Positions 1-64,000 of a DNA stretch of 64,000 nt are shown here, piece after piece. The DNA lies in assembly GCA_017999345.1 (NCBI GenBank), contig JAGNLY010000001.1, positions 88,744 through 152,743 of the forward strand. The letters run 5' to 3'. Source of the stretch: Candidatus Woesebacteria bacterium. GTDB taxonomy: Bacteria; Patescibacteriota; Microgenomatia; UBA1400; PJMF01. The position numbers were made by a program, and so were the translations under genes. The stretch's first letter is position 1. The number at the start of each line of letters is the position of its first letter. The notes below the pieces were generated by a model that searched no databases, was not told where the DNA came from, and saw nothing but the letters and a program-made list of their open reading frames with translations.

Positions 1-273
1 GTCAGAATCGTTAAGTTCGTCAAAATTGTTGCCATATATTAATTTTGGCAATGATAATTCAATCTTTAAAGATAAACCAAAAGTACCAAAATTAGTAAAC
101 CGCTTAGTTAGTGTAAGTCTGGGTTTATAGAAACCAGCCTTGAGTTCCGACTTTGTCGGATTTTGTTTACATTGCATATAACCTCGACCACCCATATAGC
201 CAGATCCCTCAGTTAAAATTCTAGCTGATGGTTCAAATCTATCTGGATTTTGTATTGTGTAACCCTCATGCAT
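1..273 (-). CDS. Hypothetical protein, N-terminal part only. The gene starts at about 273 and runs off the left edge of the window.
   Basis: An open minus-strand frame begins with ATG (plus-strand cat at ~271-273) and continues to position 1. The translation begins MHEGYTIQNPDRFEPSARILTEGSGYMGG. No family was recognised. Confidence 0.3.
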   Translation of the reverse strand, partial: MHEGYTIQNPDRFEPSARILTEGSGYMGGRGYMQCKQNPTKSELKAGFYKPRLTLTKRFTNFGTFGLSLKIELSLPKLIYGNNFDELNDSD

Positions 274-562
274 GACTAAAACTACTGTATCTAACATAAT
301 TTTTCATTACTTCTTCATATTTATTAATTACTGCTATTTCAACTTCATTACTCGCTATTTTGTTAATTGGATAAAATATATTTATTTTTGTGTTTGCAAC
401 CGCTTTTGTTGGGTATGTAAGTCTATATCCACCTTCAGGACGAGTAAAAATACCGATTGAGCCTAAATACCAGATATCATTTATTACTAGACTCGCAAAT
501 GCTACTAAGCCGTTATTTGGTTTTATTGGTGTAATTTGAATTTCACTTATTTTTTGATTCAT
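266..562 (-). CDS. spoVG: SpoVG family protein
   Basis: ORF 266-628, trimmed to the internal Met at 562 (MNQKISEIQITPIKPNNGLVAFASLVINDIWYLGSIGIFTRPEGGYRLTYPTKA). This matches the SpoVG core (NGL.A.AS...D....I..I.......G..L..P.K). An AAGGAAA ribosome-binding site sits upstream of the 562 start, and the gene ends in TGA. Confidence 0.8.
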   Translation of the reverse strand: MNQKISEIQITPIKPNNGLVAFASLVINDIWYLGSIGIFTRPEGGYRLTYPTKAVANTKINIFYPINKIASNEVEIAVINKYEEVMKNYVRYSSFSHA

Positions 563-674
563 ATATTTTTTTCCTTTTAATACCTTCTTTGATTGCTTCA
601 GAAAGACAAGATTTATAAATTTCTTCAAGCATTCTCATCAACTCTTTTTGGTACCTCATTTGTGCTTTGTTCAT
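543..674 (-). CDS. Small hypothetical protein of about 43 aa, upstream of spoVG
   Basis: Internal Met of ORF 543-740 (MNKAQMRYQKELMRMLEEIYK...). A strong AAAGGAG ribosome-binding site lies 5 nt upstream. No homology was recognised. Confidence 0.35.
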   Translation of the reverse strand: MNKAQMRYQKELMRMLEEIYKSCLSEAIKEGIKRKKIYESKNK

Positions 675-903
675 AAACGCTCCTTTCATTAACTTTTTTA
701 TTTTCTTGATCAATATCAATAAGAATGGAAAAGAAATCACGAATTTTATTCATTTCGTGTAACGAATAAGTAGAAGATGTTTTTTGATTATTAGTGCTTA
801 TTTCTTTCACAAGCACAGTTATATGGAAAAATGATTAATTGGTCGTTTTAGTCTCACAATTTCACACAATTGCTTACTAGACCTTACTTTGTCTCACTCT
901 GTC

Positions 904-1644
904 TCACAATTTTTTGAAATTTATTGCAGGTAAGTCATGTTTTATGGAGTATTCTCTTGATATGGGGTTCATGAACATAATTTTATCTTTTGTTATAACT
1001 GGGAAAAATATTTTCTTAAGATTGCCAGTAAAACCAAGATCTCTGACTATGTGAGCTAGCCTTTTATTTATTTTGCTTCCAACTGCTTGTCCAAGTTCTT
1101 CAATTCCAATTGGTCTGCCAGCATTTGCAAGTATATATTGAAAACAATTATCATTTTCAGAATCAAAATCTGGTTTAGCAATTACTAAATGATTGAGTTT
1201 AACCTCTCTAGTATGGTCATTGTATGTAATTTTGTACAAAATGCCTGCCTGATATTCTTTATCTGCAATTTCTCGTTTGATTGCAAGGCTTTGCTTTTCC
1301 TCAACTCTTATGATTATGTCTTCTAGTGCAAAAAGATGTTTTCCCAAACCATATGATAATTCGCCAATTGGGTGTGTAAAACTAAGGGCTTCACTTTTAA
1401 TTTCTACAAAGTGAAAATAATAGTGTCTGTCAAAGTTTTGAAAAATGTATTCAGCTACAGATCTATACCATGTGTTAATTTGACTATCATAATCTTCTTT
1501 AAACTTTATTAAGTCAAAACCATCTTTAATTTTTTCAGCGTCATATTTAGAGTAGCTTTGTCTTTTGAGTAAGAACCCAGCATAAAGAAAGTTATTGAGT
1601 TCGTCAAAGCTGATATTATTAGTAACGTTGTTATAACTTATCAT
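904..1644 (-). CDS. Hypothetical protein of 246 aa, the downstream partner of the DUF2779-like nuclease
   Basis: ORF with an ATG start. It overlaps the stop of the upstream nuclease gene by 14 nt, which suggests an operon. No family was recognised. Confidence 0.55.
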   Translation of the reverse strand: MISYNNVTNNISFDELNNFLYAGFLLKRQSYSKYDAEKIKDGFDLIKFKEDYDSQINTWYRSVAEYIFQNFDRHYYFHFVEIKSEALSFTHPIGELSYGLGKHLFALEDIIIRVEEKQSLAIKREIADKEYQAGILYKITYNDHTREVKLNHLVIAKPDFDSENDNCFQYILANAGRPIGIEELGQAVGSKINKRLAHIVRDLGFTGNLKKIFFPVITKDKIMFMNPISREYSIKHDLPAINFKKL

Positions 1645-3076
1645 TATTATTTTTTACTGTTTCACTAAATTTTCTATAAATCTCAACCATAGCCAAAGTA
1701 TCCAACTCACAATAATCTAGAAGATCTTTTGCAGTTTCATCAGCAGAAGTTCCAGCATTAGTTATCATATTCCACCAAGTAATCATCGCTTGGTCGCCTT
1801 TATTGACTGTAAGGTTCTTGTAAGAAAGGTTTGGCACCATAACAGGAAGGACATTTTTAATTGACCAAATTCCTCTAAACAATGGATGAACATAAAAACC
1901 TTCTTTAATTGGGTCAGCTAGGTCATACATCCTTTCATTTATATCCAATAAAAAGTCACTAAACTCAGGATGAATTTCTGCAAGTTCTTTGTTTCTGGTT
2001 GCTTCAAAGGTTTTATTCCAAACAAGTACTGAGCCAGTATTTCCAATGTCTCTTTTAAGCTGTTTTAAGAGGTTGGAACCTGGTTCGTTTGTATTTGTCG
2101 CTAGATATTCAGTATGGGTAAGTTCAGCGTTAGGATGCTCAAGTTTGTGAAGCGAATACTGAAACACCATTTGTTGTTGTGGGTGGTATCCGTCATGTAG
2201 GGGAATCGCGGAATTATATGTTTCGTAGTCCAAGAAGTACAAAGGATATGCAAGGTTTTCTAGTTCATGTTGAATGGCAGAATGGTCAATAATTGGTTCA
2301 TTTGTTTTTGCAACTTCTTTGACTAGATTTTGTTTGTAAGAAAGTTTGAAGTTATTTGGAATATCTTGGGCTTGAGTTACACCCATTTCAAGCAACTGTT
2401 TCTTTTTCTTTTTAGTTAGGTTTGGAATATCAAAAATAGAAAAAGTAGGTTTATCTTTATGACATAAGCTTTTGCATCGGCAGTTTTTGGGGTTGTAACA
2501 GGCTTCTATATTGAAGTGATTCTCACTATTAAGCACCAGTAAAGCTCTCTCTCGTTCAATATCCACATCTTGCAAAAGTTCTTTGACTTTATCTGTAATA
2601 TCTTCGGCAACAAATAGTGAATCAATGTTTAATGCACCAAAGCGAGTGTACTCAGCACTCAAGTGCAATATGTGAACTTTATTAATTTTGATGTGTTTAT
2701 TAAGAACTAGATACTGAAATGTCGCATCGTATAGGTTTGTTTTATCAACAGATGTTGAGCTTTTGATTTCGTAGATGTCGTAGGAGTTAGTTTCAGTATT
2801 GTGAATGAGGGCGTCGGCTTTAGCTTCGTAGTTTTTGTCGTTGTAAGTTGATTGCCAGATGAGTTTGAATTGAGGATTGTTGTGAACAAAGTTTTGTAAG
2901 TACTCTTTGGCAAGTTTTTCTACTTTGTATCCTTCTTGAAGAAGGTGTTGATCGTAAACAGTCAGTGGTTTTTCAAATTTATTGTTGTCATCTGCCCAAA
3001 GGTGCATTGGAGCATCAAGGTAGGTTAGGAAGTTTGATTTAGTTAGGTTTTTCATTACGTCTTTATTTTGAACCAT
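1631..3076 (-). CDS. Two-domain nuclease. The N-terminal part is a PD-(D/E)xK Cas4/RecB-like nuclease with a 4-Cys cluster. The C-terminal part is a DUF2779-like domain, probably a DEDD/RNase-H-fold exonuclease.
   Basis: Motifs YDIYEIKSS (D..E.K) and CYNPKNCRCKSLCH (a Cas4/AddB-like Cys cluster) are present. The C-terminal half contains FLDYETY and YCELDTLAMVEIY, typical of DUF2779. The start was placed at the first ATG (MVQNK...), whereas the ORF track begins at a GTG at 3109. Confidence 0.65.
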   Translation of the reverse strand: MVQNKDVMKNLTKSNFLTYLDAPMHLWADDNNKFEKPLTVYDQHLLQEGYKVEKLAKEYLQNFVHNNPQFKLIWQSTYNDKNYEAKADALIHNTETNSYDIYEIKSSTSVDKTNLYDATFQYLVLNKHIKINKVHILHLSAEYTRFGALNIDSLFVAEDITDKVKELLQDVDIERERALLVLNSENHFNIEACYNPKNCRCKSLCHKDKPTFSIFDIPNLTKKKKKQLLEMGVTQAQDIPNNFKLSYKQNLVKEVAKTNEPIIDHSAIQHELENLAYPLYFLDYETYNSAIPLHDGYHPQQQMVFQYSLHKLEHPNAELTHTEYLATNTNEPGSNLLKQLKRDIGNTGSVLVWNKTFEATRNKELAEIHPEFSDFLLDINERMYDLADPIKEGFYVHPLFRGIWSIKNVLPVMVPNLSYKNLTVNKGDQAMITWWNMITNAGTSADETAKDLLDYCELDTLAMVEIYRKFSETVKNNNDKL

Positions 3077-3095
3077 TATATAATGAACTTGAGAA

Positions 3096-3722
3096 ATGAG
3101 TATGTTCACAAATATATATCAGAAGATTTTTGCAATAAAAAAATATTGGTCTACTATTAGTTATTTTGATAGTTTCGAAAGGTATCATGTTATTTTTGAG
3201 CGTAAATCTTTTTTAGATTGTAAGATTCGTTTATGTAAACATGAGGAATACGTCAAATATGTCATGAGTACGATAGGTGAACATACAGATCCCAGACTAT
3301 TAATTAGAGATGTCTTGACGAAATCAAAGGGTTGCGTCTTCATTGTATTTGAGGCACCAGAAGGATATGTTCAGTTTTGGATTGCACAAGGTAGATTACA
3401 GGTGTGTTGGTTTTTAGATATATACGACAAAGATGAGTGGAAAAAAGATAAAAAAATAATTATAAGCATACTAAGAAAATTGAAAGTACCACGATGCATG
3501 AATGCAAGGAATACTAACAGTTTTGAAACCTACTATGCTTTTTTTAAGCTTGATAAAGATTCTGTCAGCAATGAGGATGGATTAAATGCTACAGCAGATG
3601 TCCCTATTTTTCGAGCAGATTTTAATAACGACAATGAACTCGCATCGCACTTTGTGATTCAAGTATTAGAACAGGTGTACAACTTGAAAACTATCGAGGA
3701 CTTAAGTGTCGATTTAAATTAG
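3096..3722 (+). CDS. Hypothetical protein of 208 aa
   Basis: ORF with no recognised domain. Its 5' end overlaps the divergent nuclease gene, so the true start may be the later Met (MSTIGEHTD, about 3264). Confidence 0.4.
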   Translation: MSMFTNIYQKIFAIKKYWSTISYFDSFERYHVIFERKSFLDCKIRLCKHEEYVKYVMSTIGEHTDPRLLIRDVLTKSKGCVFIVFEAPEGYVQFWIAQGRLQVCWFLDIYDKDEWKKDKKIIISILRKLKVPRCMNARNTNSFETYYAFFKLDKDSVSNEDGLNATADVPIFRADFNNDNELASHFVIQVLEQVYNLKTIEDLSVDLN

Positions 3723-3809
3723 CTTTTTTGATATATAGTATTACAAAAAATAGGTGTTATCAGGCTATAGTATAATCGTGATTACAAGAAACGTTTAGAA
3801 AAAGGAAAA

Positions 3810-4799
3810 ATGCCACACATTTTAATCAATGGGAAAAAGTTTGAGAAAAAAGATTTTGAACTTGAAAGTGATTTTGAGGATGCTGTAATTGAGAATAGCA
3901 CCAATCTATTCGGTCAAGATGCTATTTATATAGATGTCAAAAAATTAATTGGTACAGATAAGAAGTACCACAAAGGCATTCCAGACGGTTATTTAATAGA
4001 TTTTGTAGATTTGCAACAACCTCAACTGTATTTTGTTGAAAACGAGTTATCCGCTCATGATATTTATGGTCATATTACTGAGCAAATCGGTAGATTTAGT
4101 GCAATGACTATAAACTCCACAAGAGAGGTTAAAGATAAGCTTCTTGCAGTAATTAGAGAAGATGTAAAATTAATGAATCATTTACAGCAAAGAATTGAAA
4201 AGTCACCGTTTCATAATATAGATAACCTAATGGACTTCTTGACAGAAAAAAACCAAATAAAAATTGTGGTTGTTGTTGATGAAGAAACCAATGATCTTAA
4301 TTCAACCCTAAATATCTTTAGACAAAGACCTGATGTTGTTACACTTCAAAGGTATGAATACCAAAATGAAGTTGTTTATTTTTATCAACCAATGAGAGAA
4401 GAAATTGAAAACCAACAAATAATGGCAAAAGAAAATATTGTTAGAGAATTTGACACAGTTGTTTGTCCTGCATTTGAAGATGGTTTTAAAAAAGCATATC
4501 TTGAGCAAAGTGCCTGGTGGTCAATTAGATTGTCACAAAAAGCAATAGAGCAACTAAAATATTTAGCTATTTATGAGAAATCGCCAGTAGCAGAAATAAA
4601 ACATATAGCAGAGATTGACAGAATTGAGCCTTATAAAGATTCTGGTAAGTACATTTTATATCTTAAAAATAAAAGAAAAATTAACCCAGTAAAGCTCGGT
4701 AAGAATGCAAAGGCTGGCACAGCACCTCAAGGTTCAAGATATACAACTCTAGAGAAGTTGAGTAGTGTGAGTAAGTTGAATGAATTGTGGGGAAGTTAA
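3810..4799 (+). CDS. Hypothetical protein of 329 aa with a possible PD-(D/E)xK-type nuclease core
   Basis: A TATAAT box and an AAAAAGGAAAAATG ribosome-binding site lie upstream. The motif IPDGYLIDF...YFVENELS resembles a PD-(D/E)xK nuclease core. The assignment is tentative. Confidence 0.55.
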   Translation: MPHILINGKKFEKKDFELESDFEDAVIENSTNLFGQDAIYIDVKKLIGTDKKYHKGIPDGYLIDFVDLQQPQLYFVENELSAHDIYGHITEQIGRFSAMTINSTREVKDKLLAVIREDVKLMNHLQQRIEKSPFHNIDNLMDFLTEKNQIKIVVVVDEETNDLNSTLNIFRQRPDVVTLQRYEYQNEVVYFYQPMREEIENQQIMAKENIVREFDTVVCPAFEDGFKKAYLEQSAWWSIRLSQKAIEQLKYLAIYEKSPVAEIKHIAEIDRIEPYKDSGKYILYLKNKRKINPVKLGKNAKAGTAPQGSRYTTLEKLSSVSKLNELWGS

Positions 4800-4805
4800 A
4801 TCATA

Positions 4806-5393
4806 ATGATAGATAAAGAACTGTACCTAAAAATTTCAAAATCTTACGGTGAGTTTGCAAGTTGGGCAATTTGGGCAAAAGTAGGTGTTAAGCCAAAATC
4901 AAATATAGGTAACACAACTATTTTTGATTTGGAAAGTAATCCAGATTTATTAAATGAACTGAACCCAAACATTATTATGGTTGGGTTGAATTTTTCAAGA
5001 ATTGGAAGAAAAGAATGCTTCGCAAATTTTCATGATAGTAGACCTCAGGGACAAGATTATAAAATTAGGTATGCTTTCGAGGATACCAAGTTTTATGGTG
5101 CTTATATGACAGACATAATTAAAGATTTTGAAGAAAAAGTCTCAGGGAAAGTCATGTCATATTTAAGGAACAATGAAGAATTTGAACAACAAAATATCAA
5201 ATTATTCAAAGAAGAGTTGATTTCCTTAAATACTAAAAATCCTTTGATTATTGCGTTCGGAAACGATGTATATAAAATCTTACAAAAGCATTTTGTGGGT
5301 CAGTATCAGATTATTAAGATTCCTCACTATAGTAAGCATATTAGTAAAGAAGATTACAGAGCTGAAGTTGAAAAGTTATTGTCAGCTTACTAA
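4806..5393 (+). CDS. Uracil-DNA-glycosylase-superfamily-like protein (putative)
   Basis: IIMVGLNFS (UDG motif A-like G.NP) and IPHYSK (motif B-like HPS) are at the expected spacing. The gene is followed by an A1-type repeat. Confidence 0.5.
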   Translation: MIDKELYLKISKSYGEFASWAIWAKVGVKPKSNIGNTTIFDLESNPDLLNELNPNIIMVGLNFSRIGRKECFANFHDSRPQGQDYKIRYAFEDTKFYGAYMTDIIKDFEEKVSGKVMSYLRNNEEFEQQNIKLFKEELISLNTKNPLIIAFGNDVYKILQKHFVGQYQIIKIPHYSKHISKEDYRAEVEKLLSAY

Positions 5394-5459
5394 CTTTTTC
5401 TATTTTTAAATTTGTAAGTTATTATTTTGTGTCTTAATTAGTAATCTTGCAAATTTTTC

Positions 5460-5541
5460 AGCAAATCCATTAGTTTCATCCTTACTAATCCCCAGTAAAT
5501 CCTCTTTATACCCGTTCCGTAACGAGTCCAATAAGGGGAGC
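5460..5541 (+). repeat. Intergenic repeat, module A1 (long form), ending GGGGAGC. No module B follows it.
   Basis: aaatccattagtttcatccttactaatccccagtaaatcctctttatacccgttccgtaacgagtccaataaggggagc. The same element recurs at ~7338 and ~16045. Confidence 0.8.
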
Positions 5542-5569
5542 TTATGAGTAAATATATTGATAAACCAAA

Positions 5570-6484
5570 CTATTTTACGTTTAAATGGTGTTGGTTTTCA
5601 CTGTGTTTGTCAGTAACACAATCCACGCCTGAACAAGAGCTTTCATTCTCTATCTCAATAGTGGAGTGCTCAATGTGATGTTTTTCCAGTTCTGTTTTAA
5701 TAAGTGATTTCATTTCTTCTGCTTTGCTCGTAACCTGATCTTTGATGACAACATGCCCTGTGAATACGTCGGTTTCGCCATCAAGTGACCATACATGAAT
5801 GTCGTGAACTCCTACAACCTCTTTGACTTTGAGCAAACCTTTTTTGATATGGTCAATATTAATATGACTAGGTACTCCCTGCATTAAAATATTTAGGCTT
5901 TCTTTCAGATTTTTACTTACACCCCACAATATGAAAACGGTATACCCAATTGTCATAATTGGGTCGATGATAGGGTTGTTCCAAAAATACATCACTACAC
6001 TACCTATTAACACCATTACCCAACCCAATACATCTTCGAGTAAATGCCAAGTCAACGCTTTTTCGTTCATACTTTGACCACTTCTCAGTTTTAAGAAACC
6101 AAAGCCATTGAAAATCACACCAATAATGGCCAAGAAAATCATGCCCTGTACATGGACAGGTTCAGGATTGAGTAAACGCGGAATTGCTTTGCTAAGAATG
6201 AAGAGAGATCCACTCATTAACACAACTGAGGTGAAGACAGCAGCACCTAACGAAAGTCGTTTATACCCAAAGGTTCGTTTTTGATCAGGTCCTTGCTGAG
6301 ACTTTTTCTCGGCAATCCAAGCTAAAATGAGAACTAAACTATCACCAAAGTCGTGAAGAGCGTCAGACAAAATTGTCAAACTATTAGTAAAAAGACCTCC
6401 AGCGATCTCAATCAGTGTAAAAGTAATGTTTATGACAATTGCCCAAGAAAGATTATTTGTTTTGCCGTGATCGTGTGAGTGCAT
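5570..6484 (-). CDS. Cation diffusion facilitator (CDF) family metal efflux transporter of the CzcD/ZitB type
   Basis: Six transmembrane helices and a His-rich N-terminus (MHSHDHGK). The sequence contains typical CDF signatures (SLAILSDALHDFGD, HVWSLDGETDVFTGHVVI). Confidence 0.85.
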   Translation of the reverse strand: MHSHDHGKTNNLSWAIVINITFTLIEIAGGLFTNSLTILSDALHDFGDSLVLILAWIAEKKSQQGPDQKRTFGYKRLSLGAAVFTSVVLMSGSLFILSKAIPRLLNPEPVHVQGMIFLAIIGVIFNGFGFLKLRSGQSMNEKALTWHLLEDVLGWVMVLIGSVVMYFWNNPIIDPIMTIGYTVFILWGVSKNLKESLNILMQGVPSHINIDHIKKGLLKVKEVVGVHDIHVWSLDGETDVFTGHVVIKDQVTSKAEEMKSLIKTELEKHHIEHSTIEIENESSCSGVDCVTDKHSENQHHLNVK

Positions 6485-6579
6485 ATTTTAATTCTAACTG
6501 AAATAATCATTTTTATGCTGGTGAACTTTGAGCATATGATAGAGTATTTCTTTTTAAGTTGATATACTTTGTAATAAGT

Positions 6580-7284
6580 ATGTCTATTCCTTCAGAACTA
6601 ATAAAAACTAATTCTAAATATCAAGTTAAAGACGATATTTTCATTTTTACTCAAACAGAAGACCTTAGAAAAGATAATAAAAAATATTCTGGTTTTTACA
6701 ATGTAATCGCTAATCTATATGATATAGGTTCCAAAGTTTTTTTTTGGTTTCATGGTGGTGAAATAAAGGCAAGAAAAGAGTTTCTTGAAGAACTAAAAAT
6801 TGTATCTGGAGCTAAAGTATTAGAGGTATCTATTGGAACAGGGACGAACATTTCAATGTTACCTAAAGACGCTGATTACTTTGGAGTTGATATTTCATAT
6901 GGGATGCTAAAAAAATGCCAACAGAACTTGAACAAAATGGGTAGACAATCACTCTTGTTCCAAGCTGAAGCAGAGCACTTACCGTTTAATGATAATACAT
7001 TTGACTCAGTATTTCATGTGGGTGGCGTCAACTACTTTAATGAAAAAGGCAAAGCATTGGCTGAAATGGTTCGTGTATCTAAGTCTGGTACCCATCTCAC
7101 CATTGTTGATGAAACGGACAAATTTTTTGAGACACTTAGTTGGATACCATTTTTGAAAAATGCATTTCCCACAGGAAAAGCTACCAAACCACCTACTGAA
7201 TTATTACCTAGTGGTATGAAAAACATTCAAGTCAGTGAAATCGTGAATGGGAATTATTGGAGACTGACTTTCCAGAAGCCCTAG
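6580..7284 (+). CDS. Class I SAM-dependent methyltransferase (UbiE/COQ5-like)
   Basis: Motif I is VLEVSIGTGTN, followed by FGVDISYGML and FDSVFHVGGVNYF. The start was placed at ATG 6580, just downstream of TGATATACT (an extended -10). Confidence 0.8.
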   Translation: MSIPSELIKTNSKYQVKDDIFIFTQTEDLRKDNKKYSGFYNVIANLYDIGSKVFFWFHGGEIKARKEFLEELKIVSGAKVLEVSIGTGTNISMLPKDADYFGVDISYGMLKKCQQNLNKMGRQSLLFQAEAEHLPFNDNTFDSVFHVGGVNYFNEKGKALAEMVRVSKSGTHLTIVDETDKFFETLSWIPFLKNAFPTGKATKPPTELLPSGMKNIQVSEIVNGNYWRLTFQKP

Positions 7285-7337
7285 TTAATTTTTCGAAGAT
7301 TTATATTTTTTTAGATTTGACTAACTGACAACTGAAC

Positions 7338-7458
7338 AAATTGTTTACTAAATCTATTAACTTCATCTTTATTTATCCCTAACAAATGCTCTTTATATCC
7401 GTTCCGTAACGAGTCCAATAGGGGGAGCAATAACCAAATTAGATCTATATACCAATCT
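7338..7458 (+). repeat. Intergenic repeat: module A1 followed by a degenerate module B
   Basis: ...ctctttatatccgttccgtaacgagtccaatagggggagc then aataaccaaattagatctatataccaatct. Confidence 0.8.
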
Positions 7459-7660
7459 AAATTTAACTATCACACACAACATTTCAATATAAAATTGAAT
7501 AGAAATTCACTATCTTTGTTGTGTTTTTATTGTATCCTAAAATAGATTAAGAAATTTGATAATTAATCTATTTATAATATATATTTATTATTTGTGTTCG
7601 GATTCATTTTAAGTTATGCTTTCTCATGAAGAGACATAAAAAAATATTTAAAAATAAGTT

Positions 7661-8500
7661 ATGAATCAAAATGAATCGCCATCGGAAATAATTGAAAAAC
7701 TTACTGAAAGTAATAAAGAATTTCGTTCAAATACCTTACCATCGATTGATGATTTACATACTATGGCATTGATGACTCAAGACAAAGGTCTCGAATTGGG
7801 AGTTTCACTTTATACAGCATCCAAAGGAGAAATAAAAGGATCTGCATTTAATGTCGGAACCGAAAGAAGCATCTACGAGCCCACACCCCCACGTGAATTA
7901 AGAGGAAAGATTTCATCGGGTGTTTTTATTCATTGTCATCCAATTTCCGAAGATGAGAGAGTTCCTGACGGAAAATCACTTCATATACTTCCGAGTGGAA
8001 CACAGCCATTCGAAGGAGATTTTGAAGCAAGCTATATGTCTAGAGTTGTTGCAGGATACTTAAATGTTGCGAGCGAATATGGACTAACAATGATGGTAGG
8101 AATAGAAGGAATTGCAAGAGAAGATGACATTACTAGAAAAATGAGAGAAAAACTTGGTCGTTCTGATTTGGCAAGAGAACGCACATGGAAAGTTCTTAGT
8201 GGAGAACAAGGTGGTGTTGCTATGGTTGGCGATGAGTTTAAAGTAGCGGTAGACGATAAGTTTTCAATTAATGAGGATGTTGTTTTATTAAGTAACACTC
8301 AAGAGCTTGGAGTTAGATACTTTCTTCATATATCTTGGGATAAACTTAAAGAGTTGGAAAAAAGCTATGGCTCATTAGAAAATCTCTGTTTTGGCGATGG
8401 ACTTGAGTCTTTGCTTCAAGAACTAAATATTGAAGTACAACACGAAAAAAATTTGGGTTCTGCGGCTGTTCAAGTTTATAAGATGCCAAAAGAGAGATAG
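7661..8500 (+). CDS. Hypothetical protein of 279 aa
   Basis: ORF bounded by repeats on both sides. No family was recognised. Confidence 0.6.
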   Translation: MNQNESPSEIIEKLTESNKEFRSNTLPSIDDLHTMALMTQDKGLELGVSLYTASKGEIKGSAFNVGTERSIYEPTPPRELRGKISSGVFIHCHPISEDERVPDGKSLHILPSGTQPFEGDFEASYMSRVVAGYLNVASEYGLTMMVGIEGIAREDDITRKMREKLGRSDLARERTWKVLSGEQGGVAMVGDEFKVAVDDKFSINEDVVLLSNTQELGVRYFLHISWDKLKELEKSYGSLENLCFGDGLESLLQELNIEVQHEKNLGSAAVQVYKMPKER

Positions 8501-8524
8501 TCTAGGCTCTTAATATCTAAATCT

Positions 8525-8611
8525 GAGATAGTTAGCAATCCTTCCTCATAACCGTTCCTTAACGCATCCGTCAGGGGGAGCTTTTTCCAAAATAGATCTA
8601 TATATCAATCT
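8525..8611 (+). repeat. Intergenic repeat: module A2 followed by a degenerate module B
   Basis: aatccttcctcataaccgttccttaacgcatccgtcagggggagc then tttttccaaaatagatctatatatcaatct. Confidence 0.75.
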
Positions 8612-8650
8612 TTTTAAAATATTATGTATAAATTATACAGTAGGAGTGCG

Positions 8651-9118
8651 TTAACTAATTGATGTAAATATGGATTTTTCTAGGTATTGCTGTGCTTGAG
8701 CAACTAATCCATTTAGATAATCAGTTATCTCACTTGCCAAATGACCCTCAGTTGCCTTTGTGATTAGTAACTTACAGATCTGTGTTGCATAATAACCATT
8801 TGGATCTTTATCTTTATCGCATAGGTTTACTCTTGCAAGTTCAAATTGTTCTACTTCTTCCAAATTACCTTTATCACTTGATAAATAACCTATTAACCAA
8901 TATTCTTTGTCTGTTTCATTAGATTCTAGTCCAGCACTAACTCTAGTTTCAGTATTGAGTTCGTCATTTCTTGCTACTTGATTGAAAATTACATCAATTG
9001 TTGGCATGAGTAAAACATCTGCCGTTTCTGGATGTGCATTTTCTCCCGATATTAGTTCAGCAGAAGTGCAGATGGAATTTGAAACAACTGAATCATAGCC
9101 TTTGAGTATCATAAACAT
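8651..9118 (-). CDS. Hypothetical protein of about 155 aa. This is the only inverted gene inside the repeat-bounded array.
   Basis: ORF track 8651-9184, trimmed to the internal Met because the N-terminal poly-Ile extension is a translated AT-rich leader. The module B promoter on the opposite strand points into this gene. Confidence 0.55.
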   Translation of the reverse strand: MFMILKGYDSVVSNSICTSAELISGENAHPETADVLLMPTIDVIFNQVARNDELNTETRVSAGLESNETDKEYWLIGYLSSDKGNLEEVEQFELARVNLCDKDKDPNGYYATQICKLLITKATEGHLASEITDYLNGLVAQAQQYLEKSIFTSIS

Positions 9119-9162
9119 AAATATATCATATTTTATTCTAATGATAATAATAATTATTAGAT

Positions 9163-9257
9163 AAACAAGTAATTTTCCACCCACTTCCTAGTTCGAGTAA
9201 CAACCTGTTGGGGGAGCTTTTAAATTATAGGCTTATTTACGCCTATATACCAATCCT
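9163..9257 (+). repeat. Intergenic repeat: module A3 followed by a full-length module B
   Basis: aagtaattttccacccacttcctagttcgagtaacaacctgttgggggagc then ttttaaattataggcttatttacgcctatataccaatcc. The B module is identical to the copy at 16132-16170. Confidence 0.85.
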
Positions 9258-9311
9258 TTTTAATTTATATATGATCATCAGTAATTTTTAGTTATTTGAT
9301 ATAATTACTGA

Positions 9312-10529
9312 GTGATAAGTAAAGAACTACAAGAAATTTTGGATACAAGGATAGAGTCAGAGGCAACTTTAAATACGCTTTTTGCCGTTATCAGAAGTGG
9401 TTTGTTGGGTGAGATTAATGCTACTCAAAAATTAAAATTATCTGCTAGATTTGAGGAAGCCTCAATTGTTTTAAGAGAGCTCAGCGAATCGCCTAAAGAA
9501 GAAATTGCACAAACACTTCAACATGAGCAAGATAATTTAAAAGAATTACCACCATTGAATATACAATTACCGCAAATTTCTTATGGAAAGAGAATGCCTT
9601 TGGGAAGAAAGGCATATGAATATACCTTTGGTAATAGTAAAAATGCATCATCATATAAATTTTCAGATAATCCAGCTTATTATTTTACAATGGGTCAGCA
9701 GAATGACGTCAATGCAAGAGAATCTGAATTTTATAGAAGAGAAGTATTAAGGTCAAACATACCTAGGGCTATTATTCTTGATACCAGTTATATAACCGAA
9801 AGAGGCGTAAGTTTAATTAGGTTGTATAGGATGCATGATGGTTTATTTGAAAATGTCCAAGAAGGAGTTTTTGATAATTCTCGTCCATTCAAACAGGCCG
9901 ATGTTACGGTTTTGAGTCCAAAAGGAAAATTTGAGGCTGAAAATAATGAAATAATTATTGCCTTATCAAAAGGATATTCAGTATTTCCAAAAATGGCTTT
10001 TGGAGAAAGATTCACGTTTGATAGAGGACAAGAAATTTATAATGATAATTTGCTATCAGCTGACAAAACTAATTTTGATAATCGAGAGGCATTACTATGG
10101 AAAAATAATAAATTAAATTCTGATAAAGTAGTTGAAATAATAGCAAAAAGCTTACTTTACTTAAAAAAAGGAATGTCAATAATAATTTTTTCAGACCTAT
10201 TGGAGATAAGTAATCTTGATGAAATTGATAAGACAATTATATTTGAAATGATATATTTTCTTGCATTAGGAATGGGAATTACAGAGTCTCTTGGCTTCCA
10301 ATCGGACCTTTCTGCGAGATCGCCTCAGAAAGTAAATTTTTATAATTCAAATGATCGACCTGAAGGAATTTTTCATAAGCCTAAAGAAGTTGTTTGGATA
10401 AATAAACAGCCAGAAGAAAAAACTCAAGAAGAGATTGCGCTCGTAGAAAAAATAAACGACACATTTAGGTCTGGAGGAAGTTGGATAGAGAACTATGAAA
10501 AGTGGAAAGAAGCATTTCTAAATAAGTAA
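9312..10529 (+). CDS. Hypothetical protein of 405 aa
   Basis: ORF with a GTG start 9 nt after TGATATAAT (an extended -10). Its TAA stop is the first triplet of the following A3 repeat. Confidence 0.6.
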   Translation: MISKELQEILDTRIESEATLNTLFAVIRSGLLGEINATQKLKLSARFEEASIVLRELSESPKEEIAQTLQHEQDNLKELPPLNIQLPQISYGKRMPLGRKAYEYTFGNSKNASSYKFSDNPAYYFTMGQQNDVNARESEFYRREVLRSNIPRAIILDTSYITERGVSLIRLYRMHDGLFENVQEGVFDNSRPFKQADVTVLSPKGKFEAENNEIIIALSKGYSVFPKMAFGERFTFDRGQEIYNDNLLSADKTNFDNREALLWKNNKLNSDKVVEIIAKSLLYLKKGMSIIIFSDLLEISNLDEIDKTIIFEMIYFLALGMGITESLGFQSDLSARSPQKVNFYNSNDRPEGIFHKPKEVVWINKQPEEKTQEEIALVEKINDTFRSGGSWIENYEKWKEAFLNK

Positions 10530-10604
10530 TTTTCCACCCACTTCCTAGTTCGAGTAACAACCTGTTGGGGGAGCAAATACTAAATTATAGCCATAAACCA
10601 ATCT
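10521..10604 (+). repeat. Intergenic repeat: module A3 followed by a degenerate module B
   Basis: aagtaattttccacccacttcctagttcgagtaacaacctgttgggggagc then aaatactaaattatagccataaaccaatct. Confidence 0.8.
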
Positions 10605-10971
10605 TTTTTAATATCAATTTTTTTTAAACAGTTGTAATTATTTATTATAATTTTATACTGATGTTAGCGTTAATTAATTCTATATATGAATCTAATTGCA
10701 TTTTTTTACTTATATTGGAAACAGATAATTGCTGTAATTTTGTTTGTTTTACTACCATTTATTTGGCTGTCATTTCAATGGGGACTTATTATTTATTTAA
10801 TTGAAACTAAACTTAGACCTAAGTTAAAGAAAAAGAATTAGAGGTTATTAAAAATGTTGTCAACTCTCTTTTTAAGAAAATTATAAGTACAGTTGAAGTT
10901 GAATAATTGTTTTCTAGATATTCTCAGTCTGTTTCAAAGAAAATTTGTTAACATGTTATAATCTGTTTCAT

Positions 10972-11598
10972 ATGAAAAAAAATAAGATTATAATAATTTT
11001 ATTAGCTTTTTTAATCACTTTCTTTGGAATTTATTTACTCTCAAAAAACGTTAGATTTAATGATAATAAGAAAGTTGTTGCTGAAACAGAAAATGATAAT
11101 TTGGAGCTTGAAGAAATTTCCCACTTTGATGATGACGCACTAGGGTTATCACTTAATTTTCCTGAGGGATGGTTTATCCACAAAGTAACTTCAAATGGCA
11201 ATGGAGCAAGACAAGTTACATTTACAAATCATTATTCTATAAATCCACCATGGGATTTAGATGAAAATAGCGGAATTGCTATTTTTGTTTCAAACAGTGT
11301 TTTAGACACCTGTTACTCTGAAGATGATTATCAACCAATGATTGATTTACCAATGAATGACAAATATAAAAATGAATGCAGAATCTTTACTAAGATAAAT
11401 GAATTTATGATCGATGGAAGCACTGCATATGTATTTGAACAACAAAATGTTGGTTCATCTATTGAAGGTGAAGCTAAGATTAATCTTTATTTAATTAATA
11501 CTCCTTCAGGTACAATTAATTTGGAGATCTTTAGCAAGAATTTAGATTTATCATTCGAAAAACCTGAACACATAATTTCTTCTGCAAGTTTATTGTAG
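10972..11598 (+). CDS. Secreted or membrane-anchored hypothetical protein
   Basis: N-terminal signal or anchor (MKKNKIIIILLAFLITFFGIYLLS). ATG 10972 follows TGTTATAAT (an extended -10) by 9 nt. Confidence 0.65.
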   Translation: MKKNKIIIILLAFLITFFGIYLLSKNVRFNDNKKVVAETENDNLELEEISHFDDDALGLSLNFPEGWFIHKVTSNGNGARQVTFTNHYSINPPWDLDENSGIAIFVSNSVLDTCYSEDDYQPMIDLPMNDKYKNECRIFTKINEFMIDGSTAYVFEQQNVGSSIEGEAKINLYLINTPSGTINLEIFSKNLDLSFEKPEHIISSASLL

Positions 11599-11880
11599 TT
11601 CCATTATTTTTCATATAACTCAACCATAATCATATTTCTTTGTATAAGCCTTATACATTGACCATATAATCTTACCCTATATAATCAGTTTTTGTGCACT
11701 ATAAATAGTACACAACATAGTCATAGAAGGTTAGCAATAGTACAAAAACGTATTTGAGCTGGCCCGATGGATTGTTCTTTAACAGTTGAATATAAAAAAG
11801 GAGGTAGTCTTCTCAAAAATGTTCGTTGTTGTTTAATCAGATTTTCAAAACGATTTCTATAGAAAAAGGAGTTAGGTACT

Positions 11881-14800
11881 ATGTTAGCAAAACATAAGTT
11901 TTTCAGATTTTTGTTAGCTTTTTGGTTAATTATGTCGCAAGGCATAACAGCTTTGGCATCTGGTGAGCTTTCAAGCTACAGGTTGCCTTACTATGGACCA
12001 GCAGAGATGGTCTATGGAAGTTCATATCATTCAGGCCTTTCATTCCAAGCAAGAGATTTTGATATTGGAGTGGATACAGGTGTATATGCTGACGAGGAAG
12101 GATATGTACTATTTGCTGGCTGGCGAAATGATGGCTTTGGATATACTCTTGTGTTGATGCACGATGATGGTTACATGAGTCTGTTTGGACACTTATCTAG
12201 AGCCACATACGACCAAGGTGATACTGTCAATGATGAGGTCTTTTTTGCAGTAAGTGAAGGAGAAAATGTTGCTAAAGGACAATTGATTGCTTTTACTGGC
12301 AATTCTGGATCGAATGGCAGCCCAGCTCATCTGCATTATGAGGTTAGATACAATAATGATTTCAATGGACAGACACATCAACAAATTCAAGGAACTGCAT
12401 CGCTAAATAACTTTTGGTTGGCAGATCAGGCAGTGAGTCTTGACTCTATACCTGATTTAGATGCAAACAACTACTCAAATGATATGGTTGGTCCGCCTGT
12501 TTCAGATCCTGCATGCGGAGATAGGTCATATTCTGGCATAGATTTTTTTGATGATGAATATTGCCAGAATCAAAGCCTGTGGTATTCAAATTCCACGGGT
12601 TCACAAAGTGTTTCTGCACAAAATGTTGAATCAATTTTTGTTGGCTCAGGATGGTCCGCATACATTACTGATGGAGTCAATGTAGGCATTTGTGCAAACA
12701 GAAATCTATGGGATTTGGGAAAAGATTTTTACCCAAATGGCAGTAATATAAAACACAACATTGCATTTGTTCAGGTTTACAATGATTCTACTTGCAATGG
12801 TATGGTTGAGCCTTATAACCCAGATATATCTGCCAGTGGAGGTACTGGAGGCGGTGGAACTGCGAGTGGTTATGTAGAGATCTTCCAATCCACTAACTTT
12901 GGTGGAACAAAATTGGGAGACTACTCAATTGGTACTCACAGCTTTTCTGTAAATACCCTAATGTATTCTTTCAGAATGAAAGATGGGGCTAACAGTTTTG
13001 TTGTGAAGGACGACACTGGCAACAACCAATGCTTTGACTCAGATGTTTCGAATATGCAAGATAATTCAGATTTTTGGAACAAAACGGTTGAAGTTGAGGT
13101 TTTCACAAGCAATGTTTGTGGAAGCGTTAACGGTGAAGTTATAGTTTACAGCGCTACAAACTATACTGGAAATGTGGTAGGAACTTACACGGCAGGCAAT
13201 ACATACACCTTCCCTGTAAATACTCTCATGTTTTCTTTTGATACAAATGGCGCTGGTAGTTTTGTCGTAACTGCTCCTGATGGACGTCGTCAATGTTTTA
13301 ACTCTGACGTCCCAAACATGCAAGATTATTCTGAATACTGGAGAGAAACGATAAAACTTGAAGTAAATACGAACGACTACTGTCCTCCTGTTGGCAGTCC
13401 TGCTCCTGTAGTAGGGAGTGGGAATGGTCTTTGGAGAAATGAATTTAGAATCCTTTGGGAGGAAGTAGATATTCCAGATTTCACTTACATTGCCCCATTA
13501 TCTTGGGGTCCTGTAAACACAGTAACAAGAGAAGGTCACTCTAGAAGTGATCAATTTGGTATGCAGTTTGAAGGTTGTATAGAGCTTCCAGCTACTGATA
13601 CATATACTTTCTATCTTCTGTCTGACGATGGGAGTAGGCTGTACATTGATAATCAGCTGGTAGTTAATAATGATGGTCGACACTCTGCAACTGAAGTAAG
13701 TAGTTCTGTTGTCAAACAATCAGGACAATATGATTTCAAGGTTGATTACTATGAAGATGATGGTGGTGAAGAGCTGTTCTTACAAGTCTCGACACCAACA
13801 ATGACAAAACAACCTGTTCCTGATAGTTGGTATAGCTATGGCTTGGCCTGTACTGGTGTTCAAGTGGGAACCCCACTAAATACTTCCAGTTGGGCATATA
13901 GCCAAACCCTCACAATCGATTCAGATTTTGTGGGTGAAGATTTAATAAACTTTCCTGCGCTTCTGTCTGATGGAGTTTTCGTAGATGATGTTTACGTAAA
14001 CGCCTTGGATAATGGTGCAGATCTTAGATTTACTTCAGATGCTCTTGGAACTAATGAACTAGCTTTCGAAGTAGTGAGTTGGAACCAATCTGCCAAAACC
14101 AGTGAAGTTTGGGTCAATATACCCAGTGTGTCGGCTTCAGTCGATACATCAATATACGTTTGGTATGGCAATACATCTGCTGTGGCATATGCCAGTGGCG
14201 AAACGTATGGTAGCCAAAATGTGTGGGGTGACTACGCGTTGGTTATGCATATGAGCCAATATGGTAAAGCAAGTTTTGATTCAACCAGCAACTACAACAA
14301 TGCTCGGTCTACTATGAGCATTGCAAGTAATGTTGGAAAGGTGGGTTCGGCGTCTGATTTTGAGGCTGATGGTAGTCAATTTATGACCATTATGCCTAAT
14401 AACAATACGCTGGATTTACCGACTTACACTATTCAAGCATGGGCTTTCAACGAGTCCTTTGCTTATACATATCCATCGATTGTTAATAACAGAAGTGCAT
14501 CAAGTTCGAATGGTAACTATGTTGTTATGTTCCATGGTGATATCGGATACAAACCGCATTCACAACATTGGACGGGATCAGCATGGTCATCTGTTCCATG
14601 GGGAACTAGTGCTTCGCCACAAACTTGGTACATGGTTAACGCAGTATACGATGGTTCATTGCACAAAATGTCTGTTGATGGCGATTCTTTTGTCATTGGC
14701 AGCAGTCAAGTCGCACCACAGCTTAACGATAATCCAATCTTGATTGGCAACTATACGTCCAACTACTTTGATGGACTTATTGATGAGTTGCGCATGAGTG

Positions 14801-15882
14801 ATGTTGTGAGATCTCAAACATGGATCGAAACTGAGTATAATAATCAGTCAGATCCAGAAGTATTTTTTTCAGGAAGTGGTGTCTCAGGTGGTTCATCTAC
14901 TTGGGATTACAGTCAGACCTTGACGATTGATGCCAGTAAAGTTGTTGCTGATGCAATTAATTTTCCTGTGTTGATATCTGATGGAGTTTTAGCTGATCAC
15001 TTCTATAACAATTCCAATACCGACTGCACAGATCTTCGTTTCAGTAGCGATGCAGCAATGACCAACGAACTTCCTTTTGAGGTAGTGAGTTGTGATACTG
15101 TTGCAAAGACCGCTGAGATTTGGGTTAAAGTGCCGACTATATCAAGTAGCGTTAACACTGTGTTTTATGCTTGGTATGGAAATAGTTCGGCCACTGCATA
15201 TGTAGACACTGATATATATGGTGCTCAAAACGTGTGGAACGATTACGCGTTGGTTATGCATATGAATGAGGCAAGTGGGTCAAGATATGACTCAACTGCA
15301 AACAACAGTGTAGCTACGCCGACTGGTTCTATTATCAGTGGTGTTGGAAAAATTGGTTCTGGGGTAGATTTGGAATATAGTAGTTCTCAGTACCTAACAG
15401 TAACTCAGAACGCTGTCCTAGATCTGCCAACCTATACCATTCAGGCTTGGGCATTTAATGAGTCGTTTGCTTCTACGTATCCTACGATTATTAGTAATAG
15501 AAGTAACAGCGATTCAAATGGTAACTATTTTGTACTGTTCCATGGTGATATCGGATACAAACCGCATTCACAATACTGGACAGGATGGACTTGGTCATCC
15601 GTATACACGAATACTAGCTCATCAGCACAAACTTGGTATATGGTAAATGTCGTTTATGACGGAGCTAATCACAAAATCTCTGCAAATGCTGAGACATTCG
15701 TTTCAAGTGTAAAACCCGCTCCGCAACTAAATAACAATCCTATCCTAATTGGCAAGTACACCAATCACTATTTTGATGGGATTATTGATGAACTAAGAAT
15801 GTCGAGTGTAGTTCGCTCACAAGCTTGGATTGATACTGAGTATAACAACCAGTCCGATCCATCGTCATTCTTTGTTCCTTAG
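11881..15882 (+). CDS. Giant secreted multidomain protein. From the N-terminus: a signal peptide, an M23 (LytM-type) metallopeptidase domain, a PA14 domain, and two copies of a DUF2341 plus LamG-like jelly-roll module.
   Basis: AAGGAG ribosome-binding site upstream. M23 motifs are present (HDDGYMSLFGHL, GNSGSNGSPAHLHYEV). PA14 region: FGMQFEGCIELPATDTYTFYLLSDDGSRLYIDNQLVV...YYEDDGG. DUF2341-like regions: SQTLTID...NFPALLSDG...DLRF...WV..P..S......YYGN. LamG-type module endings: DELRMSDVVRSQTWIETEYNNQSDP. A terminator follows the gene. Confidence 0.85.
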   Translation: MLAKHKFFRFLLAFWLIMSQGITALASGELSSYRLPYYGPAEMVYGSSYHSGLSFQARDFDIGVDTGVYADEEGYVLFAGWRNDGFGYTLVLMHDDGYMSLFGHLSRATYDQGDTVNDEVFFAVSEGENVAKGQLIAFTGNSGSNGSPAHLHYEVRYNNDFNGQTHQQIQGTASLNNFWLADQAVSLDSIPDLDANNYSNDMVGPPVSDPACGDRSYSGIDFFDDEYCQNQSLWYSNSTGSQSVSAQNVESIFVGSGWSAYITDGVNVGICANRNLWDLGKDFYPNGSNIKHNIAFVQVYNDSTCNGMVEPYNPDISASGGTGGGGTASGYVEIFQSTNFGGTKLGDYSIGTHSFSVNTLMYSFRMKDGANSFVVKDDTGNNQCFDSDVSNMQDNSDFWNKTVEVEVFTSNVCGSVNGEVIVYSATNYTGNVVGTYTAGNTYTFPVNTLMFSFDTNGAGSFVVTAPDGRRQCFNSDVPNMQDYSEYWRETIKLEVNTNDYCPPVGSPAPVVGSGNGLWRNEFRILWEEVDIPDFTYIAPLSWGPVNTVTREGHSRSDQFGMQFEGCIELPATDTYTFYLLSDDGSRLYIDNQLVVNNDGRHSATEVSSSVVKQSGQYDFKVDYYEDDGGEELFLQVSTPTMTKQPVPDSWYSYGLACTGVQVGTPLNTSSWAYSQTLTIDSDFVGEDLINFPALLSDGVFVDDVYVNALDNGADLRFTSDALGTNELAFEVVSWNQSAKTSEVWVNIPSVSASVDTSIYVWYGNTSAVAYASGETYGSQNVWGDYALVMHMSQYGKASFDSTSNYNNARSTMSIASNVGKVGSASDFEADGSQFMTIMPNNNTLDLPTYTIQAWAFNESFAYTYPSIVNNRSASSSNGNYVVMFHGDIGYKPHSQHWTGSAWSSVPWGTSASPQTWYMVNAVYDGSLHKMSVDGDSFVIGSSQVAPQLNDNPILIGNYTSNYFDGLIDELRMSDVVRSQTWIETEYNNQSDPEVFFSGSGVSGGSSTWDYSQTLTIDASKVVADAINFPVLISDGVLADHFYNNSNTDCTDLRFSSDAAMTNELPFEVVSCDTVAKTAEIWVKVPTISSSVNTVFYAWYGNSSATAYVDTDIYGAQNVWNDYALVMHMNEASGSRYDSTANNSVATPTGSIISGVGKIGSGVDLEYSSSQYLTVTQNAVLDLPTYTIQAWAFNESFASTYPTIISNRSNSDSNGNYFVLFHGDIGYKPHSQYWTGWTWSSVYTNTSSSAQTWYMVNVVYDGANHKISANAETFVSSVKPAPQLNNNPILIGKYTNHYFDGIIDELRMSSVVRSQAWIDTEYNNQSDPSSFFVP

Positions 15883-15984
15883 AAAGAGGCTTAAATATAA
15901 AATATTCAACAATTAAAGATTTAAAAAATGTTTTTTGCTAACACTGGCTCAAATTTGCGAGTCAATTGTTAACAGAAGATAAGT

Positions 15985-16026
15985 AACTAAGACCCTCAGG
16001 TTTGATAACTGAGGGTCTTTTTTTTA
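15985..16026 (+). terminator. Rho-independent terminator
   Basis: gaccctcag - gtttgataa - ctgagggtc followed by a T-run. Confidence 0.75.
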
Positions 16027-16044
16027 TTGAAACTGTTACAAAAT

Positions 16045-16170
16045 TGTATGTTAAATTCTTTAACCTCTGACATAGTGATCTCTAACAAATGCTCTTTATA
16101 TCCGTTCCGTAATGAGTCCAATAGGGGGAGCTTTTAAATTATAGGCTTATTTACGCCTATATACCAATCC
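16045..16170 (+). repeat. Intergenic repeat: module A1 (long form) followed by a full-length module B
   Basis: ctctaacaaatgctctttatatccgttccgtaatgagtccaatagggggagc then ttttaaattataggcttatttacgcctatataccaatcc. Confidence 0.85.
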
Positions 16171-16276
16171 TCTTTTAATATAATGAAAAACTACTTAACT
16201 TTAAAAATTAAGTATCTTTATTTGTCAGTAAATTTTTATGTTACATAAAAAATAAAAGTAATGGTATTCTTTATTT

Positions 16277-18409
16277 ATGCACGAGCGAAGTGGTAATAAA
16301 TTTTTAGTCAAACAATTTCCCGATCTGCACAAATCAGAAGATGTTTTGGCTGCAACAATAAAAGTTTCTAGAAAAAACCTAGGCCATCAAAATCCAAATT
16401 CTTTTAATAAAGAGGAGCGGGTTAATATTTACCTAGATCGTATAAAAAAACTTTTTATTGATCCTGACGAAAGAGCTAGAAAACGTAACATAAAGTTAGT
16501 GGCTAGTAAGTTATTTGAAGATATAGTTATTTCTGAAGACAATTTTCCTGATGCCTATTTAGAAAATGAACAAAAATTGGCAAAAGAGCGTGGACATGGT
16601 CATATTGAGATTACCCAAGAACTGAAAAGAAAAGCTATTGGATTTGTTCAGAATGATCAAAAAGCTAGTTATAGTAGATGGTTAGATTATTTTTCAAGTG
16701 ATGATGCACCTTATCCTACATGGTTTAAATATTATGTATTGAGAGGCGTGTCAAAACTTCTGCCATATGATAAAGTTAGTGGTAAATTCCACAAACGCTC
16801 AAAGAGCTCTACGAAAATTTTTCCTGAAATTAATAGAGAAGCACTAGCATTTGTTTATGAGGCTATGGATACTGACGAGACTTCAGATATTGATCAACAG
16901 CTTAAAAGCTTACTTGTTGGTGGTAATTTTGCAAAGTTATATGGTTATGCTGTGGAAACGCAATTATCGCAATCAATTGAAGCTAAAGAAAAACGTAAAA
17001 GTATTAAAGGGAGCTGGAAGTTATTCGAGCAGTATGATGAAACTAAACTTGATGAATCCGAAGCTAACTTGAGAACACTTGTTGATTCAATACAGGGAAT
17101 GGGGACTGGTTGGTGTACAGTGGGCGAAGAAATGGCGAGGAGTCAATTAGAGGGCGGTGACTTTTATGTTTTTTATTCTCGTGATGATAATGAGCAAGAC
17201 ACAGTTCCTAGAGTTGCAATCAGAATGGAGCATGGTGAGGTTGCTGAGGTTAGGGGTGTAAACCCCGATCAAGAGCTAGAGCCAGAACTAATTGATACTG
17301 CTAGAGAAAAATTTGTAGAATTGCCAGGTGGTGATAGGTATGAGAAGAAGGTCTTAGATATGAAAAGACTAACTAAGCTGGAAGAAATGATTTCCAAAAA
17401 TGAAGAGCTTACAGTTGATGATTTGCGTTTTTTATATGAATTAGATAGTTTAATAGAAGGATTTGGTTACACAAACGATCCAAGAATTAAAAAACTTCAA
17501 TCACAGAGAGACATCGATATAGACTACAACCGTTTGTTCATAAAAACAACAGATATAGAACTCAAAATAAGAGAAGGTAAAGAACTTACCAGAGAAGAAC
17601 TTATTTACTTATATGGAGTTGAGCGCCTTTTTAATCCTTCAAAAGACGTTGAAGACAAGAGGCTTAAAAATAATAAGATGTTTGTCAAAAATAAGAAAAA
17701 GCTACTTGAACTTTCTCAAGAAAGAGAAATTCGTGCAGAGGAAATCGCTTCCATATTTGGAATTAGTACTGAAGAAGTTGCTACTAAAAAAGAAGGTGCG
17801 GGAGAGAAGACAAAAATATATGTAGGCAAAATATTTCCAGGAATAAAGAATTTGCAAAACCTTGAACATATTTACATATCTTTTCCTGACTCAGAGTTGA
17901 TTACTACCGAAGTAAGAACGAAAGCAAATTCCTCTCAAGAACTTCTAGATATTGTTAATAATAGCTCAAATGTTGGTATAACTAAGGCATATGGTGAAAG
18001 TACTCAAAGAGACATTGAGGGAACGATATTAAATTTAAAGGTATTTAAATCTGAAAAAAGTATTATAAATGAAGTTTGTATTATGACATCTGAACAACTT
18101 GGTTTAACGCCTTTTTTTGGAGAAAGATTTGAGCAAGGAGGTTTGGAAGCAGTATTTGATAGAATAGAAAGTTTAGGTTTAGAAGTCTGTCCACCAGAAA
18201 TAGCGTTGGAATATGCTATTCAAAATATTGGCAAGATACCTAGTGGAACTAAATTTTATTTAGGAAAAGATCCTGTAGAAAGACCAAATAAAACACCTGG
18301 TTATCTTAAACTAGAATTTTTCAATACGAATATTATTGTAGATTTTTACGGTGTTCCAAGAGGTAGTAACTTTTGTAATAATTATGTAGTAAGAATTCCT
18401 GTTATCTAA
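16277..18409 (+). CDS. Hypothetical protein of 710 aa, large and hydrophilic, with no recognised domain
   Basis: Long ORF with an ATG start. It is flanked by A/B repeats on both sides. Confidence 0.7.
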   Translation: MHERSGNKFLVKQFPDLHKSEDVLAATIKVSRKNLGHQNPNSFNKEERVNIYLDRIKKLFIDPDERARKRNIKLVASKLFEDIVISEDNFPDAYLENEQKLAKERGHGHIEITQELKRKAIGFVQNDQKASYSRWLDYFSSDDAPYPTWFKYYVLRGVSKLLPYDKVSGKFHKRSKSSTKIFPEINREALAFVYEAMDTDETSDIDQQLKSLLVGGNFAKLYGYAVETQLSQSIEAKEKRKSIKGSWKLFEQYDETKLDESEANLRTLVDSIQGMGTGWCTVGEEMARSQLEGGDFYVFYSRDDNEQDTVPRVAIRMEHGEVAEVRGVNPDQELEPELIDTAREKFVELPGGDRYEKKVLDMKRLTKLEEMISKNEELTVDDLRFLYELDSLIEGFGYTNDPRIKKLQSQRDIDIDYNRLFIKTTDIELKIREGKELTREELIYLYGVERLFNPSKDVEDKRLKNNKMFVKNKKKLLELSQEREIRAEEIASIFGISTEEVATKKEGAGEKTKIYVGKIFPGIKNLQNLEHIYISFPDSELITTEVRTKANSSQELLDIVNNSSNVGITKAYGESTQRDIEGTILNLKVFKSEKSIINEVCIMTSEQLGLTPFFGERFEQGGLEAVFDRIESLGLEVCPPEIALEYAIQNIGKIPSGTKFYLGKDPVERPNKTPGYLKLEFFNTNIIVDFYGVPRGSNFCNNYVVRIPVI

Positions 18410-18481
18410 TTAGTTTTTTAACAATATTAAAATTTTTCTGAAAACAAAAATCCCATAACAAATTTCTCAACATTTTTCTTC

Positions 18482-18559
18482 CAGATCTGATGAGTTCGAG
18501 TAACAACCTGTTGGGGGAGCTTTAAAATTATAGGCTTATTTATGCCTATATACCAATCT
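18482..18559 (+). repeat. Intergenic repeat: module A4 (a 5'-truncated relative of A3) followed by a full-length module B
   Basis: ctgatgagttcgagtaacaacctgttgggggagc then tttaaaattataggcttatttatgcctatataccaatct. Confidence 0.85.
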
Positions 18560-18568
18560 TTTTTTACA

Positions 18569-18634
18569 TATACACCCCCGACAGGACACTTTAGCCTTGG
18601 ACCCGAACAGAGTAAACTATTTGATATAATATTT
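18569..18634 (+). promoter_or_regulatory. Module C upstream element ending in the extended -10 TGATATAAT. It probably produces a leaderless transcript for gene 18637.
   Basis: cccccgacaggacactttagccttggacccgaacagagtaaactatttgatataat, with the ATG 8 nt downstream. Confidence 0.55.
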
Positions 18635-18636
18635 AG

Positions 18637-19128
18637 ATGAACAAACTTACTCTTGAAGCAGCAAAAGTACTTAAAAAAATTCTGTATATAAATATTGCAT
18701 CGATTACTCCAGAAGGTGAGCCATGGAATACACCAGTATATTGCGCATATGATTCAAAGTTAAATTACTATTGGTTATCATGGAAAGATAACCAACATTC
18801 TATAAATGTTAGAAATAATCCCAAAGTTTTTATAACTTCTTATGATTCGACAGTTCCCGCAAGCACAGGTTTTGGCGTGTATCTAAAAGGAGAAGCAAAA
18901 GAATTAAAAAATCCAAAAGATATGTTGATTGCGATAACAGAAGTTTATAAAAGAGAAAAAAGAAAACCAAGACAGGTTGCTGAATTTCTCAAAAAGTTTC
19001 CTAGAAGAATATACAAGTTTACACCAAATCAAGTGTGGGTTAATGGAGACGCTAAAATAGATGGAAACTTTATTGATGTTCGTACAGAACTTAATCTAGA
19101 TGAACTTAGGGAAGCTATAAAGAAATAA
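18637..19128 (+). CDS. Pyridoxamine 5'-phosphate oxidase-like (PNPOx-fold) FMN-binding family protein
   Basis: The N-terminal pattern LYINIASITPEGEPWNTPVYCAYD...NPKVFI is typical of PNPOx-like general stress proteins. A paralogous fold is encoded at 41927. Confidence 0.65.
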   Translation: MNKLTLEAAKVLKKILYINIASITPEGEPWNTPVYCAYDSKLNYYWLSWKDNQHSINVRNNPKVFITSYDSTVPASTGFGVYLKGEAKELKNPKDMLIAITEVYKREKRKPRQVAEFLKKFPRRIYKFTPNQVWVNGDAKIDGNFIDVRTELNLDELREAIKK

Positions 19129-19139
19129 AGGTTTTTGCT

Positions 19140-19574
19140 GTGAATTTAATTATAACTAAATCAACTGAGAAAGAAGTCGAAGCCTTTGAAGCTCAATCTT
19201 GGAGTGCTGAGGATCTAAAACATTATAGAAGAGAAGTTTCTTGGGATGAATGGAATCCAACCAAATTTATTTTCAAAGCAGAACTAGATAACGAGATTGC
19301 TGGCATTATTGGAGGAAATATTACCGTTGGCGTTACTTTCATAGAAAGAATAATTGTTTCTGAATCATTTAGGAAAATGGGTATCGGTAAACAACTTATA
19401 CAAAAAGTTGAAGATTATGCAAAAGAGCTGAATTCTCATAAAATATATCTTTATACTGGAAAAGATTGGTCTTCAAACAAATTTTATGAACAAATTGGTT
19501 TTAAAAATACTGGCGAACTTGAAAATCACTATTTAAATGTTGATTTTGTAATTTACACTAAATTCTTGAAATAA
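19140..19574 (+). CDS. GNAT family N-acetyltransferase
   Basis: The acetyl-CoA binding region is RKMGIGKQLIQKVEDYAKE (the R/Q-x-x-G-x-G/A motif). A GTG start lies 11 nt after the upstream stop, and the pair probably forms an operon with 18637. Confidence 0.8.
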   Translation: MNLIITKSTEKEVEAFEAQSWSAEDLKHYRREVSWDEWNPTKFIFKAELDNEIAGIIGGNITVGVTFIERIIVSESFRKMGIGKQLIQKVEDYAKELNSHKIYLYTGKDWSSNKFYEQIGFKNTGELENHYLNVDFVIYTKFLK

Positions 19575-19626
19575 TAAGTAATTTTCCACCCACTTCCTAG
19601 TTCGAGTAACACCCCAGCGGGGGAGC
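19571..19626 (+). repeat. Intergenic repeat, module A3 variant. Its 5' end overlaps the tandem TAA stops of the GNAT gene, and it has no module B.
   Basis: taagtaattttccacccacttcctagttcgagtaacaccccagcgggggagc. Confidence 0.8.
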
Positions 19627-19639
19627 CACATTTTTTACT

Positions 19640-19695
19640 CGAAAAGAATTTCATTATCCCAAACAGGACTCGAACTCCTGTTATAATTCATTTTA
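19640..19695 (+). promoter_or_regulatory. Module C (short form) ending in the extended -10 TGTTATAAT, upstream of gene 19698
   Basis: cccaaacaggactcgaactcctgttataat, with the ATG 10 nt downstream. Confidence 0.5.
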
Positions 19696-19697
19696 AT

Positions 19698-20291
19698 ATG
19701 AGAAAAATTATCCTAGTAGAGTTTATGACAATCGATGGTGTGATGCAGGCGCCCGGTGGATCCAAAGAAGATACTGCAGAAGGCTTCAAGTATGGTGGGT
19801 GGATGGGTCCGCATTTTGATGAAGTTGGTGGGAAAGAAATGGAATTTCAAATGAAAGAGACAGCTGCATTACTCATAGGACGCAAAACATATGATATTTT
19901 TTCTGAATATTGGCCAGACCATTCAGAACCTTGGCCCCAAGTAAATAGGATTGCCAAATATGTTGTATCCAAAACCTTAAAAAACCCAACTTGGGAAAAT
20001 ACGGAAGTGATAAGAGATGTTAAAGAGTTAAAAGAACTAAAAAATTCAATCGGTCCAGACCTACAAGTGTACGGAAGTAGTAACCTTGTGCAGACTTTAT
20101 TAGCAAATGATCTGGTAGACGAACTTTGGCTCAAAATCTTTCCAATTACTCTTGGAACTGGAAAGCGGTTGTTTGAAAAAGGTACAATACCTGCTGCTTT
20201 CAAGCTCTCAAAGTCTAAGGTTACCCCAAGCGGTGTCATCATTGTCTATTATCAACGTGCAGGGGAAGTCAAAACCGAAGATATTGAATAA
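19698..20291 (+). CDS. Dihydrofolate reductase family protein (RibD C-terminal domain / YwjB-like)
   Basis: MRKIILVEFMTIDGVMQAPGG...LLIGRKTYDIF...WP is a typical RibD_C / DHFR-like reductase signature. Confidence 0.8.
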   Translation: MRKIILVEFMTIDGVMQAPGGSKEDTAEGFKYGGWMGPHFDEVGGKEMEFQMKETAALLIGRKTYDIFSEYWPDHSEPWPQVNRIAKYVVSKTLKNPTWENTEVIRDVKELKELKNSIGPDLQVYGSSNLVQTLLANDLVDELWLKIFPITLGTGKRLFEKGTIPAAFKLSKSKVTPSGVIIVYYQRAGEVKTEDIE

Positions 20292-20369
20292 AAACCTAGC
20301 CTCATAGGTATGTACACTATTCTAATTATAGATATAAAAGTCTTGTTTAGATGACAGCAATCAAAGAAA

Positions 20370-20439
20370 GCACTTCCTGATTTCCTCTATGACGGGGAGC
20401 ATTTAAATTAAAATCTTATTTATTCCTATATACAAATCT
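20370..20439 (+). repeat. Intergenic repeat: module A5 (short form) followed by a degenerate module B
   Basis: cacttcctgatttcctctatgacggggagc then atttaaattaaaatcttatttattcctatatacaaatct. Confidence 0.7.
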
Positions 20440-20448
20440 TTTTTCAAT

Positions 20449-20515
20449 ATATATACCCCGATAGGACAGGTTTGCTCGAGACTCGAACTGAGATAAAAAT
20501 GTCTGCTATAATTTT
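20449..20515 (+). promoter_or_regulatory. Module C ending in the extended -10 TGCTATAAT, upstream of gene 20531/20564
   Basis: ataccccgataggacaggtttgctcgagactcgaactgagataaaaatgtctgctataat. Confidence 0.5.
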
Positions 20516-20563
20516 ATTATTAACTTGAATATGTTAAAAAATATTTCTTTTGAAAGGAATAAA

Positions 20564-21769
20564 ATGTCTCTATCTCATGAAAAGGATGATAAATTAAATA
20601 TTGATCATAGTGAAGACTATAAAGATGGGATTTTTTATTTACCTGAGAGAGGCTTAGTTACAGATGGCACATTTAAATATACAAAGCAGGCTGTACAATT
20701 AAAATTAGAAACTCTTTTAGCAAATCAATCATCATATCCAGCAGATAAAGATAATGTTCAAAATGCCATAAAACAAACAGAATATATGCTTTCTTTATTT
20801 CCAGAAGAAAGAGATGATGAAAAACCCTTCATAGGTCAAACTTCTCCTAATCTAGAGAGTGAGGAGAAAGCTTTTCATCCTGATAAAAATGACACACTAG
20901 AAAATCAACTAAAAAAATATCAAGATTTAGTCAAATATTCTGGACCTCACTCAATTTTAGGTAAATTCTATAGAACACAAATTGCAAGAATTAATAGACT
21001 TATATCTCGTGAAGAAATTAAATTATTTGAAGAAAAAGCTGTTGCTATAAAGAGAATAAATAAGCTAGCAAGTGACTTAGGAGTTTCTATCAGGGAGCCT
21101 TATGTAAAGGATAGAGCACCAGGATTAGATGAGGCAACTTATGCATATCGTTTGCAAGTACTTCCCATGCTTAGAATTCTGTCCAAATTAATTGATTCTT
21201 GGTCAATAAATCTAGCCAATATGCCAGTGGTTGAATTGCTATCTCATGGCTCAAAGGTTTCGGATGAAGATTTATTAAAAGTAGCTAATAAGCTAGCAAC
21301 TTTTGTATTGAATGCACTCGACAATAAGTCTTCTGATCCAGAATTTGCTCATAAAATTAATAATTTATTAAACGCAGGCTCATTATCAGAGTTATTAGAT
21401 GCTATTGAAAAAGAATTTGATAAGAGTTCTCTTGACACAGAATCTCAAGAATCAACACTACTCACAGAACAAACTTCTGAAGTTGCAGAATATGAAAGCA
21501 ATGCTCAAGAAGTAGATATCTCATCAATTGCTGAAACTTTGATGGAAGCAAGAAGAAGTGTGGAACCAACTATGCCATGGGATCTAATTAAAAAATTAGC
21601 TGTATTAATTGTTGAGAATCATCCTGAAATTATTATGGTTTTTAATAATCAAATGCAAACATTACTAGCTGAATCTCATCAAACGCTTCCTAGTGGAGTT
21701 CATGATTCTGATGTAGCAGGAAGATTGAATCCACTCATCATTGAATTGAGATCTAAATTAAAATCATAA
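20564..21769 (+). CDS. Hypothetical protein of about 400 aa. It is a paralog of the gene at 23628 through a shared segment of about 40 aa.
   Basis: The start was chosen at the ATG preceded by GAAAGGAATAAA. Alternative ATG starts exist at 20531 and a TTG at 20525. The protein contains ENQLKKYQDLVKYSGPHSILGKFYRTQIARIN. Confidence 0.6.
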   Translation: MSLSHEKDDKLNIDHSEDYKDGIFYLPERGLVTDGTFKYTKQAVQLKLETLLANQSSYPADKDNVQNAIKQTEYMLSLFPEERDDEKPFIGQTSPNLESEEKAFHPDKNDTLENQLKKYQDLVKYSGPHSILGKFYRTQIARINRLISREEIKLFEEKAVAIKRINKLASDLGVSIREPYVKDRAPGLDEATYAYRLQVLPMLRILSKLIDSWSINLANMPVVELLSHGSKVSDEDLLKVANKLATFVLNALDNKSSDPEFAHKINNLLNAGSLSELLDAIEKEFDKSSLDTESQESTLLTEQTSEVAEYESNAQEVDISSIAETLMEARRSVEPTMPWDLIKKLAVLIVENHPEIIMVFNNQMQTLLAESHQTLPSGVHDSDVAGRLNPLIIELRSKLKS

Positions 21770-21946
21770 ATCGTCATAAGCAATTATTGTTACGTGATTT
21801 GTAAATTCTTTAATAGCATCTTTATAATATTTTTCAGTAAAATTCTTTGTTCCCATCAAGATTGTATAACTTTCATTTTTTAAATTCATAACTGGATTTT
21901 AGCATAGTGGACTACTACTTTTAATATTTTGCTATAATCAACTCCT

Positions 21947-23164
21947 ATGAACATCAATCAATATTATTCTCAAATCAAACTGGAAGAAAAAAGAAATGAA
22001 GAATTTTTGCATTTAACCGCAAACGAGCCATTAATGTCAGAAACAGCAAGGGCATTTATGAGTTCAAAAATTGCAGACAGATATTTTTTGGGCGCAGGTG
22101 AAGATTCTAAAGTAGATTTAGGTCCTTTCACGGCTTTGGGTTTTCCAGGGATTGCTTCTTTAATTGAGGCCGCCGTAGAAGCCTCCAAAGAAATGTTGGG
22201 TGCAAGTGTAGTAAATTTAAGTTGCCTTTCTGGCGTTCATGCCATGATGTGTGCAATTTTGTCCACAACTGAGCCTGGCGATGTTGTAATGACAGTCCAT
22301 CATGATCACGGCGGACATTTTGCTACAAAAGGAATAATAGAAAGAGTTGGTAGAAAGCATGTTTTTGCAGAGTACAATTTTAATACACTTTCATTTGATG
22401 TCGAAAAACTTGCAAAGAAATTTAAAGAATCGGGAGCTACTGCATTTTATATGGATGTCTCATACTATTTAAATCCTCACAATTTACGTGAAATAAGAGA
22501 GGCTTTGGGAAGCGATGCAATAATTATTTATGATGCAAGTCACACAATGGGGTTGATCATGGGACAAACATTTCAAAATCCATTTTTAGAGGGAGCTGAT
22601 GTTATTTGTGCAAATACTCATAAAACATTACCTGGTCCTCACAAGGGTATGATAGCTTTTAGAGATCTTGAGCTGGGAACTAAGGCAAATAATATTATTA
22701 AAAGTTGTTTATTTTCTTCGCCAATCACACATCATTTAATTGCACTGGCAACCACAATTCTAGAAATGAAAGAGTTTGGCCAAGAATATGCAAAACAAAT
22801 TATTGCAAACTCCAACGCCTTAGCAGAAGCATTGGTTGATAAGGGTTACTCAGTTAGAAAAGCAAACACTGGCCGTTATTCAGAAAATCATCAAGCACAT
22901 TTATTAACACAAGAAATAGGTGATTATAAAAAACTTTACGATCAATTATTCAATAATAATATTGCAGTTAATTTTGATAATTTGTTTGATAAGGGTATTT
23001 TTATTCGTTTGGGAACTCAAGAAATAACTCGAAGAGGTATGAAAGAAAATGAGATGAAAAAAATTGCTGAATTTATTGACCGATCATTTAAGGGTGAAGA
23101 TCTTAAAAAAGAAGTTGAAAATTTTGTCAGCTTATTTCAAAAAGCACACTATTCTTTTGATTGA
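21947..23164 (+). CDS. Serine hydroxymethyltransferase-like PLP-dependent enzyme (divergent GlyA family)
   Basis: The PLP-lysine motif ANTHKTLPGPHKG (compare SHMT TTHKTLRGPRGG) is present. The N-terminal HLTANEPLMS matches the SENFTS region, with the HHDHGGH block. The whole is clearly divergent from canonical GlyA. Confidence 0.7.
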   Translation: MNINQYYSQIKLEEKRNEEFLHLTANEPLMSETARAFMSSKIADRYFLGAGEDSKVDLGPFTALGFPGIASLIEAAVEASKEMLGASVVNLSCLSGVHAMMCAILSTTEPGDVVMTVHHDHGGHFATKGIIERVGRKHVFAEYNFNTLSFDVEKLAKKFKESGATAFYMDVSYYLNPHNLREIREALGSDAIIIYDASHTMGLIMGQTFQNPFLEGADVICANTHKTLPGPHKGMIAFRDLELGTKANNIIKSCLFSSPITHHLIALATTILEMKEFGQEYAKQIIANSNALAEALVDKGYSVRKANTGRYSENHQAHLLTQEIGDYKKLYDQLFNNNIAVNFDNLFDKGIFIRLGTQEITRRGMKENEMKKIAEFIDRSFKGEDLKKEVENFVSLFQKAHYSFD

Positions 23165-23201
23165 GTAGATAATTTTTCTCTTTTAGATATAATTAAATAT
23201 A

Positions 23202-23483
23202 ATGTCATTTCAAGCATATTTAGATAACATTGAGGAAAAAACTGGAAAAACTCCACAACAGTTTATTGATTTGGCAAAAGCCAAAGGTTTCGACAAAAAC
23301 ACAAAGGCTGGGGAAATTCTTACTTGGTTAAAAGATGAGTATGGACTAGGTCGAGGACATGGCATGGCACTAGTGCATATCATTAAAAATGGACCAAATA
23401 TTGGTGATAAAAATGTAAACAGTGGTGGAGTTCACAGTGACTCATCAGATACCTTAATCCTTACTGGAAGAAATATTAAATAA
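23202..23483 (+). CDS. DUF4287 domain protein
   Basis: MSFQAYLDNIEEKTGKTPQQFIDLAKAKGF...EILTWLKDEYGLGRGHGMALVHII matches the DUF4287 pattern. Confidence 0.7.
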   Translation: MSFQAYLDNIEEKTGKTPQQFIDLAKAKGFDKNTKAGEILTWLKDEYGLGRGHGMALVHIIKNGPNIGDKNVNSGGVHSDSSDTLILTGRNIK

Positions 23484-23560
23484 TTATATAAATCAATGCT
23501 TCTAGTATTGCAAGTTCACTTATCCATATAGGAAAGGTTTGCCAGGGACTCTAATTAATT
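23484..23560 (+). repeat. Degenerate module B 3' part followed by a module C-like element upstream of gene 23628
   Basis: ttatataaatcaatgcttct (compare ctatataccaatct of module B), then ccatataggaaaggtttgccagggactc (compare ccccgataggacaggtttgctcgagactc of module C). Confidence 0.5.
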
Positions 23561-23627
23561 ATTCTTTTTGATATGGAATCAAAGATTAACGATGCTGCTG
23601 TGTTAGAATTTATTTAAGGAATTTTAT

Positions 23628-24518
23628 ATGCAAATTGAATCTGATGACTTCCACACAGGAAGTGGAATTAATGAAGAACAATATGACGCGCTGGAGAATC
23701 AATTAAAAAAATATCAAGATTTAGCCAATTATTCTGGACCTCATTCAATATTAGGTAAATTCTATAGAACACAAATTGCAAGAATTAATAGTCTTATACT
23801 TAGCAATAAAATTCAACCTTTGGAAAAAAATGAAGGTGATGAAAGCCCAGGTAAACAAACGGCTTCATCTGAGCAGGATTTACCATCTATTGAGGAATTA
23901 GATAGAGAGCTTAATGATTTATCTCATGAAATTGCAAAAGGATTCTATAATGATCAAGCTTACATGATTAATATAATGAACCTTAATATCATATTGAGTT
24001 TAGTAAAAAATTTAATAGTTAGAGGAAATGGCCAGTTTGGATTGAGCATCAGAGAAGGTCTTTCATACATACTAAGAAATGAAACTGCTAGAAGAGAAAT
24101 CATAAATTCATCAACACTTATGCTGGTAGCAGTCACTACAACGGAAGCCTATCTGGAAGGGAAAATGGAAATACTGAGTGGTGGAGATAGTAATTCTCAA
24201 TATTACGAAAATTTATACATGAATTACGGTCCATCTCAGCCGAGAAGTGGCGTTGATTTTAGATTAAATGGAGTAACTAATGGTGATATAGATGCATTAG
24301 CTAAAGTTTTTGTTTCTAACCAGAAAGATGGGATTATGTTGGATTCATTTGGCCAAATTGCTAATATTTTTCAACATGCAAAGAAGTATGGCATAAATCC
24401 AATAAGAACCCTGATTAGAATTAAGGATGTAATTCTAGAATTAGGTACAAGAGCTTCTGAATATCAAAAAAGAACCTTAATTAATGTGAATGATGCACTC
24501 TCTAAATTACTTGGATAA
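23628..24518 (+). CDS. Hypothetical protein of 296 aa, a partial paralog of the gene at 20564
   Basis: Contains ENQLKKYQDLANYSGPHSILGKFYRTQIARIN. This region is encoded by a ~113 nt stretch about 91 percent identical to 20881-20995. Confidence 0.6.
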   Translation: MQIESDDFHTGSGINEEQYDALENQLKKYQDLANYSGPHSILGKFYRTQIARINSLILSNKIQPLEKNEGDESPGKQTASSEQDLPSIEELDRELNDLSHEIAKGFYNDQAYMINIMNLNIILSLVKNLIVRGNGQFGLSIREGLSYILRNETARREIINSSTLMLVAVTTTEAYLEGKMEILSGGDSNSQYYENLYMNYGPSQPRSGVDFRLNGVTNGDIDALAKVFVSNQKDGIMLDSFGQIANIFQHAKKYGINPIRTLIRIKDVILELGTRASEYQKRTLINVNDALSKLLG

Positions 24519-24712
24519 ATTGATTTTTTTCCATTTTGTATCAACCTTTTTTCAACTTGATAAAATATTTCAATGAACAAACTTACTTTTGATTATAATT
24601 ATTTTTGAGTGTAATATCATAGTATGAGTCATTTACTAAGAGTAAATAGTATTAATTAAGTAGCTGACATAAGTCGGTTTTTTTGTAGTTAAAATAAAGG
24701 AGATGTAAATAT

Positions 24713-25003
24713 ATGGTAAATGAGAATCAAGATGCTGCAGCTAAAGCAGCTGAAGAAGCCTGGAAAGTTTACGATAGAGCCAAGGCCTACCTGTATCCTA
24801 GACAAGAGTCTCCTAGTGCAAAACAACTTGAGCTTGCTCAAATGAGTGTTGATTATGAGCAAAGAGATCTTGCAAAAGTTCAAGAACTTGTTACTGAAAT
24901 TAAGGAGAAATTTGGTGTAGTTATGCATGATATTGTTAGATTAGAAGAAGCAACCGATTCAATGCAGCATCTTACTGAACATATCACTGGTAAGAAATTC
25001 TAA
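24713..25003 (+). CDS. Hypothetical protein of 96 aa
   Basis: ORF with a good ribosome-binding site (AAGGAGATGTAAATATATG). No homology was recognised. Confidence 0.5.
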   Translation: MVNENQDAAAKAAEEAWKVYDRAKAYLYPRQESPSAKQLELAQMSVDYEQRDLAKVQELVTEIKEKFGVVMHDIVRLEEATDSMQHLTEHITGKKF

Positions 25004-25096
25004 TATATTCGTATAATGCTTTGTTTTATTTACAAAATTTGCATAGTCTTGCCCTCAAGCTTGTGCTAGCTCTTGTTTCTTTGTATTATTACTCCT

Positions 25097-26401
25097 ATGG
25101 AATCTTTTATTAAAAAGATCAAGCGCAAGCTTAATCATTTTATTCGTATTTTGGGTCCCGGCATAGTTACAGGTGCAGCTGACGACGATCCTTCTGGTAT
25201 AGCAACGTATTCGCAGGCAGGAGCGCAGTTTGGTTTCCTCATGCCTTGGACGATGCTTTTTACCTATCCACTGATGACTGCCGTTCAAGATGCCTGTGTT
25301 AGAGTTGGAGCCGTAACCGGGAAAGGTTTGGCTGCAATAATTCGTGACCATTATCCAAAAAAAGTACTCTATCCAGTGGTAGCTCTTGTAGTGTTTGCGA
25401 ACACTTTAAATATTGGTTCAGATATTGGAGCTATGGCTGCGAGCGCACGTTTGTTATTTCCTAACGTGCCATTTGTCGTTCTGGCTATATTTTTTGCACT
25501 CATAATCTTGCTTATGGAAGTTCTTATTCCATATAAAAAATACATACAAGTTCTCAAATGGTTATCTATGGCTCTATTCGCATATATGATTACTGCTTTT
25601 TTAGTGAATGTTCCGTGGATGCAAGTAATTAAAGCAACTTTTATTCCTCAATTTGAATTTAGTAAAGAATTTTTGCTAATCATTGTTGCCATTTTTGGAA
25701 CAACCATCTCGCCGTACTTATTTTTTTGGGAAACAAGTAATGTTGTAGAAGATGAAATCATGAAACATCGCTTAGCTGAAAAAGGGGGAATTCCAAGATT
25801 AAGTGTTTCGTATTTGAGAGATCTTAGAATTGATAGTGCCTTTGGAATGCTTTTTTCCAATGTTATGGCTTGGTTTATCATCGTGGTTGGCGCTGTAGTT
25901 TTAAATCATGCTGGGGTGACAAATATTACCAGTGCCGCTGACGCAGCTCGTGCTCTTGAACCTTTGGTACAAAGTTTTCCAAACGCTGGCTTTTTGGCAA
26001 AGGTAATTTTCTCAATTGGAGTCATTGGAATTGGACTACAAAGCATACCTGTTTTGGCAGGATCTTCATCTTATGCTGTCTCGGAAGCTTTTGGTTGGCG
26101 CGAAGGGTTATTTCGCAAATTTAAAGCTGCTCGTGGATTTTACTTCATTATCATACTAGGTACGTTAATTGGATTGTTTTTTAATTTTATTGGATTTGAT
26201 CCAATAAAAGCTCTGATACTGACTGCAGTTTTCAACGGGATTGCAGCTGTTCCACTTATTTATCTTATTGCTCGTATTTCAAGTAGAGAAGAAATTATGG
26301 GTGAACACAAAAATGATATTTATTCAAAACTTGGTCTTTGGATTGCATTTGGTATTATGGGTATTTTTGCAGTAGCTTTACTTTTATCTTTTATCTTTTG
26401 A
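25097..26401 (+). CDS. NRAMP-family divalent metal (Mn/Fe) transporter, MntH-like
   Basis: GPGIVTGAADDDPSGIATYSQAGAQFGF is the Nramp N-terminal signature. The protein has about 11 transmembrane helices. The start was moved to the internal ATG (MESFIKK). Confidence 0.8.
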   Translation: MESFIKKIKRKLNHFIRILGPGIVTGAADDDPSGIATYSQAGAQFGFLMPWTMLFTYPLMTAVQDACVRVGAVTGKGLAAIIRDHYPKKVLYPVVALVVFANTLNIGSDIGAMAASARLLFPNVPFVVLAIFFALIILLMEVLIPYKKYIQVLKWLSMALFAYMITAFLVNVPWMQVIKATFIPQFEFSKEFLLIIVAIFGTTISPYLFFWETSNVVEDEIMKHRLAEKGGIPRLSVSYLRDLRIDSAFGMLFSNVMAWFIIVVGAVVLNHAGVTNITSAADAARALEPLVQSFPNAGFLAKVIFSIGVIGIGLQSIPVLAGSSSYAVSEAFGWREGLFRKFKAARGFYFIIILGTLIGLFFNFIGFDPIKALILTAVFNGIAAVPLIYLIARISSREEIMGEHKNDIYSKLGLWIAFGIMGIFAVALLLSFIF

Positions 26402-26449
26402 TAAACAGATAGAACAGAGAAGAATAAATTAGTTAAAAATATTTTAATT

Positions 26450-26782
26450 ATGAACTTAATTTCAGTTATCTCTATTTATTTGCTGACTATTGTTACTGCA
26501 TTTGGTGACACATTTTTAAAAAGGGCAGGTCAATTAAAAAACACAAATTATACATATCTCGCGATAGGTCTGATTGTGTATGCATTAACAGGAGCCGTGT
26601 GGTTTTTTATTTATAAAAATACGAAATTTTCAGTGGTTGGTTCAGTTTATGGTGTTGCCACAGCAGTGATTTTTGCTTTAGTAGGTATTTTTTATTTTAA
26701 AGAAACACTAAGACCACAAGAAATTCTAGGATTAGTACTCGCGGTAACCTCTATTATTTTATTGAGCAGATTTGGTAATTAA
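26450..26782 (+). CDS. Small DMT/SMR-like 4-TM transporter family protein
   Basis: 110 aa with four predicted transmembrane helices and an SMR/EamA-like pattern. Confidence 0.6.
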   Translation: MNLISVISIYLLTIVTAFGDTFLKRAGQLKNTNYTYLAIGLIVYALTGAVWFFIYKNTKFSVVGSVYGVATAVIFALVGIFYFKETLRPQEILGLVLAVTSIILLSRFGN

Positions 26783-26829
26783 TTTTTTTAACCCCGTGGC
26801 AGATGATCAAACCTTGATATAATTAAATT

Positions 26830-27306
26830 ATGAAAATTAATCCTCAAGTAAAGATAGGCCATGTACATTTGACTGTTGCTGATCTCGATCGATCATTAGC
26901 TTTTTATCGTGATATTTTAGGATTTGAAGTAACAGCTCAATTTGGTAGCCAAGCAGTTTTTCTGTCCGCAGGTGGTTATCACCATCATATCGGTCTAAAT
27001 ACATGGGCAGGCAAGGGAGTTACCCCGCCACCTGAAGGACACTCAGGTTTATATCATTTTGCTATTTTGTTTCCGACAAGAAAAGAACTGGCCAAAGCAT
27101 TCAAAAATTTACTCGACGCCAATTATCCAATCAACGGAGCCTCTGATCATGGGGTTTCAGAAGCAATTTACCTTGAAGATCCTGACAAAATTGGCATTGA
27201 GTTGTATACAGATAGACCTGAAAATGAGTGGAAAAAAATTGATGGTCAAATAGAAATGGTGAGTCAGCCACTCGATTTAGATGAGTTATTAGCAGAATTG
27301 GAATAA
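26830..27306 (+). CDS. VOC family protein (glyoxalase / extradiol dioxygenase fold)
   Basis: IGHVHLTVADLDRSLAFYRDILGFEV...HHIGL match the VOC family. Confidence 0.8.
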   Translation: MKINPQVKIGHVHLTVADLDRSLAFYRDILGFEVTAQFGSQAVFLSAGGYHHHIGLNTWAGKGVTPPPEGHSGLYHFAILFPTRKELAKAFKNLLDANYPINGASDHGVSEAIYLEDPDKIGIELYTDRPENEWKKIDGQIEMVSQPLDLDELLAELE

Positions 27307-27361
27307 TAAATTATTTAAAAGTAGTCTTGACAACCCTTCTAACATATTCTAAAATTAGAAT

Positions 27362-27847
27362 ATGTATACACAAATCTTTGAGTTACAAGCTGACCTTCTA
27401 CAATCTTTAGCACATCCGCGTCGTTTGGAAATTATTCAATTACTTCGAGACCAAGAACTTCCAGTAAGTGACATTCATACCATGCTCGATCTCCCCCAAG
27501 CTAATATTAGTCAACATTTGATGATCTTGCGTGATGCACAAGTCGTCAAAACTAGAAGAGACGGCAAGCAAGTTTATTATTCACTGAATAACGAAAAAAT
27601 CCTTCAGGCCAATGATCTATTGAGAGAGGTATTAATTGATCAGTACAAAGGCACTGAAGTGGCTGATGACTTAACCCTAAAAATGAAAGACCTTGTGCCA
27701 GTTGTCCACGATCCAGTCTGTCAAATGAGAGTTTCTCCAAAGACTGCAAGTTTTACCTATAGCCATCAGGGTGAAGATTATTTTTTTTGTGCAAGCGGCT
27801 GTCTAAAAACATTTAAAACCAATCCAGAAAAATATACTAACCATTAA
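27362..27847 (+). CDS. ArsR/SmtB family metal-responsive regulator fused to a C-terminal YHS/TRASH metal-binding domain
   Basis: The winged HTH region is LAHPRRLEIIQLL...ISQHLMILRDAQVV. The C-terminal DPVCQMRV...FFCASGC matches a YHS domain. Confidence 0.8.
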   Translation: MYTQIFELQADLLQSLAHPRRLEIIQLLRDQELPVSDIHTMLDLPQANISQHLMILRDAQVVKTRRDGKQVYYSLNNEKILQANDLLREVLIDQYKGTEVADDLTLKMKDLVPVVHDPVCQMRVSPKTASFTYSHQGEDYFFCASGCLKTFKTNPEKYTNH

Positions 27848-27878
27848 AACAGAAATGATCAAACTGCGTGACGGACAT

Positions 27879-30203
27879 ATGAAAAAAACTGTAACAGTAA
27901 AAGGCATGCATTGTGCGAGTTGTAGCTCAATCATTACGAAAAAAATTAACAAATTGCCTGGGGTGGAAGCTTGTACGATTAACATAGTTTCTGAAAAGGC
28001 TTCATTAGAATATGATCCTGCCAAAGTGAATATAGACCATATGAATGAAGAGATTGGTAAGCTTGGCTATAGTTTTGTTGATCGCTCTGGCAATCATGAA
28101 AAAACTGAGCAACAGCCAGCTCATGACATGTCCAATATGCCGGCAGGTATGGATCATAGTGAGCACTTAGGTCTCAATCAGTCCAAAGATGAAAAATTAA
28201 AAGAACTAGAAAAGTTAAGAAGAAAAGTTGAATTTGTTGTGCCTATTACGTTTTTGGTTTTCGTATTAATGATGTGGGAACTCGGATCACAAGTATTTAG
28301 TTGGCTGCCACGATTGCCATTGCCAATGGCCTTGTTTAACACAATTAGTTTTCTTTTAGCTACAGTAGTTTTATTCTGGATTGGCAGACCTTTTCTCAAT
28401 GCTGTTAAAAGATTTGCTGTCTACAGAGTAGCTAACATGGATACATTGGTCGGCATAGGTACGCTGACAGCCTACATTTATAGTTCACTAGTCTTTTTAG
28501 TTCCACCGGTTGGACAGTTATTGCAGGCGAGTGAGTACACCTACTTTGATGTAACCATTGTTGTGATTGGTTTTATTGTTTTTGGCAAATACTTAGAGGC
28601 TGGTTCAAAGTTAAAAACTGGAGAAGCAATTCAGAAGCTAATTGGATTACAAGCCAAAGATGCTACTGTGATACGTCATGGTAAAGAAATAAAAATTCCA
28701 ATAGAGCAAGTTATTATTGGTGATATATTAATCGTTAAGCCTGGTCAAAAAATTCCAGTTGATGGCGAAATTACTCAAGGGACAACTTCGATTGATGAAT
28801 CGATGATTACCGGTGAATCAATTCCAGTTGATAAGAAAATTGGCGACATCGTGATTGGTTCAACAATTAATAAACAAGGATCCTTACAAGTTAAAGCCAC
28901 TAAGGTTGGTGGTGGGACTGTTTTGTCCCAAATTATCAAAATGGTTGAGGAGGCTCAAGGTTCTAAAGCTCCTATAGAAAAACTAGCTGACCAAGTTTCT
29001 GCAGTGTTCGTGCCTGTTGTTCTAGTCTTTGCCGTACTTGTGTTAATAGCTTGGATATTAATTGGTTCTCAATTTATGCCGCTTTCTCAAGCTGTAACTT
29101 TAGGTTTGCTTAGTTTTGTAGGTGTCCTAGTTATTGCTTGTCCATGTGCGATGGGCTTAGCTACACCTACTGCCGTTATCGTTGGAGTTGGTAAGGCAGC
29201 ACAGAATGGTATTCTCATTAAAAATGCGGAAAGTTTGGAAAAGTTTAACGGAGTCAATTTCGTGGTGATGGATAAAACTGGGACGATCACCAAAGGCCAA
29301 CCAGAATTGATCGACATTAAGACCGTAGGGGATGAGTCTGAAAAAGAAGTCCTTCAATTATTAGCTTCACTAGAAGCTTTATCAGAACACCCGTTAGCGG
29401 AAGCTATTGTTAAAAGGGCGCAAGAATTGAATCTGACTTTAAATAAAGTTAAGGATTTTGCAGCGATTGAAGGTAAAGGTTTGCGAGGTAGTATCGATGG
29501 CAAAGAATACTTGGCTGGAAATTTAAAACTAGTAAAAGATTTAAATTTAAAAGTTGATCAAGAAGTCATTGATGGCTTTAGTTTGCAGGGAAAAACACCG
29601 GTGGTACTAATGACTAAGCAAAATATTATCGCCTACATCAGCATTGCTGACACTGTTAAAGCTGATGCTAAACAAGTAGTCGCTGATCTTCATAGTCAAG
29701 GTATTAAAGTTGCTATGTTAACTGGAGATAACCAAAAAACTGCTCAATATATCGCTAACCAAGTTGGGATTGATCGAGTTCTTGCCGAAGTTCTACCTGT
29801 AGACAAAGTCAATGAAATTAAAAAACTTCAGAAAGAAGGTTATCGAGTTGCGATGGTGGGCGATGGCATTAACGATGCACCAGCTTTAACCACCGCTGAT
29901 GTTGGAGTAGCTATGGGAACAGGTACTGATGTCGCCATTGAATCAGCTGGGATTACTTTATTGGGTGGTCAGATTTCTAAACTGCCTAAAGCAATCAAGC
30001 TTGCCAGGGCAACTATGAGAACTATCAAACAAAATTTATTTTGGGCCTTTTTCTACAATGTCGTAGGTATACCAATAGCAGCCGGTTTGTTGTACCCTTT
30101 CTTTGGAATTTTGCTTAACCCAGGGATTGCGGGAGCGGCTATGGCCTTTTCAAGTGTCAGTGTGGTTTTAAATGCCTTGAGATTGAAAACTGTAAAGTTG
30201 TAA
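27879..30203 (+). CDS. copA: Copper-translocating P1B-type ATPase (CopA)
   Basis: An N-terminal HMA domain (GMHCASCSS) is present. Further motifs are TGES, the CPC motif (IACPCAMGLATP), DKTGTIT and GDGINDAP. An alternative start lies at 27855. Confidence 0.9.
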   Translation: MKKTVTVKGMHCASCSSIITKKINKLPGVEACTINIVSEKASLEYDPAKVNIDHMNEEIGKLGYSFVDRSGNHEKTEQQPAHDMSNMPAGMDHSEHLGLNQSKDEKLKELEKLRRKVEFVVPITFLVFVLMMWELGSQVFSWLPRLPLPMALFNTISFLLATVVLFWIGRPFLNAVKRFAVYRVANMDTLVGIGTLTAYIYSSLVFLVPPVGQLLQASEYTYFDVTIVVIGFIVFGKYLEAGSKLKTGEAIQKLIGLQAKDATVIRHGKEIKIPIEQVIIGDILIVKPGQKIPVDGEITQGTTSIDESMITGESIPVDKKIGDIVIGSTINKQGSLQVKATKVGGGTVLSQIIKMVEEAQGSKAPIEKLADQVSAVFVPVVLVFAVLVLIAWILIGSQFMPLSQAVTLGLLSFVGVLVIACPCAMGLATPTAVIVGVGKAAQNGILIKNAESLEKFNGVNFVVMDKTGTITKGQPELIDIKTVGDESEKEVLQLLASLEALSEHPLAEAIVKRAQELNLTLNKVKDFAAIEGKGLRGSIDGKEYLAGNLKLVKDLNLKVDQEVIDGFSLQGKTPVVLMTKQNIIAYISIADTVKADAKQVVADLHSQGIKVAMLTGDNQKTAQYIANQVGIDRVLAEVLPVDKVNEIKKLQKEGYRVAMVGDGINDAPALTTADVGVAMGTGTDVAIESAGITLLGGQISKLPKAIKLARATMRTIKQNLFWAFFYNVVGIPIAAGLLYPFFGILLNPGIAGAAMAFSSVSVVLNALRLKTVKL

Positions 30204-30258
30204 GGAATTGGGAAATTTATTCAAATTAGTAGGATATTCCCCAAAATTGTAATTAGCT

Positions 30259-31047
30259 CTATATTTTTCGCAACACGAAGTCTCTTATTTTATCTGGCAA
30301 TATGGTAGCTATTTGAACTAAATACCAATATTTGTTTGGGGCAACATATCTAATTTTGGGATTTTTATTTTCTACTGCATCTACGATCGCGTTTACAACA
30401 GAATCTGTTTTATATTGGTTTTGTAAAAGTGATTGATGATGTTTTTGCATCCTTAAAATTTCGTTTTTGGGGATAGCACTTTTTGGTAGCCAATGGTTTT
30501 TGCTCTCAACCATTTCTTCATTAAATCCTGTGGCGAAAGGTCCTGGTTCAATTATACTTACAAAAATTCCATAAGGACGAAGTTCTTGTCTAAGACTATC
30601 AGAAGCAGCTTCGAGAGCAAATTTTGTTGCATTATAAATGCCTAGATATGGGATTGCGATTTTACCAGCCACAGAACTTATATTAATGATTCTCCCTTTA
30701 TTTTTTTTAATAAATTTTGGTGTAAAAAGTTGGATCATCGCTAATGTCCCAAAAACATTTACCTCAAAATTATTTTTAATTTCATTCATTGGCACATAAG
30801 AAATTGGTCCTGATCTGCCTATTCCTGCGTTATTTATTAGCACGTCAATTTCTAAGTTTTCAAATTTTTTACGATCAGTTTCTAAAGTAATGTCGCCAAC
30901 TAGTGGTGTAATATTTGTTAAAGATTTAAATTTGTCTAAATCTGTTTTTGAATGGATTAATGCAAATACGTGGTGGTTGCGTTTTGCTAGTTTGAGAGTT
31001 GTAGCGTAACCAATTCCAGAGCCTGCTCCTGTGATTAGAATATTCAT
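30259..31047 (-). CDS. SDR family NAD(P)-dependent oxidoreductase
   Basis: Glycine-rich loop TGAGSGIG, an NNAG motif, and a catalytic YxxxK (YNATK). Confidence 0.85.
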   Translation of the reverse strand: MNILITGAGSGIGYATTLKLAKRNHHVFALIHSKTDLDKFKSLTNITPLVGDITLETDRKKFENLEIDVLINNAGIGRSGPISYVPMNEIKNNFEVNVFGTLAMIQLFTPKFIKKNKGRIINISSVAGKIAIPYLGIYNATKFALEAASDSLRQELRPYGIFVSIIEPGPFATGFNEEMVESKNHWLPKSAIPKNEILRMQKHHQSLLQNQYKTDSVVNAIVDAVENKNPKIRYVAPNKYWYLVQIATILPDKIRDFVLRKI

Positions 31048-31054
31048 AAGGTAA

Positions 31055-31315
31055 TCAAGATGCTTCAGCTTCTTTTTCCATTTTCATCAAACGCGTGTAA
31101 TAATCGGGAAACTCATTAAGATGAGCGAGTGCAATTTTACCAGTTACTGTCAAGTCATCATGGCTTACATCAGTAGAAGGATTAACACTTCCATGTTCCA
31201 TTTCTACTTCCATACCCATCTTATATTGATCTACGTCAAATTTATCCCAAGTAATTCCTAGTTTTTCTCCAGTCTGTTTAGCTTCTTCTACAGAAATTAA
31301 TTTTTTTACTGACAT
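31055..31315 (-). CDS. Hypothetical small protein of 86 aa
   Basis: ORF immediately upstream of the SDR gene on the same strand. Confidence 0.5.
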   Translation of the reverse strand: MSVKKLISVEEAKQTGEKLGITWDKFDVDQYKMGMEVEMEHGSVNPSTDVSHDDLTVTGKIALAHLNEFPDYYTRLMKMEKEAEAS

Positions 31316-31463
31316 AAAAGATTTTTCCTTACATATTTAATTGTACTCGTCTTTTATGGAAAAGGTGAGGAGTATACCTAATTTTACAAATGATGGAGCG
31401 TGATCCTAGACAAAAAATCATCTTCTATATAGATTTTTTTTAAATAGGCGTATCATCAATTTA

Positions 31464-31781
31464 ATGATGTCTATAGAATATTTACGACAATTTAAAATTG
31501 GACAATTTGCAATTTTTGACATAGTAATTTCTTATGTGGGAATTGCAATTCTTTCACCTATTTTAATTTGGCTTGCATCAAAATTTAATCTCAAAATTCC
31601 CGTTGTTTCATGGCTTTGGTTCAACTTGCCGATAGCTGTTATCTTTCATATTATTTTTGGTCAATCAACTCCAATGATGAAAATGTTTTCAGACCCTTGG
31701 AATTATCAATTTTATGTTGTTGTTTTAATTCTTATTTTTATGACCCATATGGGCATAAGAAAAATTCACAAAATTAATTAG
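31464..31781 (+). CDS. Hypothetical membrane protein of 105 aa
   Basis: Three predicted transmembrane helices. Confidence 0.5.
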   Translation: MMSIEYLRQFKIGQFAIFDIVISYVGIAILSPILIWLASKFNLKIPVVSWLWFNLPIAVIFHIIFGQSTPMMKMFSDPWNYQFYVVVLILIFMTHMGIRKIHKIN

Positions 31782-31925
31782 TCTTTAGGAGCACCTTTGT
31801 ACTTTTTCTTGTTTATCGTCATCACCAACTGAAGCTACTGTATTCAATCAGCTATTACCAGTCTGTAATGAAAAAAGTGGCAACTAACCACAAACTAGAT
31901 ACCCAATAGATTATAATTGATCACA

Positions 31926-32585
31926 ATGATTAAAAGTAAGACCAAAGTTTTTGAAGATTTTTTCTCTCAGTTTCAATTACGAAAGTATAAATAAGGAGAA
32001 ATGTTGATACGAGCAGATGATGATCCTCAGGGAATTTTTTTTCTTACCAAAGGTTATGTTCGTCAATACATTATTTCTAGAACTGGTGAAGAACTAACGT
32101 TACATATTTTACAACCGATTTCCTACTTTCCTATGGTTTGGGCATTTAACGATACGCCAAATGAATATTTTTATGAAGCACTCACCCCAGTTGAAATTGG
32201 TAGAGCACCAAGGGATCAAGTTTTGGAATTTATAAAAGATAAGCCAGATTTAATTTTTGAACTCATGAGTGCGTTACTCAAACGTTATGAAGAATCATTA
32301 ACAAGAATAGAACATTTAGTTTTTAGTGATGCATATAGAAGAGTGATTTCTGTCCTGCTTTATATTGCTCAATATTTTGGTAAAAAAAGTGGGACTAAGG
32401 TGGTTGTAGATCATCGTTTCACCCATCAGGATATTTCGACTTTAGTTGGTGTTGCTAGAGAGACCGTCAGTATTGAAATGGGTAAACTGGCTCAAAACAA
32501 TCTGGTTGAATTTGTTGAACGCGCCATGATTTTTAGTAATATTGAAAAACTTGAACAAGAACTAGTTAGCGTTAAAAAACTCTAG
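31926..32585 (+). pseudogene. Crp/Fnr family transcriptional regulator interrupted by an in-frame TAA at 31992-31994
   Basis: The 5' piece encodes MIKSKTKVFEDFFSQFQLRKYK and is followed by TAA in the same frame. The downstream ORF (32001-32585) continues GEMLIRADDDPQGIFFLTKGYVRQY, which is the cNMP-binding beta-roll, and carries a C-terminal HTH (ISTLVGVARETVSIEMGKL). The stop sits exactly where the conserved K of the KKGE motif is expected. Confidence 0.6.
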
Positions 32586-32700
32586 TTAACAGTTAGCTAG
32601 TAATCTCCCTCACAAATTTATTCACTGTTAAATCACTGAAGTAATCGATTGATTGGCATATGCTTTCTTTAGAAGTAAATATATAAGGAAGGTAAATTGA

Positions 32701-32919
32701 ATGCCAACAATTATAAACAATCCAACCCCACAGAAAGATTCTGGAGGCATGGGATTCCTAATAGGAATTATCATATTCATAGTTTTCTTGGGAGTGCTGA
32801 TATTTTATGGGATTCCAGCGTTTCAAAATAGGGGTCCAATAGAGGTGAACTTGCCAGAGACCCAAATTAATATGCCTGCACCTGAGGTGAATGTTGAAGC
32901 TCCTGCGCCTACAGAATAA
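32701..32919 (+). CDS. Small hypothetical membrane protein of 72 aa
   Basis: One transmembrane helix and a proline-rich C-terminus. Confidence 0.45.
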   Translation: MPTIINNPTPQKDSGGMGFLIGIIIFIVFLGVLIFYGIPAFQNRGPIEVNLPETQINMPAPEVNVEAPAPTE

Positions 32920-32949
32920 TTAATAAATAATAAAAAGAAAGTGAAGATT

Positions 32950-33216
32950 ATGACTAATAAAAATCAAAAACAAACTGTTGTCGCTGCAGTGACTGGAGCC
33001 GTTGTTGGCGCCGGGGTTGTTGCTGCAGGAATAGTGGCGATGAGAAATAATAAAAATAGAGCTAAAGCCAAAGAGATTGTCAATCAAGTCAAAGCAAAGG
33101 CTTCTGAGTATATGAAATCAGCTAAAGATCAAGCTGATGACGGGAAAACAAAATTAAAACAAACAGCCTCAGTTGCTAAACAATCAAAAAAGGAAGTGAA
33201 AAAAATATGGGATTAA
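32950..33216 (+). CDS. Small hypothetical membrane-associated protein
   Basis: A transmembrane helix (VVAAVTGAVVGAGVVAAGIVAM) followed by a Lys-rich helical tail. The start was set at ATG 32950; the ORF track starts at GTG 32941. Confidence 0.5.
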   Translation: MTNKNQKQTVVAAVTGAVVGAGVVAAGIVAMRNNKNRAKAKEIVNQVKAKASEYMKSAKDQADDGKTKLKQTASVAKQSKKEVKKIWD

Positions 33217-33353
33217 TTGACATCATCATCATAATTTTGATTATTTCTTGGATAGGTGGATTTTCGTTAAAAATTGGTGGCGGTCTAATACACGCACTGT
33301 TGGTTATCGCAGTAATAGTATTTATAGCTCGTTTATTGGGTTTTAAAATATAA
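33207..33353 (+). CDS. lmo0937-family small membrane protein of 48 aa, absent from the ORF track
   Basis: It translates to MGLIDIIIIILIISWIGGFSLKIGGGLIHALLVIAVIVFIARLLGFKI. The GGGLIH.LLVIA core is characteristic of the lmo0937 family. The gene overlaps the previous stop in the sequence ATATGGGATTAA. Confidence 0.6.
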   Translation: MGLIDIIIIILIISWIGGFSLKIGGGLIHALLVIAVIVFIARLLGFKI

Positions 33354-33426
33354 ATCCTTTATAAGCTTTCAAGCTTGTATTTATGAATGCGTTTATTAGC
33401 TCAATTCAAACTGATATAATAAACGC

Positions 33427-33732
33427 ATGTCAAAAAATCCATTCCTCAACGCGCTAGGCGCTTCAGTATACATTTTCTTGGTTGTTTCAGTGATGACATT
33501 CGTGACCCAACCTTTGAGAAACAAGCCAGATACCTTTTTTGCTCCAATTACAGTTCTATTTGTTTTAACCCTTTCAGTTGCGATAATGGCGTTTCTCTTT
33601 TTTTATCAACCTTTATTGCTTTTTATTGATGGAAAGAAAAAAGAAGCAGTAAATTTATTTGTTAAAACCATGGGGATTTTTGCAGCTATCACCGCTGTAG
33701 TTTTGACCTTACTTTTTATTGGTGTGATTTAG
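33427..33732 (+). CDS. Hypothetical membrane protein of 101 aa
   Basis: Three predicted transmembrane helices. Confidence 0.5.
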   Translation: MSKNPFLNALGASVYIFLVVSVMTFVTQPLRNKPDTFFAPITVLFVLTLSVAIMAFLFFYQPLLLFIDGKKKEAVNLFVKTMGIFAAITAVVLTLLFIGVI

Positions 33733-33733
33733 T

Positions 33734-34888
33734 TTATTTTTCAAAAAATTGCTCAATTTCTTTTTTAAGTGTTTCTAGATTAAATCCAGAGTTTGCAGAA
33801 ATTGAGATAATAGATTTTAGGTTTTCTTTAGTATCAGATTCAAATAAATAGCCACTAAGTTTTTGTTTTATCATTTCAAGTTGATCTGGAATTAAGAGAT
33901 CAACTTTATTTAATACCAAAATCACTGGTTGAGTAGCTTTTAAATTTTTTAATATATTTTGAACAACAATTACTTTATCTAAAACGCTGGGGTCACTAGC
34001 ATCGACAACATGTAGCAAAAGTTTTGCTTCAAGCGATTCAAGTAAAGTGGATTTGAAAGAATCGATTAAAACAGGAGGCAGGTTACTAATAAAGCCAATT
34101 GTGTCAGAAATCAGAATTGGTTGCTCAAACTTTACAGATTTTAGTTTGCCGACAACAGTATCAAGCGTAGTAAATAGTCCCTTATTAATCTCTTTTTCTT
34201 TATTTGTTAAAGCATTGAAGAGAGTGGTTTTTCCTGCACTAGTGTAACCAACCAAAGCGACCGGTCCAATTCCAAGGTCACTTCTTTTTTGAAGCCTTTT
34301 CTGTTTTTGTTTGATTAATTTTTTTAGCTCTTTATTGATTTTTTGTTGAGATACTTTTATTTGTCTGCGTTCAAACTCAATGTTTGTTTCTCCTTTTCCA
34401 CGAGTTCCAACACCTCCACCTTGTCGAGACAGTTCAGTAACCCCAAGACCATAAATTCTTGGTCCCATATGGGTTGCGCGAGCAAGTTTTATTTGAAGCT
34501 TTGATTCAACGGTGGTTGCATGTTGCTCAAAAATATTAAGAATTAGATCAATCCTATCCCAAACCATAATTTTGGTGGAAACTTCCCATAATTCTTTTTC
34601 AATTCTAAAAAGTTGACTACTTTTTACTAAACCATTAACCACGACTACATCAATTTTTTCAGCAAGACACCATTGTTTGAGTTCCTCCATTTTGCCAGCA
34701 CCAATGTAAAAATTTGGATCAGGATGATCCTTTTGCTGGATCATTTTTTTGATAACCACACCTCCAAAGGTAGATATAAGCTGCTCTGTTTCAAGCTGGT
34801 CCTTTTCTATTTCATTTATGTCAGATTGTTTCGGAACAACTTGAATTATTAAGAATCTACTGTTACTTTTTTGTTTGCCTTGGTTCAT
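33734..34888 (-). CDS. hflX: GTPase HflX
   Basis: G1 motif GYTSAGKTTLFNALT, a DTIGF motif and NKVD. The N-terminal HflX-type domain is present. Confidence 0.9.
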   Translation of the reverse strand: MNQGKQKSNSRFLIIQVVPKQSDINEIEKDQLETEQLISTFGGVVIKKMIQQKDHPDPNFYIGAGKMEELKQWCLAEKIDVVVVNGLVKSSQLFRIEKELWEVSTKIMVWDRIDLILNIFEQHATTVESKLQIKLARATHMGPRIYGLGVTELSRQGGGVGTRGKGETNIEFERRQIKVSQQKINKELKKLIKQKQKRLQKRSDLGIGPVALVGYTSAGKTTLFNALTNKEKEINKGLFTTLDTVVGKLKSVKFEQPILISDTIGFISNLPPVLIDSFKSTLLESLEAKLLLHVVDASDPSVLDKVIVVQNILKNLKATQPVILVLNKVDLLIPDQLEMIKQKLSGYLFESDTKENLKSIISISANSGFNLETLKKEIEQFFEK

Positions 34889-35021
34889 AACTAAGCATAG
34901 TTTAACCTAGTTTCATATTCCAAACAAATAGAATGATCTCTTTTTGAAGCATTTGGTTATAAATAAGTGAGATAGAGCTTGTGATATACTCAACTTACTT
35001 AGTAAGCTATGAAGGACTAAT

Positions 35022-35663
35022 ATGAAAAAATTTCATGCAGTTGTACTAATTGGCAGTGTGTTTTTATTTAGTGGATGTTTGAAAAAAACACCAAATACTA
35101 CTGCGACAATTGAAGACGGTCAAACGACTAAGGAATCTGTTTCTGAGTGGCAAAAAATTGGCGAAGCTATGGAATCTGGAAAATCAATTAAGTGTGAAAT
35201 GACCAACACACAAAATCAACAAACTAGCCAATATTATATGAATGGCGAAAAAGTTCGCGTCGATACATTAGATGAAAAAAATCCTGAGGCAAGTGGCTCG
35301 TTTTTAACTGACAGTGAGTTTATGTACACTTGGAACGATACAAAAAAAGAAGGTGTGAAATTTGCAGTAGTAGAGCCAACTGAAGATCAAGATGATCAGA
35401 AACTAGAACCTTCAGTATCAACAAAGACTCCTGACTTTTCAAAAGAGTCAGCATGGGAAGATTACAAAAATCTTGGTTATACTGTAACATGCACGACTGA
35501 ATCAGTTGATGACGCAATGTTTACGCCTCCAGCAGATGTTAAATTCACAGATATGAGTGCTTTCATGCAAAAACCACCAGTTAGTGGTGACAAAAGCAAA
35601 GATGATGAGCCAGAAATGAATCAAGAGCAAATCGATCAAATAATGAAACAATATCAAGAGTAG
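35022..35663 (+). CDS. Lipoprotein, hypothetical
   Basis: Signal peptide with a lipobox (LFSGC). The mature protein is acidic. Confidence 0.65.
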   Translation: MKKFHAVVLIGSVFLFSGCLKKTPNTTATIEDGQTTKESVSEWQKIGEAMESGKSIKCEMTNTQNQQTSQYYMNGEKVRVDTLDEKNPEASGSFLTDSEFMYTWNDTKKEGVKFAVVEPTEDQDDQKLEPSVSTKTPDFSKESAWEDYKNLGYTVTCTTESVDDAMFTPPADVKFTDMSAFMQKPPVSGDKSKDDEPEMNQEQIDQIMKQYQE

Positions 35664-35688
35664 AAATTATTTTTAGGAGGAAAATATT

Positions 35689-36069
35689 ATGTCTAAATAT
35701 GTTGATGGGTTCATACTCGTTGTTCCAAAGGATAAAACTGAAGATTATAAAAAAATGGCTGAAGGTGGCAGAGATTCATGGATGAAGAATGGTGCTCTTG
35801 GTTATTATGAATGCCAAGGCAATGATTTAAAGCCACAAGAAATGGGTGACGAAAAATCTCGTGATTTTACTGAAATGGCAGAAGCAACTGAGGGAGAGAC
35901 TGTCTGGTTTTCTTTTATAATTTTTAAATCTAAAGAACATCGTGATGAGGTTAATGCTAAGGTGATGGCAGAAATGAGCGAACAAATGAAAGAATTTTCA
36001 GATATGCAAATGCCAGTTGATATGAAAAGAATGGCTTATGGTGGTTTTCAAGTTGAGGTTGAGGGGTAG
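35689..36069 (+). CDS. DUF1428 domain protein
   Basis: The N-terminus MSKYVDGFILVVPKDKTEDYKKMAE matches the DUF1428 consensus. Confidence 0.7.
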   Translation: MSKYVDGFILVVPKDKTEDYKKMAEGGRDSWMKNGALGYYECQGNDLKPQEMGDEKSRDFTEMAEATEGETVWFSFIIFKSKEHRDEVNAKVMAEMSEQMKEFSDMQMPVDMKRMAYGGFQVEVEG

Positions 36070-36075
36070 GAAGTT

Positions 36076-37023
36076 ATGAAAATTAATTTAATTACATCAA
36101 CTGCTAGACCTACTGAAAAACAGTTTGAAGAATTTAAAAAACTTGGTGACTTCAAAATTATTGATGCTCAAAAGTGGTCTGCATATGAAGTAATCGCAAA
36201 TGCAGCTGACACAGAAATTTTGGTTGCTGGAACTTCTGGTGTTCAAGAAATTTCAAGAGATCTTCTTTTTGGTCTTAAAAATTTAAAATATATTTCTACT
36301 CTAACAGTAGGGATGGATTGGGTGGATCTTAAGTCTGCTCAAGAATTAAATATTCCAATTAGCAACATCAAAGGTGCAAATAGCGAATCAGTTGCAGAAC
36401 ATACTTGGGGAATGATTTTAGATTTGTCTAAACGTATAACCGAATTTAATAGAGACGCTATTAGTAAAGGTGCTTATAAGTTTGGTGATTATAGAGGTAT
36501 CGAAGTCTATGGTAAAACAATCGGAATTATTGGTTTGGGAGATATAGGTAAAAAAGTGGCTCGCATCGCTCACGGTTTTGATATGAAAGTTTTGGGAACT
36601 AATAAAAGTGGTAATCAAGTGGAGGGAATCCAATTAGTAGATTTACCAACTTTACTTAAAAATAGTGATGTAATTGTTGTCTGTGTTCCTTACACTTCTG
36701 AAACCAATAATATAATTGATAAACATCAGGTCGATTTGATGAAAGAAGGTGTAATCATTATTAATCCAGCGCGTCCAGAAATGACAAATAAACAAGCAAT
36801 TTTAGAAGGTCTTGGCACAGGTAAGATTTATGGTTTTGGTATAGAAACAGAAATAATGCAACCAATTTCTAAAGATGATCCTTATCTTACTCATCCACGA
36901 ATTATTGCCACACCTCACAACGCTTTTAATACAATTGATGCTGAGATAAAATCTTTTGACACTGTTGTTGATAATATTAAAGCATTTTTAGGCGGTAATC
37001 CTCAAAATATAGTAAGATTATGA
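36076..37023 (+). CDS. D-isomer-specific 2-hydroxyacid dehydrogenase family protein
   Basis: GKTIGIIGLGDIGKKVA is a Rossmann GxGxxG motif. The protein carries the conserved catalytic region of the family. Confidence 0.85.
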   Translation: MKINLITSTARPTEKQFEEFKKLGDFKIIDAQKWSAYEVIANAADTEILVAGTSGVQEISRDLLFGLKNLKYISTLTVGMDWVDLKSAQELNIPISNIKGANSESVAEHTWGMILDLSKRITEFNRDAISKGAYKFGDYRGIEVYGKTIGIIGLGDIGKKVARIAHGFDMKVLGTNKSGNQVEGIQLVDLPTLLKNSDVIVVCVPYTSETNNIIDKHQVDLMKEGVIIINPARPEMTNKQAILEGLGTGKIYGFGIETEIMQPISKDDPYLTHPRIIATPHNAFNTIDAEIKSFDTVVDNIKAFLGGNPQNIVRL

Positions 37024-37077
37024 TTTTCTTTGATTAATTATAAAAATAATCTAACGTACTTTTGGTATAATAAATTT

Positions 37078-37470
37078 ATGCACAAAGACATAAAATCATA
37101 CAACGCTTCTCAACAAGCATCAGACAGAGTAATCTGTGAAATTTTAATGAAGATTATTGATAAGAATCTTCATTTTACTGAAAGCAAAATTTGGCACGCA
37201 CATCCAGTTTGGTTCATAGATGGCAATCCAATTGTTGGTTACAGCAAACTTAAGGCGTGTGTCAAATTAATGTTTTGGAGCGGAGCTGATTTTGATGAGA
37301 AAGATCTAGACCTAGGTACTGGAAAATTTAAAGATGCTTCATCATCTTATACAGATAAAGATCAAATAAATGAAGCAAGCATTATAAGATGGCTTGATAA
37401 GTCAGAGAAAATACAGTGGGATTATAAAAATATTGTTAAGCGTAAAGGTGAGCTGAGACGATTAATTTAA
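37078..37470 (+). CDS. DUF1801 (YdhG-like) domain protein
   Basis: HPVWFIDGNPIVGYSKLKACVKLMFWSG matches the DUF1801 pattern. The start was set at the internal Met; the ORF track begins at 37030. Confidence 0.6.
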   Translation: MHKDIKSYNASQQASDRVICEILMKIIDKNLHFTESKIWHAHPVWFIDGNPIVGYSKLKACVKLMFWSGADFDEKDLDLGTGKFKDASSSYTDKDQINEASIIRWLDKSEKIQWDYKNIVKRKGELRRLI

Positions 37471-37544
37471 AAGTTTAGAATCAACTTTTTGTACCAAATA
37501 AAACTTACCACTCAACTGCAAATTAATTGCAAACATTTCGGCGA

Positions 37545-38522
37545 CTACTTTAATTTTTCCCATTCATTAATATCCACCCGACCAAAATGTCCATTCTTAG
37601 CTAGGTCCAAATAAATTGGTCTTCTTAATCCAAATTGCTCAATGATTGCTGCCGGTCGACAGTCATAATCAAAACTTGTTTGAACACCATCAATGAGTGC
37701 TATTTTTATAAGTGGTTCAGCTTTGCCGATTACATAGCCAATTTTTACTAGAACTTCTTGAGCACCTGATTTTTTAAGTAGCTGCATGGCCACCCATCTA
37801 GCCATGTACGCGGCGCTTCGATCAACTTTAGTAGCATCTTTGCCAGAAAAAGCACCACCACCCACTGGGACTCTTGGACCATAAGCATCAACTACAATCT
37901 TTCGTCCGGTGCAGCCACTATCTGCAGTAAAGCCCCCAACTTCAAAGGCGCCGGTATAATTGGCAAATATTTTTTCTTGATCAATTTTAAGTCCGCACTT
38001 CGCTACATGATTTTTAAGTTGAGCTTGTGATTGTCCTTGAACAGACAAAACAACTGATGCTAACTTTCCATTTTCCAATGTGACCTGAGATTTGCCATCG
38101 ACATCAAATCCTTGTAATAATTTTCTAGCTAAAAACATTTCTTGAGGCATGTAAGCCTTATTTTCATTACAAGCATATCCAACCATAATTCCCTGATCAC
38201 CAGCCCCGCCAATATCAACACCTTGAGCTATTTCTGGTGATTGAGCAACTATATGAGATACAACATTAATATCTTGGCCAGTAATTTTTTTGTAGTATTC
38301 TTTGGTCACAGCCATATGATCAACTTTTCCTTTTGAGGTAACTTCGCCAAAATGAGCAAGATATCCATGACCGCCGGCTGTTTCAATTGCCACTCTAGAA
38401 TATGGATCCTGCTTTAAATATTTATCTAACAATAAATCTGAAATTTGGTCGCAAATTTTATCTACGTGTAGATAGGTAACAGACTCAGCAATTAATTGGG
38501 AATTTTTCATATTACCTTTCAT
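37545..38522 (-). CDS. metK: Methionine adenosyltransferase (S-adenosylmethionine synthetase)
   Basis: AESVTYLHVDKICDQISD (compare SESVSEGHPDKICDQISD), GAGDQGIMVGYA and GGGAFSGKDATKVDRSAAY. The protein is shorter than the E. coli enzyme. Confidence 0.9.
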   Translation of the reverse strand: MKGNMKNSQLIAESVTYLHVDKICDQISDLLLDKYLKQDPYSRVAIETAGGHGYLAHFGEVTSKGKVDHMAVTKEYYKKITGQDINVVSHIVAQSPEIAQGVDIGGAGDQGIMVGYACNENKAYMPQEMFLARKLLQGFDVDGKSQVTLENGKLASVVLSVQGQSQAQLKNHVAKCGLKIDQEKIFANYTGAFEVGGFTADSGCTGRKIVVDAYGPRVPVGGGAFSGKDATKVDRSAAYMARWVAMQLLKKSGAQEVLVKIGYVIGKAEPLIKIALIDGVQTSFDYDCRPAAIIEQFGLRRPIYLDLAKNGHFGRVDINEWEKLK

Positions 38523-38625
38523 CTATTTTGGTTGAAGCACCTTTTTGTATATAAATACTGAGGTTGCTGGTGGGTCATAGAGCCAAATCTCTCGCCACAC
38601 TCTTTATAAAAGAATAGAAATTATT
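38523..38625 (-). promoter_or_regulatory. SAM-I (S-box) riboswitch in the metK leader
   Basis: The minus-strand RNA reads UCUAUUC UUUUAUAAAGAGUGUGGCGAGAGAUUUGGCUCUAUGACCCACCAGCAACC ... AAAAAGGUGCUUCAACC AAAAUAGA UG. This matches the S-box consensus (UUAUCAAGAG.GG.GGAGGGA..GGCCC.AUGAA.CC.GCAACC ... GGUGCUAA.UCC) with P1 formed by UCUAUU/AAUAGA. The P1 3' strand abuts the start codon. Confidence 0.65.
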
Positions 38626-39033
38626 GTAGCATTTTTATTGAGAGGAAATAGTATTAATTTTTTGTTTTTACCACTACGTTTTTCTTTGTTAGATCTGCTT
38701 ATTTTTTTGTTGTCACTCAAAATTTATCCTATATATTACTACTATACAATATATTTAATTTCAGGTATTATGAAACTAACTAAAATTTCACAAGTTAGTC
38801 ACTTATTAAGGTAAATAATTACATCCGATACACAAAAAATTGAAACTCAAATTGCTGAAAAACAGATAAAAGACGATATTATTGTTGAGAATTTAATCCA
38901 AAAATCAAATAGAATTCTTGTTAGTATTTCATCACACGCATTTCCCGTAGATTTCTTTCCTAATACCTTAGTAATAGAAGAGGAAAGAGTTACTATCGTA
39001 ATCAGGGAATTTTTATCATCTCAAGTTCATAGT

Positions 39034-39288
39034 GTGGATATTAAAAATATTTCTAATGTGCTTATAAATACCACATTATTTTTTTCACAGCTGGTTTTTA
39101 TTTCAAAAACTTTTGAAGAAAATCAAATTAAAATTAGAAACTTAAGAACAAACGAAGCGGTTTATGCAAGAAGAATAATTGAGGGTTTAAGAACTTTTAA
39201 TACAAAACAAATAAATACTTCAACATATTCAAAAGAAGAATTAATTTTAAAACTCGAAGAACTAAGTACGACCGAAATTATATTATAA
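39034..39288 (+). CDS. Hypothetical protein of 84 aa
   Basis: ORF only. Confidence 0.4.
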   Translation: MDIKNISNVLINTTLFFSQLVFISKTFEENQIKIRNLRTNEAVYARRIIEGLRTFNTKQINTSTYSKEELILKLEELSTTEIIL

Positions 39289-39312
39289 AATTATAAATTA
39301 GAAAGAAAAATT

Positions 39313-39720
39313 ATGTCAGAAGTCACAAGAGAAACAATAACAACAAAGGAACTTAATAATAGGCCAGTTGCACAAAGTTCGATAAAAAGTACAACTAAAA
39401 CTAACGTATCAAAGTCTCAACAGATTGAACAAATATTATATTTTGCATTTGGTGCATTGGAAGTACTTTTAACTTTTAGATTTATTCTGAAGTTGACTGG
39501 CGCAAGTCAAATAAGTTCATTTGTTCAGTTTATTTATAATTTGAGCAGGATATTCATCTTGCCTTTTGAAGGAATTTTCCGCAGAGCAGTGGCAGAAGGT
39601 ATTGAAACAAATTCAATTATTGAGCCATCAACATTGGTCGCACTCATCGTTTACCCAATTTTTGTTTGGGGTATTGTTTCATTGGTAAGAATGTTTTCAG
39701 GAGAATCACAAACAGAATAA
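39313..39720 (+). CDS. YggT family membrane protein
   Basis: FAFGALEVLLTFRFILKLTG...RIFILPFEGIFR matches the YggT repeat pattern. Confidence 0.6.
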   Translation: MSEVTRETITTKELNNRPVAQSSIKSTTKTNVSKSQQIEQILYFAFGALEVLLTFRFILKLTGASQISSFVQFIYNLSRIFILPFEGIFRRAVAEGIETNSIIEPSTLVALIVYPIFVWGIVSLVRMFSGESQTE

Positions 39721-39759
39721 ATTAACACAGTAAAAAATTAATTAAAGAAAGAAAATAAT

Positions 39760-40002
39760 ATGAACATATTACTTTGGATTTTATTAGGAGCTATAGCAGG
39801 ATGGTTAGCAGGTATTTTCATGAAGAGCGATCATGGCACGATTGAAGATATAATTTTGGGAATAATTGGCTCATTCGTTGGTGGATTTATTATGAACTTT
39901 ATTGGTCAACCAGGAGTTACTGGCTTCAATCTTTATAGTGTCATTGTTTCATCAATTGGAGCAGCAGTTGTAATTTTTTTGGGAAGAGTTTTGCGTAGAT
40001 AG
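39760..40002 (+). CDS. GlsB/YeaQ/YmgE family stress response membrane protein
   Basis: MNILLWILLGAIAGWLAGIFMKSDHGTIEDIILGIIGSFVGGFI is characteristic of the family. Confidence 0.8.
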   Translation: MNILLWILLGAIAGWLAGIFMKSDHGTIEDIILGIIGSFVGGFIMNFIGQPGVTGFNLYSVIVSSIGAAVVIFLGRVLRR

Positions 40003-40021
40003 ATAAATTTTGGAGATCATT

Positions 40022-40366
40022 ATGCTTTCATTAATTTTTCTATTAATTGTAGGGGCGGGTATTACATTTTTATCGATGCAAAATACCGCCGTAGTCTCTC
40101 TTAATTTTTTAGACTACACTTTTCCAAATTTGCCAATTTACTACGTTATAATCGGATCGATATTAGTGGGTGTTTCACTGGCATATTCTATTAGCTTTAT
40201 AAATTCGATTTCTACCTACATGCTAATTCGTAAGCAACATAAAAAAATTGGGATAGAGAGAAAAGAAGTGGCTGAGCTAACTAAAAGAGTGCATCAGCTT
40301 GAATTAGAAAATGTTGGTTTGAAAACTGAAAATGATCCTTCAAGTTTTGATCAAAAATCTTTATGA
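40022..40366 (+). CDS. LapA-like (DUF1049) inner membrane protein
   Basis: Two N-terminal transmembrane helices and a C-terminal coiled-coil. A GGAGA ribosome-binding site lies upstream of ATG 40022; the ORF track begins at TTG 40010. Confidence 0.6.
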   Translation: MLSLIFLLIVGAGITFLSMQNTAVVSLNFLDYTFPNLPIYYVIIGSILVGVSLAYSISFINSISTYMLIRKQHKKIGIERKEVAELTKRVHQLELENVGLKTENDPSSFDQKSL

Positions 40367-40818
40367 AGCTAATTTTGTCTAAGTTGTGGAAATTATTTCA
40401 TTTGCCAAAAAACATTCAATTGTTTGTGATGCGCTTGCTTCAGGATCAGTTTTTGGTCGGAGTTACAGGAATTATTTTTAATGATAAAAAAGAGATTCTT
40501 TTATTTAAACATGTTTATCGTGCACACTCATGGAGTTTGCCCGGTGGTTATATGAAGGCAGGCGAGCACCCAAGAGAAGGCATAGAACGAGAAATTTTTG
40601 AAGAATCTGGATTAGTGGTAAGTGCTGATGAAATGCTCAAAACTAGAACCGATCGCAGTTCTGCGCGACTCGATCTTTGCTATATTGGAGCTTTTATTGG
40701 TGGAGATTTTAAACCAACTCATGAGGTATCAGAGTATGGTTTTTTTAATCAAGATTCACTTCCACTTTTGAGAAAAAATCAATTATTTTTGATTGATCAG
40801 GCACTAAAACAAATATAA
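40363..40818 (+). CDS. NUDIX hydrolase
   Basis: Nudix box GGYMKAGEHPREGIEREIFEESGL. The start ATGA overlaps the upstream stop. Confidence 0.85.
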   Translation: MKLILSKLWKLFHLPKNIQLFVMRLLQDQFLVGVTGIIFNDKKEILLFKHVYRAHSWSLPGGYMKAGEHPREGIEREIFEESGLVVSADEMLKTRTDRSSARLDLCYIGAFIGGDFKPTHEVSEYGFFNQDSLPLLRKNQLFLIDQALKQI

Positions 40819-40845
40819 ATTTATGATTTTGTTATAATATAAATC

Positions 40846-41196
40846 ATGGAAAAACATAAAGTTTACACAATGAGTTTTGCACGGGTTTATCCACTTTACT
40901 TCACTAAAGTTGAGAAAAAAGGGCGCAAAAAATCAGAGGTAGATGAAATTATTTGTTGGTTGACCGGATACTCTCAAAAAGAGCTGGAATTACATATTAA
41001 AAATCTGACAGATTTTGAAAATTTTTTTGCACAAGCTCCAAACCTAAATCCATCAAGATCTCTAATTAAAGGCGTAATTTGTGGCGTTCGAATAGAAGAT
41101 ATTCAAGAACCAACCATGCGAGAAATTCGCTATTTAGATAAATTAATAGATGAGTTGGCTCATGGAAAAACCATGGAGAAGATTTTAAGGAAATAA
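40846..41196 (+). CDS. DUF2200 domain protein
   Basis: [42 protein letters not shown] matches DUF2200. Confidence 0.65.
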
Positions 41197-41236
41197 TTGA
41201 GGGAGATGAGTTAATATTATTTGCTATACTTAGTTT

Positions 41237-41905
41237 ATGTTTGAATCAGAAGCAACAGTATCAGAAGTCGTTTCACCAAAAACTGAAGGACTAGTTCCTG
41301 ATGTATCCCCAGAGACCATGGAAAAGGCAACAACCTTATCAAGAATGGTTGAGGAAGCATTACAAAAGAATGATATAGCGGCATTAGGAGTTTTGGCTGA
41401 AAGCGTTAAGGGTGACCCTCAATTACTTGCAGCAATTGAGAAGCGTCGTCTTGAAATCCTAGATGCAGAGGGCCAACAAAAACAAGCAGAACAAAATGAT
41501 GAAAATGAAAAACTAGAACTTGGAAAAATAAAACAAGCTTTTGAAGAACTTCATAGTAAGTTTATCCGCATTGCTAGTCTATCGGCTGAAGCAATTGGTG
41601 GTAATGCTCAGATGGAAAGTCTTTTTTGGAATGATGATGAAAGATCGGCTGCTATTCAAAAAGTTGAAGCATTGAGCTCAGCAGTTGAAGGCGCTAGTAA
41701 AGTTGATGATGTTCAAGCTGCTTTAGATGTTTTTTCAAAATGGCATGATGATTTTCAAGAGGCAACAAAGATCCGAACCATTCGCAAGCGTGGATATTTT
41801 GACGGAGAACTGCCACAGAGATTAGTTGTTCAAATGAAAAAATTTGATGCCTTAAAAGATGACATTGATGCTATGAAGCGTTATATACTTTCAGCAAAAA
41901 ATTAG
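41237..41905 (+). CDS. Hypothetical protein of 222 aa, acidic and helical
   Basis: ORF only. Confidence 0.5.
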   Translation: MFESEATVSEVVSPKTEGLVPDVSPETMEKATTLSRMVEEALQKNDIAALGVLAESVKGDPQLLAAIEKRRLEILDAEGQQKQAEQNDENEKLELGKIKQAFEELHSKFIRIASLSAEAIGGNAQMESLFWNDDERSAAIQKVEALSSAVEGASKVDDVQAALDVFSKWHDDFQEATKIRTIRKRGYFDGELPQRLVVQMKKFDALKDDIDAMKRYILSAKN

Positions 41906-41926
41906 TTAGTTGTTATAATTAAAAAT

Positions 41927-42388
41927 ATGATCATTGATATCGAAAAAACAATCAGAGAGTATTTGCCAAACGTGATGCATTTGTCATTGGCTACCGTTAG
42001 AGATAATAAGCCATGGGTTTGTGAAGTTCATTATGTATTCGATAATGAACTAAATTTATATTTTCGTTCAAAAACTGCAAGAAGACATAGCCAAGAAATT
42101 GCAGATAATCACTTTGTTGCTGGCAATATTGTTAAACAACATATTCTTCCAGAAAAACCAAGAGGTGTGTATTTTGAAGGTGTCGTCCAGTTGCTTGAAA
42201 ATGTTACTAAATTAGATGATGCTTATAAATTATATTGCGATCGGTTCGGCACCGGTCCAGATATTTTGGAAGAAGCTAAATTGGACGATGGCCATAAATT
42301 TTATAAAATCACTGTGAATAATTATTGTTTGTTTGATAGTTTGGAATCTTCTCCAAGCCAAAAATATGAATTAATTTGGAAGAAATAA
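41927..42388 (+). CDS. Pyridoxamine 5'-phosphate oxidase family protein
   Basis: HLSLATVRDNKPWVCEVHYVFD...LYFRS is the PNPOx-like split-barrel pattern. Confidence 0.7.
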   Translation: MIIDIEKTIREYLPNVMHLSLATVRDNKPWVCEVHYVFDNELNLYFRSKTARRHSQEIADNHFVAGNIVKQHILPEKPRGVYFEGVVQLLENVTKLDDAYKLYCDRFGTGPDILEEAKLDDGHKFYKITVNNYCLFDSLESSPSQKYELIWKK

Positions 42389-42414
42389 CAAATAAAATGT
42401 TGAAAGGTAAATAG

Positions 42415-42864
42415 ATGCAAAAAATTGTACCCAATCTTTGGTTTTCTAGGAATGCAAGTGAGGCAGTGGATTTTTATGTTTCAGTATTTCCTGATGCTAA
42501 AATTATTAGCACAGTTTACTATCCAAAAGATGGCTTAGAAGATTTTCAAAAAGAATTTGCTGGTAAAGTGCTTACGATTGATTTTGAATTAAATGGTCAA
42601 CGATTTACTGCAATTAATGCCGGCGATGAATTTAAGTTTACGGAAGCAATCTCACTTGCGGTTTTTTGCAAAGACCAAAAAGAAATAGATTATTTTTGGA
42701 GCAAACTTTCGGCTGTTCCTAGCTCAGAGCAATGTGGTTGGTGCAAGGATAAATACGGTTTGAGTTGGCAAATAGTTCCAGAAAACATTGAGGAATTAAT
42801 GAAAAAACCTGGCGCATTTGTAATAATGATGCAGCAGAAGAAAATCGTAATAAGTGAGTATTAA
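42415..42864 (+). CDS. VOC family protein (PhnB-like / 3-demethylubiquinone-9 methyltransferase-domain type)
   Basis: IVPNLWFSRNASEAVDFYVSVFPDAKII...LTIDFELNGQRFTAIN matches the PhnB-like family. Confidence 0.7.
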   Translation: MQKIVPNLWFSRNASEAVDFYVSVFPDAKIISTVYYPKDGLEDFQKEFAGKVLTIDFELNGQRFTAINAGDEFKFTEAISLAVFCKDQKEIDYFWSKLSAVPSSEQCGWCKDKYGLSWQIVPENIEELMKKPGAFVIMMQQKKIVISEY

Positions 42865-44837
42865 ACGATTCCTAGCTTCTTAGCCGCAGTGAGCGCTAGA
42901 ATTGCATCAAATAACTCTATTGATTCAGACCATGTTGAGGTTGGAATTCTCATTTCTCCGCTAATAATTAAACCTTGACCACCTGGAGAAGTCTTTTGAA
43001 CATTTTTTTTGCCACTTTGGTTGTCAAAAGGTGATAACCAACCAACATCTAGTAGGTCAACTAGCCTGCCATCTTTTTCGTAAGTTCCTGCTCCTGAGTG
43101 AGGGTGTAATCCAGATACTAGGACATCATGACCACCGTCATTGAATCTGGTGTCATAAGCTGTTAGACCAGTAAGTGCTTTTGAGTATGAACCATGACCT
43201 TTAATACCATCTAAAGCCATAATGCTGTGCCTTAGATTACTGAGAGTATGATCTTTGTCGCCATGGAAAATTTCAATTGAACTACCTCCAACAATTAAAG
43301 GCACGCCCGTGTTTTGACTCACATAAGAACCTGGTGGAACATATTCTAAGCCTTCAATCTCATTTCTCCAGTTTTCAGTTCTCAGCGCAGAATCTAGCAA
43401 CAGTGCAACCACGCGCTTGATACCTATTGTTTGAATAATACTGATTAAATCATCTAAAGTATCAATTCTAGTGTCTTTTTTGGCCACATCTTTATCAACA
43501 ACGTTGCCCATAAAAGCTAACAAAATATGGGGATTTTTTAAGATTACATCCTTAATCATTGCATCAAGGGCTTTTTTGCCTTCATAACTAGCCCCCATGC
43601 GAACGTTAGCTATCGGAAGAAATAAACTTGGCCAATCAGTTTTAACTTTGAATGAAGCTTTGTCATAAAGAGGTTGAAGATCTTTTTCATCCCAAATTTT
43701 TGCTTCACTTGGTTCACTTTCAGTTTCAATATCTCCATTCTTTTTTTCTGCCAACTCTAATTGTTCTTCTTTAGTTAGCAAATCTTCTGAGTCAGTCGAT
43801 AGGGTTGATTTTTTTCTACGAAAATAAACCTCTGGAACAAAGCTCTTGGCAAAATCTGCAGCCTCTATTGCTGCCAAATTTTCATTTTCCCAAAAATCCA
43901 TAGCTGCTTCGATCATTTTTCCTTGTGGCAAATTTATAGCTCGGTATCTATGTCCACCTTTTGAAAGAATTAACATTTGACCTGGTTGTCCGGGAGTTTC
44001 ACCAAAACCAGCTTTTGACGCAAATGGATCAGCTGGAAGATGAGGGCTATTCCCTTTAAATGCACCAGATTGTATCAAGATTGCTTGAGTAGGAGCATCT
44101 GGATAATTTTCAGCTCCAACCGCAGCTTGATGAGTATGTCCACTAGCCACAGCATTAGGTTTTTTTTCTTTTTTCTTGGTTTTCCAGCGCTCTCTTTGTG
44201 AATGTAGATAATCAACCTTGCTTTTTCCTTGAAAATAATGAGCTACATCTATTTTCGTACTAATAGTTTCGCCATTTTCACCTTCATAATTAAGATTTAC
44301 CGAACTTCCATTCATTAGCACTCTAATTCCATACGGTCCATACATTCTTTCCCAAGGGTTATCTCCAGAAGAATCTTGAGACCAGCCAGTATGACCAAAA
44401 AAGTGTCCTACTGCTCCAATAACTCTGTGACCAATTCTATCTAAAACTAATTGTTGAAAATCTTCAATGTCTTCATCTATGCCACCGGTTCTATGACCTT
44501 CAATGGTTCTATATTCAGGTTTAGACCCTTCAATTTCATCACCTAATAAAACTACATAGGCATTAGGATGCGCTTCAATAAAGTCAACAATTGCAGTTAT
44601 TTTTTCTTCATCCACAGTATCTGAACCCACATGAAGATCGTTTAGAAATAAAATTATATGCGGGCCTTTTCCTTTTAAGATAATATCTAATGTTTTTTCT
44701 GCTTCAGCCAATTTTACAACTTCAGCTCTTTTTCTTCTCGCTTCTCTTCTAAGGCGGCCAATTTCTTTTTTATTTTTTTCTGGAGTTTCTATGGTAAACC
44801 CTGTTTCTTTTGGACCAGATTCTACTTTTGCAAACAT
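42861..44837 (-). CDS. Metallophosphoesterase family protein with two calcineurin-like phosphoesterase domains
   Basis: Motifs LNDLHVG, VVLLGDEIEG and ASGHTHQ are in the N-terminal half. A second set (AFMGNVVDKD, GLHPHSG) lies in the C-terminal half. Confidence 0.7.
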   Translation of the reverse strand: MFAKVESGPKETGFTIETPEKNKKEIGRLRREARRKRAEVVKLAEAEKTLDIILKGKGPHIILFLNDLHVGSDTVDEEKITAIVDFIEAHPNAYVVLLGDEIEGSKPEYRTIEGHRTGGIDEDIEDFQQLVLDRIGHRVIGAVGHFFGHTGWSQDSSGDNPWERMYGPYGIRVLMNGSSVNLNYEGENGETISTKIDVAHYFQGKSKVDYLHSQRERWKTKKKEKKPNAVASGHTHQAAVGAENYPDAPTQAILIQSGAFKGNSPHLPADPFASKAGFGETPGQPGQMLILSKGGHRYRAINLPQGKMIEAAMDFWENENLAAIEAADFAKSFVPEVYFRRKKSTLSTDSEDLLTKEEQLELAEKKNGDIETESEPSEAKIWDEKDLQPLYDKASFKVKTDWPSLFLPIANVRMGASYEGKKALDAMIKDVILKNPHILLAFMGNVVDKDVAKKDTRIDTLDDLISIIQTIGIKRVVALLLDSALRTENWRNEIEGLEYVPPGSYVSQNTGVPLIVGGSSIEIFHGDKDHTLSNLRHSIMALDGIKGHGSYSKALTGLTAYDTRFNDGGHDVLVSGLHPHSGAGTYEKDGRLVDLLDVGWLSPFDNQSGKKNVQKTSPGGQGLIISGEMRIPTSTWSESIELFDAILALTAAKKLGIV

Positions 44838-44865
44838 TTTTATCTTTCTTTTTTAAGCTTTTTAT

Positions 44866-44893
44866 TAAAAAAAAACGAGACATTGTCTCGTTT
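44866..44893. promoter_or_regulatory. Perfect 8-bp inverted repeat ACGAGACA-tt-TGTCTCGT in the divergent promoter region between 42861(-) and 45083(+). It may be an operator.
   Basis: aaaaaaaaacgagacattgtctcgttttaaat lies about 30 nt upstream of the minus-strand start codon. Confidence 0.35.
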
Positions 44894-45082
44894 TAAATAT
44901 TTCATTTTTATAAATTTTACGTTTTTTGTATTTTGCGGCCATTGATGTTTTTAATTATTTTACTTTATAGATTGTTTTGTTCTTACAAACCTACCAAAAC
45001 GTACTATGGCTTGTCAATGGTCTAAAAGCTAATTACACATCGAGTAAGTACTAATATTTTTTATTTTTGTTATAATAAAAAT

Positions 45083-45634
45083 ATGCAATTAAATACAAAA
45101 CAAAAAATTGAATTGATTGGAACATTAAAACTACGATTTGAAAAAAACATAACTCGTCACAAAAATTTAGTTTGGGAAGATATCGCAAAAAAACTTGAAG
45201 CAAGCCCACACAAACTTTGGACTCTCAATGGGATGGAAAAAACCGGTGGCGAGCCCGACGTCGTTGGTTTTGACAAAAAAACTGGTGAATATATTTTTTA
45301 TGATTGCTCTGCTGAGAGCCCAAAAGGTAGAAGAAGTCTGTGTTATGACCACCGGGCTTTGGAATCTCGCAAAGCAAATAAGCCAAAGAATAGTGCAATT
45401 GGTTTGGCAAAAGAAATGGGAATTAAAATTCTGACCGAAACTGAATATCGAATGCTTCAAGAATTTGGAAAGTTTGACACCAAAACCTCTAGCTGGGTGG
45501 AAACTCCATCTGAAATTAGAAAGCTTGGTGGTGCGATTTTTGCCGATCGTCGCTATGAGACAGTCTTCATTTATCACAATGGCGCAGAATCTTATTACGC
45601 TGTTAGGGGTTTTCGTGGGTCGGTGAGGGTGTAA
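45083..45634 (+). CDS. DUF4256 domain protein
   Basis: MQLNTKQKIELIGTLKLRFEKN...WTLNGMEKTGGEPDVVG matches DUF4256. Confidence 0.7.
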   Translation: MQLNTKQKIELIGTLKLRFEKNITRHKNLVWEDIAKKLEASPHKLWTLNGMEKTGGEPDVVGFDKKTGEYIFYDCSAESPKGRRSLCYDHRALESRKANKPKNSAIGLAKEMGIKILTETEYRMLQEFGKFDTKTSSWVETPSEIRKLGGAIFADRRYETVFIYHNGAESYYAVRGFRGSVRV

Positions 45635-45868
45635 GGCTTCTTATTTTTCCTGTCATTATTGACTTTAAACTGTTTATATGATAATATTATAGGGTATTTA
45701 TCTGTTTATTTTGTTAAGCACAATCTTTTACTGGTAAATACAGTTCTTTAACATTCAACGACTAAAAAAATCTACTAGGTTATTAGAAAATGACGCTTTT
45801 TACATGCGTTTTTTAATAACCTAGTAGAACTGTTCTGCTAGGAAACCAAAATTAAGGAGAATTTTTCG

Positions 45869-46867
45869 ATGGAAACAAACGAAGGTATCAAGTTACAAGG
45901 GCAGATTAGAAACCTGCTGGCAGCACTATTGGTGGTCGCGATTTTTGCGATCGTTGTGTTTGCTCCTGGCTGGACTTTCGGGTCACAGCAGTCTGAATGG
46001 CTTAATCCAGGGTGGCACTATTTGGATGAACATCAAGAAAAAGAGTTCTATCTAGTTGTGCCTCCGGGTAATCAAGTTACCATTAAGGCAAGCTCTGACA
46101 ACGATGTTGTCCTCATTATCGATGATTATGTCATTGATAGTGCTGGAAGCGCTGATCCTGAAGCATTTGTACTTAATGTAGGTCAGCACGAAATCAAGAT
46201 TCGTGAATATAATGGTTTTCACGGATTTGTTGAGGTTGAACTGACCCAAATTTATACCTCTAATGAACCGGAGCATTCTGAGGAATCATCCAGATCAGAA
46301 ACAACTAACGAGGAAATCTCGTTCGGCGGTTTCATTGAGCTGGATGAAGAAGAAAAATCCTATTTTTCGGGTTATGTGACCAAAAGCTATTTCGTGATTG
46401 AAATAGCGCAAGGCAATAGTTATGAGTTTGGAGTTCATGGCTATGCCTCAGGCACGATTTTTGATGCCGACGGTTATACTATCGGAGAATTCCAAGAGAC
46501 GGATTTTTATATCGTCCTTGATGAGGGCAAGTACTTTATTGCCTTTACTGAACGTGACCCCGAACTTTGGGTCTCGTTCGATTCTACCTACCAGGTGGTG
46601 TGGGACTCCTCGGAGGAGCACACTGTCCAGGCGAGTTCATATTACGAGATTGAAGTCTCCGTAACTGAGACCACGATTTTTGCGGTTGAAAGTGACGGAG
46701 ATGCCCGCATCGAAATATATGATGGTGGAGGGCTTGCTCAAACCGTAGACGAATATGTCTCTGCGGAAGATGAAAGCTTCATTCTCGAACCAGGGGTTTA
46801 TACCCTGAGGTTTACAGAGTGGAGTGGATATGAGATGAATTTCATCATCAAATCCCGCGCCGAATAA
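45869..46867 (+). CDS. Hypothetical exported or membrane-anchored protein of 332 aa
   Basis: N-terminal transmembrane helix (LLAALLVVAIFAIVVFAPGW) and an acidic beta-rich body. Confidence 0.6.
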   Translation: METNEGIKLQGQIRNLLAALLVVAIFAIVVFAPGWTFGSQQSEWLNPGWHYLDEHQEKEFYLVVPPGNQVTIKASSDNDVVLIIDDYVIDSAGSADPEAFVLNVGQHEIKIREYNGFHGFVEVELTQIYTSNEPEHSEESSRSETTNEEISFGGFIELDEEEKSYFSGYVTKSYFVIEIAQGNSYEFGVHGYASGTIFDADGYTIGEFQETDFYIVLDEGKYFIAFTERDPELWVSFDSTYQVVWDSSEEHTVQASSYYEIEVSVTETTIFAVESDGDARIEIYDGGGLAQTVDEYVSAEDESFILEPGVYTLRFTEWSGYEMNFIIKSRAE

Positions 46868-46885
46868 ATAAGTCGTTTGAATGCA

Positions 46886-46920
46886 AAACACCTCCCCTCA
46901 CAAGGAGGTGTTTTCATTTT
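46886..46920. terminator. Bidirectional rho-independent terminator between convergent genes
   Basis: aacacctcc-cctcacaa-ggaggtgtt followed by T-rich sequence. Confidence 0.65.
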
Positions 46921-46993
46921 ATATTGATCTTTTTTTGAAGTTTCCCCTAAAAGATTAATTGATTAATAATCCGTGTGATAATAATAACGATTT

Positions 46994-47914
46994 TTATTTT
47001 CCAAATCTCGTAAACATTCCGGTGGATAATAATCTATCAGAATTTGCTTGCTGCAAAAATAGTTCTCCAGACTCAATTTTATAGCCTGATTTTGCCATTG
47101 CATTATTAGTCATTGCATTACTTAACATGAAATCATTTAACATTTCACCCAATCGATCGGCCGAAATAGAAACTGCATAAGCATTAACCAAAACAAACAA
47201 CGGGTTTTCAACTAAAATTTGATTACATAGTTCTAATAACTGCGGAAATGATGATTTAAAATTCCAAATTTCTCCATTTGCGCCGTGTCCATAGGCCGGT
47301 GGATCCATAATAATTCCGTCGTATTTAACTCCTCTTTTGATTTCTCTTTTCACAAACTTCACAACATCATCCAGAATCCATCTAATTGATCTTCCATCCA
47401 GTCCAGATGCAAGTTGATTTTGTTTTGCCCATCCAATTGAAGATCTAGATGAGTCGACGTGAGTGATTTTTGCACCCATTTTTGCACATACGACACTTGC
47501 CATGCCTGTGTAAGCAAATAGGTTTAAAATATGAGGTTGATACTCAGGGTTTTGTTTTTTTTGTTCAGCTAAAATATTTTTAATCCAACTCCAATTAGCA
47601 CTTTGTTCTGGAAATATTCCGGTGTGTTTATATGGAGAGAGATAAACATTTGCCGTTAAATCTTGCCAGTGAATTTTCCAAGATTCTGGAAGTGGCTTAT
47701 TAGTTTTCCAATAACCTTTGTCACCTTTAGTTCTAATAAAAACTGCATCGGCTTGGTCCCAAAATTCTTTTGATTTTGATTTTGAAATGTTGATTTCTGG
47801 GTAAGGTCTAGCAATTATAAAATCACCAAATCTTTCAAGTTTTTCACCATCGCCAAAGTCCAAAAGCTCGTATTTAGTCCATTCAGCTTGTTTTGCTATT
47901 AAGGTTTGATTCAT
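46994..47914 (-). CDS. Class I SAM-dependent RNA methyltransferase (RlmI/RlmK-like)
   Basis: LNLFAYTGMASVV...DGIIMDPPAYGHG are SAM-binding and catalytic motifs typical of rRNA m5C/m2G methyltransferases. Confidence 0.7.
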   Translation of the reverse strand: MNQTLIAKQAEWTKYELLDFGDGEKLERFGDFIIARPYPEINISKSKSKEFWDQADAVFIRTKGDKGYWKTNKPLPESWKIHWQDLTANVYLSPYKHTGIFPEQSANWSWIKNILAEQKKQNPEYQPHILNLFAYTGMASVVCAKMGAKITHVDSSRSSIGWAKQNQLASGLDGRSIRWILDDVVKFVKREIKRGVKYDGIIMDPPAYGHGANGEIWNFKSSFPQLLELCNQILVENPLFVLVNAYAVSISADRLGEMLNDFMLSNAMTNNAMAKSGYKIESGELFLQQANSDRLLSTGMFTRFGK

Positions 47915-48205
47915 ACCCTGGAATTATAGCATTATTTATGTATACGAATAGCATCCTATAACATTTGATTTTTTACAAAAATAGAGTATAATTAAGGGGC
48001 TTTTATTTTCTTGACATATACAGCATATGTTCACTGGAAGTAAGGCTATTTAAAAGACTAATTACGATTTTTATTTTCTTCTCTAGTTGTTGTGAGCGGG
48101 GATATAAAGACATCATTCTTAAATGTTGATATTGGTGTTTTTATACCCCCTGCTTGCAACAAAACCAAACTATTTTGGCAGGGCGAGAAAAAAAGGAGTT
48201 AATTT

Positions 48206-48598
48206 ATGAATTACGGAAAATGGCCCTTGTTGGGTCAAATCTTGGCATCGATATGGTGGGTTTTTTGGACCGCACTGATGCTGGGTCTGATAGCTTTTTG
48301 GTTGGCAACTGAGAAGGCTGCGCCCGTAGTGGTATTTTCGGTCGGTATCGTTGGCTGGATGATTTTCATGACAGCGCCAGATGTATTCCACTTGATTAAT
48401 AAGTGGGTGTCCATCGATGACGAGAAGTTAAGATTCAAGCGGATTTTATTTCTCGTTCCATTCGGCGGGGTGGCCACGTACTTGATCATTTCAGCGATCA
48501 CAAGATCCGGAGTAATTTCTGGGTTTGTGGCAGCTGGGATCATGATCTTCTGGGTCCGCGTATACCGCCCGTCAAAAACCAGCTCTGAAGAATCGTAA
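48206..48598 (+). CDS. Hypothetical membrane protein of 130 aa
   Basis: Four predicted transmembrane helices. Confidence 0.55.
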   Translation: MNYGKWPLLGQILASIWWVFWTALMLGLIAFWLATEKAAPVVVFSVGIVGWMIFMTAPDVFHLINKWVSIDDEKLRFKRILFLVPFGGVATYLIISAITRSGVISGFVAAGIMIFWVRVYRPSKTSSEES

Positions 48599-48677
48599 TT
48601 TAGTCAATTCGTAAAAATTGGACTTTAAATTTGGCAGAGAATATCTTCCAAAAAAAGTTCGATCTAGCGAAATTTAG

Positions 48678-48713
48678 TAACGACCCTTCCTGAGATGAAG
48701 GGTCGTTTTTTTT
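48678..48713 (+). terminator. Rho-independent terminator
   Basis: aacgacccttcctgagatgaagggtcgtttttttt. Confidence 0.75.
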
Positions 48714-48977
48714 GTAAGTGAATTTGCCAAAATCAGGACCAAATAATCTTATTTTTATGAAATTGAAATTTTACCTCTTTCGCCACATTTTTTACAACAT
48801 TCTCCTCTGAAGTATTCACCAATAGTTGTTTCAACAATAACTCTTATTTTTTCTCTGCAACTACTTCTATTTCTTGCATATAGCTTATTTATCTTATGTA
48901 TTTAAAACTTTAGCAAGACCCAAGAAAGTTACAAAACCAAAAAACGTCAGTGGCTGATGTGATATATAATTATTCGC

Positions 48978-49643
48978 ATGAATATTGAACAGTTGGGTAG
49001 TAGCGAACTATTAGTTGGGAAATTTGATGTTGTTATTGCCTTGGGAAAAAATTGGAGGCTGCCAATAGAAAAAAATAGCAGAATTCATCTTAGTCTTGAG
49101 TCAAAAATGACTACAATTGCTGCTGGAGAATTATATATTCAAGGAAAAGTTAATAAAATTATTTTTTCGACAGGTAAAACAGCAGGAAAAGATTCTAAAG
49201 GCATTGATTTTCCATCCGAAGCTGAAGAAATGAAATCATATTTGAGAAATTATTTTTCTATAGATCAAATTCCTGATCAAGATATAATTCTTGAGATAAA
49301 TTCTTTTGATACTGCTGGAAATGCTGAAGAAGTTAAAAAAATATTGGAAACAGAAAAAATGGAGAGATCCTTGTTGCTTACGGTTGAAACACACTTAGAA
49401 AGGTCTCAGGAATTATTTGAGAATCATGGAGTTTTGATTTCAAACTCTTTATCTTCTGAAAGTGTATTGCGGCAAAGAAGTAAATGGCATGAATTACTGG
49501 TTGAAAAATATCATAGTTCAAAAAAACATCGTCAGGAAAAATTCAAAGAAAAACTTGGCCAATTATTAGTTGCCACAATTGATTCAAAAGGGAAGTGGCT
49601 GAGGTCTCTAACAACTCTCACAAGACATAGAACAAAAGGGTGA
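48978..49643 (+). CDS. DUF218 / YdcF-like (ElyC family) protein
   Basis: FDVVIALGKNWR...IIFSTGKTAG matches the YdcF-like pattern. Confidence 0.6.
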   Translation: MNIEQLGSSELLVGKFDVVIALGKNWRLPIEKNSRIHLSLESKMTTIAAGELYIQGKVNKIIFSTGKTAGKDSKGIDFPSEAEEMKSYLRNYFSIDQIPDQDIILEINSFDTAGNAEEVKKILETEKMERSLLLTVETHLERSQELFENHGVLISNSLSSESVLRQRSKWHELLVEKYHSSKKHRQEKFKEKLGQLLVATIDSKGKWLRSLTTLTRHRTKG

Positions 49644-49653
49644 TTATTTTGGT

Positions 49654-49977
49654 TTAAGCTAGATATTTTTTGGTTAGGTTTTTTTCGCCCCATTTATCAA
49701 GTTCTTTTAAAACTAAATTTAATGAGACACCTTTTTTGGTGAGAGAATATTCCACTTTGGGAGGTACAACAGCAAATACTTTCCTTGAAATCAATCCATC
49801 ATTTTCTAATTCTCTAAGACTTGCAGTTAGCATTTTTTGACTAATGCCAGTGATTGATTTTTCTAGTTCGGAAAATCTCATGGTAGATTTTTCTAAATAC
49901 CACAAAATTATTAGTTTCCATTTTCCGCCGATCATATTTAAAGTATGATCTAAGGTACATGAGCTTACTTTTTTCAT
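49654..49977 (-). CDS. HxlR family transcriptional regulator
   Basis: CTLDHTLNMIGGKWKLIILWYL...RFSELEKSITGISQKMLTASLRELENDGLISR is the classic HxlR winged HTH. Confidence 0.85.
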   Translation of the reverse strand: MKKVSSCTLDHTLNMIGGKWKLIILWYLEKSTMRFSELEKSITGISQKMLTASLRELENDGLISRKVFAVVPPKVEYSLTKKGVSLNLVLKELDKWGEKNLTKKYLA

Positions 49978-50039
49978 AGTGTCTTTATTTTATGTACGTA
50001 CTTGCTATTTATATAGCTTCTAACTATTATATAGCACAT

Positions 50040-50657
50040 ATGAACTATAATAAATTAGCAGATCCAGCTTTATTGGATAAAACATCAAAATCATTAAAAA
50101 ATCTTGGCTACGAAGTAGTTGTTGTCAAAAACAAAGCTGAGGCTCTTGAACAAATAAAATCTTCTGTTCCAAAAGGTGCTTCAGTTATGAATGGATCTTC
50201 GGTGACATTAGAGCAGATTGGTTATCAAGATTATATCAAAAATGGCAATCACGGCTGGAATGATCTTCACGCAAAAATTTATGCGGAATCAGACAATGTT
50301 AAAAGAGCAGCACTTAGAAAAGAATCAGTTTCCTCTGAATACTACTTAGGTAGTGTACATGCTTTAGTCAGCAATGGAGAATTTATAGTTGCAAGTAATA
50401 CTGGCAGTCAGCTTCCACATTTAGTTTTTACCTCTGCTAACCTAATTTTGGCAGTAAGTACCAAAAAAATAGTTGAAAATATGTCCGATGCTATGAGCAG
50501 ACTCGAAGATCACATCATGCCTTTAGAAGATAAACACATGCAAGAACTTTATAAGGTTAATACTGCTTTTAGAAAACTTTTGGTTTTTAAAAGTGAAAAT
50601 CCTGGAGGTGGCAGAAAAATTAAATTTATACTTATCCAAGAAGATTTGGGATTCTAA
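50040..50657 (+). CDS. LUD domain (lactate-utilisation protein LutC/YkgG-like) protein
   Basis: LADPALLDKTSKSLKNLGYEVVVVKNKAEALEQIK matches the LUD domain. The start was set at the internal ATG. Confidence 0.6.
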   Translation: MNYNKLADPALLDKTSKSLKNLGYEVVVVKNKAEALEQIKSSVPKGASVMNGSSVTLEQIGYQDYIKNGNHGWNDLHAKIYAESDNVKRAALRKESVSSEYYLGSVHALVSNGEFIVASNTGSQLPHLVFTSANLILAVSTKKIVENMSDAMSRLEDHIMPLEDKHMQELYKVNTAFRKLLVFKSENPGGGRKIKFILIQEDLGF

Positions 50658-50681
50658 TTATCTTTGTTATAATTGGAGTTA

Positions 50682-51281
50682 ATGAGAAAAATTTATTTAG
50701 TAAGACATGCTCAATATTCCAACCCAAGAAATATTTTAGTCGGCAGACTTCCTGTTGAACTTTCTCAAGAAGGAAAGCAGGAAGCTTCTGATTTAGCTGA
50801 TTATTTTTCAGACAAAGAAATCTTTAAAATTTATTCTAGTTCTGTGCTTCGATGCAAACAAACAAGTGAGATTATTTCAAAAAATCAAATTGAGATAAAG
50901 TACGATACTAGGATTCTTGAAACTTTTTCAGCAATGCAGGGTTATTGGGAATTTGATTGGCTACATTTTTTTAATAATATTGATACCTTGGGGGGAGAAA
51001 CTCCGGAAGATATTTCCAAAAGAATGCTTGATTTTTGGGATGATATTATTTCTAGCGAAAACGATAAAAATATAATTATTTGTTCTCATGGCGATCCACT
51101 TTATGTTTTATATGCTCATTTAGCAGATATTGCTTTGCCATCCATAAAAGGTCTTTACGAAATTCCTAAAGTTGACTATCAAGAAAAAGCATCAGTGAGA
51201 ACTATTGAAATCGATAATTTCGGAAAACTTTTTATTAAACCAACTTTAACAATCAATAATATTAGAGAGTTACAAAAATAG
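50682..51281 (+). CDS. Histidine phosphatase family protein (phosphoglycerate mutase-like)
   Basis: IYLVRHAQ (the RHG motif) and SHGDPL. A GGAG ribosome-binding site lies upstream of ATG 50682. Confidence 0.8.
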   Translation: MRKIYLVRHAQYSNPRNILVGRLPVELSQEGKQEASDLADYFSDKEIFKIYSSSVLRCKQTSEIISKNQIEIKYDTRILETFSAMQGYWEFDWLHFFNNIDTLGGETPEDISKRMLDFWDDIISSENDKNIIICSHGDPLYVLYAHLADIALPSIKGLYEIPKVDYQEKASVRTIEIDNFGKLFIKPTLTINNIRELQK

Positions 51282-51290
51282 GAAGGTCAT

Positions 51291-51707
51291 ATGACATTAA
51301 GTTTTTTTTCAATTCTTTTGTGTGGAGTGTTTTCGATGATCCTTGGATTTGTTTGGTATGGCCCATTATTCGGTAAAAAATGGATGGAAATAATTGGTAC
51401 TTCAAATCAATCTGAAGAAGCTAGAAAAAAAATGCAAAAAGAGGCAGGGCCATTGTATTTAGTTTCATTTTTATTGGCTCTATTTGAAGCTTGGGTGTTG
51501 GCTATGTTCAATGAAGGTGTTGCCACTTATTATGCTATCTCAAATGCTTTTTGGATTTGGTTGGCATTTATAGTTCCGGCATTGGCAGGTTCTGTTATGT
51601 GGACCAATGAAAAACCAGTAATCAAAAAATCAAGATTTTTAATTCAAACAGGTTATCAATTATTATTATTAGTTGGATTTGCACTCATAATTTCTTTATT
51701 GAATTAA
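51291..51707 (+). CDS. DUF1761 family membrane protein
   Basis: FSILLCGVFSMILGFVWYGPLFGKKWME matches the DUF1761 pattern. Confidence 0.55.
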   Translation: MTLSFFSILLCGVFSMILGFVWYGPLFGKKWMEIIGTSNQSEEARKKMQKEAGPLYLVSFLLALFEAWVLAMFNEGVATYYAISNAFWIWLAFIVPALAGSVMWTNEKPVIKKSRFLIQTGYQLLLLVGFALIISLLN

Positions 51708-51729
51708 ACAAACAGTTTGAAAACTAAAT

Positions 51730-52479
51730 ATGAATTCAAAACAAAAGTTTTATGATGGTTATCATAAAAAAAATAATAAATATTCTGGAATAATTAAAAA
51801 AAATAATTTTACTTATTTTGAGATTTTAAGATTTTTTTATGATTCTGTTTTTGCAAAATTTCCAAAAAAAATTAAGAAGATAAATATTCTGGATGTTGGC
51901 TGTGGTGTTGGCACAATGGCTTTATTTTTTGGCTCACTGGGAGCTAATGTTAGAGGAATTGATGTTTCACAAAGAGCAATTGATATAGCTAAAGAAGCTA
52001 GAAATAAATCAGGTTTTAAAAATGTTATTTTTGCCAAACAACTATTGAAAGCAGGAAAACAAAATTATGATATGGTTTTGATATCAGAGGTTATTGAGCA
52101 TGTTGAAGATGAAAATCAATTTTTAAAATTAATTGCCAGTAATTTAAATAAAAATGGTTTGTTGTTTTTGACCACTCCGTCTAAAGATAATTTTCTTTAC
52201 AGAATTGGTTTTTATAAAAAGTTTGATAATGAAGTCGGGCATTTGAGAAGATATACACAAGAATCAATTTCAGAACTTTTAGAAAAAAATGGTTTTGAAA
52301 TTTTGCATTTAAAAAAGGTAGAGGGTCCACTAAGAAACTTACTTTTTACCACCGGGGTTGGATTTTTGATTAGATTTATAAGGGGGCCACTAATTCCAAT
52401 CTTTCATTTTTTTGATCATATAACTATTCATTTTTTTGGAGCCGCAGACATTATCATCTTGGCAAAAAAATCTTCTTGA
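51730..52479 (+). CDS. Class I SAM-dependent methyltransferase
   Basis: Motif I ILDVGCGVGTMALFF and motif II DMVLISEVIEHV. Confidence 0.8.
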   Translation: MNSKQKFYDGYHKKNNKYSGIIKKNNFTYFEILRFFYDSVFAKFPKKIKKINILDVGCGVGTMALFFGSLGANVRGIDVSQRAIDIAKEARNKSGFKNVIFAKQLLKAGKQNYDMVLISEVIEHVEDENQFLKLIASNLNKNGLLFLTTPSKDNFLYRIGFYKKFDNEVGHLRRYTQESISELLEKNGFEILHLKKVEGPLRNLLFTTGVGFLIRFIRGPLIPIFHFFDHITIHFFGAADIIILAKKSS

Positions 52480-52567
52480 CAAAATATTAGCAATCGTTGT
52501 ATTCTACTGCTAACACACAAATAAAAAGTGTGAGTAAAATTTAAAAAAAAATGAAAGGAGACAGAAT

Positions 52568-52984
52568 ATGTCAAATTTAGTTCCGCTAAAATCCATGTTA
52601 GGCACACTTAATCGTTGGCCAAATTTTTGGGATGATGATGACTTACAACTTTATCCTTCAGTCGATAATGGTGTGGATATCTATGAAACCGAAAATGAAG
52701 TTGTCGTCAAAGCCAATATTGCCGGTGTTTCTTCTGACGATGTTGATGTAACTTTTGAAAAAGGTTCTTTATGGATTCAAGCAAAATCTACAAAGGAAGA
52801 AGATGATGATAAAAATAAATATTATAGTAAGTCATCCAGAAGCTATTCTTATAAAATTGCTGTTCCTGGTTTGATTGATCATTCCAAAGAGCCAGAAGTT
52901 ACTTTGGAGAATGGTATTCTTAAAGTTGAATTTATAAAATCAGAAGCTTCTAAGCCAAAAAAGCTTTCTATTAAAACAAAATAA
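52568..52984 (+). CDS. Hsp20/alpha-crystallin family small heat-shock protein
   Basis: VDIYETENEVVVKANIAGVSSDDVDVTFEKGSLWIQA is an ACD domain. Confidence 0.85.
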   Translation: MSNLVPLKSMLGTLNRWPNFWDDDDLQLYPSVDNGVDIYETENEVVVKANIAGVSSDDVDVTFEKGSLWIQAKSTKEEDDDKNKYYSKSSRSYSYKIAVPGLIDHSKEPEVTLENGILKVEFIKSEASKPKKLSIKTK

Positions 52985-53086
52985 TAAAATTTTATTTCGC
53001 CAACAGTATAATAAATAGCTCCTTTTATGATTTATTAAGAGGAGCTATTTTATATTCTATTTAAAAACATAAGTTATAATATAAAT

Positions 53087-53293
53087 ATGTCAGTTTTAGT
53101 TTTCAATAACATAAGAGCTTTGAGAGTTAGTAAAAAAATAACTCAGGAAGATCTAGCAAATGAAATTGGCGTAACTCGTCAAACAATAATTGCTATGGAA
53201 AAAGGAAACTATGTTCCTTCGGTTATGTTAGCTCTAAAAATTTCCCTGTTTTTTAAAAAACCAGTAGAGAGTATATTTACTTTAGAAATATGA
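53087..53293 (+). CDS. XRE family HTH transcriptional regulator
   Basis: ITQEDLANEIGVTRQTIIAMEKGNYVPSVMLALKIS. Confidence 0.85.
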   Translation: MSVLVFNNIRALRVSKKITQEDLANEIGVTRQTIIAMEKGNYVPSVMLALKISLFFKKPVESIFTLEI

Positions 53294-53649
53294 AAACATT
53301 TTTTGAGTTTTTATTAATTTTTTTAATTTTAGGAATATTGATTTTATTTTTGAATCCAACCCATTTACTAATGCCTAATAGCATAAGTGTGATGATGAAG
53401 CTTGGCTTGATAGTAATTTTTCTAGTTTTTGTCGGCATGTTTTGGAGAGAAAAAGCTAGCGACGAAAGAGATGCTATACATATTCAAAAATCTGGCAGAG
53501 TTTCTTTTTTTGTAGGTGTTGGAATTTTGCTTTTAGGAATTATTATTCAGGCTTCAATGTATGAAATTGACCCTTGGTTACTCCTCACTTTTTCTGGAAT
53601 GGTTCTAACAAAATTAATTTCCAGAATTTATCATCGCTATAAAAATTAG
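53290..53649 (+). CDS. Hypothetical membrane protein co-transcribed with the XRE regulator
   Basis: Its start overlaps the stop of the upstream gene. Three predicted transmembrane helices. Confidence 0.55.
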   Translation: MKTFFEFLLIFLILGILILFLNPTHLLMPNSISVMMKLGLIVIFLVFVGMFWREKASDERDAIHIQKSGRVSFFVGVGILLLGIIIQASMYEIDPWLLLTFSGMVLTKLISRIYHRYKN

Positions 53650-53761
53650 ACTTTAGTTTTTATTTGTAATAGAGAACAAACTCAAAATAGTTTCCAAAAT
53701 GTAAAGTACGCTTGACATTTATTGCACAAAACCATTATTATAATTTCAAGGAGACAAACTT

Positions 53762-54349
53762 ATGAAAAATAACTCTTCAATTATTTTAATAGCATCAGTT
53801 ATCTTAATAGTAGGACTTGGAATTTTTTTCTTGAATAAAAGTAACCAGAAAAATGATGACAAAATGATGAAAGCATCAGATAGCATGGTTAAGGTTGAAG
53901 ATGATCAAGCGCTTGCACCAGATGATTCTGCAGACATGATGATGAAGGATTCTGATGAAAATGCTAATGACGACAAAATCTCCCCAGAAGATTCTATGGA
54001 AAATGATAAGCAGGCAATGATGAAGCAAGACAGTTATGTTGAATTTACTCCGCAAAATTTAATTTCTGCAGAAGGAATAAGAAGAGTTTTATTTTTCTAT
54101 GCAAATTGGTGTCCAACTTGTAAACCTGTAGATATTGAATTAGAAGAGAATATGTCGATGATTCCTAGTGATGTAAAAATCATAAAAGTAAATTACAACG
54201 ACACTGATACTGATCAAGCTGAAAAAGACTTGGCCAAAAAATACAATGTTACTTATCAGCATACATTTGTTGAAATAGATGAGGATGGAAATGCTGTAAA
54301 GACATGGAACGGCGGAAGTTTAGAAGACATACTCAATAAATTAAAGTAA
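53762..54349 (+). CDS. Secreted thioredoxin-like protein
   Basis: Signal or anchor sequence, then FFYANWCPTCKP (a CxxC motif). Confidence 0.75.
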   Translation: MKNNSSIILIASVILIVGLGIFFLNKSNQKNDDKMMKASDSMVKVEDDQALAPDDSADMMMKDSDENANDDKISPEDSMENDKQAMMKQDSYVEFTPQNLISAEGIRRVLFFYANWCPTCKPVDIELEENMSMIPSDVKIIKVNYNDTDTDQAEKDLAKKYNVTYQHTFVEIDEDGNAVKTWNGGSLEDILNKLK

Positions 54350-54352
54350 CTT

Positions 54353-56065
54353 ATGTTAATACTTTTAGCTTTTTCATTTTTAGCTGGTGTTGTTACAATT
54401 CTTTCTCCATGTATTTTACCGATTTTACCAATTATATTGTCTTCGTCATCAGTAGATTCGAGTAAGAAAAGACCTATCGGTGTGGTAGTAGGATTTGTTT
54501 TAAGTTTTACTTTTTTCACTCTTTTTCTTTCATCAATTGTTAAGTTTAGTGGATTTCCAGCAGAATCTTTAAGATTTATTTCAATATTTATTCTAAGTAT
54601 TTTTGGTGCCTCACTTTTAATACCAAAAGTACAAGTTTTAATAGAACAATTATTTAGCAGGCTCTCATCTTTAGTTCCAAATGGAAAAAATAAAAAAGGT
54701 TTTAGTGGTGGAGTTTTAATTGGATTTTCATTAGGACTCTTGTGGACTCCATGTGTTGGTCCAATATTAGCTTCAGTTATTAGTTTGGCAATATCAGGAT
54801 CAGTTAGCTCTCAAGCATTTTTAATAACCCTTGCTTATTCATTGGGAACAGCAATTCCTATGTTCATGATTATGCAAGCTGGATCAACAGCTTTACAAAA
54901 AGTACCATGGTTAGTTCGAAATACCGCAAAAATTCAAAAATCATTTGGAGTATTAATGATAATCACAGCGGTTGGAATATATTTCAATTTGGATCGCCAA
55001 TTTCAAACTTTTGTTCTTGAAACTTTTCCTCAGTATGGAACCGGTTTAACTAAATTTGAAGATAATGAAAAAGTTAAACAAGAATTAGATAGAGTTAATG
55101 ATCCTTATGCAAACGAATCAACAAACAAAAAAAGTAGTTTGTTTGAGAAGAAAGTTTATGCTCCTGAAATTATTGCTGGAGGAGAATGGTTTAATAGCGA
55201 GCCTTTGAAGATCTCAGACTTAAAAGGAAAAGTAGTTTTGGTAGATTTTTGGACATATTCTTGTATTAACTGCCAAAGAACATTTCCATATTTAAAAAAC
55301 TGGTGGGAAAAATATAAAGACCAAGGTCTAGTTATAATAGGAGTTCATTCTCCAGAATTTGAGTTTGAAAAAAATCCAGAAAATGTCACTAAAGCTTTAG
55401 ATGATTTTGAAATTACTTATCCAGTTGTTCAGGATAATAATTTTGATACTTGGAAAGCATATAAAAACAGATACTGGCCAGCGAAATACTTAATTGACCA
55501 AAATGGTGAAATTAGATATTCCCATTTTGGTGAAGGCGATTATGATGAGACTGAGCAAATGATTCAGAAGTTATTGAATGAAATTGGTGCAGAAGTTTCA
55601 GCCGACGATGTGAACAACCCAGAATATTTAACCTATTCAAGAACTCCAGAACTGTATTTAGGATACGATCGAATTAAGAATTTTTTATCTCCAGAAATAA
55701 TAATTGAAGATGAAGAATCTGAATATAGTTTTCCGCAGAATTTGTCAAAAAATACTTTTGCATTTCAAGGTAATTGGAAATTAATGCCTGAATATTCCTC
55801 AGCAAAAAAAGGATCAAAATTAGAATTAAACTTTGAATCCAAAGAAGTATTTATAGTCGCAAGATCCAAAAATTCAAATGCTAAATTTTCAGTTCTGATA
55901 GATGGCAAAGTTGAGTCGATGGGTGAAGATGCTTCAAATGGTGTTGTGACTCTTGATTCAGATAGACTTTATCATTTAATCAGTTTGCCATCTGCCGGCT
56001 CGCATACTTTACTAATTGAATTCTTGGATGACGACATAGAAGTTTATGCTTTTACCTTTGGTTAA
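54353..56065 (+). CDS. Cytochrome c biogenesis CcdA/DsbD-like transmembrane electron transporter fused to a thioredoxin-like (TlpA/ResA) domain and a C-terminal extension
   Basis: The DsbD membrane-domain cysteines are present (LSPCILPILP and LLWTPCVGPIL). A redoxin domain with WTYSCINCQRT follows. Confidence 0.85.
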   Translation: MLILLAFSFLAGVVTILSPCILPILPIILSSSSVDSSKKRPIGVVVGFVLSFTFFTLFLSSIVKFSGFPAESLRFISIFILSIFGASLLIPKVQVLIEQLFSRLSSLVPNGKNKKGFSGGVLIGFSLGLLWTPCVGPILASVISLAISGSVSSQAFLITLAYSLGTAIPMFMIMQAGSTALQKVPWLVRNTAKIQKSFGVLMIITAVGIYFNLDRQFQTFVLETFPQYGTGLTKFEDNEKVKQELDRVNDPYANESTNKKSSLFEKKVYAPEIIAGGEWFNSEPLKISDLKGKVVLVDFWTYSCINCQRTFPYLKNWWEKYKDQGLVIIGVHSPEFEFEKNPENVTKALDDFEITYPVVQDNNFDTWKAYKNRYWPAKYLIDQNGEIRYSHFGEGDYDETEQMIQKLLNEIGAEVSADDVNNPEYLTYSRTPELYLGYDRIKNFLSPEIIIEDEESEYSFPQNLSKNTFAFQGNWKLMPEYSSAKKGSKLELNFESKEVFIVARSKNSNAKFSVLIDGKVESMGEDASNGVVTLDSDRLYHLISLPSAGSHTLLIEFLDDDIEVYAFTFG

Positions 56066-56132
56066 AAATTATTTTTATAGATTTTCAGCCAATTAATGCG
56101 CTTTGCTATGAATAGTGCTATTATTTACTTAT

Positions 56133-56420
56133 ATGAAATTTAATATCCGTTTTCTCTATTTGTATTTATTTTCTTTTGTTGGCCTTTTGATTGCTATCAT
56201 TGGTAGCATAGGCATCATCGATCTTACTCTTAAAACCTACGTTTTTAGAGTATCTACACAATCGTATTATAATTATCCAGTTGACCCAGCAATGGAAGAA
56301 ATTAACAAGCAACAACAAAAGGACGACATTAAAAGGCAAATGAGTAATTCATTAGCCATGATAATTATTGGAACTCCGGTCTACCTATATCATTGGAAGA
56401 CAATTAGGAAAGAAAAATAA
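56133..56420 (+). CDS. Hypothetical small membrane protein
   Basis: Two predicted transmembrane helices. The start was set at the internal ATG. Confidence 0.45.
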   Translation: MKFNIRFLYLYLFSFVGLLIAIIGSIGIIDLTLKTYVFRVSTQSYYNYPVDPAMEEINKQQQKDDIKRQMSNSLAMIIIGTPVYLYHWKTIRKEK

Positions 56421-56453
56421 TCTTCTTTTTTTTGCTAACAATTCATTTACGCA

Positions 56454-57794
56454 TTAATCAATAAAACTTAAGGCAACACCAGTTTTGTTTGCTCTACCTG
56501 TTCTACCAATTCTATGTATATAGTCTTCGTAAGTTTGTGGTAAATCAAAATTGATCACGTGAGTCACGTTGTCGATGTCTAAACCTCTAGAAGCAATGTC
56601 TGTTGCCAAAAGAACTTGAATAGCATCATTTTTGAATTGAGACAAAGCTCTTTGTCTTTGTGATTGGGATTTATTGCCATGAATTGCAGCAACTTTAACA
56701 CCTCTCTCAACTAATTTTTCAGACAATTTGTTTAAACCATGCTTTGTTCTGCCAAATACCAAAACTTTATCAAATCCATCTTTGTCTAAAAGTTCATGTA
56801 AGACATCAATTTTTGATCTTCCTTGAATTTTTATAATATCTTGGTTGACATTAACTGAAGCTTTTTGTTTTTCAATTTCAACTTTGATTGGATTGTATAA
56901 AAAGCTATTAACAACATCATTCATTTTAACTGGCAAAGTTGCTGAGAAAAATAAAGAATGTCTTTTTTCTGGTAAGTTTTGAATGACATATTTAATGTCA
57001 TTGATAAATCCCATGTCAAACATTTGGTCAACTTCATCTAAGACAATTGCTGAGAAGGTATCTAAACTAAATATTCCTCTTTTTTCTAAGTCAATTAATC
57101 TTCCTGGTGTGCCAATAATAAAGTGAGGCTGTCTTCTAAGTGAAGAGATTTGGCTACTCATGTTAGCGCCACCAATACAAAGTGAAGAATATATTCCCAT
57201 GCCTTCAGCAAACATTTTGAATTCTGCATTTATTTGAAGCGCAAGCTCTCTTGTTGGAGCCATAATGAGGACTCTTCCGAGTTTTTGAGTTTTATCTTCA
57301 ATAGTTTTGAAAATATTATTTATCAATGGAATTAGGAAGGCAGCAGTTTTTCCTGTGCCTGTACTTGCTAAACCCACAACATCTCTATTATCAAGAATAT
57401 GGTTAATTATTTGATCTTGAATCGGAGTAGGAGTGATATAGCCTCTTGATACAATGTTTTGCTTTAATGGTTCACAAATATCAAAATCGACAAAATTATT
57501 TTTTGATACGTATTCTTGTTTAACTACTGGATTAATTTGCAATGAAGCTGCGGCAGCTTGAATGATCATAGTAGGGTTGAAAGAACTTTGTTGTCTTCCT
57601 CTTCCACCTCTGCCACCAGAAAAGTTGCGATTTCCTCCATCAGAATTAGATCTAAAATTTCTATTACGATTGCCGTCACTATGGCTTCTGCCACCATTGC
57701 TACGGTTTCCACCATCGCTACTGCGGTTACTACCACCACGACTATCACGAGTATTATTTCCAAACTTTTGTCTGGAATTAGAAGAACGAAACAT
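56454..57794 (-). CDS. DEAD-box ATP-dependent RNA helicase with an N-terminal RG/RGG-rich low-complexity tail
   Basis: Q-motif region, LASTGTGKTAAF, a DEAD box (the DEVD variant), SAT and HRIGRTGRA. The tail runs GGSNRSSDGGNRSNGGRSHSDGNRNRNF.... Confidence 0.9.
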   Translation of the reverse strand: MFRSSNSRQKFGNNTRDSRGGSNRSSDGGNRSNGGRSHSDGNRNRNFRSNSDGGNRNFSGGRGGRGRQQSSFNPTMIIQAAAASLQINPVVKQEYVSKNNFVDFDICEPLKQNIVSRGYITPTPIQDQIINHILDNRDVVGLASTGTGKTAAFLIPLINNIFKTIEDKTQKLGRVLIMAPTRELALQINAEFKMFAEGMGIYSSLCIGGANMSSQISSLRRQPHFIIGTPGRLIDLEKRGIFSLDTFSAIVLDEVDQMFDMGFINDIKYVIQNLPEKRHSLFFSATLPVKMNDVVNSFLYNPIKVEIEKQKASVNVNQDIIKIQGRSKIDVLHELLDKDGFDKVLVFGRTKHGLNKLSEKLVERGVKVAAIHGNKSQSQRQRALSQFKNDAIQVLLATDIASRGLDIDNVTHVINFDLPQTYEDYIHRIGRTGRANKTGVALSFID

Positions 57795-58064
57795 ATTACT
57801 GCTTTCTTTGTCTTAACCTTGACGTATTTTATTTAAAGGTTAAAGACAAGAAGCGAATAAGGGAAATTGAAAATTGAAATTCAAAAATCTTTAGCTAGCT
57901 TAAACCCAGTGGTTATTTTTCTTAATTTAATTTAAGAAGGAGTTATTATAGCATATTATCACTGTAATATCAAGTTATCATTAGGCACTATTGAAATAAA
58001 GATGGTGATATTAGCTTAGACAATTGACATTATTGAAAATACAATTTAATCTTATTTAATCCAC

Positions 58065-59714
58065 ATGGTTAAAAAAATACTTATATTTCTAATAATATTT
58101 GCTAGTTCAACTAACAAAGTTTCTGCAACAAATTATTTTGTTTCACCAAGTGGCAACGATGCCAATGTAGGTTCTTCAGAATCTGCTCCATGGAGAACTA
58201 TCCGCAAAGCAACCTCAACTGTAGTGCCAGGTGATTCAGTGTATGTACATAATGGAACATATGCAGAGACAGTTGTCATTTCAAAGAGTGGCACATCAGC
58301 TGGAAGGATTACTTTTTCAGCATCTCCAAACGAGAACCCAATAATTGATGGAAGTGGCATGACAAGCATCGCAACAGATGGACTTGTGCAAATCAATGAC
58401 AATGTGAACCACATCACATTTAGTGGCTTTACAGTCAAAGGGTCCCCTAAAATGGGAATTGCCAACAGGGGCAGTAACAACATCGTCAATAGTAACAAAA
58501 TTTTACTCTCTTACGATTCAGCTATCTGGCATAGATTTGGAACAAATACAGTTTTTAGAAATAACGAAGTGTACTACAATGTCAGGATGTTCACGGTGTC
58601 GGCATCCGAGAACGGCATAGTCTGTAATGGTTCTGCGTCTTGGTGGCCAGCAACACTTAACTCTCAAAATTCTACAGGAGCATTATGGGAAGGCAATTAC
58701 GTCCATAACAACTGCGGTGAAGGAATAGTTGCTCACACTGGTGACAGGATAATCGGAAACAAGTTTCGCGATAACTGGAGTATCAATATCTATATCGACA
58801 ATGGAACTGGGGTACTAATAGATAGAAACTTCGTGTATGACACAGATTCGGTATTCAGCGTTTGGCCTGGAAACGGTCGCAATATACCAATAGGTATAGC
58901 CCTCGCCGATGAACAAACTCCGTGTAATACCTTTGACAATACAATTAGCAATAACATTATCGTTAACGCACGATTTGGAGTGAGTTTTTATCCTTATACT
59001 TCTTGCTCCGGTGTAATTAATACCAAAATTATTAATAATAGTTTTATCAATTCTTGGGAATATGGCATTAGGATTACTGGTTCTGCAGCTGCTAATTCAA
59101 AAAGCATCATCGCAAATAATATTTTTTCAACAAACAGAGGTAAATCTTTGATAATCGATAATTTGAAAGATTTCAAAATCCAAAATAATCTATGGTATTC
59201 TGGTAATACCAACTCAGCTGCCCAGTTTAAAATTGGCACAGCAGTCACTGATTTAGCAGGATTCAATGCTGCATTCCCAACTCAAATAAGCGGCAATATC
59301 TGGGCAGATCCACAATATTCTTCTAGTCTTCCAACAGATTTATCTCAATTAACCCCGTCAGTATTTTCTCTCAAAAATACATCTGTTGCGATTGATAAAG
59401 GTGCAGGTAGTGTTGCAGTAGCTGCTGATTTTATCGGCAAGTCTAGACCTCAGGGTGCTGCGATTGATTTGGGAGCATTTGAATATGGAGGTATAGGAGC
59501 AGCTGTTCCACCCCCATCGGCTACTCAATTAAATGCCGTTGCTTCTTCTCCAACCCCAACTCCAAAGCCATGGACAACTCTTACCACTGACTATGCTAAC
59601 TGGTTATCATATTATCTGCAGTCAGTTCGCGGCTTCGCAAAAGGTGACTTTAATGAGAATGGCAAGGTAGATGGAATCGATTATATGTTGTGGGTCAACA
59701 ATTATGGCAAATAA
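58065..59714 (+). CDS. Secreted right-handed parallel beta-helix (pectate-lyase-fold) repeat protein with a C-terminal dockerin-like segment
   Basis: Signal peptide, many NxxI/NNxG beta-helix rungs, and a C-terminal DFNENGKVDGIDYMLWVNNYG (a dockerin-type Ca-binding repeat). Confidence 0.7.
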   Translation: MVKKILIFLIIFASSTNKVSATNYFVSPSGNDANVGSSESAPWRTIRKATSTVVPGDSVYVHNGTYAETVVISKSGTSAGRITFSASPNENPIIDGSGMTSIATDGLVQINDNVNHITFSGFTVKGSPKMGIANRGSNNIVNSNKILLSYDSAIWHRFGTNTVFRNNEVYYNVRMFTVSASENGIVCNGSASWWPATLNSQNSTGALWEGNYVHNNCGEGIVAHTGDRIIGNKFRDNWSINIYIDNGTGVLIDRNFVYDTDSVFSVWPGNGRNIPIGIALADEQTPCNTFDNTISNNIIVNARFGVSFYPYTSCSGVINTKIINNSFINSWEYGIRITGSAAANSKSIIANNIFSTNRGKSLIIDNLKDFKIQNNLWYSGNTNSAAQFKIGTAVTDLAGFNAAFPTQISGNIWADPQYSSSLPTDLSQLTPSVFSLKNTSVAIDKGAGSVAVAADFIGKSRPQGAAIDLGAFEYGGIGAAVPPPSATQLNAVASSPTPTPKPWTTLTTDYANWLSYYLQSVRGFAKGDFNENGKVDGIDYMLWVNNYGK

Positions 59715-60621
59715 AAAAAGAAAAAAATCACTGTTTTCAGTCAGCAAATTTATATTGTTTGCAGGTCTTCTGATAATGGTTTCTATTACTTTGTACTTTG
59801 CAAATGTATTAGTGAATCGCAATCAAACTTTGAGTGTTGGAGCCACTGCCGGTGTAGCAGAACTATTTTTCGAGCCATCTTCACTAGTATTGTCACCAGA
59901 TGGTCTCGTAAATCTCTGGGTTACAACTGATAAGCAGCTTGGTTTTTTTGCAACTGATTTAACTTTTGATCCCTCCATCATCTCTTTGGCACAAGAAATA
60001 ACGCTCCCAACAACTGGGCTAGCCAAAAAAATTAGAGTCACTTCTATGTCAGAAGCAAATGCAACAGGCAAGATATCAATAGTATTGGGCGTAGAACCAT
60101 CAGCAATTTCGACCGCGCCAACCGGCACTTTTAAGATAGCAAATTTAAAATTCACCAAGAAATCTACGTTAGCTAACAAATCAACTTTATTATCTATCGT
60201 ACCGAGCGCTACTCAACTAGTCGATATGGGCGCCATCCCATTTAACTCATCAACAAAAAACGCCAGTTTCACGCTCAACCCAGTTGCATCAGCTACTCCG
60301 GCACCTCCCTCAACTTCCACAACTACTAATGGTGCTGGTCCTATAATTACAATTAAGTCGCCAGCTGAAAACTCTAAGATTCCACGTGGTGGCGTATGGG
60401 TTGGCTCTGTTGTTTCAGATCCAGATGGAGTTTCTCAAACTACATTCTATTTTGACGATGTTTTAATCAAGACTTGTCCGGCAAATCAATTAGAGTGCAA
60501 CTTTACCTACAGAAAAAGAACATCTTCAGGAAATCATGTAATTAGGGTCGAGGCAATTGACAATAGTCCAAGCAAAAATAAGTCTCAAACTATTATTAAT
60601 GTTGTCAAACAATCTAGGTAA
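59704..60621 (+). CDS. Membrane-anchored cohesin-like domain protein with a C-terminal Ig-like domain
   Basis: An N-terminal transmembrane anchor is followed by LWVTTDKQLGFFATDLTFDPSIISLAQEI, a cohesin-like pattern. The start ATG overlaps the upstream stop in ATGGCAAATAA. Confidence 0.55.
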   Translation: MANKKRKKSLFSVSKFILFAGLLIMVSITLYFANVLVNRNQTLSVGATAGVAELFFEPSSLVLSPDGLVNLWVTTDKQLGFFATDLTFDPSIISLAQEITLPTTGLAKKIRVTSMSEANATGKISIVLGVEPSAISTAPTGTFKIANLKFTKKSTLANKSTLLSIVPSATQLVDMGAIPFNSSTKNASFTLNPVASATPAPPSTSTTTNGAGPIITIKSPAENSKIPRGGVWVGSVVSDPDGVSQTTFYFDDVLIKTCPANQLECNFTYRKRTSSGNHVIRVEAIDNSPSKNKSQTIINVVKQSR

Positions 60622-60650
60622 CATCAATATTTTCTTTATTCTAAATATCA

Positions 60651-60724
60651 TTGCAGTTTTAGGACGCCGCACTCAATTTATTGGATTGATCAACTTTAGG
60701 ACGCCGCACTCAATTTATGAGATT
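60651..60724. repeat. Tandem direct repeat (two copies of ~37 nt), each carrying a TTGATCAA palindrome and a GC-rich GGACGCCGCACTC core. It lies between convergent genes.
   Basis: tttaggacgccgcactcaatttattggattgatcaac followed by tttaggacgccgcactcaatttatgagattgatcaac. Confidence 0.75.
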
Positions 60725-60726
60725 GA

Positions 60727-61194
60727 TCAACTGAGTGATTTAAAAAAATCCAACACCTCGCTAGCATTTTTTGTCGCATCCACTTTTGGCCAAACCATAA
60801 TAATTTTGCCAGCTTTATCAATTGCAAAAGTTATCCTAAGAATGCCCATATAAACTTTGCCAAACATTGATTTTTGTCCAACGGCACCAAAAGCAGAAAT
60901 TAACTCTCTGTTTTTATCAGACCAAAGATCAAAGTTGAGATTATGTTTTTGTGCAAAATTTTGATGAGATTTTGGAGAGTCAGCGCTAACGCCGATTACT
61001 TGAACTCCTAATTTTGTTAGTTCATTGTTAAAGTCTCGATAGCTACACGCTTCTTTTGTGCATCCTGGGGTATTATCTTTTGGATAGAAATAAATTACCG
61101 CTGGACGGCCGACCAATTTCGAAAGTGAAATTTCCTTGCCATTTTGATCAAGTACATTAATATTTAGTGGGGCTTTATCGCCAATTTTCAGCAT
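60727..61194 (-). CDS. bcp: Thiol peroxidase Bcp (peroxiredoxin)
   Basis: YFYPKDNTPGCTKEACSYRD is the Bcp signature. Confidence 0.85.
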   Translation of the reverse strand: MLKIGDKAPLNINVLDQNGKEISLSKLVGRPAVIYFYPKDNTPGCTKEACSYRDFNNELTKLGVQVIGVSADSPKSHQNFAQKHNLNFDLWSDKNRELISAFGAVGQKSMFGKVYMGILRITFAIDKAGKIIMVWPKVDATKNASEVLDFFKSLS

Positions 61195-61238
61195 ATTCCT
61201 TAATTGTAACAGATAGAATAAAATGAGATTATATAATT

Positions 61239-63272
61239 ATGAAAATATCATTGAAATTTCTATCCTTTTTCCTTATTTGTTTAACCGTTTTGATTACACC
61301 AAGATCAATTTTCGCAAAATCATATTCTATTGATGCAGCAAAAATTGACGCCAGAATTTCAAAAGATGGCTCGATGAAAGTTGATGAAAGAAGAACATAT
61401 AATTTTTCAGGCGATTATTCATATGCTTATCAATATATTTATAAATTTCCTGACCAAACTAAGAGTCCAGGAAGGACTGCGCCATATTTACTTGGAGAGT
61501 TTAGTGTTTGCGAAATGGTGGATCTTAAGAAAAATTGTTACAAGCAAATAGATGAGCTTCAAGCAGACTACAATAATCCCAAAAATAATCCTAGCGAAAG
61601 TTTTTTTGTAATTGATGAGGGAACTAGATATTATCTTCAATGGAATTATCAAGCAGTTAATGAAAAAAAGGACTTTCAAGTTTCATATAACGTTACAAAT
61701 GCCGTTACGCTTCATGAAGATACAGCCGAGCTCTATTGGATTTTTGTTGGCTCTCAGTGGGAGTTGGCTCAGAATAATATTTTGGTAAATTTAAGTTTTT
61801 CAAATGACATTAAGGGACAAGATCTTCGAGCATGGGCACATGGTCCATTAGAGGGAAACGTTTCCATTTCTGAATCGGAAACTAAGCCGGTGGTTTCATT
61901 TAAGCTTTCTTCAATTTCAATCGGCGAAGCTTTGGAATCTAGAGTTTTAATGCCTAAAGAAAATTTTACTGATGGAGCAACAGGTAGTAGCTCTAAGCAA
62001 GAAATAATCAATCAAGAAGAAAAATTTATTACAGAAACGATTGGAGCAAGAAAAAAAGCGATATTTTTAAGAAATATTTTGAATGGTCTAATTTTATTGA
62101 TTTTTGTTTTAATAATTTTTAGATTTGTTAAACAGTTAAAATTATTTTTGAAATATGGCAAAGACACTCCTTTGCCAAAAGTTAATCAGTCGGGCACGCT
62201 TTGGGAACCACCAAGCAATATCGATCCAGCTCAAATTGAGCAATTAATTTCTGGCAACAAAACACTTACTCCAAACTCATTTACAGCTACGGTTTTATCT
62301 TTGGTGCAAGACAAGTATTTTAAATTCGTGAGAAGTGATAATAAAGAAGGATTATTTTCTAAGAATTATAAATATTATTTAGAGCCATATAATTCAAACA
62401 AACAATATTTTATTAAGCCAGAAAAACCATTGTCTTCAATTCAAGAAAATGTGATGAATTTCTTGGTAGAGAATATTGGATACAAAAATATTGAGGCTGA
62501 GGGCAAAGAAAGATCTGTAATCTCTTTAGAAAGTATTGTATCGTGGTCAAGAACACATCAGATAGCAAGTCAAACTTTTTTTAAATCATTGAAAGATATT
62601 GTCTTAAAAGAAAATTTAAGTGAAGGATTTTTTGATCGAAATTCTCATAAATCACAAAATCAAGCCAGTGGCGGCTTAATTATCTTTTTAGCAATTGTTG
62701 AATTTGCAATCTCATTTTTTATTGCGCCAACACTATTTACTTCAATTGGCAGTGACGTTTCATTTTCTTCAGTAATGGTTCTTAGTGGAATGGCTGGATT
62801 TTTCGGGTTCATATTGGGAATAATAGTTTTCATGTTTAAGGAATTTGGTGAACGAAGAACTCCAAGTGGTAGTAAAGAAACTGCTCAGTGGCTTGCATTT
62901 AAAAAGCACATGAAAAATTATAAAAAAACAGAAAAATATGAGATAGACTCAGTTATTTTGTGGGAAAAATATTTGGTCTACGGAACGCTGTTGGGAGTGT
63001 CATCCAAAGCATTGTCTCAGTTACCTATTAAGTTTAATGAAGCTGATGCGATGATTGCGTCGTCATATTGGGGAGGAAGAGCGCTTTCAACTAATGGATC
63101 TATTGATGGTATGAATGACATTACCTCAGCAATCGATAATGTAACAAGCGCAATATCTAGCGTTTCACAATCTGCAATGAGCAGCTATGGTGCTTCAGGA
63201 TCAGGTTCTTCCGGAGGCTTCTCAGGAGGTGGCGGCGGAGGAGGTGGCGGCGGAGGCGGCGGAGCAGGTTGA
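61239..63272 (+). CDS. DUF2207 domain membrane protein with a C-terminal poly-Gly tail
   Basis: Signal peptide, a DUF2207-type N-terminal domain, internal transmembrane helices, and a C-terminal GGFSGGGGGGGGGGGGGAG tail. Confidence 0.75.
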   Translation: MKISLKFLSFFLICLTVLITPRSIFAKSYSIDAAKIDARISKDGSMKVDERRTYNFSGDYSYAYQYIYKFPDQTKSPGRTAPYLLGEFSVCEMVDLKKNCYKQIDELQADYNNPKNNPSESFFVIDEGTRYYLQWNYQAVNEKKDFQVSYNVTNAVTLHEDTAELYWIFVGSQWELAQNNILVNLSFSNDIKGQDLRAWAHGPLEGNVSISESETKPVVSFKLSSISIGEALESRVLMPKENFTDGATGSSSKQEIINQEEKFITETIGARKKAIFLRNILNGLILLIFVLIIFRFVKQLKLFLKYGKDTPLPKVNQSGTLWEPPSNIDPAQIEQLISGNKTLTPNSFTATVLSLVQDKYFKFVRSDNKEGLFSKNYKYYLEPYNSNKQYFIKPEKPLSSIQENVMNFLVENIGYKNIEAEGKERSVISLESIVSWSRTHQIASQTFFKSLKDIVLKENLSEGFFDRNSHKSQNQASGGLIIFLAIVEFAISFFIAPTLFTSIGSDVSFSSVMVLSGMAGFFGFILGIIVFMFKEFGERRTPSGSKETAQWLAFKKHMKNYKKTEKYEIDSVILWEKYLVYGTLLGVSSKALSQLPIKFNEADAMIASSYWGGRALSTNGSIDGMNDITSAIDNVTSAISSVSQSAMSSYGASGSGSSGGFSGGGGGGGGGGGGGAG

Positions 63273-63299
63273 TAAACTAATTAGGATATTTTTACCTGA

Positions 63300-64000
63300 T
63301 TAATAATTTAACTCTGACGCAATAAATTTATGTACTTCATTCCAATCATTGAGTCCTGATTTTGGCACAATTATATATTGGCCAGTACTGGATTTTGATG
63401 AACTGAAAACATTTGAAGTACTGAGTGTAATATTTTTAACCTCAATGTCTTTTGATTTTGCTAGCATAGGAGCAAGAGATTTTATGGTTTCAACGTCTAG
63501 ACTTGTATTGGTGTGTTGAATTATTTGTTTAAAAAATTCTGGAATATTTGCCAAGGCATCCATTTTAAAAAGCTTATCTCTAAGTGCTAATATTAACGCT
63601 TGTTGTCTTTGACTTCTATCAAAATCTCCGCCAGCGGATCCATGTCTTGAACGAACATAAGCTAGAGCGTCACCACCCTCCATGAAGTTTGTGCCTTTGT
63701 CGAAATGTATATGTTCGTAGCGACATTCAAATTGTCTTTCTAGTTCAAAGCCTGAAAATTGAGAGCTTAAACTGGCAATTTCTTCAGGAGTTTTTCCACA
63801 TGGATCTTGTTCGTTGCCACTGATTGGATACCAAGGGTCATCCAGGGTTTCTGGGACATTTACTTCAAGTCCATTTAAAACATATCCTATCGCTCTTTTA
63901 AAACCAACAAAATCGACTGAAATATAATGATTAATCTTAAGTCCTGTGACAGTTTCTATCATCGCTGCGCTTACTTTGGCTCCAGAATTAATTGGGTCAG
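63300..64000 (-). CDS. LytR-CpsA-Psr (LCP) family protein. The C-terminal about 230 aa lie in the window, and the N-terminus lies beyond the right edge.
   Basis: INHYISVDFVGFKRAIGYVLNGLEVNV...ALAYVRSRHG...GDFDRSQRQQALILA. The frame stays open upstream of the tracked Met (…DPINSGAKVSAAMIETVTG). Confidence 0.8.
   Translation of the reverse strand, partial: DPINSGAKVSAAMIETVTGLKINHYISVDFVGFKRAIGYVLNGLEVNVPETLDDPWYPISGNEQDPCGKTPEEIASLSSQFSGFELERQFECRYEHIHFDKGTNFMEGGDALAYVRSRHGSAGGDFDRSQRQQALILALRDKLFKMDALANIPEFFKQIIQHTNTSLDVETIKSLAPMLAKSKDIEVKNITLSTSNVFSSSKSSTGQYIIVPKSGLNDWNEVHKFIASELNY

Follow-up and report, generated by a model that had tools for sequence, protein, structure and literature searches.

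A nuclease-rich gene cluster in a Woesebacteria genome as the probable accessory and cargo end of a mobile element next to a tRNA gene

Five neighboring genes in a Candidatus Woesebacteria (CPR) contig, 2 of which appear from their motifs to encode putative nuclease-type proteins resembling those of defence islands, raise the question of whether they form a single nuclease system. The window analyzed here is the whole 64,000-nucleotide stretch of this contig, and the 5 ORFs under study are 904-1644 (p246), 1631-3076, 3096-3722 (p208), 3810-4799 (p329), and 4806-5393 (p195). A sequence-only reading had suggested an uncharacterised nuclease system in a phage-defence-type neighborhood. All 5 ORFs were present at the positions and on the strands that it gave, every motif that it quoted was found in the translations, and the mobile and defence-like setting was borne out. 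A discrete novel system was not, as the 5 genes were not conserved together. Instead, they very probably make up the accessory and cargo end of one mobile element of ~11 kb, which was apparently inserted beside a tRNA gene by a serine recombinase. As an explanation of the whole, we consider it probable that these genes, variable cargo included, make up the distal half of a large serine recombinase (LSR) element. The features are, in window coordinates:

1..297, minus strand: 5' end of a Rep-like gene, the first 99 codons of 389 aa, with the remainder beyond the left window edge (tblastn)
266..562, minus strand: SpoVG-like core gene, 98 aa as called in locus L001 (Pfam SpoVG, E 5.7e-8)
543..689, minus strand: small 48-aa ORF between p246 and SpoVG (small ORFs at the same position in related loci)
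904..1644, minus strand: p246, core element protein with predicted long N-terminal helices and a C-terminal OmpR/PhoB-type winged helix (AF2, Foldseek, synteny)
1631..3076, minus strand: DUF2779-family two-domain nuclease (Pfam PF11074, invariant catalytic residues, published architecture)
3096..3722, plus strand: p208, orphan ORF, first gene of a divergent cargo operon (no database match)
3810..4799, plus strand: p329, PD-(D/E)xK-like N-terminus, helical/alpha-beta middle, and ASCH (PUA-superfamily) C-terminus (AF2, Foldseek, homologues)
4806..5393, plus strand: p195, UDG-superfamily-like, last cargo gene before the distal end (sub-cutoff Pfam UDG match, conserved motifs)
5405..5541, minus strand: distal attachment site, an attL-type junction (core equal to the tRNA 3' acceptor end, arm common to other elements)
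5542..20400, no strand: 8 further cargo-only array units (same-orientation cores at 7422, 8575, 9211, 10568, 16125, 18514, 19620, and 20394)

The minus-strand genes form a leftward operon that begins with 1631-3076 and continues with p246, the small ORF, the SpoVG-like gene, the Rep-like gene, and HTH_17, likely an excision or directionality factor, followed by R-M genes (Dcm and D12 methyltransferases with an HNH_2 endonuclease) and the LSR. The LSR contains Resolvase, Recombinase, and Zn_ribbon_recom domains, and a tblastn search with the recombinase gave no match within the window. The Rep-like protein of L001 was 100% identical to the window over residues 1-99 (tblastn), and its Rep assignment is based on a precomputed Pfam Phage_CRI match of the orthologue in L002, the window's own version having no match in Pfam or in further profile searches. 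The synteny downstream of p246 was constant in 12 contexts, all of which contained the module of SpoVG, Rep-like, HTH_17, and LSR genes, with R-M cargo as a further constant neighbor and the LSR abutting a tRNA gene. The SpoVG gene adjoined a p246-family gene in L001-L004, L007, L008, L012, L016, and L099-L101, and small ORFs of 46-60 aa occupied the 543-689 position in L001, L002, L005, L016, and L101. The gene upstream of p246, on the other hand, varied between DUF2779, Bro-N, DUF3800, and others.

The AF2 model of p246 (246 aa; pLDDT 89.9) matched only OmpR/PhoB effector domains in the PDB (Foldseek prob 1.0, E 0.02-0.1, TM-score of 0.6-0.68 normalised by target length). The p246 family comprises ~55 clusters, assigned to CPR by their MAG titles, and none of these had a precomputed Pfam match. 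Judging from the model, p246 is predicted to be a helical DNA-binding winged-helix protein rather than a nuclease, and the earlier placement of this 246-aa partner in a nuclease system gives way to that of an element core gene.

The element spans from approximately -5613 to 5541, ~11.2 kb, and thus runs past the left window edge. The att core GCTCCCC, at 5535-5541 on the minus strand, was identical to the 3' acceptor end of the tRNA adjoining the recombinase gene. The tRNA gene followed the LSR directly in L007, L010, L011, L012, L014, L015, and L100, and in L001 it was found at the tail; this tRNA gene, which is tRNA-Asn in relatives where it is complete, contains the LSR stop codon. The P' arm beside the core continues the recombinase reading frame (LPLLDSLRNGYKEDLLGISKDETNGFAEKFARLLIKTQNNNLQI*), which was open in 6 of 6 copies, whereas the other frames held 1 to 8 stops, and in L002 the distal arm was found in one ORF with a C-terminal fragment of the recombinase. 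The core and the conserved arm were identified at window position 5535, L016:7814, L002:3423, and L100:2316, in 4 independent elements, each of which therefore contains the DUF2779 gene and variable cargo. No tRNA-length direct repeat was found, the repeated core being 7-8 bp only, and neither a circular excised form nor an unoccupied site was seen; we infer the att sites from sequence comparison. Since the arm and core are located at 5405-5541, where the divergent rightward operon of p208, p329, and p195 ends, a single LSR element very likely encloses all 5 genes.

The first gene of the leftward operon had been described as a PD-(D/E)xK plus DUF2779-like two-domain nuclease, and this description holds. 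Residues 280-405 matched PF11074 (DUF2779) in Pfam with an E value of 3.3e-39, and a weak match to the NCBIfam UU173_fam model was also obtained. In an alignment of 25 DUF2779 sequences, the N-terminal PD-ExK residues D88/D100-E103-K105 and Q121, the residues C193, C199, C201, and C205-H206, and the C-terminal DEDDy residues D283-E285 and Y455-x3-D459 were all invariant or nearly so. The true start codon is probably ATG 3055, because the homologues begin with MKNLTKS. The gene is an ordinary member of a large family, with more than 4,500 homologue clusters, many at ~50% identity over 96-98% of the length, and its architecture of a Cas4-like PD-ExK domain and a DEDDy, DnaQ-like exonuclease has already been published (PMC3985635, PMC13621843). 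Full-length homology and all catalytic residues are shared with the PF11074 family, as represented by MMSYN1_0389 of JCVI-syn3.0 (RNase H-like family F.17, Majorek et al. 2014). However, MMSYN1_0389 retains only 2 cysteines, compared with 4 clustered cysteines and a histidine here (PMC13621843), and 1631-3076 is cargo of an integrative element rather than a quasi-essential chromosomal gene; nuclease activity is predicted for both.

The 4 cysteines noted previously are indeed present, but they are grouped in a single block on the C-terminal side of the nuclease core (C-x5-C-x-C-x3-C-H) rather than the Cas4/AddB layout, which in Cas4 consists of 1 N-terminal and 3 C-terminal cysteines. The D...ExK and QxxxY-type motifs and a Cys cluster near the nuclease core are common to Cas4/RecB-family nucleases and 1631-3076, whereas the fusion to a DEDDy exonuclease is not, and there are no cas genes in the element. 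HHpred similarity of the family to the Cas4 structures 7MID and 4IC1 has been reported (PMC13621843), a link that was not reproduced with HMM tools: the N-terminal 270 aa matched no Pfam nuclease model even at E<=1, and no Cas4 or PDDEXK model.

Cas4/RecB-like exonucleases process DNA in phages, and the DUF2779 gene together with p246 could by analogy be the element's own DNA-processing module, trimming or resecting element DNA during replication, recombination, or transfer. The gene opens the core operon that has the recombinase as its last gene, and it is translationally coupled to this operon. It has been kept across elements in which the Rep and LSR proteins have diverged to 38-54% identity, both predicted active sites are intact, and Cas4-like genes standing alone have been described from phages and mobile elements (PMC13621843). 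Yet 7 of the 12 related elements lacked it and contained unrelated genes in its place. Furthermore, its close relatives without p246 were lone genes next to a type I R-M system, AbiE, Fic, or a SLFN helicase, or were located in cargo-only cassettes without the element core, as in L018, where the DUF2779 gene was flanked by cassette-type cores. We therefore regard this role as possible but clearly the less likely one, and prefer the reading of 1631-3076 as cargo.

For p329, the PDG...ENE core recognized earlier (P58, D59, E77, N78, and E79) was invariant or nearly so in 36 homologues. The AF2 model (pLDDT 85.4) contains an N-terminal domain, with E19/E23, PD59, and E77-N-E79 as motif residues, that gave weak Foldseek matches to NucS/EndoMS, BsmI, Exo5, and Cas4, and the PD-(D/E)xK assignment is correspondingly weak (prob 0.06-0.63), the third motif being ExE and not ExK. 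The C-terminus matched the ASCH structure 5y6c (E 2.9e-4, prob 1.0). The family is widespread and unannotated, with CPR, archaea, and Smithella providing at least 230 homologues that are 52-63% identical. Methyltransferase or R-M genes were located beside the homologues in roughly half of the loci whose flanking sequence sufficed, and on 2 plasmids the C-terminal domain was fused to a different N-terminal module, annotated as GIY-YIG. These comparisons suggest that p329 is an independently mobile, R-M-associated gene. It resembles modification-dependent restriction endonucleases with a PUA-superfamily sensor and a nuclease (YenY4I, VcaM4I; PMC6765204, PMC7897488) in its domain content, its defence-type neighborhoods, and the joining of its type of sensor domain to another nuclease-type module. 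It differs from them in the reversed domain order, with the predicted nuclease at the N-terminus, in the ExE motif, and in being often adjacent to methyltransferases, which usually do not accompany the characterized enzymes (PMC6765204).

The protein p208 (208 aa) had no match in Pfam, NCBIfam, PADLOC, or PHROGs; its 90% cluster contained only the 2 start variants from this genome, and it was absent from all related loci. The p195 protein (195 aa) belongs to a family of 963 representative clusters in which G60, L61, N62, and S64 (GLNxS) and H174 and Y175 (HY), at the positions of motifs A and B of the UDG superfamily (PF03167), are invariant or nearly so. The earlier UDG-like label is supported by these motifs and by 7 of 42 relatives that matched the UDG model (best E 2.4e-5), but the score of p195 itself was below the Pfam cutoff (E 0.025, 15 bits versus 24.3). 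A sequence search found no solved relative. Fusions to DUF4268 (2 relatives) and TIR_2 (1 relative) point away from housekeeping UDG repair.

Could the 5 genes, or at least the DUF2779/p246 pair, nevertheless be a dedicated and previously unrecognised multi-gene defence system? The reported overlap of the stop of 1631-3076 with the start of 904-1644 was confirmed at 14 nt between co-oriented genes, and L002, L016, L099, and L101 likewise show overlaps of 4-14 nt, giving 5 independent elements. Nuclease-type folds are abundant in the neighborhood, p329 is directly divergent from the DUF2779 gene in a second element (L099), and, as stated earlier, no named defence system matched (PADLOC); PADLOC and PHROGs models gave no meaningful score for any of the 5 proteins. 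However, the DUF2779 gene preceded p246 in only 5 of the 12 contexts, and in the other 7 p246 was still accompanied by the SpoVG/Rep/HTH_17/LSR module; p246 has a winged helix without nuclease features, and its ~55 clusters contrast with the more than 4,500 of DUF2779. Moreover, p208 has no homologue, and among 80 loci with p329 homologues, none contained relatives of p208 or p195 as neighbors and a single one a DUF2779 gene. In L099, p329 was 92.7% identical in an element otherwise 41-74% identical, compared with 74% for DUF2779 and 70% for p246, and the 3 genes therefore have separate histories. Independent inheritance of the 5 genes is thus already largely seen here, and a dedicated system is very unlikely.

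Least probable of all is that these are ordinary chromosomal repair genes (a RecB-like nuclease and a uracil-DNA glycosylase) merely adjoining an inserted element: DUF2779 is very widespread and quasi-essential in JCVI-syn3.0 (PMC13621843), so that the family also has housekeeping-type roles, and the fold of p195 is UDG-like, but the distal att junction lies beyond p195 and encloses DUF2779 in L016, L002, and L100, the genes upstream of DUF2779 differ wholly between elements in which it is 64-87% identical, the identity of p329 across bacterial and archaeal phyla indicates horizontal transfer, and p195 gives no trusted match to a UDG family and counts TIR and DUF4268 fusions among its relatives.

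The synteny, the tRNA abutment, the 7-8-bp core, and the distal arm common to 4 independent elements are direct observations, and they suggest how the preferred mobile element may work. The LSR would recombine the tRNA 3' end with a site within the 3' end of its own reading frame, and the excised circle would replicate through the Rep-like protein, with p246 as a DNA-binding core factor, either a regulator or an origin or partition binder. The region between the distal att arm and p246 may be a slot for exchangeable accessory genes, occupied in sister elements by a SocA_Panacea gene with an adjacent small ORF, SLFN_AlbA_2, DUF6602, or GIY-YIG, and in one sub-lineage by DUF2779, a predicted exonuclease of both 5' and 3' DNA ends. 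In p329, ASCH is predicted to recognize a feature of the nucleic acid or of a modified base and the PD-(D/E)xK-like domain to cut, whereas p195 may be a base-flipping protein with a UDG fold. We consider a role of the cargo genes in defence or conflict about as likely as not; the genes most likely act one by one, as cargo for defence or for conflict between elements, and not as subunits of one machine.

By analogy, the 5-gene set may be viewed as variable cargo of the defence type, borne by a CPR element similar to tycheposons. Like tycheposons, tRNA-targeting island-building elements (Hackl et al., bioRxiv 10.1101/2020.12.28.424599), it combines a site-specific recombinase beside a tRNA gene, small integration and replication modules with exchangeable cargo, and the stepwise insertion of units into an island, with remnants that retain only cargo. 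The likeness considered here is one of layout, and there are differences: the element resides in a CPR bacterium, its recombinase is of the large serine type, a minority among tycheposons, the core lies inside the recombinase ORF, and only the 7-8-bp tRNA-derived core is repeated rather than a partial tRNA. Integron cassette arrays similarly have one-directional short conserved junctions between promoter-poor cargo units beside a site-specific recombinase, but here the recombinase is a serine enzyme instead of IntI, the junctions do not form attC-like hairpins of the integron type, the cargo genes are on both strands, and the array is anchored at a tRNA gene.

The cassette-like array said to adjoin the cluster is real. 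It contains 9 junctions ending in GGGGAGC, all on the plus strand between 5535 and 20394, compared with approximately 1 such 7-mer that we estimate from base composition to occur by chance, and none were found elsewhere in the window. No recombinase was detected in the 8 further units, and the element that holds the 5 genes is the newest unit of the array.

At this locus we see the cargo-bearing end of a mobile element rather than the novel multi-gene nuclease system that a sequence-only reading of its five genes had suggested. This assignment is based on direct observations of gene content, synteny, abutment to tRNA genes, a shared core and arm at the element ends, the model folds of 2 proteins, and gene histories that are independent of one another. 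All 5 open reading frames named in that reading were recovered, and every motif that it had quoted was found in their translations. Its observations were thereby confirmed, and its interpretation is partly supported.

Genes of the cluster (positions in the window, strand, product)
904-1644, minus strand: p246, 246 aa
1631-3076, minus strand: DUF2779 protein, two-domain nuclease, 481 aa (492 aa if read from 3109)
3096-3722, plus strand: p208, 208 aa
3810-4799, plus strand: p329, 329 aa
4806-5393, plus strand: p195, 195 aa

Pfam identified the flanking genes as SpoVG-like to the left of the cluster and as coding for a CDF transporter and a methyltransferase to its right. Profile searches with Pfam assigned the DUF2779 domain and returned nothing significant for the other 4 proteins, and NCBIfam, PADLOC, and PHROGs contained nothing of weight for any of the 5. 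The sole match in PADLOC-DB 2.0, between p195 and Csm2 (E 0.004, 15.5 bits), was judged to be spurious, and the earlier statement that no named defense system is recognizable thus holds, with no credible component match in that database. A scan for promoters and terminators yielded fewer sites than in shuffled sequence.

The p246 protein is a core gene product of the mobile element and no subunit of a nuclease. Its family is small, with about 55 clusters, and nearly all genome matches were to members of the CPR. The AF2 model (pLDDT 89.9) contained long helices in the N-terminal part and a C-terminal domain that matched only OmpR/PhoB-type winged-helix DNA-binding domains when the model was compared with known structures. 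The same-strand genes downstream of p246 were constant in 12 independent contexts, where they coded for a small ORF, a SpoVG-like protein, a Rep-like protein of about 385 amino acids, HTH_17, a variable set of methyltransferases or R-M proteins, and a large serine recombinase (LSR), in that order. The gene for the DUF2779 protein was located upstream of p246 in 5 of the 12 contexts, namely the window together with L001 (the contig that carries the remainder of its element), L016, L002, L099/L100, and L101, and the upstream gene in the other contexts encoded Bro-N, DUF3800 or another protein. The pairing of 1631-3076 with 904-1644, which had been taken as a nuclease gene with its partner, is thus not constant, and the modeled fold of the supposed partner is a winged helix, not a nuclease. 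No matches were obtained for the Rep-like protein among 50,697 phage records or for the p246 profile among the IMG/VR viral contigs. Since the window begins within the gene for the Rep-like protein, the element continues past its left edge.

The LSR of this element, identified in L001 at one end of the element about 5.6 kb past the left edge of the window, matched the Resolvase (E 1e-17), Recombinase (E 3.3e-13), and zinc-ribbon (E 1.3e-6) domains. In all 8 loci in which the sequence extended far enough, the LSR gene ended at, or a few bases within, an opposite-strand tRNA gene (for Asn, Gln, Trp or Thr), and the LSR stop codon in the tail of L001 was located inside the acceptor/T-arm sequence of the tRNA. 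The junction between the 2 genes contained a 7- to 8-bp core, GCTCCCC(C/T), which corresponds to the 3' acceptor end of the tRNA and was found again at positions 5535-5541. The LSR reading frame crosses the core into the tRNA, which thus contains the LSR stop codon, in L001 (8630-8673), L005 (11964), L007 (16758), L012 (13493), and L100 (13923). In L014, 2 tRNA-Gln genes (15341-15412 and 16691-16762) were located downstream of the distant serine recombinase of this locus, the first of them about 140 nt after it.

A search for a tRNA-length direct repeat at the far end, using a 23-mer with 3 mismatches, identified none, and when each tRNA was compared by blastn-short with the locus that contained it, the matches did not exceed chance level; the boundary was instead found from the core and a conserved arm. 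The element-side arm at 5405-5534, read on the minus strand, extends the LSR frame (...WLP/LLDSLRNGYKEDLLGISKDETNGFAEKF....), and homologous distal arms were located at the element ends in L016, L002, and L100, with the arm in L002 contained in a single called ORF together with a C-terminal LSR fragment. The frame that continues the LSR was open in 6 of 6 arm copies, whereas the other 2 frames contained 1 to 8 stops. Because of the shared core, the homologous arms, and the open LSR frame, the sequence at 5535-5541 is probably the distal att site, which gives a predicted element of about 11.2 kb (window positions -5613 to 5541) that contains all 5 genes. The DUF2779 gene was considered as a chromosomal integration target and rejected, since the same att arm is located well beyond this gene in 4 elements.

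The LSR would integrate the element at the 3' end of the tRNA via a site within its own reading frame, and the excised form may be replicated by the Rep-like protein, with p246 in a putative DNA-binding core role. In the excised form, the LSR reading frame would be extended by a conserved tail of some 40 amino acids from the other end, and integration would therefore change the C-terminus of the recombinase. There was no terminal overlap in L001, and this contig is thus no evidence of a circle.

The gene content between the distal arm and p246 varied between elements, and the slot is a place to mine for new defense or conflict genes.

Genes in the variable slot of each element
Window: p208, p329, p195, DUF2779
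L016: SLFN_AlbA_2, acetyltransferase, DUF2779
L002: SocA_Panacea gene and adjacent 142-aa ORF, DUF2779
L099/L100: 149-aa ORF, SocA_Panacea, DUF6602, p329, DUF2779
L003: GIY-YIG (overlapping the distal core), Bro-N
L005: 198-aa ORF, DUF3800
L007: single 305-aa ORF

The 2 copies of p329, at 7529-8518 in L099 and at 3810-4799 in the window, were 92.7% identical in sequence, whereas the identities for the rest of the element were 74% for the DUF2779 protein, 70% for p246, 50% for the LSR, and 41% for the Rep-like protein, indicating that p329 was recently exchanged on its own. We consider that the DUF2779 protein, p329, and p195 may each act singly in defense or conflict.

The main nuclease belongs to a family with an already published architecture. 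The protein encoded by 1631-3076 covered the whole DUF2779 model (PF11074, positions 1-126, E 3.3e-39; 134.5 bits, the cutoff being 23.3), and had more than 4,500 homologous clusters, many of about 470 amino acids with about 50% identity over the full length, from sources that included Patescibacteria, Anaerolineaceae, and Clostridiales. An alignment of 25 sequences showed that D283, E285, D385, Y455, and D459 (DEDDy) were invariant, and that the PD-ExK residues D88, E103, and K105 as well as Q121 were invariant and D100 nearly so; by analogy with a published assignment (PMC13621843), the DEDDy residues would fall in the motifs Exo I-III. Majorek et al. 2014 assigned the DUF2779 domain to those RNase H-like proteins that form the 3'-5' exonuclease clade, and pointed out that it is found fused to a PD-(D/E)xK (DUF83-like) domain (PMC3985635). 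The same combination of Cas4-like and DEDDy domains was described in a 2026 mSphere paper for the quasi-essential protein MMSYN1_0389 (PMC13621843).

The two-domain nuclease of the sequence-only reading is thus upheld with respect to the DUF2779 domain and the PD-ExK residues, but not with respect to the Cas4/AddB-type cysteine cluster. The iron-sulfur cysteines in Cas4 consist of one N-terminal residue and a C-terminal CX2CX5C motif, whereas the window protein contains 4 contiguous cysteines followed by a histidine (C193-x5-C199-x-C201-x3-C205, that is, C-x5-C-x-C-x3-C-H), which were invariant or nearly so in the 25 sequences; a conserved N-terminal cysteine was absent from the alignment. Residues 1-270 matched no Pfam model at E<=1, nuclease models included, and PDB sequence searches with the single sequence or a profile gave no match. 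The HHpred similarity of the family to Cas4 is known from the literature alone (PMC13621843), and because this link was not reproduced with HMMs and the cysteine layout deviates from the Cas4/AddB pattern, we have filed the protein under DUF2779 rather than Cas4. Close relatives with 73% to 74% identity were also found without p246, their neighbors being a type I R-M system or AbiE/Fic/SLFN-helicase genes, and a lone DUF2779 gene was located between cassette-type cores in L018. As seen at the present locus, a family that is quasi-essential in a minimal cell behaves as mobile cargo in some of its lineages.

The p329 family comprised at least 230 homologs of 325 to 330 amino acids, with identities of 52% to 63%, from the CPR, Woesearchaeota, Heimdallarchaeota, and Smithella, none of which contained a Pfam domain; a PDB sequence search with p329 gave no match. 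The AF2 model (pLDDT 85.4) was divided into 3 parts. The N-terminal part had the order alpha-beta-beta-beta-alpha, and E19/E23, P58-D59, and E77-N78-E79 were invariant or nearly so, in line with a PD-(D/E)xK fold, although the third motif had no lysine (ExE). For this second putative PD-(D/E)xK protein of the sequence-only reading, the Foldseek matches to NucS/EndoMS, BsmI, Exo5, and Cas4 were weak (prob 0.06-0.63). The middle region was helical with an alpha/beta portion, and the C-terminal part was an ASCH domain with matches to ZmASCH (5y6c/5gus, E 2.9e-4 to 1.2e-3, prob 1.0).

A gene for a methyltransferase (Eco57I-type, type IIG, Dcm or D12) was located within 4 kb of p329 in about 24 to 26 of the 55 loci with enough flanking sequence. 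The most common neighbor was an Eco57I-type N6-methyltransferase (16 loci), often encoded immediately downstream on the same strand, followed by type IIG R-M enzymes (9) and type III Res-like helicases (8), and AbiE, SLFN_AlbA_2, GmrSD, and a helicase-MTES_1575 nuclease were also recurrent. The p329 homolog in L024 (824-5089) was followed by a same-strand Dcm/D12/HNH_2 trio with identities of 69%, 70%, and 49% to the corresponding R-M genes that the element of the window carries outside the window. No relatives of p208 or p195 were identified near p329 homologs in 80 metagenomic loci. Furthermore, the C-terminal 110 to 170 residues, which contain the ASCH domain, were fused to another N-terminal module in 2 plasmid-encoded proteins with 36% to 47% identity over this segment, L102 3173-3943 (Magnetococcus) and L103 3558-4502 (Tolypothrix). 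Both are named GIY-YIG nuclease in RefSeq; this is supported by the name, a visible GVYIL...YIGQS...R...E motif, and a weak match to Cho only, and was not confirmed by Pfam and NCBIfam.

Modification-dependent restriction enzymes combine a PUA-superfamily sensor with a nuclease (PMC6765204), and R-M systems are known to be accompanied by proteins of the ASCH and EVE types (PMC7641849). With its modeled ASCH domain of the PUA superfamily, p329 would resemble these enzymes, but the domain order is reversed, the third motif is ExE, and such enzymes are normally not located beside a methyltransferase gene, as p329 often is. The protein represents a widespread, unannotated PD-(D/E)xK-like/ASCH family that moves with R-M systems in bacteria and archaea, and is a concrete candidate.

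The p195 protein is the other candidate; its family, with a putative UDG fold, comprised 963 representative clusters. The residues G60, L61, N62, S64, H174, and Y175 were invariant or nearly so and coincide in position with motifs A and B of UDG. The score of 15.1 bits to PF03167 was below the gathering score of 24.3, and only 7 of 42 relatives matched the UDG model at E<=0.01 (best E 2.4e-5). Some relatives were fused to DUF4268 or TIR domains, and a PDB sequence search with p195 gave no match. For p208, no homolog was found in Pfam, NCBIfam, PADLOC, PHROGs, or the protein clusters.

The core, which reads GGGGAGC on the plus strand, was present in 9 copies, all on the plus strand between 5535 and 20394, and nowhere else in the window.

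Cores of the array (plus strand, each at a conserved junction)
5535, 7422, 8575, 9211, 10568, 16125, 18514, 19620, 20394

These cores delimit 8 further units to the right of the element, up to position 20400, which contained only cargo and no detectable recombinase. The cargo included the CDF transporter and methyltransferase, an M23/PA14/LamG surface protein, PNPOx and GNAT proteins, and RibD_C. The gene for the 1333-aa M23/PA14/LamG protein contained internal repeats about 1 kb apart (14206-15602). One side of each core was occupied by an arm coding for a recombinase tail, of 3 types (LLDSLRNGYKE..., QQVVTRTRKWVENYL, and VIEEIRKCFL), and the opposite side by the arm TTTTAAATTATAGGCTTATTTACGCCTATATACCAATCT, which is conserved and contains a 7-bp hairpin. 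A fragment resembling a tRNA T-arm, CCCAAACAGGACTCGAACTCCTGT, was located just to the right of the core at 19620 (about 19665-19690), and ARAGORN identified no complete tRNA within the window. Arrays of the same type were found in L018 and past the distal att arm in L100, where the element was anchored at a tRNA-Asn and 4 junctions had the same orientation.

An integron was rejected as an explanation of the array because the recombinase is of the serine type and its own tail is what the junction arms encode. Accretion of the window's element family at a tRNA is instead the explanation of the array. The closest described analogs of the element and array are, by description, the tycheposons of Prochlorococcus, which have tRNA-targeting recombinases (serine types being a minority), compact modules for integration and replication along with cargo, and island-building tandem accretion (bioRxiv 10.1101/2020.12.28.424599). 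The family studied here would share with them integration at tRNA genes and tandem accretion, as judged from the 9 junctions in the window and the 4 in L100.

In each of the older junctions, the core is directly adjoined by a non-recombinase arm that is conserved, and such two-armed junctions are not predicted by the simple decay of complete tandem elements. A more far-reaching interpretation, which we regard as rather unlikely, is that of a CPR-specific gene-capture system based on a serine recombinase, with the cluster as its payload and p329, possibly also p195, as new single-gene nucleases that sense modification in defense. The attachment site of the recombinase would then be located within the 3' end of its own reading frame, and integration at tRNA-Asn would exchange the conserved C-terminal tail of about 40 amino acids for 'R-stop', which could serve as a built-in means of switching between the excised and the integrated state. 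Each integration would regenerate the target site, and cargo-only cassettes with both arms would be mobilized in trans. If true, these features together would constitute an integron-like array made by a large serine recombinase.

For the mobile element with its cargo end in the window, the novelty consists of a CPR element family with a delimited variable slot and of 2 uncharacterized single-gene candidates, p329 and p195. Mobile elements and defense in CPR/Patescibacteria have been little described, and a full-text literature search on serine recombinases and tRNA-associated mobile elements in Patescibacteria found nothing related; the locus supplies a fully delimited family in which the ends are recognizable, the core is constant, and one slot varies.

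Elsewhere in the window, a SAM riboswitch (RF00162, 48.8 bits) was identified at 38516-38612 on the minus strand, directly upstream of a 325-aa ORF (37545-38522). A segment of 151 nt at 20886-21036 and 23680-23830, with 84% identity, was common to the ORFs at 20525-21769 and 23628-24518, and a 37-nt unit was present in 2 tandem copies with 95% identity at 60658-60731.

Follow-up and report, generated by a model that had tools for sequence, protein, structure and literature searches.

In cassette chromosomes of the SCCmec/ECC kind, large serine recombinases (Ccr) catalyze integration at the 3' end of rlmH, and the resulting composite arrays carry short direct repeats between units and pseudo-elements without recombinase genes. 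In mycobacteriophage integration-dependent immunity, attP lies in the 3' end of a gene, and integration alters the C terminus and the behavior of the encoded protein; the proteins affected are the repressor and a tyrosine integrase, with a tail that acts as a degradation tag. In the tycheposon islands of Prochlorococcus, 910 of 937 elements have tyrosine recombinases, and the units are several kilobases long with replication modules (10.1101/2020.12.28.424599). In the sites of large serine recombinases (LSRs), the motif of the zinc ribbon domain is located 5 bp nearer to the center in attB than in attP (PMC3783163).

Positions 5450 to 23600 of the window, which is the whole 64-kb stretch of DNA analyzed here, are probably the LSR-less part of a tRNA-Asn-anchored island of LSR-dependent cassettes in a Patescibacteria (CPR) bacterium. 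On the best reading of the sequence, these ~18 kb would be split by LSR attachment sites into exchangeable cassettes of one or two genes each, a novel variation on the island and cassette systems known so far, laid out like an integron but with a different enzyme. As in integrons, the recombinase is at one end, the cassettes are small and mostly co-oriented with one or two genes, a conserved recombination element ends each cassette, the cargo varies between relatives, and arrays exist without a nearby recombinase (CALINs in the case of integrons). However, integrons use a tyrosine recombinase, folded single-strand attC hairpins, and an attI anchor, whereas this island has an LSR, putative double-strand-type att half-sites from a tRNA 3' end, a tRNA-Asn gene as the anchor, apparent promoters of the cassettes' own, and sites that also supply the C-terminal tail of the recombinase. 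Integration at a tRNA gene, the proposed pushing of older units by new arrivals, partial tRNA copies between units, degenerate remnants, and a small streamlined host genome are shared with tycheposon islands, but here the enzyme is an LSR, most cassettes are single-gene units without an LSR that share two modules (B and C), and the repeats are tRNA copies with a 5- to 6-nt insertion and a coding tail rather than plain partial tRNAs. The SCCmec/ECC systems likewise combine a large serine recombinase with the 3' end of a conserved gene as the target, although that target is rlmH instead of tRNA-Asn and the units are large; to our knowledge, neither pseudo-tRNA sites nor recombinase tail swapping has been described for them. 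The A118/LI phage integrases have the same set of Resolvase, Recombinase, and zinc ribbon domains and an outer motif 5 bp further from the center in the P-type than in the B-type half-site (PMC3783163), but here a tRNA gene is targeted, the site takes in the 3' end of the recombinase gene itself, and many putative P-type sites stand in tandem. The change of a protein's C terminus by integration is common to this locus and integration-dependent immunity, a regulatory role of the tail being hypothetical here.

The features of the locus are as follows.

1-5541: rightmost 5.5 kb of an integrative element that bears an LSR (whole element, ~11 kb)
266-628, minus strand: SpoVG-like gene
904-1644, minus strand: gene for a 246-aa protein
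1631-3109, minus strand: DUF2779 gene
3096-3722, 3810-4799, and 4806-5393, plus strand: genes in the right part of the LSR element
5450-5541, plus strand: site 1, type T1, with a P-left arm and a 28-nt pseudo-tRNA-Asn core, GTTCCGTAACGAGTCCAATAAGGGGAGC; its minus strand encodes the tail LPLLDSLRNGYKEDLLGISKDETNGFAEKFARLLIKTQNNNLQI, then a stop; proposed attR of the LSR element
5542-7428: cassette 1, with degenerate B (5542-5571), CDF metal exporter gene (5570-6484, minus), SAM methyltransferase gene (6559-7284, plus), and T1 site (7337-7428)
7429-8581, plus strand: cassette 2, with short B (7429-7465), gene for a 279-aa orphan (7661-8500), and T1 site (~8490-8581), with a tail frame that runs antisense over the 3' end of the gene
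8582-9217: cassette 3, with short B (8582-8618), gene for a 177-aa orphan (8651-9184, minus), and T2a site (9170-9217)
9218-10574, plus strand: cassette 4, with full B (9218-9262; hairpin ATAGGC/GCCTAT), gene for a 405-aa orphan (9312-10529) with the box TGATATAAT immediately 5' of its GTG start, and T2a site (10527-10574), whose first bases are the gene's stop codon
10575-16131, plus strand: cassette 5, with short B (10575-10611), gene for a 217-aa secreted protein (10945-11598), gene for a 1,333-aa M23 peptidase/PA14/DUF2341/LamG protein (11881-15882), and T1 site (16040-16131)
16132-18520, plus strand: cassette 6, with full B (16132-16176), gene for a 710-aa orphan (16277-18409), and T2b site (~18430-18520) with the tail LPQQVVTRTHQIWKKNVEKFVMGFLFSEKF, then a stop
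18521-19626, plus strand: cassette 7, with full B (18521-18565), module C (18566-18636; inverted tRNA-like motif and TTGATATAAT), PNPOx-like gene (18637-19128), GNAT gene (19140-19574), and T2a' site (19579-19626)
19627-20400, plus strand: cassette 8, with a variant right arm (cacattttttACTCGAAaag, an inverted copy of TTCGAGTAA), short C (19650-19697), RibD_C reductase gene (19698-20291), and a degenerate site ending at 20400
20401-23590, plus strand: distal, decaying part of the island, lacking any intact core, with B (20401-20445), C (20446-20524), genes for a 414-aa orphan (20525-21769), an SHMT-like protein (21947-23164), and a DUF4287 protein (23202-23483), and a lone C-like remnant (23521-23590)

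The repeat family is real, as a repeat search of the window that recovered the module A, B, and C families, a motif count, and nhmmer profiles agree. The GGGGGAGC-ended core of module A is 27 to 28 nt long and starts with GTTC. The 64-kb window contains nine copies of GGGGAGC, all on the plus strand and within 5535-20400, and none of its reverse complement, and the profiles of modules A, B, and C find no copy in the window outside 5450-23600. The ends of module A lie where the first-pass annotation had placed them (5541, 7428, 8581, 9217, 10574, 16131, 18520, 19626, and 20400), but the five variants that it named reduce to two main types, T1 (~92 nt; sites ending at 5541, 7428, 8581, and 16131) and T2 (~48 nt; sites ending at 9217, 10574, 18520, and 19626), with a degenerate copy ending at 20400. 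Nine sites therefore delimit 8 fully bounded cassettes rather than 13 repeat-bounded units, and the gaps at 6485-6558, 11599-11880, 19129-19139, 21770-21946, and 23165-23201 hold no recognizable module. Logan contig L001 corresponds to window 16142-18522, in the region of cassette 6, and so is bounded by the repeats.

The repeat search and nhmmer agree with the first-pass annotation that module B is identical at 9219 and 16132 and differs by 3 nt at 18521; its shorter or degenerate copies at 7429, 8582, 10575, and 20401 were recovered as well, but the one claimed at 23484 was not recovered by the B profile. Module C, said to precede each next gene, is an inverted tRNA-like motif 45 to 95 nt away and is detectable by its profile at only four places (18570-18641, 19652-19693, 20451-20524, and 23521-23590). 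The sequence AAGTAAttttccaccc occurs three times, and its TAA had been taken each time as the stop of the upstream gene; this is so for a plus-strand gene only at 10527-10529, as at 19572-19574 the preceding TAA is the stop and at 9168 the neighboring gene is on the minus strand. A promoter consensus scan gave 92 hits against 82 expected and is uninformative in AT-rich DNA, but TGnTATAAT-like boxes stand a few bases 5' of several start codons, and it appears that the cassettes have -10 boxes and promoters of their own.

A generic REP/MITE or terminator family that is dense here by chance, which would fit the intergenic position of the repeats at gene 3' ends, the small B hairpin followed by T-runs, and the multiple sequence variants, is highly improbable. 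In the complete 1.08-Mb genome of a relative (JACKFW010000001.1), one strand has 22 sites and the other a single one, and all of them fall within one 48-kb stretch. The sites are thus not spread over the genome, and colonization of the locus by such elements, as had been suggested, fails on this confinement. The sites in the window are also uniformly oriented, there are no target-site duplications, RAYT, or transposase, and the core, besides its homology to tRNA-Asn, lies in the reading frame of LSR genes in different phyla.

The statement that no integrase is in the window is literally true, but Logan contig L161, which is identical to window 1-3030 (100%) and extends it leftwards, carries genes for HTH_17, two DNA methyltransferases, HNH_2, and a 487-aa LSR. 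The LSR gene is on the minus strand (L161 7193-8653), 4.2 to 5.6 kb beyond the left edge of the window, and the LSR-bearing element extends past that edge by 5.6 kb, as far as this gene and a tRNA-Asn 3' end. The Resolvase, Recombinase, and Zn_ribbon_recom domains of the LSR score 65.1, 50.2, and 29.1 bits, respectively, all above the Pfam cutoffs. The stop codon of the LSR gene is inside the tRNA-Asn 3' end, so that the LSR end is antisense tRNA sequence; for the genome of the window itself, only the last 32 nt of this head tRNA are seen, at the end of L161. The LSR aligns over its full length with ~70 metagenomic LSRs (E values of 1e-60 to 1e-80), several of which overlap genuine tRNA-Asn(GTT) genes. 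SpoVG-like genes also occur together with homologous LSRs in L093, L096, L100, and L104, and primase- or helicase-like genes are found in some metagenomic relatives. The array is thus tied to a site-specific recombinase, as had been supposed, and a recombinase gene was found in the flank, though it is not of the IntI tyrosine type.

The core of module A reproduces the tRNA-Asn 3' end as a pseudo-copy with 5 to 6 extra bases, which are inserted between the T-loop motif (GTTCGAGT/GTTCCGTA) and the acceptor strand GGGGGAGC. The span from GTTC to GAGC is 22 nt in every true tRNA-Asn, whereas at 46 sites in CPR arrays it is 27 nt (26 sites) or 28 nt (20 sites). For the left half-site, this offset matches the difference between attP and attB of LSRs. 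A convincing right half-site was not found at the array sites; among the right arms, at least three unrelated families can be distinguished, and an inverted TTCGAGTAA/TTACTCGAA pair, ~44 bp across, is seen only at site 19626. Sequence comparison narrows the crossover to the shared GGGGGAGC, in which we infer the crossover point itself.

These cores bear directly on the proposal of a canonical or decayed integron, in which an IntI-type tyrosine recombinase would capture cassettes at attC hairpins. The small co-oriented cassettes, each with a conserved element at its 3' end, have that appearance, and the A-B-C element at 18480-18625 can fold into a long imperfect hairpin, but five of the eight elements have no advantage over shuffled sequence in folding (z of -0.7 to +0.2), and the RYYYAAC/GTTRRRY boxes of attC are absent from the elements, as already noted in the first pass. 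Pfam scans of the window and its 5.6-kb extension detect no tyrosine recombinase or phage integrase domain, and the enzyme linked to the array belongs to the serine recombinases. The cores can be aligned with tRNA-Asn 3' ends, and the cassettes appear to have their own -10 boxes. With pseudo-tRNA-Asn ends in place of attC hairpins and an LSR as the enzyme, an integron can be virtually dismissed.

The minus strand of the 30 to 70 nt left of each core continues the LSR reading frame past its last Trp codon, the TGG being the reverse complement of the CCA of the tRNA. These stretches encode conserved alternative C-terminal tails of the LSR, and in L016, P0004, P0005, L096, L099, L116, and L128 they are in frame with LSR C termini (...PTYRKPF...W|LP...). 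In a 21-aa tail family, pN/pS is 0.54 in the tail frame versus 2.0 and 1.0 in the other frames, and a stop is present at codon 22 in 15 of 17 members; for the T1 tail, the values are 0.65 versus 1.31 and 0.89. The conserved Arg codons of the tail are AGA, CGA, and CGG. The tails look coding, the pN/pS contrasts being moderate and derived from short, saturated sequences.

In relatives, tRNA-Asn heads the arrays, partial tRNA-like direct repeats lie inside them, and the cassettes are discrete with varying content. Cassettes begin immediately after a tRNA-Asn gene in L049, L029, L051, L065, and L067; this gene was called by ARAGORN in L049 and L029 and is split by a group I intron in L051. The locus-specific modules are 80 to 92% identical between the window and the JACKFW array, but the cargo turns over, with only 1 of 19 island proteins, the SHMT-like one, having a homolog in that array. 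Thus, neither a genome-wide spread of the modules nor an invariant locus was found in the relatives compared. Window 18513-19626, which contains cassette 7, matches L051 1515-2627, from another MAG, at 89% identity; the homology begins at the upstream GGGGGAGC and ends at the downstream GGGGGAGC, the neighbors differ on both sides, and in L051 the cassette has a different array position, directly after tRNA-Asn. In L067, a homolog of the 3' end of the 414-aa gene is followed by an intact T1 site. Among assembled Logan contigs, which break at the repeats, no circular junction, empty site, or within-sample alternative neighbor was found.

It is also possible, though unlikely, that the array is a pile of successive full-length LSR elements that lost their recombinase and backbone by deletion, with cassettes that are not self-mobile and that are reshuffled between genomes by ordinary homologous recombination between the 30- to 130-nt repeats. 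Truncated LSR 3' ends of graded length precede some sites (162 codons in L016, 54 in L046, and 28 in L116), module B occupies the position of the hairpin at the LSR 3' end, site quality falls with distance from the tRNA, most arrays lack a recombinase, and tycheposon islands show a like pattern of remnants and scattered partial tRNAs (10.1101/2020.12.28.424599). However, many cassettes have a uniform B-C-gene-A build, and between the two genomes modules B and C are better kept (80 to 92%) than the genes (~75%). The tail frames are open with coding-like substitutions despite being detached from any LSR, LSR-less cassettes adjoin the tRNA in five loci, and cassette homology stops exactly at the 8-nt core, not inside longer repeats.

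In the preferred reading of an LSR-dependent cassette island, the tRNA end would serve as an attB-type left half-site and the array sites as attP-type left half-sites, with strand exchange within the shared GGGGGAGC. New elements and cassettes would be inserted at the tRNA end, displacing older ones outwards, which would explain the decay of sites with distance (20400, ~21800, and 23500). An LSR-less cassette would consist, in order, of the B hairpin, module C with a -10 box, one or two genes, and module A. Because no LSR was found in the 48-kb JACKFW array or beside tRNA-Asn in L049, L029, and L051, such cassettes are assumed to be moved in trans by an LSR; alternatively, they may hitchhike in excisions that join the tRNA-proximal site to an A site further out. 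We infer the activity of the LSR and the roles of modules B and C. Canonical LSRs recombine attP only with attB, and need a directionality factor to recombine attL with attR, and an array with P-type left arms at all internal junctions is not a simple prediction of this scheme. Excision via site 1 would fuse the LSR, which now ends in WLPR and a stop, to the 44-aa T1 tail, and we hypothesize that such a fusion could switch the enzyme between integrated and free forms.

The 64-kb window contains nine copies of the motif GGGGAGC, always on the plus strand, and no copy of its reverse complement. Profile searches with nhmmer placed all copies of modules A, B, and C, the intergenic repeat parts of the array, at 5450-23600 and none elsewhere in the window, and a repeat search also recovered these families. 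Four full-length and three shortened copies of module B, which includes a 6-bp hairpin (ATAGGC/GCCTAT) together with the box TATACCAATC, are present. Module C, recognizable at four places, is an inverted tRNA-like motif 45 to 95 nt from the core that reads GTTCGAGTCC..GGGAT on the minus strand; the spacing in its short form roughly resembles that of a tRNA.

Features of the array in the window
5541, 7428, 8581, 9217, 10574, 16131, 18520, 19626, and 20400, plus strand: GGGGAGC at the ends of module A (motif count), each end being one site
Module A, type T1: about 92 nt, four copies
Module A, type T2: about 48 nt, four copies, the left arm being of two kinds
Module A at 20400: degenerate copy
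9224-9253, 16138-16167, and 18527-18556, minus strand: TTGGTA-18-TATAAT promoter-like boxes, from which transcription would start near the GCTCCCCC of the tail (the minus-strand peptide frame of module A)
Further cargo: M23/PA14/LamG giant protein, SHMT-like protein, DUF4287 protein

Nine sites were found, and the array therefore contains eight one- or two-gene cassettes bounded on both sides; its distal part has no intact sites, and minus-strand genes occur in two cassettes. The cargo listed by the first-pass annotation, namely, a CDF exporter, a methyltransferase, a PNPOx-like protein, a GNAT, a RibD_C protein, and orphans, was broadly correct, and PADLOC gave no defense-system match for ten orphan cargo proteins. 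The gene for the 1,333-aa M23/PA14/DUF2341/LamG protein contains an internal tandem duplication (14050-14860 and 15061-15861; period, about 1,008 nt; 71 to 87% identity) and carries the DUF2341-LamG unit twice. The orphan genes at 20525-21769 and 23628-24518 have in common a 151-nt stretch that is 84% identical (20886-21036 and 23680-23830) and encodes the motif LENQLKKYQDL..YSGPHSILGKFYRTQIARIN, making it a paralogous module in two island genes. Across the whole window, Rfam detected only a SAM riboswitch and had no match for the modules, ARAGORN predicted no tRNA, and a promoter/terminator consensus scan gave counts not above background. The riboswitch is of the SAM-I class (RF00162; 48.8 bits; 38516-38612, minus strand) and lies directly upstream of an S-adenosylmethionine synthetase gene (37545-38522, minus strand). 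Single-strand folds of the sites were mostly no better than those of shuffled sequences, and attC-like or structured-DNA sites were rejected on this basis.

The minus strand of every module A copy is open in one frame from the CTC CCC of GCTCCCC, reading LPLLDSLRNGYKE.LLGI... in T1 and LPQQVVTRTRKWVENYL... or LPQQVVTRTHQIWKKNVEKFVMGF... in T2, and upstream of these frames the window has neither a start codon nor an open frame. The promoter-like box on the minus strand of each full module B points into this tail, and similar -10-like boxes precede GCTCCCC in Zixibacteria sites. A scan of 185,579 species genomes with one pattern for both T1 and T2 returned 79 loci, among which the real relatives belong to Patescibacteria, Zixibacteria, Ignavibacteriales, GN15, FCB, and Bacteroidota MAGs. 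In these relatives, the tail frame is a 21-residue peptide (e.g., LPRQDVIRTFQPVVEYLRRTG*), likewise with nothing upstream. GCTCCCC is invariant as DNA, and the codon for the conserved Arg varies (AGA, CGA, and CGG). In the arm left of the core, the pN/pS ratio of the 21-aa family is 0.54 in the tail frame versus 2.0 and 1.0 in the other frames, with a stop at codon 22 in 15 of 17 cases, and that of the T1 arm is 0.65 versus 1.31 and 0.89; substitutions there look coding in the tail frame only.

The origin of the frame is visible in L016, a contig of an FCB-group MAG (L numbers denote retrieved genome or metagenome contigs), where 160 in-frame codons before the tail encode the C-terminal portion of a large serine recombinase (LSR), identified through the relative P0006, which has PF07508 and PF13408. 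Two other relatives, P0004 and P0005, end in ...PTYRKPFDLLAKGL..W LP..D. A metagenome scan with the L016 LSR region yielded 80 loci, with full-length LSRs of about 470 to 520 aa. In the metagenomic LSRs, the residues after the conserved Trp are the antisense translation of tRNA 3' ends (WLPREDSNLGPGG, WLPGLDSNQ...), TGG and CTCCCC being CCA and the acceptor strand, respectively, in reverse complement, and in L104, L101, L089, and L090 the overlapped gene is visibly tRNA-Asn, with the anticodon loop CTGTTAA. The LSRs of L096, L099, L128, L093, and the L116 group instead read into array-type tails. The sites are tRNA-Asn derived and in frame with LSR genes. Descent of module A from a displaced host protein gene, considered because of the open minus-strand frame, was ruled out, as the frame is an LSR tail. 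The 44-aa T1 tail found no candidate among 5.8 billion proteins, and viral contigs gave seven isolated pattern matches and no LSR relative, which leaves a phage origin without support. An 11-bp inverted repeat (AAAGCCCTTTG / CAAAGGGCTTT) encodes the invariant LSR motif RKPF...AKGL about 13 to 45 nt upstream of the LSR stop in L104, L101, L096, L099, and others, at the same position as the module B hairpin. This suggests a DNA-level constraint, in which the repeat either belongs to the site or serves the convergent tRNA gene as a terminator.

One of the minus-strand window genes at 266-3109 is SpoVG-like; such a gene also accompanies LSRs in L093, L096, L100, and L104, and an LSR element was therefore predicted left of the array. 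The 8,673-nt Logan contig SRR11088486_32438 (L161), identified by exact-protein matching, equals window positions 3030-1 at 100% identity over its first 3,030 nt and extends the window by 5,643 nt. The first-pass annotation had proposed searching the flanks for a recombinase, and this extension does contain one, of the serine class.

Features of the leftward extension (window's minus strand) and tRNA 3' exons
L161: 389-aa protein
L161: 57-aa HTH_17 protein
L161 4082-7188 (window about -1050 to -4160), minus strand: C5 methyltransferase, D12-class methyltransferase, and HNH_2 nuclease in a row
L161, window about -4162 to -5625, minus strand: 487-aa LSR
L065 about 2688, L067 about 4213, and L161 8642-8673: tRNA 3' exon

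The 487-aa protein has Resolvase, Recombinase, and Zn_ribbon_recom domains, all over the Pfam cutoffs, and terminates in ...CADSQTW-LPR*. Its final codons are antisense to GGTCGTAGGTTCGAATCCTACCGGGGGAGCCA, the T-arm plus acceptor end, at which the contig ends. An LSR and a tRNA end are located at the head of the window's array, and the locus order is tRNA-Asn, the LSR gene (convergent with and overlapping the tRNA), an element of about 11 kb, the T1 site at 5541, and the cassettes. The C5/D12/HNH_2 run is likely restriction-modification cargo of the LSR element, and the 57-aa HTH_17 protein next to it could be an excision or directionality factor. The LSR contigs had no terminal overlaps, i.e., no sign of circularity. 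Many metagenome contigs (L082, L084, L096, L100, L103, L104, L105, L112, and L161) end within about 100 nt past the LSR 3' end, a pattern that repeated sequence, or sequence varying among members of the population, on the far side of the site would produce. The tRNA 3' exon of L161 is also present in L051, L065, and L067. In L051 (1213-1522), a group I intron (RF00028; 113 bits; about 250 nt) splits tRNA-Asn(GTT) in the anticodon loop, between GU and U, which explains why ARAGORN called no tRNA in this contig; it also missed those of L065 and L067. LSR-less cassettes directly follow tRNA-Asn in L051, L049, L029, L065, and L067, and that of L049 is bracketed by a 19-nt direct repeat, GGGGAGCTTTATCCTATAG.

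The tRNA ends and the array sites differ in spacing. The GTTC-to-GAGC distance is 22 nt in every true tRNA-Asn end versus 27 nt (n = 26) or 28 nt (n = 20) in the array sites of Patescibacteria (CPR), with the extra bases just past the T-loop motif (GTTCGAGT-AACAA-CCTGTTGGGGGAGC versus GTTCGAGT-CCTAGAGGGGGAGC). In the Listeria A118-family integrase, the zinc-ribbon-domain motif is 5 bp nearer the center in attB than in attP, and the attP half-site is 25 bp (PMC3783163). Because of this offset, the spacing suggests that the tRNA end is a B-type (attB-like) left half-site and that module A copies are P-type (attP-like) left half-sites. The head tRNAs retain the 22-nt form, and the displaced sites retain the 27/28-nt form. 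The four junction types (tRNA/LSR, tRNA/B, A/B, and A/other) have only GGGGGAGC in common, and strand exchange is therefore expected within or at the edge of these 8 bases. The right arms belong to at least three families, and a search around the array sites for a matching right half-site and the exact crossover dinucleotide found no convincing one.

The arrays are locus specific, and their cargo turns over. In the related contig JACKFW010000001.1 (JACKFW; single contig of 1,082,363 nt), whose genes are about 75% identical to those of the window, all pattern matches fall in six adjacent 8-kb blocks at 384-432 kb. This array has 22 sites on one strand and 1 on the other, spaced 0.5 to 5.3 kb apart, with modules 80 to 92% identical to those of the window, and at least 41 kb of 1.08 Mb, or at least 4% of the genome, is a single array. 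Of the 19 island proteins of the window, it encodes a homolog of only one, the SHMT-like protein. Neither of the two outcomes that the first-pass annotation named as refuting its interpretation, modules spread over the whole genome and an invariant locus across relatives, was observed. JACKFW (L044, L007, L075, L035, L066, and L013), L034, and L049 are labeled Pseudomonadales or Gammaproteobacteria; given their G+C content of about 33 to 44%, Patescibacteria-like genes, and the same array, these labels look wrong.

Cores delimit at least one cassette as a discrete unit. Window 18513-19626, comprising modules B and C, the PNPOx-like and GNAT genes, and a T2a site, recurs in L051 at 89% identity; the homology runs from the upstream to the downstream GGGGGAGC, and the neighbors differ on both sides. 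This cassette is the first after tRNA-Asn in L051 and the seventh LSR-less one in the window, about 24 kb from the tRNA. Site quality in the window drops away from the tRNA: sites are intact up to 19626, the one at 20400 is degenerate, near 21800 there is no more than a possible T1 remnant, at a place where the L067 homolog keeps a site, and module C stands alone at 23521-23590. This decay with distance fits growth at the tRNA end. The main rival explanation is that the arrays consist of decayed full elements reshuffled by homologous recombination, which would account for a series of truncated LSR ends (162, 54, and 28 codons), the shortest in L116, where two antisense cargo genes and then a second site, which keeps 28 codons of an LSR 3' end, come after an LSR, and for the lack of a nearby LSR in most arrays; however, the cassette build is uniform, the modules are better conserved than the genes, and homology stops exactly at the core. 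Exact-protein look-ups for alternative junctions in the source sample returned repeat-bounded contigs only. In a Zixibacteria MAG (L025 and L045; JACZXB010000006.1, 160-176 kb), two sites at about 6620-8560 surround a single 453-aa gene adjoining a heme-biosynthesis operon, a one-cassette version of the arrangement in another phylum.

In a mechanism based on the LSR, the enzyme would recombine the tRNA-type site with P-type sites inside GGGGGAGC, and new units would enter beside the tRNA. LSR-less cassettes would be moved in trans or would travel with an excision that joins the tRNA-proximal site to a distal module A, and excision through 5541 would exchange the LSR end WLPR* for the 44-aa T1 tail. 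That the tails are conserved suggests a need for them in the free LSR. Canonical LSRs recombine attP with attB, and attL with attR when a directionality factor is present, and internal junctions that all have P-type left arms are not obviously allowed by these rules. Either the right arms are equivalent, in which case the reaction would be reversible, or the array chiefly documents earlier integrations. The LSR/tRNA model does not account for the module C motif, the module B box, or the cassettes with minus-strand genes.

The array is not an integron, both the enzyme class and the site being wrong for one, nor is it a REP or MITE family. The closest known systems are tycheposon islands, which are tRNA anchored with tandem integration, and the LSR-driven SCC/ECC cassette chromosomes. 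Unlike these, the present system combines an LSR with a tRNA-Asn target, pseudo-tRNA sites with a P-type offset, coding tails, and long arrays of recombinase-less single-gene cassettes with modules B and C in common, and its host belongs to Patescibacteria. Our literature search found no description of a serine-recombinase cassette array or of such a CPR island. A bolder reading, which we consider tentative and rather doubtful, is that of a serine-recombinase counterpart of the integron, in which LSR-less single-gene cassettes with an attP-type pseudo-tRNA-Asn site are captured and released singly at a tRNA-Asn platform of Patescibacteria, with the site-set tail as a built-in switch of activity or direction. 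The site used would then set the LSR tail, 3 aa at the tRNA versus 20 to 45 aa at a cassette or attP arm, and the smaller arrays of Zixibacteria, Ignavibacteriales, and relatives would belong to the same system.

Serine-integrase engineering could profit from these natural collections of P-type and B-type half-sites and from a recombinase whose C terminus depends on the integration state. Little is known about how Patescibacteria, whose genomes measure about 1 Mb, exchange genes. The JACKFW array would be a set of one-gene units that can replace one another and that depend on a single recombinase and a single tRNA gene. If the LSR moves the cassettes, this would be a second, mechanistically independent answer to the integron problem, the storage and swapping of single genes, in a system that may span several phyla.

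Follow-up and report, generated by a model that had tools for sequence, protein, structure and literature searches.

SCCmec and other SCC elements (CcrAB or CcrC) are cassettes of 20-60 kb located at the 3′ end of rlmH (orfX), and their ccr genes do not span the att site. Integrons employ the tyrosine recombinase IntI and attC sites of the form R″(RYYYAAC)...R′(GTTRRRY), with the boundary at R′ and cassettes that are promoterless. In archaeal viruses of the SSV1 type, the integrase gene, which encodes a tyrosine recombinase, is cut into two large parts by integration.

The ssrA islands of Dehalococcoides are arranged in tandem downstream of a small stable-RNA gene and are bounded by the 3′ end of that gene or by a short direct repeat (2011, PMC3146451). 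In these islands attL is flanked by an integration module encoded on the reverse strand, and the gene for a CcrB-like large serine recombinase (LSR) always overlaps attL at its 3′ end, with a C-terminus that depends on the neighbour (PMC3146451). Many have no integration module of their own, and mobilisation in cis by accretion has been suggested for them (PMC3146451). Tycheposons of Prochlorococcus use tyrosine recombinases, integrate at tRNA 3′ ends and carry tRNA duplications of ~40 nt (bioRxiv 10.1101/2020.12.28.424599), and Islander-type islands are tRNA-targeting islands with a tyrosine integrase (PMC4383910).

Here we examine a 64-kb stretch of DNA (the window) in which a repeat, module A, recurs between unrelated genes. 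We consider it likely that small integrated cassettes end on their right-hand side in module A and form a tandem array downstream of tRNA-Asn(GUU) in a Patescibacteria-type host, and comparison of the loci suggests that these cassettes were probably inserted serially beside the tRNA by an LSR. The closest described relatives of the array are the Dehalococcoides ssrA islands and SCCmec, from which it is set apart by its tRNA-Asn target, 8-nt core, integron-sized promoter-bearing units, B/C palindrome and CPR host. No description of such a tRNA-Asn/LSR array was found in the literature searched, the coverage of which was incomplete.

A repeat with a fixed 3′ end

Positions 9163-9218 of the window read TAAACAAGTAATTTTCCACCCACTTCCTAGTTCGAGTAACAACCTGTTGGGGGAGCT and represent one type-A3 copy of a repeat that ends in GGGGGAGC. 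Its terminal core, GGGG(G)AGC, closes nine intergenic repeats on the + strand (at 5541, 7428, 8581, 9217, 10574, 16131, 18520, 19626 and 20400), which separate unrelated genes lying mostly on the + strand (Table 1). Copies of module A are confined to one 15-kb run and a single orientation, with none in the remaining 40 kb of the window. In this DNA of ~33% G+C, the exact octamer GGGGGAGC occurs seven times, exclusively on the + strand between 7.4 and 19.6 kb, where 0.38 occurrences would be expected; this count was reached in 0 of 100 shuffles.

The T-loop-like 9-mer GTTCGAGTC is found 12 times with at most one mismatch, compared with 4.6 expected (1 of 100 shuffles). Seven of these matches fall inside the array, on the + strand in A3 and A4 (9191, 10548, 18494 and 19600) and on the - strand in module C (18600, 19667 and 20480), and they are not independent because they are carried by repeated modules. 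The forward motif is fixed at -26 from the core end (-21 in the tRNA described below), and the reverse motif is located at +81 or +42. The motifs of the preliminary description are real and non-random, the 9-mer recurs across modules in both orientations as it stated, and the pyrimidine tracts it quoted and CAGGAGTTCGAGTCCTGTTTGGGA are present. The U-rich run that it placed after most copies follows about four or five of the nine and is missing from the others.

Table 1. Features of the array and its surroundings, in window coordinates.
Feature	Position	Strand	Remarks
Right-hand 5.4 kb of ~11.2 kb recombinase element	1-5449		Element starts 5,613 nt left of the window, right after the tRNA-Asn 3′ end
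SpoVG-like	266-628	-	Pfam
246-aa ORF	904-1644	-	
DUF2779	1631-3109	-	Pfam
Three cargo ORFs	3096-5393	+	
Module A1, right end of recombinase element (putative attR-type junction)	5450-5541	+	Core GGGGAGC ends 5541
A1 + short B, junction between czcD/methyltransferase unit and 279-aa ORF unit	7337-7458	+	Core ends 7428; B 7429-7458
A2 (diverged A1) + short B	8543-8611	+	Core ends 8581
A3, copy in question; candidate right-end att arm of 636-nt unit 8582-9217	9162-9217	+	Ends in GGGGGAGC
Long module B, hairpin TATAGGC-N8-GCCTATA, without module C	9218-9269	+	Same sequence after intact tRNA-Asn in L006, L020
A3 + short B variant	10519-10614	+	Core ends 10574; 98% identical to 9162-9217
A1 + long B	16040-16183	+	Core ends 16131
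A4 + B + C + extended -10 promoter of PNPOx+GNAT unit	18442-18630	+	Core ends 18520; B 18521-18566
Module C, inverted tRNA-end-like arm with GACCCGAAC	18572-18612	+	
Extended -10 promoter TGATATAAT	18622-18630	+	
Complete cassette: B, C, promoter, PNPOx-like, GNAT, A3 + core	18521-19626	+	
PNPOx-like gene	18637-19128	+	Pfam
GNAT gene	19140-19574	+	Pfam
Short B2/C2 variant, then -10 box	19627-19690	+	TTACTCGAA is an inverted repeat of TTCGAGTAA in A3
C2	19657-19681		Minus strand reads ACAGGAGTTCGAGTCCTGTTTGGGA
A5 + B + C + promoter TGCTATAAT	20373-20512	+	Core GGGGAGC ends 20400
Module C with GACTCGAAC	20453-20492	+	
Probable decayed A1 distal region, core lost	21801-21853	+	Alignment P~0.002 vs L012 A1, P~0.07 vs window A1 copies
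Decayed B-C junction without A or core: TATATAAATCAAT...TATCCATATAGGAAAGGTTTGCCAGGGACTCTAAT	23484-23560	+	By eye vs B-C consensus
Fragment of PNPOx cassette promoter + first codons; distal array relic	24551-24592	+	

The core is the end of a tRNA-Asn gene

We scanned one genome per species, together with metagenomes, for the pattern core-N(14-27)-CTATATAYCAATC. The composite element was found only in Patescibacteria/CPR contigs (loci L004/L014, L006, L010, L012, L018, L020, L021, L024 and L025), and viral contigs gave no match to the junction pattern or to the LSR. At L006 and L012, the place of the array’s first “module A” is taken by a genuine tRNA gene that carries a group I intron (RF00028, 113-115 bits), lies downstream of an rpoD-like sigma-70 gene and is directly followed by the array. 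The intact tRNA-Asn of these two loci terminates in ...GGTTCGAATCCTACCGGGGGAGC. Read by hand, the intron-split gene is TCCCCTG-TA-GCTC...GAGC-A-GGAAG-CUGU/intron/UAA-CTTCA-AGGTC-GTAGG-TTCGAAT-CCTAC-CGGGGGA-G-C. ARAGORN misses it because the group I intron interrupts the gene; intronless copies at L020 and L033 are identified by the same program as tRNA-Asn (gtt). Given this ending of the intact gene, GGGGGAGC corresponds to the acceptor 3′ strand (C)GGGGGA plus the discriminator G73 and C74 of tRNA-Asn(GUU), or its last eight encoded bases. The same tRNA heads the arrays of L006, L012 and L033. That CPR tRNAs can carry group I introns is stated in one literature report; no specific description of CPR tRNA introns or of CPR integrons was found in the literature searched.

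Upstream of the 8-nt core the resemblance between module A and the tRNA is weak. Local alignments give P values of 0.05-0.13 for A3 and A4 and ~0.75 for A1, and GTTCGAGTA is located 26 nt from the end of A3, its tRNA counterpart GTTCGAATC being at 21 nt. Because these alignments are not individually significant, our assignment of a tRNA origin relies on the core, positional equivalence and an 18-nt exact repeat at L012.

The preliminary description had raised the possibility of tRNA-3′-end-derived att remnants from serial site-specific integrations, and this proposal is supported with corrections. A matching tRNA does exist, and the core is the end of tRNA-Asn(GUU). However, the match lies at the end of module A (...CCTACCGGGGGAGC) and not primarily in C2, where it had been placed. 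The tRNA-Asn 3′ end is situated 5.6 kb to the left of the window. Within the 64-kb window ARAGORN reports no tRNA, and neither this program nor the Rfam tRNA model (the latter over 1-26000) detects a tRNA gene or a pseudo-tRNA cloverleaf.

A large serine recombinase gene abuts the tRNA

An exact-protein look-up with ORF 904-1644 retrieved L032, a contig from the window’s own sample. This contig matches window positions 1-3030 with 0 mismatches and reaches 5,643 nt further left, to GGTCGTAGGTTCGAATCCTACCGGGGGAGC/CAAGTTTGAC, the tRNA-Asn 3′ end. It stops inside the tRNA, and the tRNA of the window genome is therefore known from its 3′ part. Positions 7193-8656 of L032 encode a 487-aa LSR on the strand opposite the tRNA, directly abutting the tRNA-Asn 3′ end. 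The protein carries the Pfam domains Resolvase, Recombinase and Zn_ribbon_recom, and NCBIfam models mark it as distantly XisF/CcrA/CcrB-like, falling well short of the equivalog cut-off in each case (60-73 bits against 700-900 for CcrA and CcrB). No PDB sequence matched the LSR. Beside the tRNA the protein ends ...NCADSQTW-LP-R-stop, because its final codons cross the core into the tRNA.

The element on L032 also encodes HNH_2, two DNA methyltransferases, an excisionase-family HTH_17 protein, a 389-aa ORF and SpoVG. Since this tRNA-abutting element extends through the ORFs up to 5393, its right end is formed by the first A1 module (5450-5541), which gives it a length of ~11.2 kb. On the minus strand this A1 copy reads LPLLDSLRNGYKEDLLGISKDETNGFAEKFARLLIKTQNNNLQI followed by a stop codon, a frame that would continue the LSR C-terminus if the element were circular.

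Locus L033 belongs to a different genome, with 42% G+C, and repeats the order SpoVG, unknown ORF, HTH_17, LSR. Its 499-aa LSR ends ...SSNW-LP-R-stop and overlaps tRNA-Asn by 15 nt. At the other end, an A1-type module is fused to a C-terminal fragment of an older LSR gene, indicating that two elements lie in tandem. The recombinase associated with this tRNA end belongs to the large serine enzymes rather than to the classical tyrosine integrases.

Units are joined at the core

Among 35 distinct junctions, the A types (tRNA, A1, A2, A3, A4 and A5) pair freely with the right-hand types, which comprise long B+C, short B, B2+C2, the LSR end P′ and others. Because the two sides combine freely across the core, the unit is [B - C - TGnTATAAT - gene(s) - A...GGGGGAGC]. 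Units measure 0.6-5.6 kb and contain one or two genes with their own extended -10 promoter. Their cargo includes metal efflux, methyltransferase, GNAT, PNPOx-like, RibD_C-like and giant M23/LamG-like proteins, as well as many unknowns. The minus strand of module B reads TTGGTA-18-TATAAT, and promoter-like counts are at shuffle expectation.

Positions 1515-2627 of L006 match the PNPOx+GNAT unit (18521-19626) with 89% identity over 1,116 nt. There the real tRNA-Asn immediately precedes the unit, which thus heads the array; in the window it is the seventh core-bounded unit of the array (the eighth when the recombinase element is included) and has an A4 module to its left. Homology between the two copies stops at the core on both sides, with the last 7 nt before GGGGG already differing. 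Modules B and C directly follow the intact tRNA at L006 and L020, and at L020 no second core occurs over 6.3 kb, so that this tRNA/B-C arrangement could be an empty site. B-C therefore looks like the native flank of the tRNA. The decayed distal junctions (Table 1) fit an order in which newer units lie near the tRNA and older ones are distal.

One alternative is that the junctions are fossil att sites and that present shuffling occurs by homologous recombination between A and B-C after DNA uptake. A3 and B-C are 80-93% identical between units and genomes and are long enough for RecA-type exchange, the differing 7 nt in the two PNPOx+GNAT cassettes suggest breakpoints in A, and most units lack a recombinase, with one such gene for at least nine units. 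However, an intact LSR gene stands with an excisionase-like gene at the tRNA both in the window’s genome and at L033, with undamaged frames of 487 and 499 aa. Exchange between A and B types is exact at the core, and repeated site-specific insertion is indicated by the tandem A1/P′ junction of L033. We regard fossil junctions shuffled by homologous exchange as rather unlikely.

Module A is also short, intergenic, partly palindromic and tRNA-like, as would be true of a dispersed tRNA-derived repeat (REP-, MITE- or SINE-like) that was spread by transposition and bears no relation to cassette boundaries. Such an origin is exceedingly improbable given the confinement of all copies to one 15-kb run in one orientation, the real tRNA that takes the A position at array heads, the independent assortment of A and B types, and the lack of copies in viral contigs.

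The recombinase frame continues into module A

Every A module opens a minus-strand frame with LP (CTC CCC) that stays open, and this frame is that of the recombinase. In all ten A1 copies it is open for at least 30 codons, compared with ~0.11 per shuffle. Differences across A1 codons 1-13 number 132/37/151 by codon position, the second position being the most conserved.

Database proteins reveal the same continuity. The LSR C-terminus is fused to an A1-type tail in P0001 (...GQRW-LPLLDSFHNGF...) and P0006 (...RQSW-LPLLDSLRNGYKE...). Other LSR proteins run into the tRNA, giving LPR-stop or LPREDSNLEP, and further ones run into the reverse complement of other tRNAs (W-GG...DSNP...). In LSR homologues of WWE3, Pacebacteria and Blackburnbacteria, the ...W is followed by LPR or by reverse-complement tRNA translations, for example (V)DSNH/DSNP. 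A second LSR subtype (...PLRPIW), found in the same three groups, behaves likewise and has many different tails. At L024, a member of this subtype reads in frame into an A3 module as LPQQVVTRTRRWVENYIFL followed by a stop codon, the one instance of an A3 tail beside an LSR. In total, the LSR gene straddles the core beside the tRNA in two genomes and beside an A3 junction in a third. The notion that the minus-strand “LP...” ORFs are remnants of a target protein gene was rejected, as these are read-through tails of the recombinase gene.

No coding constraint was detected by the codon-position test in A3 (74/96/117) or A4. The conservation of A3 is best read as that of a DNA site.

Modules A, B and C form an imperfect palindrome

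The minus strand of module C resembles the tRNA-Asn 3′ end, with a short form GTTCGAGTCCTATCGGGAT that can be compared to GTTCGAATCCTACCGGGGG of the tRNA and a long form that has a 13-15-nt insert. Module A (or the tRNA end) and module C are imperfect inverted repeats around B, and the T-loop-like GTTCGAGTC occurs in both orientations because C is an inverted tRNA-3′-end-like copy. As single-stranded DNA, the A-B-C composite folds into an imperfect hairpin of ~130 nt that is more stable than shuffles (z -3 to -4), and 84% of cells are paired, a share that falls to 27-47% for slid partners. The A:C and B helices show no covariation above that of shuffles (four double-sided pairs, 204/500). Serine-integrase-type dyad symmetry around the core was dropped as a candidate feature, since 9-11 of 26 positions match, no better than random positions (null mean 10.9).

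The stability and pairing of this hairpin, along with the single orientation of all units and the presence of an IS200-type Y1 transposase in the L012 array, would accord with A-B-C being a folded single-strand site (attC-like or IS200/IS605-like) on which another enzyme acts, for instance an integron-type tyrosine recombinase or a Y1 HUH transposase, the LSR being no more than a neighbour. Yet no tyrosine recombinase or Y1 transposase is encoded among the 30 window ORFs tested, the A-B border that delimits units cuts the palindrome in two instead of lying at one end of it, and many junctions lack C or have a short B. Covariation at the level of shuffles likewise counts against a folded site, as do the cassettes’ own promoters, unlike those of integron cassettes, and we consider this explanation very unlikely.

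A specific integron reading was rejected. No Phage_integrase match was found among the 30 window ORFs or 10 ORFs from related loci, the flank instead encoding a serine recombinase, and inspection of the 35 junctions found no R″/R′ consensus of attC, a boundary between A and B, and a TGnTATAAT box before the genes.

A structured RNA is an unlikely reading of module A

The preliminary description proposed that each pyrimidine tract pairs with GGGGGAG to form a structured 3′ UTR, a terminator or a folded recombination site. Indeed, this pairing is present in most minimum-energy folds of A copies. The stems can be drawn, yet their energies match those of dinucleotide shuffles (z -1.1 to +0.9 for nine copies and the reverse strand). 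Covariation is unable to support the stem because the purine side is invariant. Of the two findings that the preliminary description named as refuting, absence of covariation applies to the stems, and absence of a matching tRNA is contradicted by the tRNA-Asn end. Only one of nine A copies (20382-20399) passes a terminator scan, and the total of terminator-like sequences equals the shuffle expectation. Searches with Rfam, at the gathering threshold and at E<=5 over 1-26000, gave no tRNA-clan or other relevant match at the modules. The sole Rfam match in the window is a SAM riboswitch, away from the modules.

These observations bear on whether module A is a structured + strand RNA (3′ UTR stem, tRNA-like minihelix or intrinsic terminator with a U run). 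The frequent pyrimidine:GGGGGAG pairing, the single copy that passes the terminator scan, and the start of A at the upstream gene’s stop codon in several units would agree with such a role. However, all copies fold like shuffles, loops of 20-30 nt and U runs in four or five of nine copies are a poor fit to a terminator, the invariant purine side provides no covariation, no Rfam or tRNA model matches at E<=5, and GGGGGAGC is accounted for exactly by the tRNA-Asn end. We rejected an RNA structure or terminator as the main explanation and consider it very unlikely.

Proposed mechanism

The presence of tRNA-Asn at array heads, the identity of the core with the tRNA end and the bounding of units at the core support the reading of module A as a tRNA-end att site. 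Under this model, units would be joined by recombination at GGGGGAGC or close to it. In serine-integrase terms, tRNA/B would be attB, A/P′ would be attP and tRNA/P′ would be attL, and every A/B junction in the window would be attR-like. The tRNA-proximal element of ~11 kb, with its predicted LSR and excisionase-like HTH protein, is the candidate source of this activity. Its LSR presumably inserts elements at the tRNA end, such that older units are displaced distally. Units without a recombinase may have been carried along, or left when excision paired attL with an alternative A/B junction (accretion). In the circular form, or behind another unit, the LSR would read on into module A.

A more far-reaching model, which we offer as speculation and consider doubtful, is that this locus represents a Patescibacteria platform of integron-scale cassettes run by an LSR. 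The tRNA-Asn 3′ end would serve as the equivalent of attI, and promoter-bearing cassettes of one or two genes, each with an attR-like site, would be individually excised, reinserted and swapped. The LSR tail (LPR-stop when integrated, or a 20-45-residue tail encoded by A when circular or behind another unit) could then act as a switch between integration and excision, and the A-B-C palindrome could be part of the site logic.

Comparison with described systems

The tRNA-Asn array has in common with the ssrA islands tandem units at a stable-RNA gene, repeat-bounded junctions, a reverse-strand LSR gene overlapping attL, and units that lack a recombinase. Specifically, the 3′ end of a conserved gene (tRNA-Asn) stands at the array head, GGGG(G)AGC bounds all nine junctions even though upstream similarity is weak, the LSR gene lies on the opposite strand next to the putative attL with its 3′ end overlapping the att sequence (L032 and L033), and the core-bounded PNPOx+GNAT unit occupies different positions in two genomes. 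The ssrA islands differ in having a tmRNA target and a 20 bp repeat, where the present array has tRNA-Asn and 8 nt (up to 18 nt), and in possessing a DsiA-like second recombinase and a pseudo-tRNA-Gly, neither of which was seen in this array. Compared with those islands, the array has units of 0.6-5.6 kb with one or two genes and their own extended -10 promoters, its junctions also carry a conserved B hairpin and the inverted tRNA-end copy C, and its host belongs to the CPR.

SCCmec is similar in that an LSR directs insertion at the 3′ end of one conserved gene, serial arrays are split by short direct repeats, and recombinase-less pseudo-SCC units exist. In contrast, its target is the protein gene rlmH (orfX), its cassettes are 20-60 kb, its ccr genes do not lie across att, and the LSR described here reaches CcrA/CcrB scores of only 60-73 bits against cut-offs of 700-900. 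Tycheposons and Islander-type islands resemble the array in tRNA 3′ end integration, partial tRNA flanks, partial tRNAs between neighbours and degenerate remnants deeper in the island. They differ in using a tyrosine integrase and a ~40-nt duplication, whereas a serine enzyme and an 8-18 nt repeat are found at the tRNA here. No tyrosine recombinase was found among the 30 window ORFs, the related loci and the L032 flank.

The likeness to integrons extends to cassettes of one or two genes in one orientation, imperfectly palindromic sites, and the same cassette at different array positions across genomes. Unlike integrons, the array has no IntI or attC consensus, its cassettes have their own promoters, the boundary is mid-palindrome, and a tRNA gene is at the head. 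As in SSV1, attP would lie inside the recombinase gene and integration would alter the encoded protein. However, the SSV1 gene is split into two large parts, whereas the LSR of the array changes only in a C-terminal tail of 0-45 residues.

Implications

Because tRNA genes can carry group I introns and escape tRNA finders, the origin of repeats of this kind is easily overlooked. The array extends the paradigm of the Dehalococcoides islands and SCCmec to tRNA targets and integron-sized cargo, with a serine recombinase gene that straddles its own attachment site. If active, the system would supply a natural landing pad, with its integrase, to organisms that are poor in genetic tools. CPR/Patescibacteria genomes are tiny, and the ways in which these bacteria gain accessory genes are poorly known. 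With units that are common to different CPR genomes, this locus may represent a compact route for such acquisition.

tRNA-Asn(GUU) and related arrays

In some CPR genomes, the anticodon loop of tRNA-Asn(GUU) contains a group I intron (contigs L006, 1236-1475, and L012, 3921-4166), apparently positioned between U35 and U36. ARAGORN misses the gene in both contigs because the intron interrupts this loop. Orthologous tRNA-Asn(GUU) genes without the intron are present in the related contigs L020 and L033. The related array of L012 also includes one unit consisting of an IS200-type Y1 transposase gene (7550-7963), as well as two copies of a 174-nt unit that carries no gene (4214-4387 and ~7190-7366), and these observations also take in contig L021. 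The gene-less unit is made up of a hairpin resembling a terminator, a stretch of ~130 nt, and 18 nt that reproduce the tRNA-Asn 3′ end exactly.

Promoters and regulatory elements

On its minus strand, module B carries a promoter-like site, TTGGTA-18 nt-TATAAT, that is directed into module A or, at the head of the array, into the tRNA. The sole minus-strand cassette ORF nearby (8651-9121) is faced by the site at 9217. An extended -10 box (TGnTATAAT) precedes the start of the cassette genes by 6-12 nt, and a Shine-Dalgarno sequence is absent; judging from this sequence arrangement, the cassette mRNAs look leaderless or near-leaderless. Elsewhere in the window, a SAM-I riboswitch lies directly 5′ of metK, the S-adenosylmethionine synthetase gene.

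Features of the window and of the overlapping same-sample contig L032
Feature	Location	Strand	Remark
Promoter-like site, module B	window 9253-9224, 16167-16138, 18556-18527	-	
Extended -10 box and cassette gene start	window 9295-9312, 18622-18637, 19679-19698, 20504-20525		
SAM-I riboswitch	window 38516-38612	-	Rfam RF00162, 48.8 bits
metK	window 37545-38522	-	
Internal duplication, M23/LamG-like protein gene	window 14206-14594 vs 15217-15602		
Methyltransferase/nuclease genes, recombinase element	L032 3890-8656	opposite	5.6 kb left of window

Duplications, contig breaks and element cargo

Within the gene for a 1,333-aa secreted M23/LamG-like protein, ~1 kb is duplicated internally with 84-87% identity. 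ORFs 20525-21769 and 23628-24518 have a paralogous N-terminal segment in common (20886-21036 vs 23680-23830), and a 37-nt unit between two genes is tandemly duplicated in perfect register (60658-60731, 95% identical).

Same-sample Logan contigs (L030 and L032) break at window positions 3001-3030 and 7408; position 7408 falls within module A1, which is repeated. Strain-level variation may account for the break at ~3000, which lies between the minus-strand and the plus-strand gene block of the recombinase element. For the related record JACKFW010000001.1 (L004/L014), the isolate name HK-STAS-PATE-15, the G+C content of 33-34% and the shared elements all point to a genome from Patescibacteria, and its title, ‘Pseudomonadales bacterium’, is probably a mislabel.

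The recombinase element encodes a C5 DNA methyltransferase, a Dam-like (MethyltransfD12) methyltransferase and an HNH_2 nuclease, which together probably constitute restriction-modification or defence cargo.
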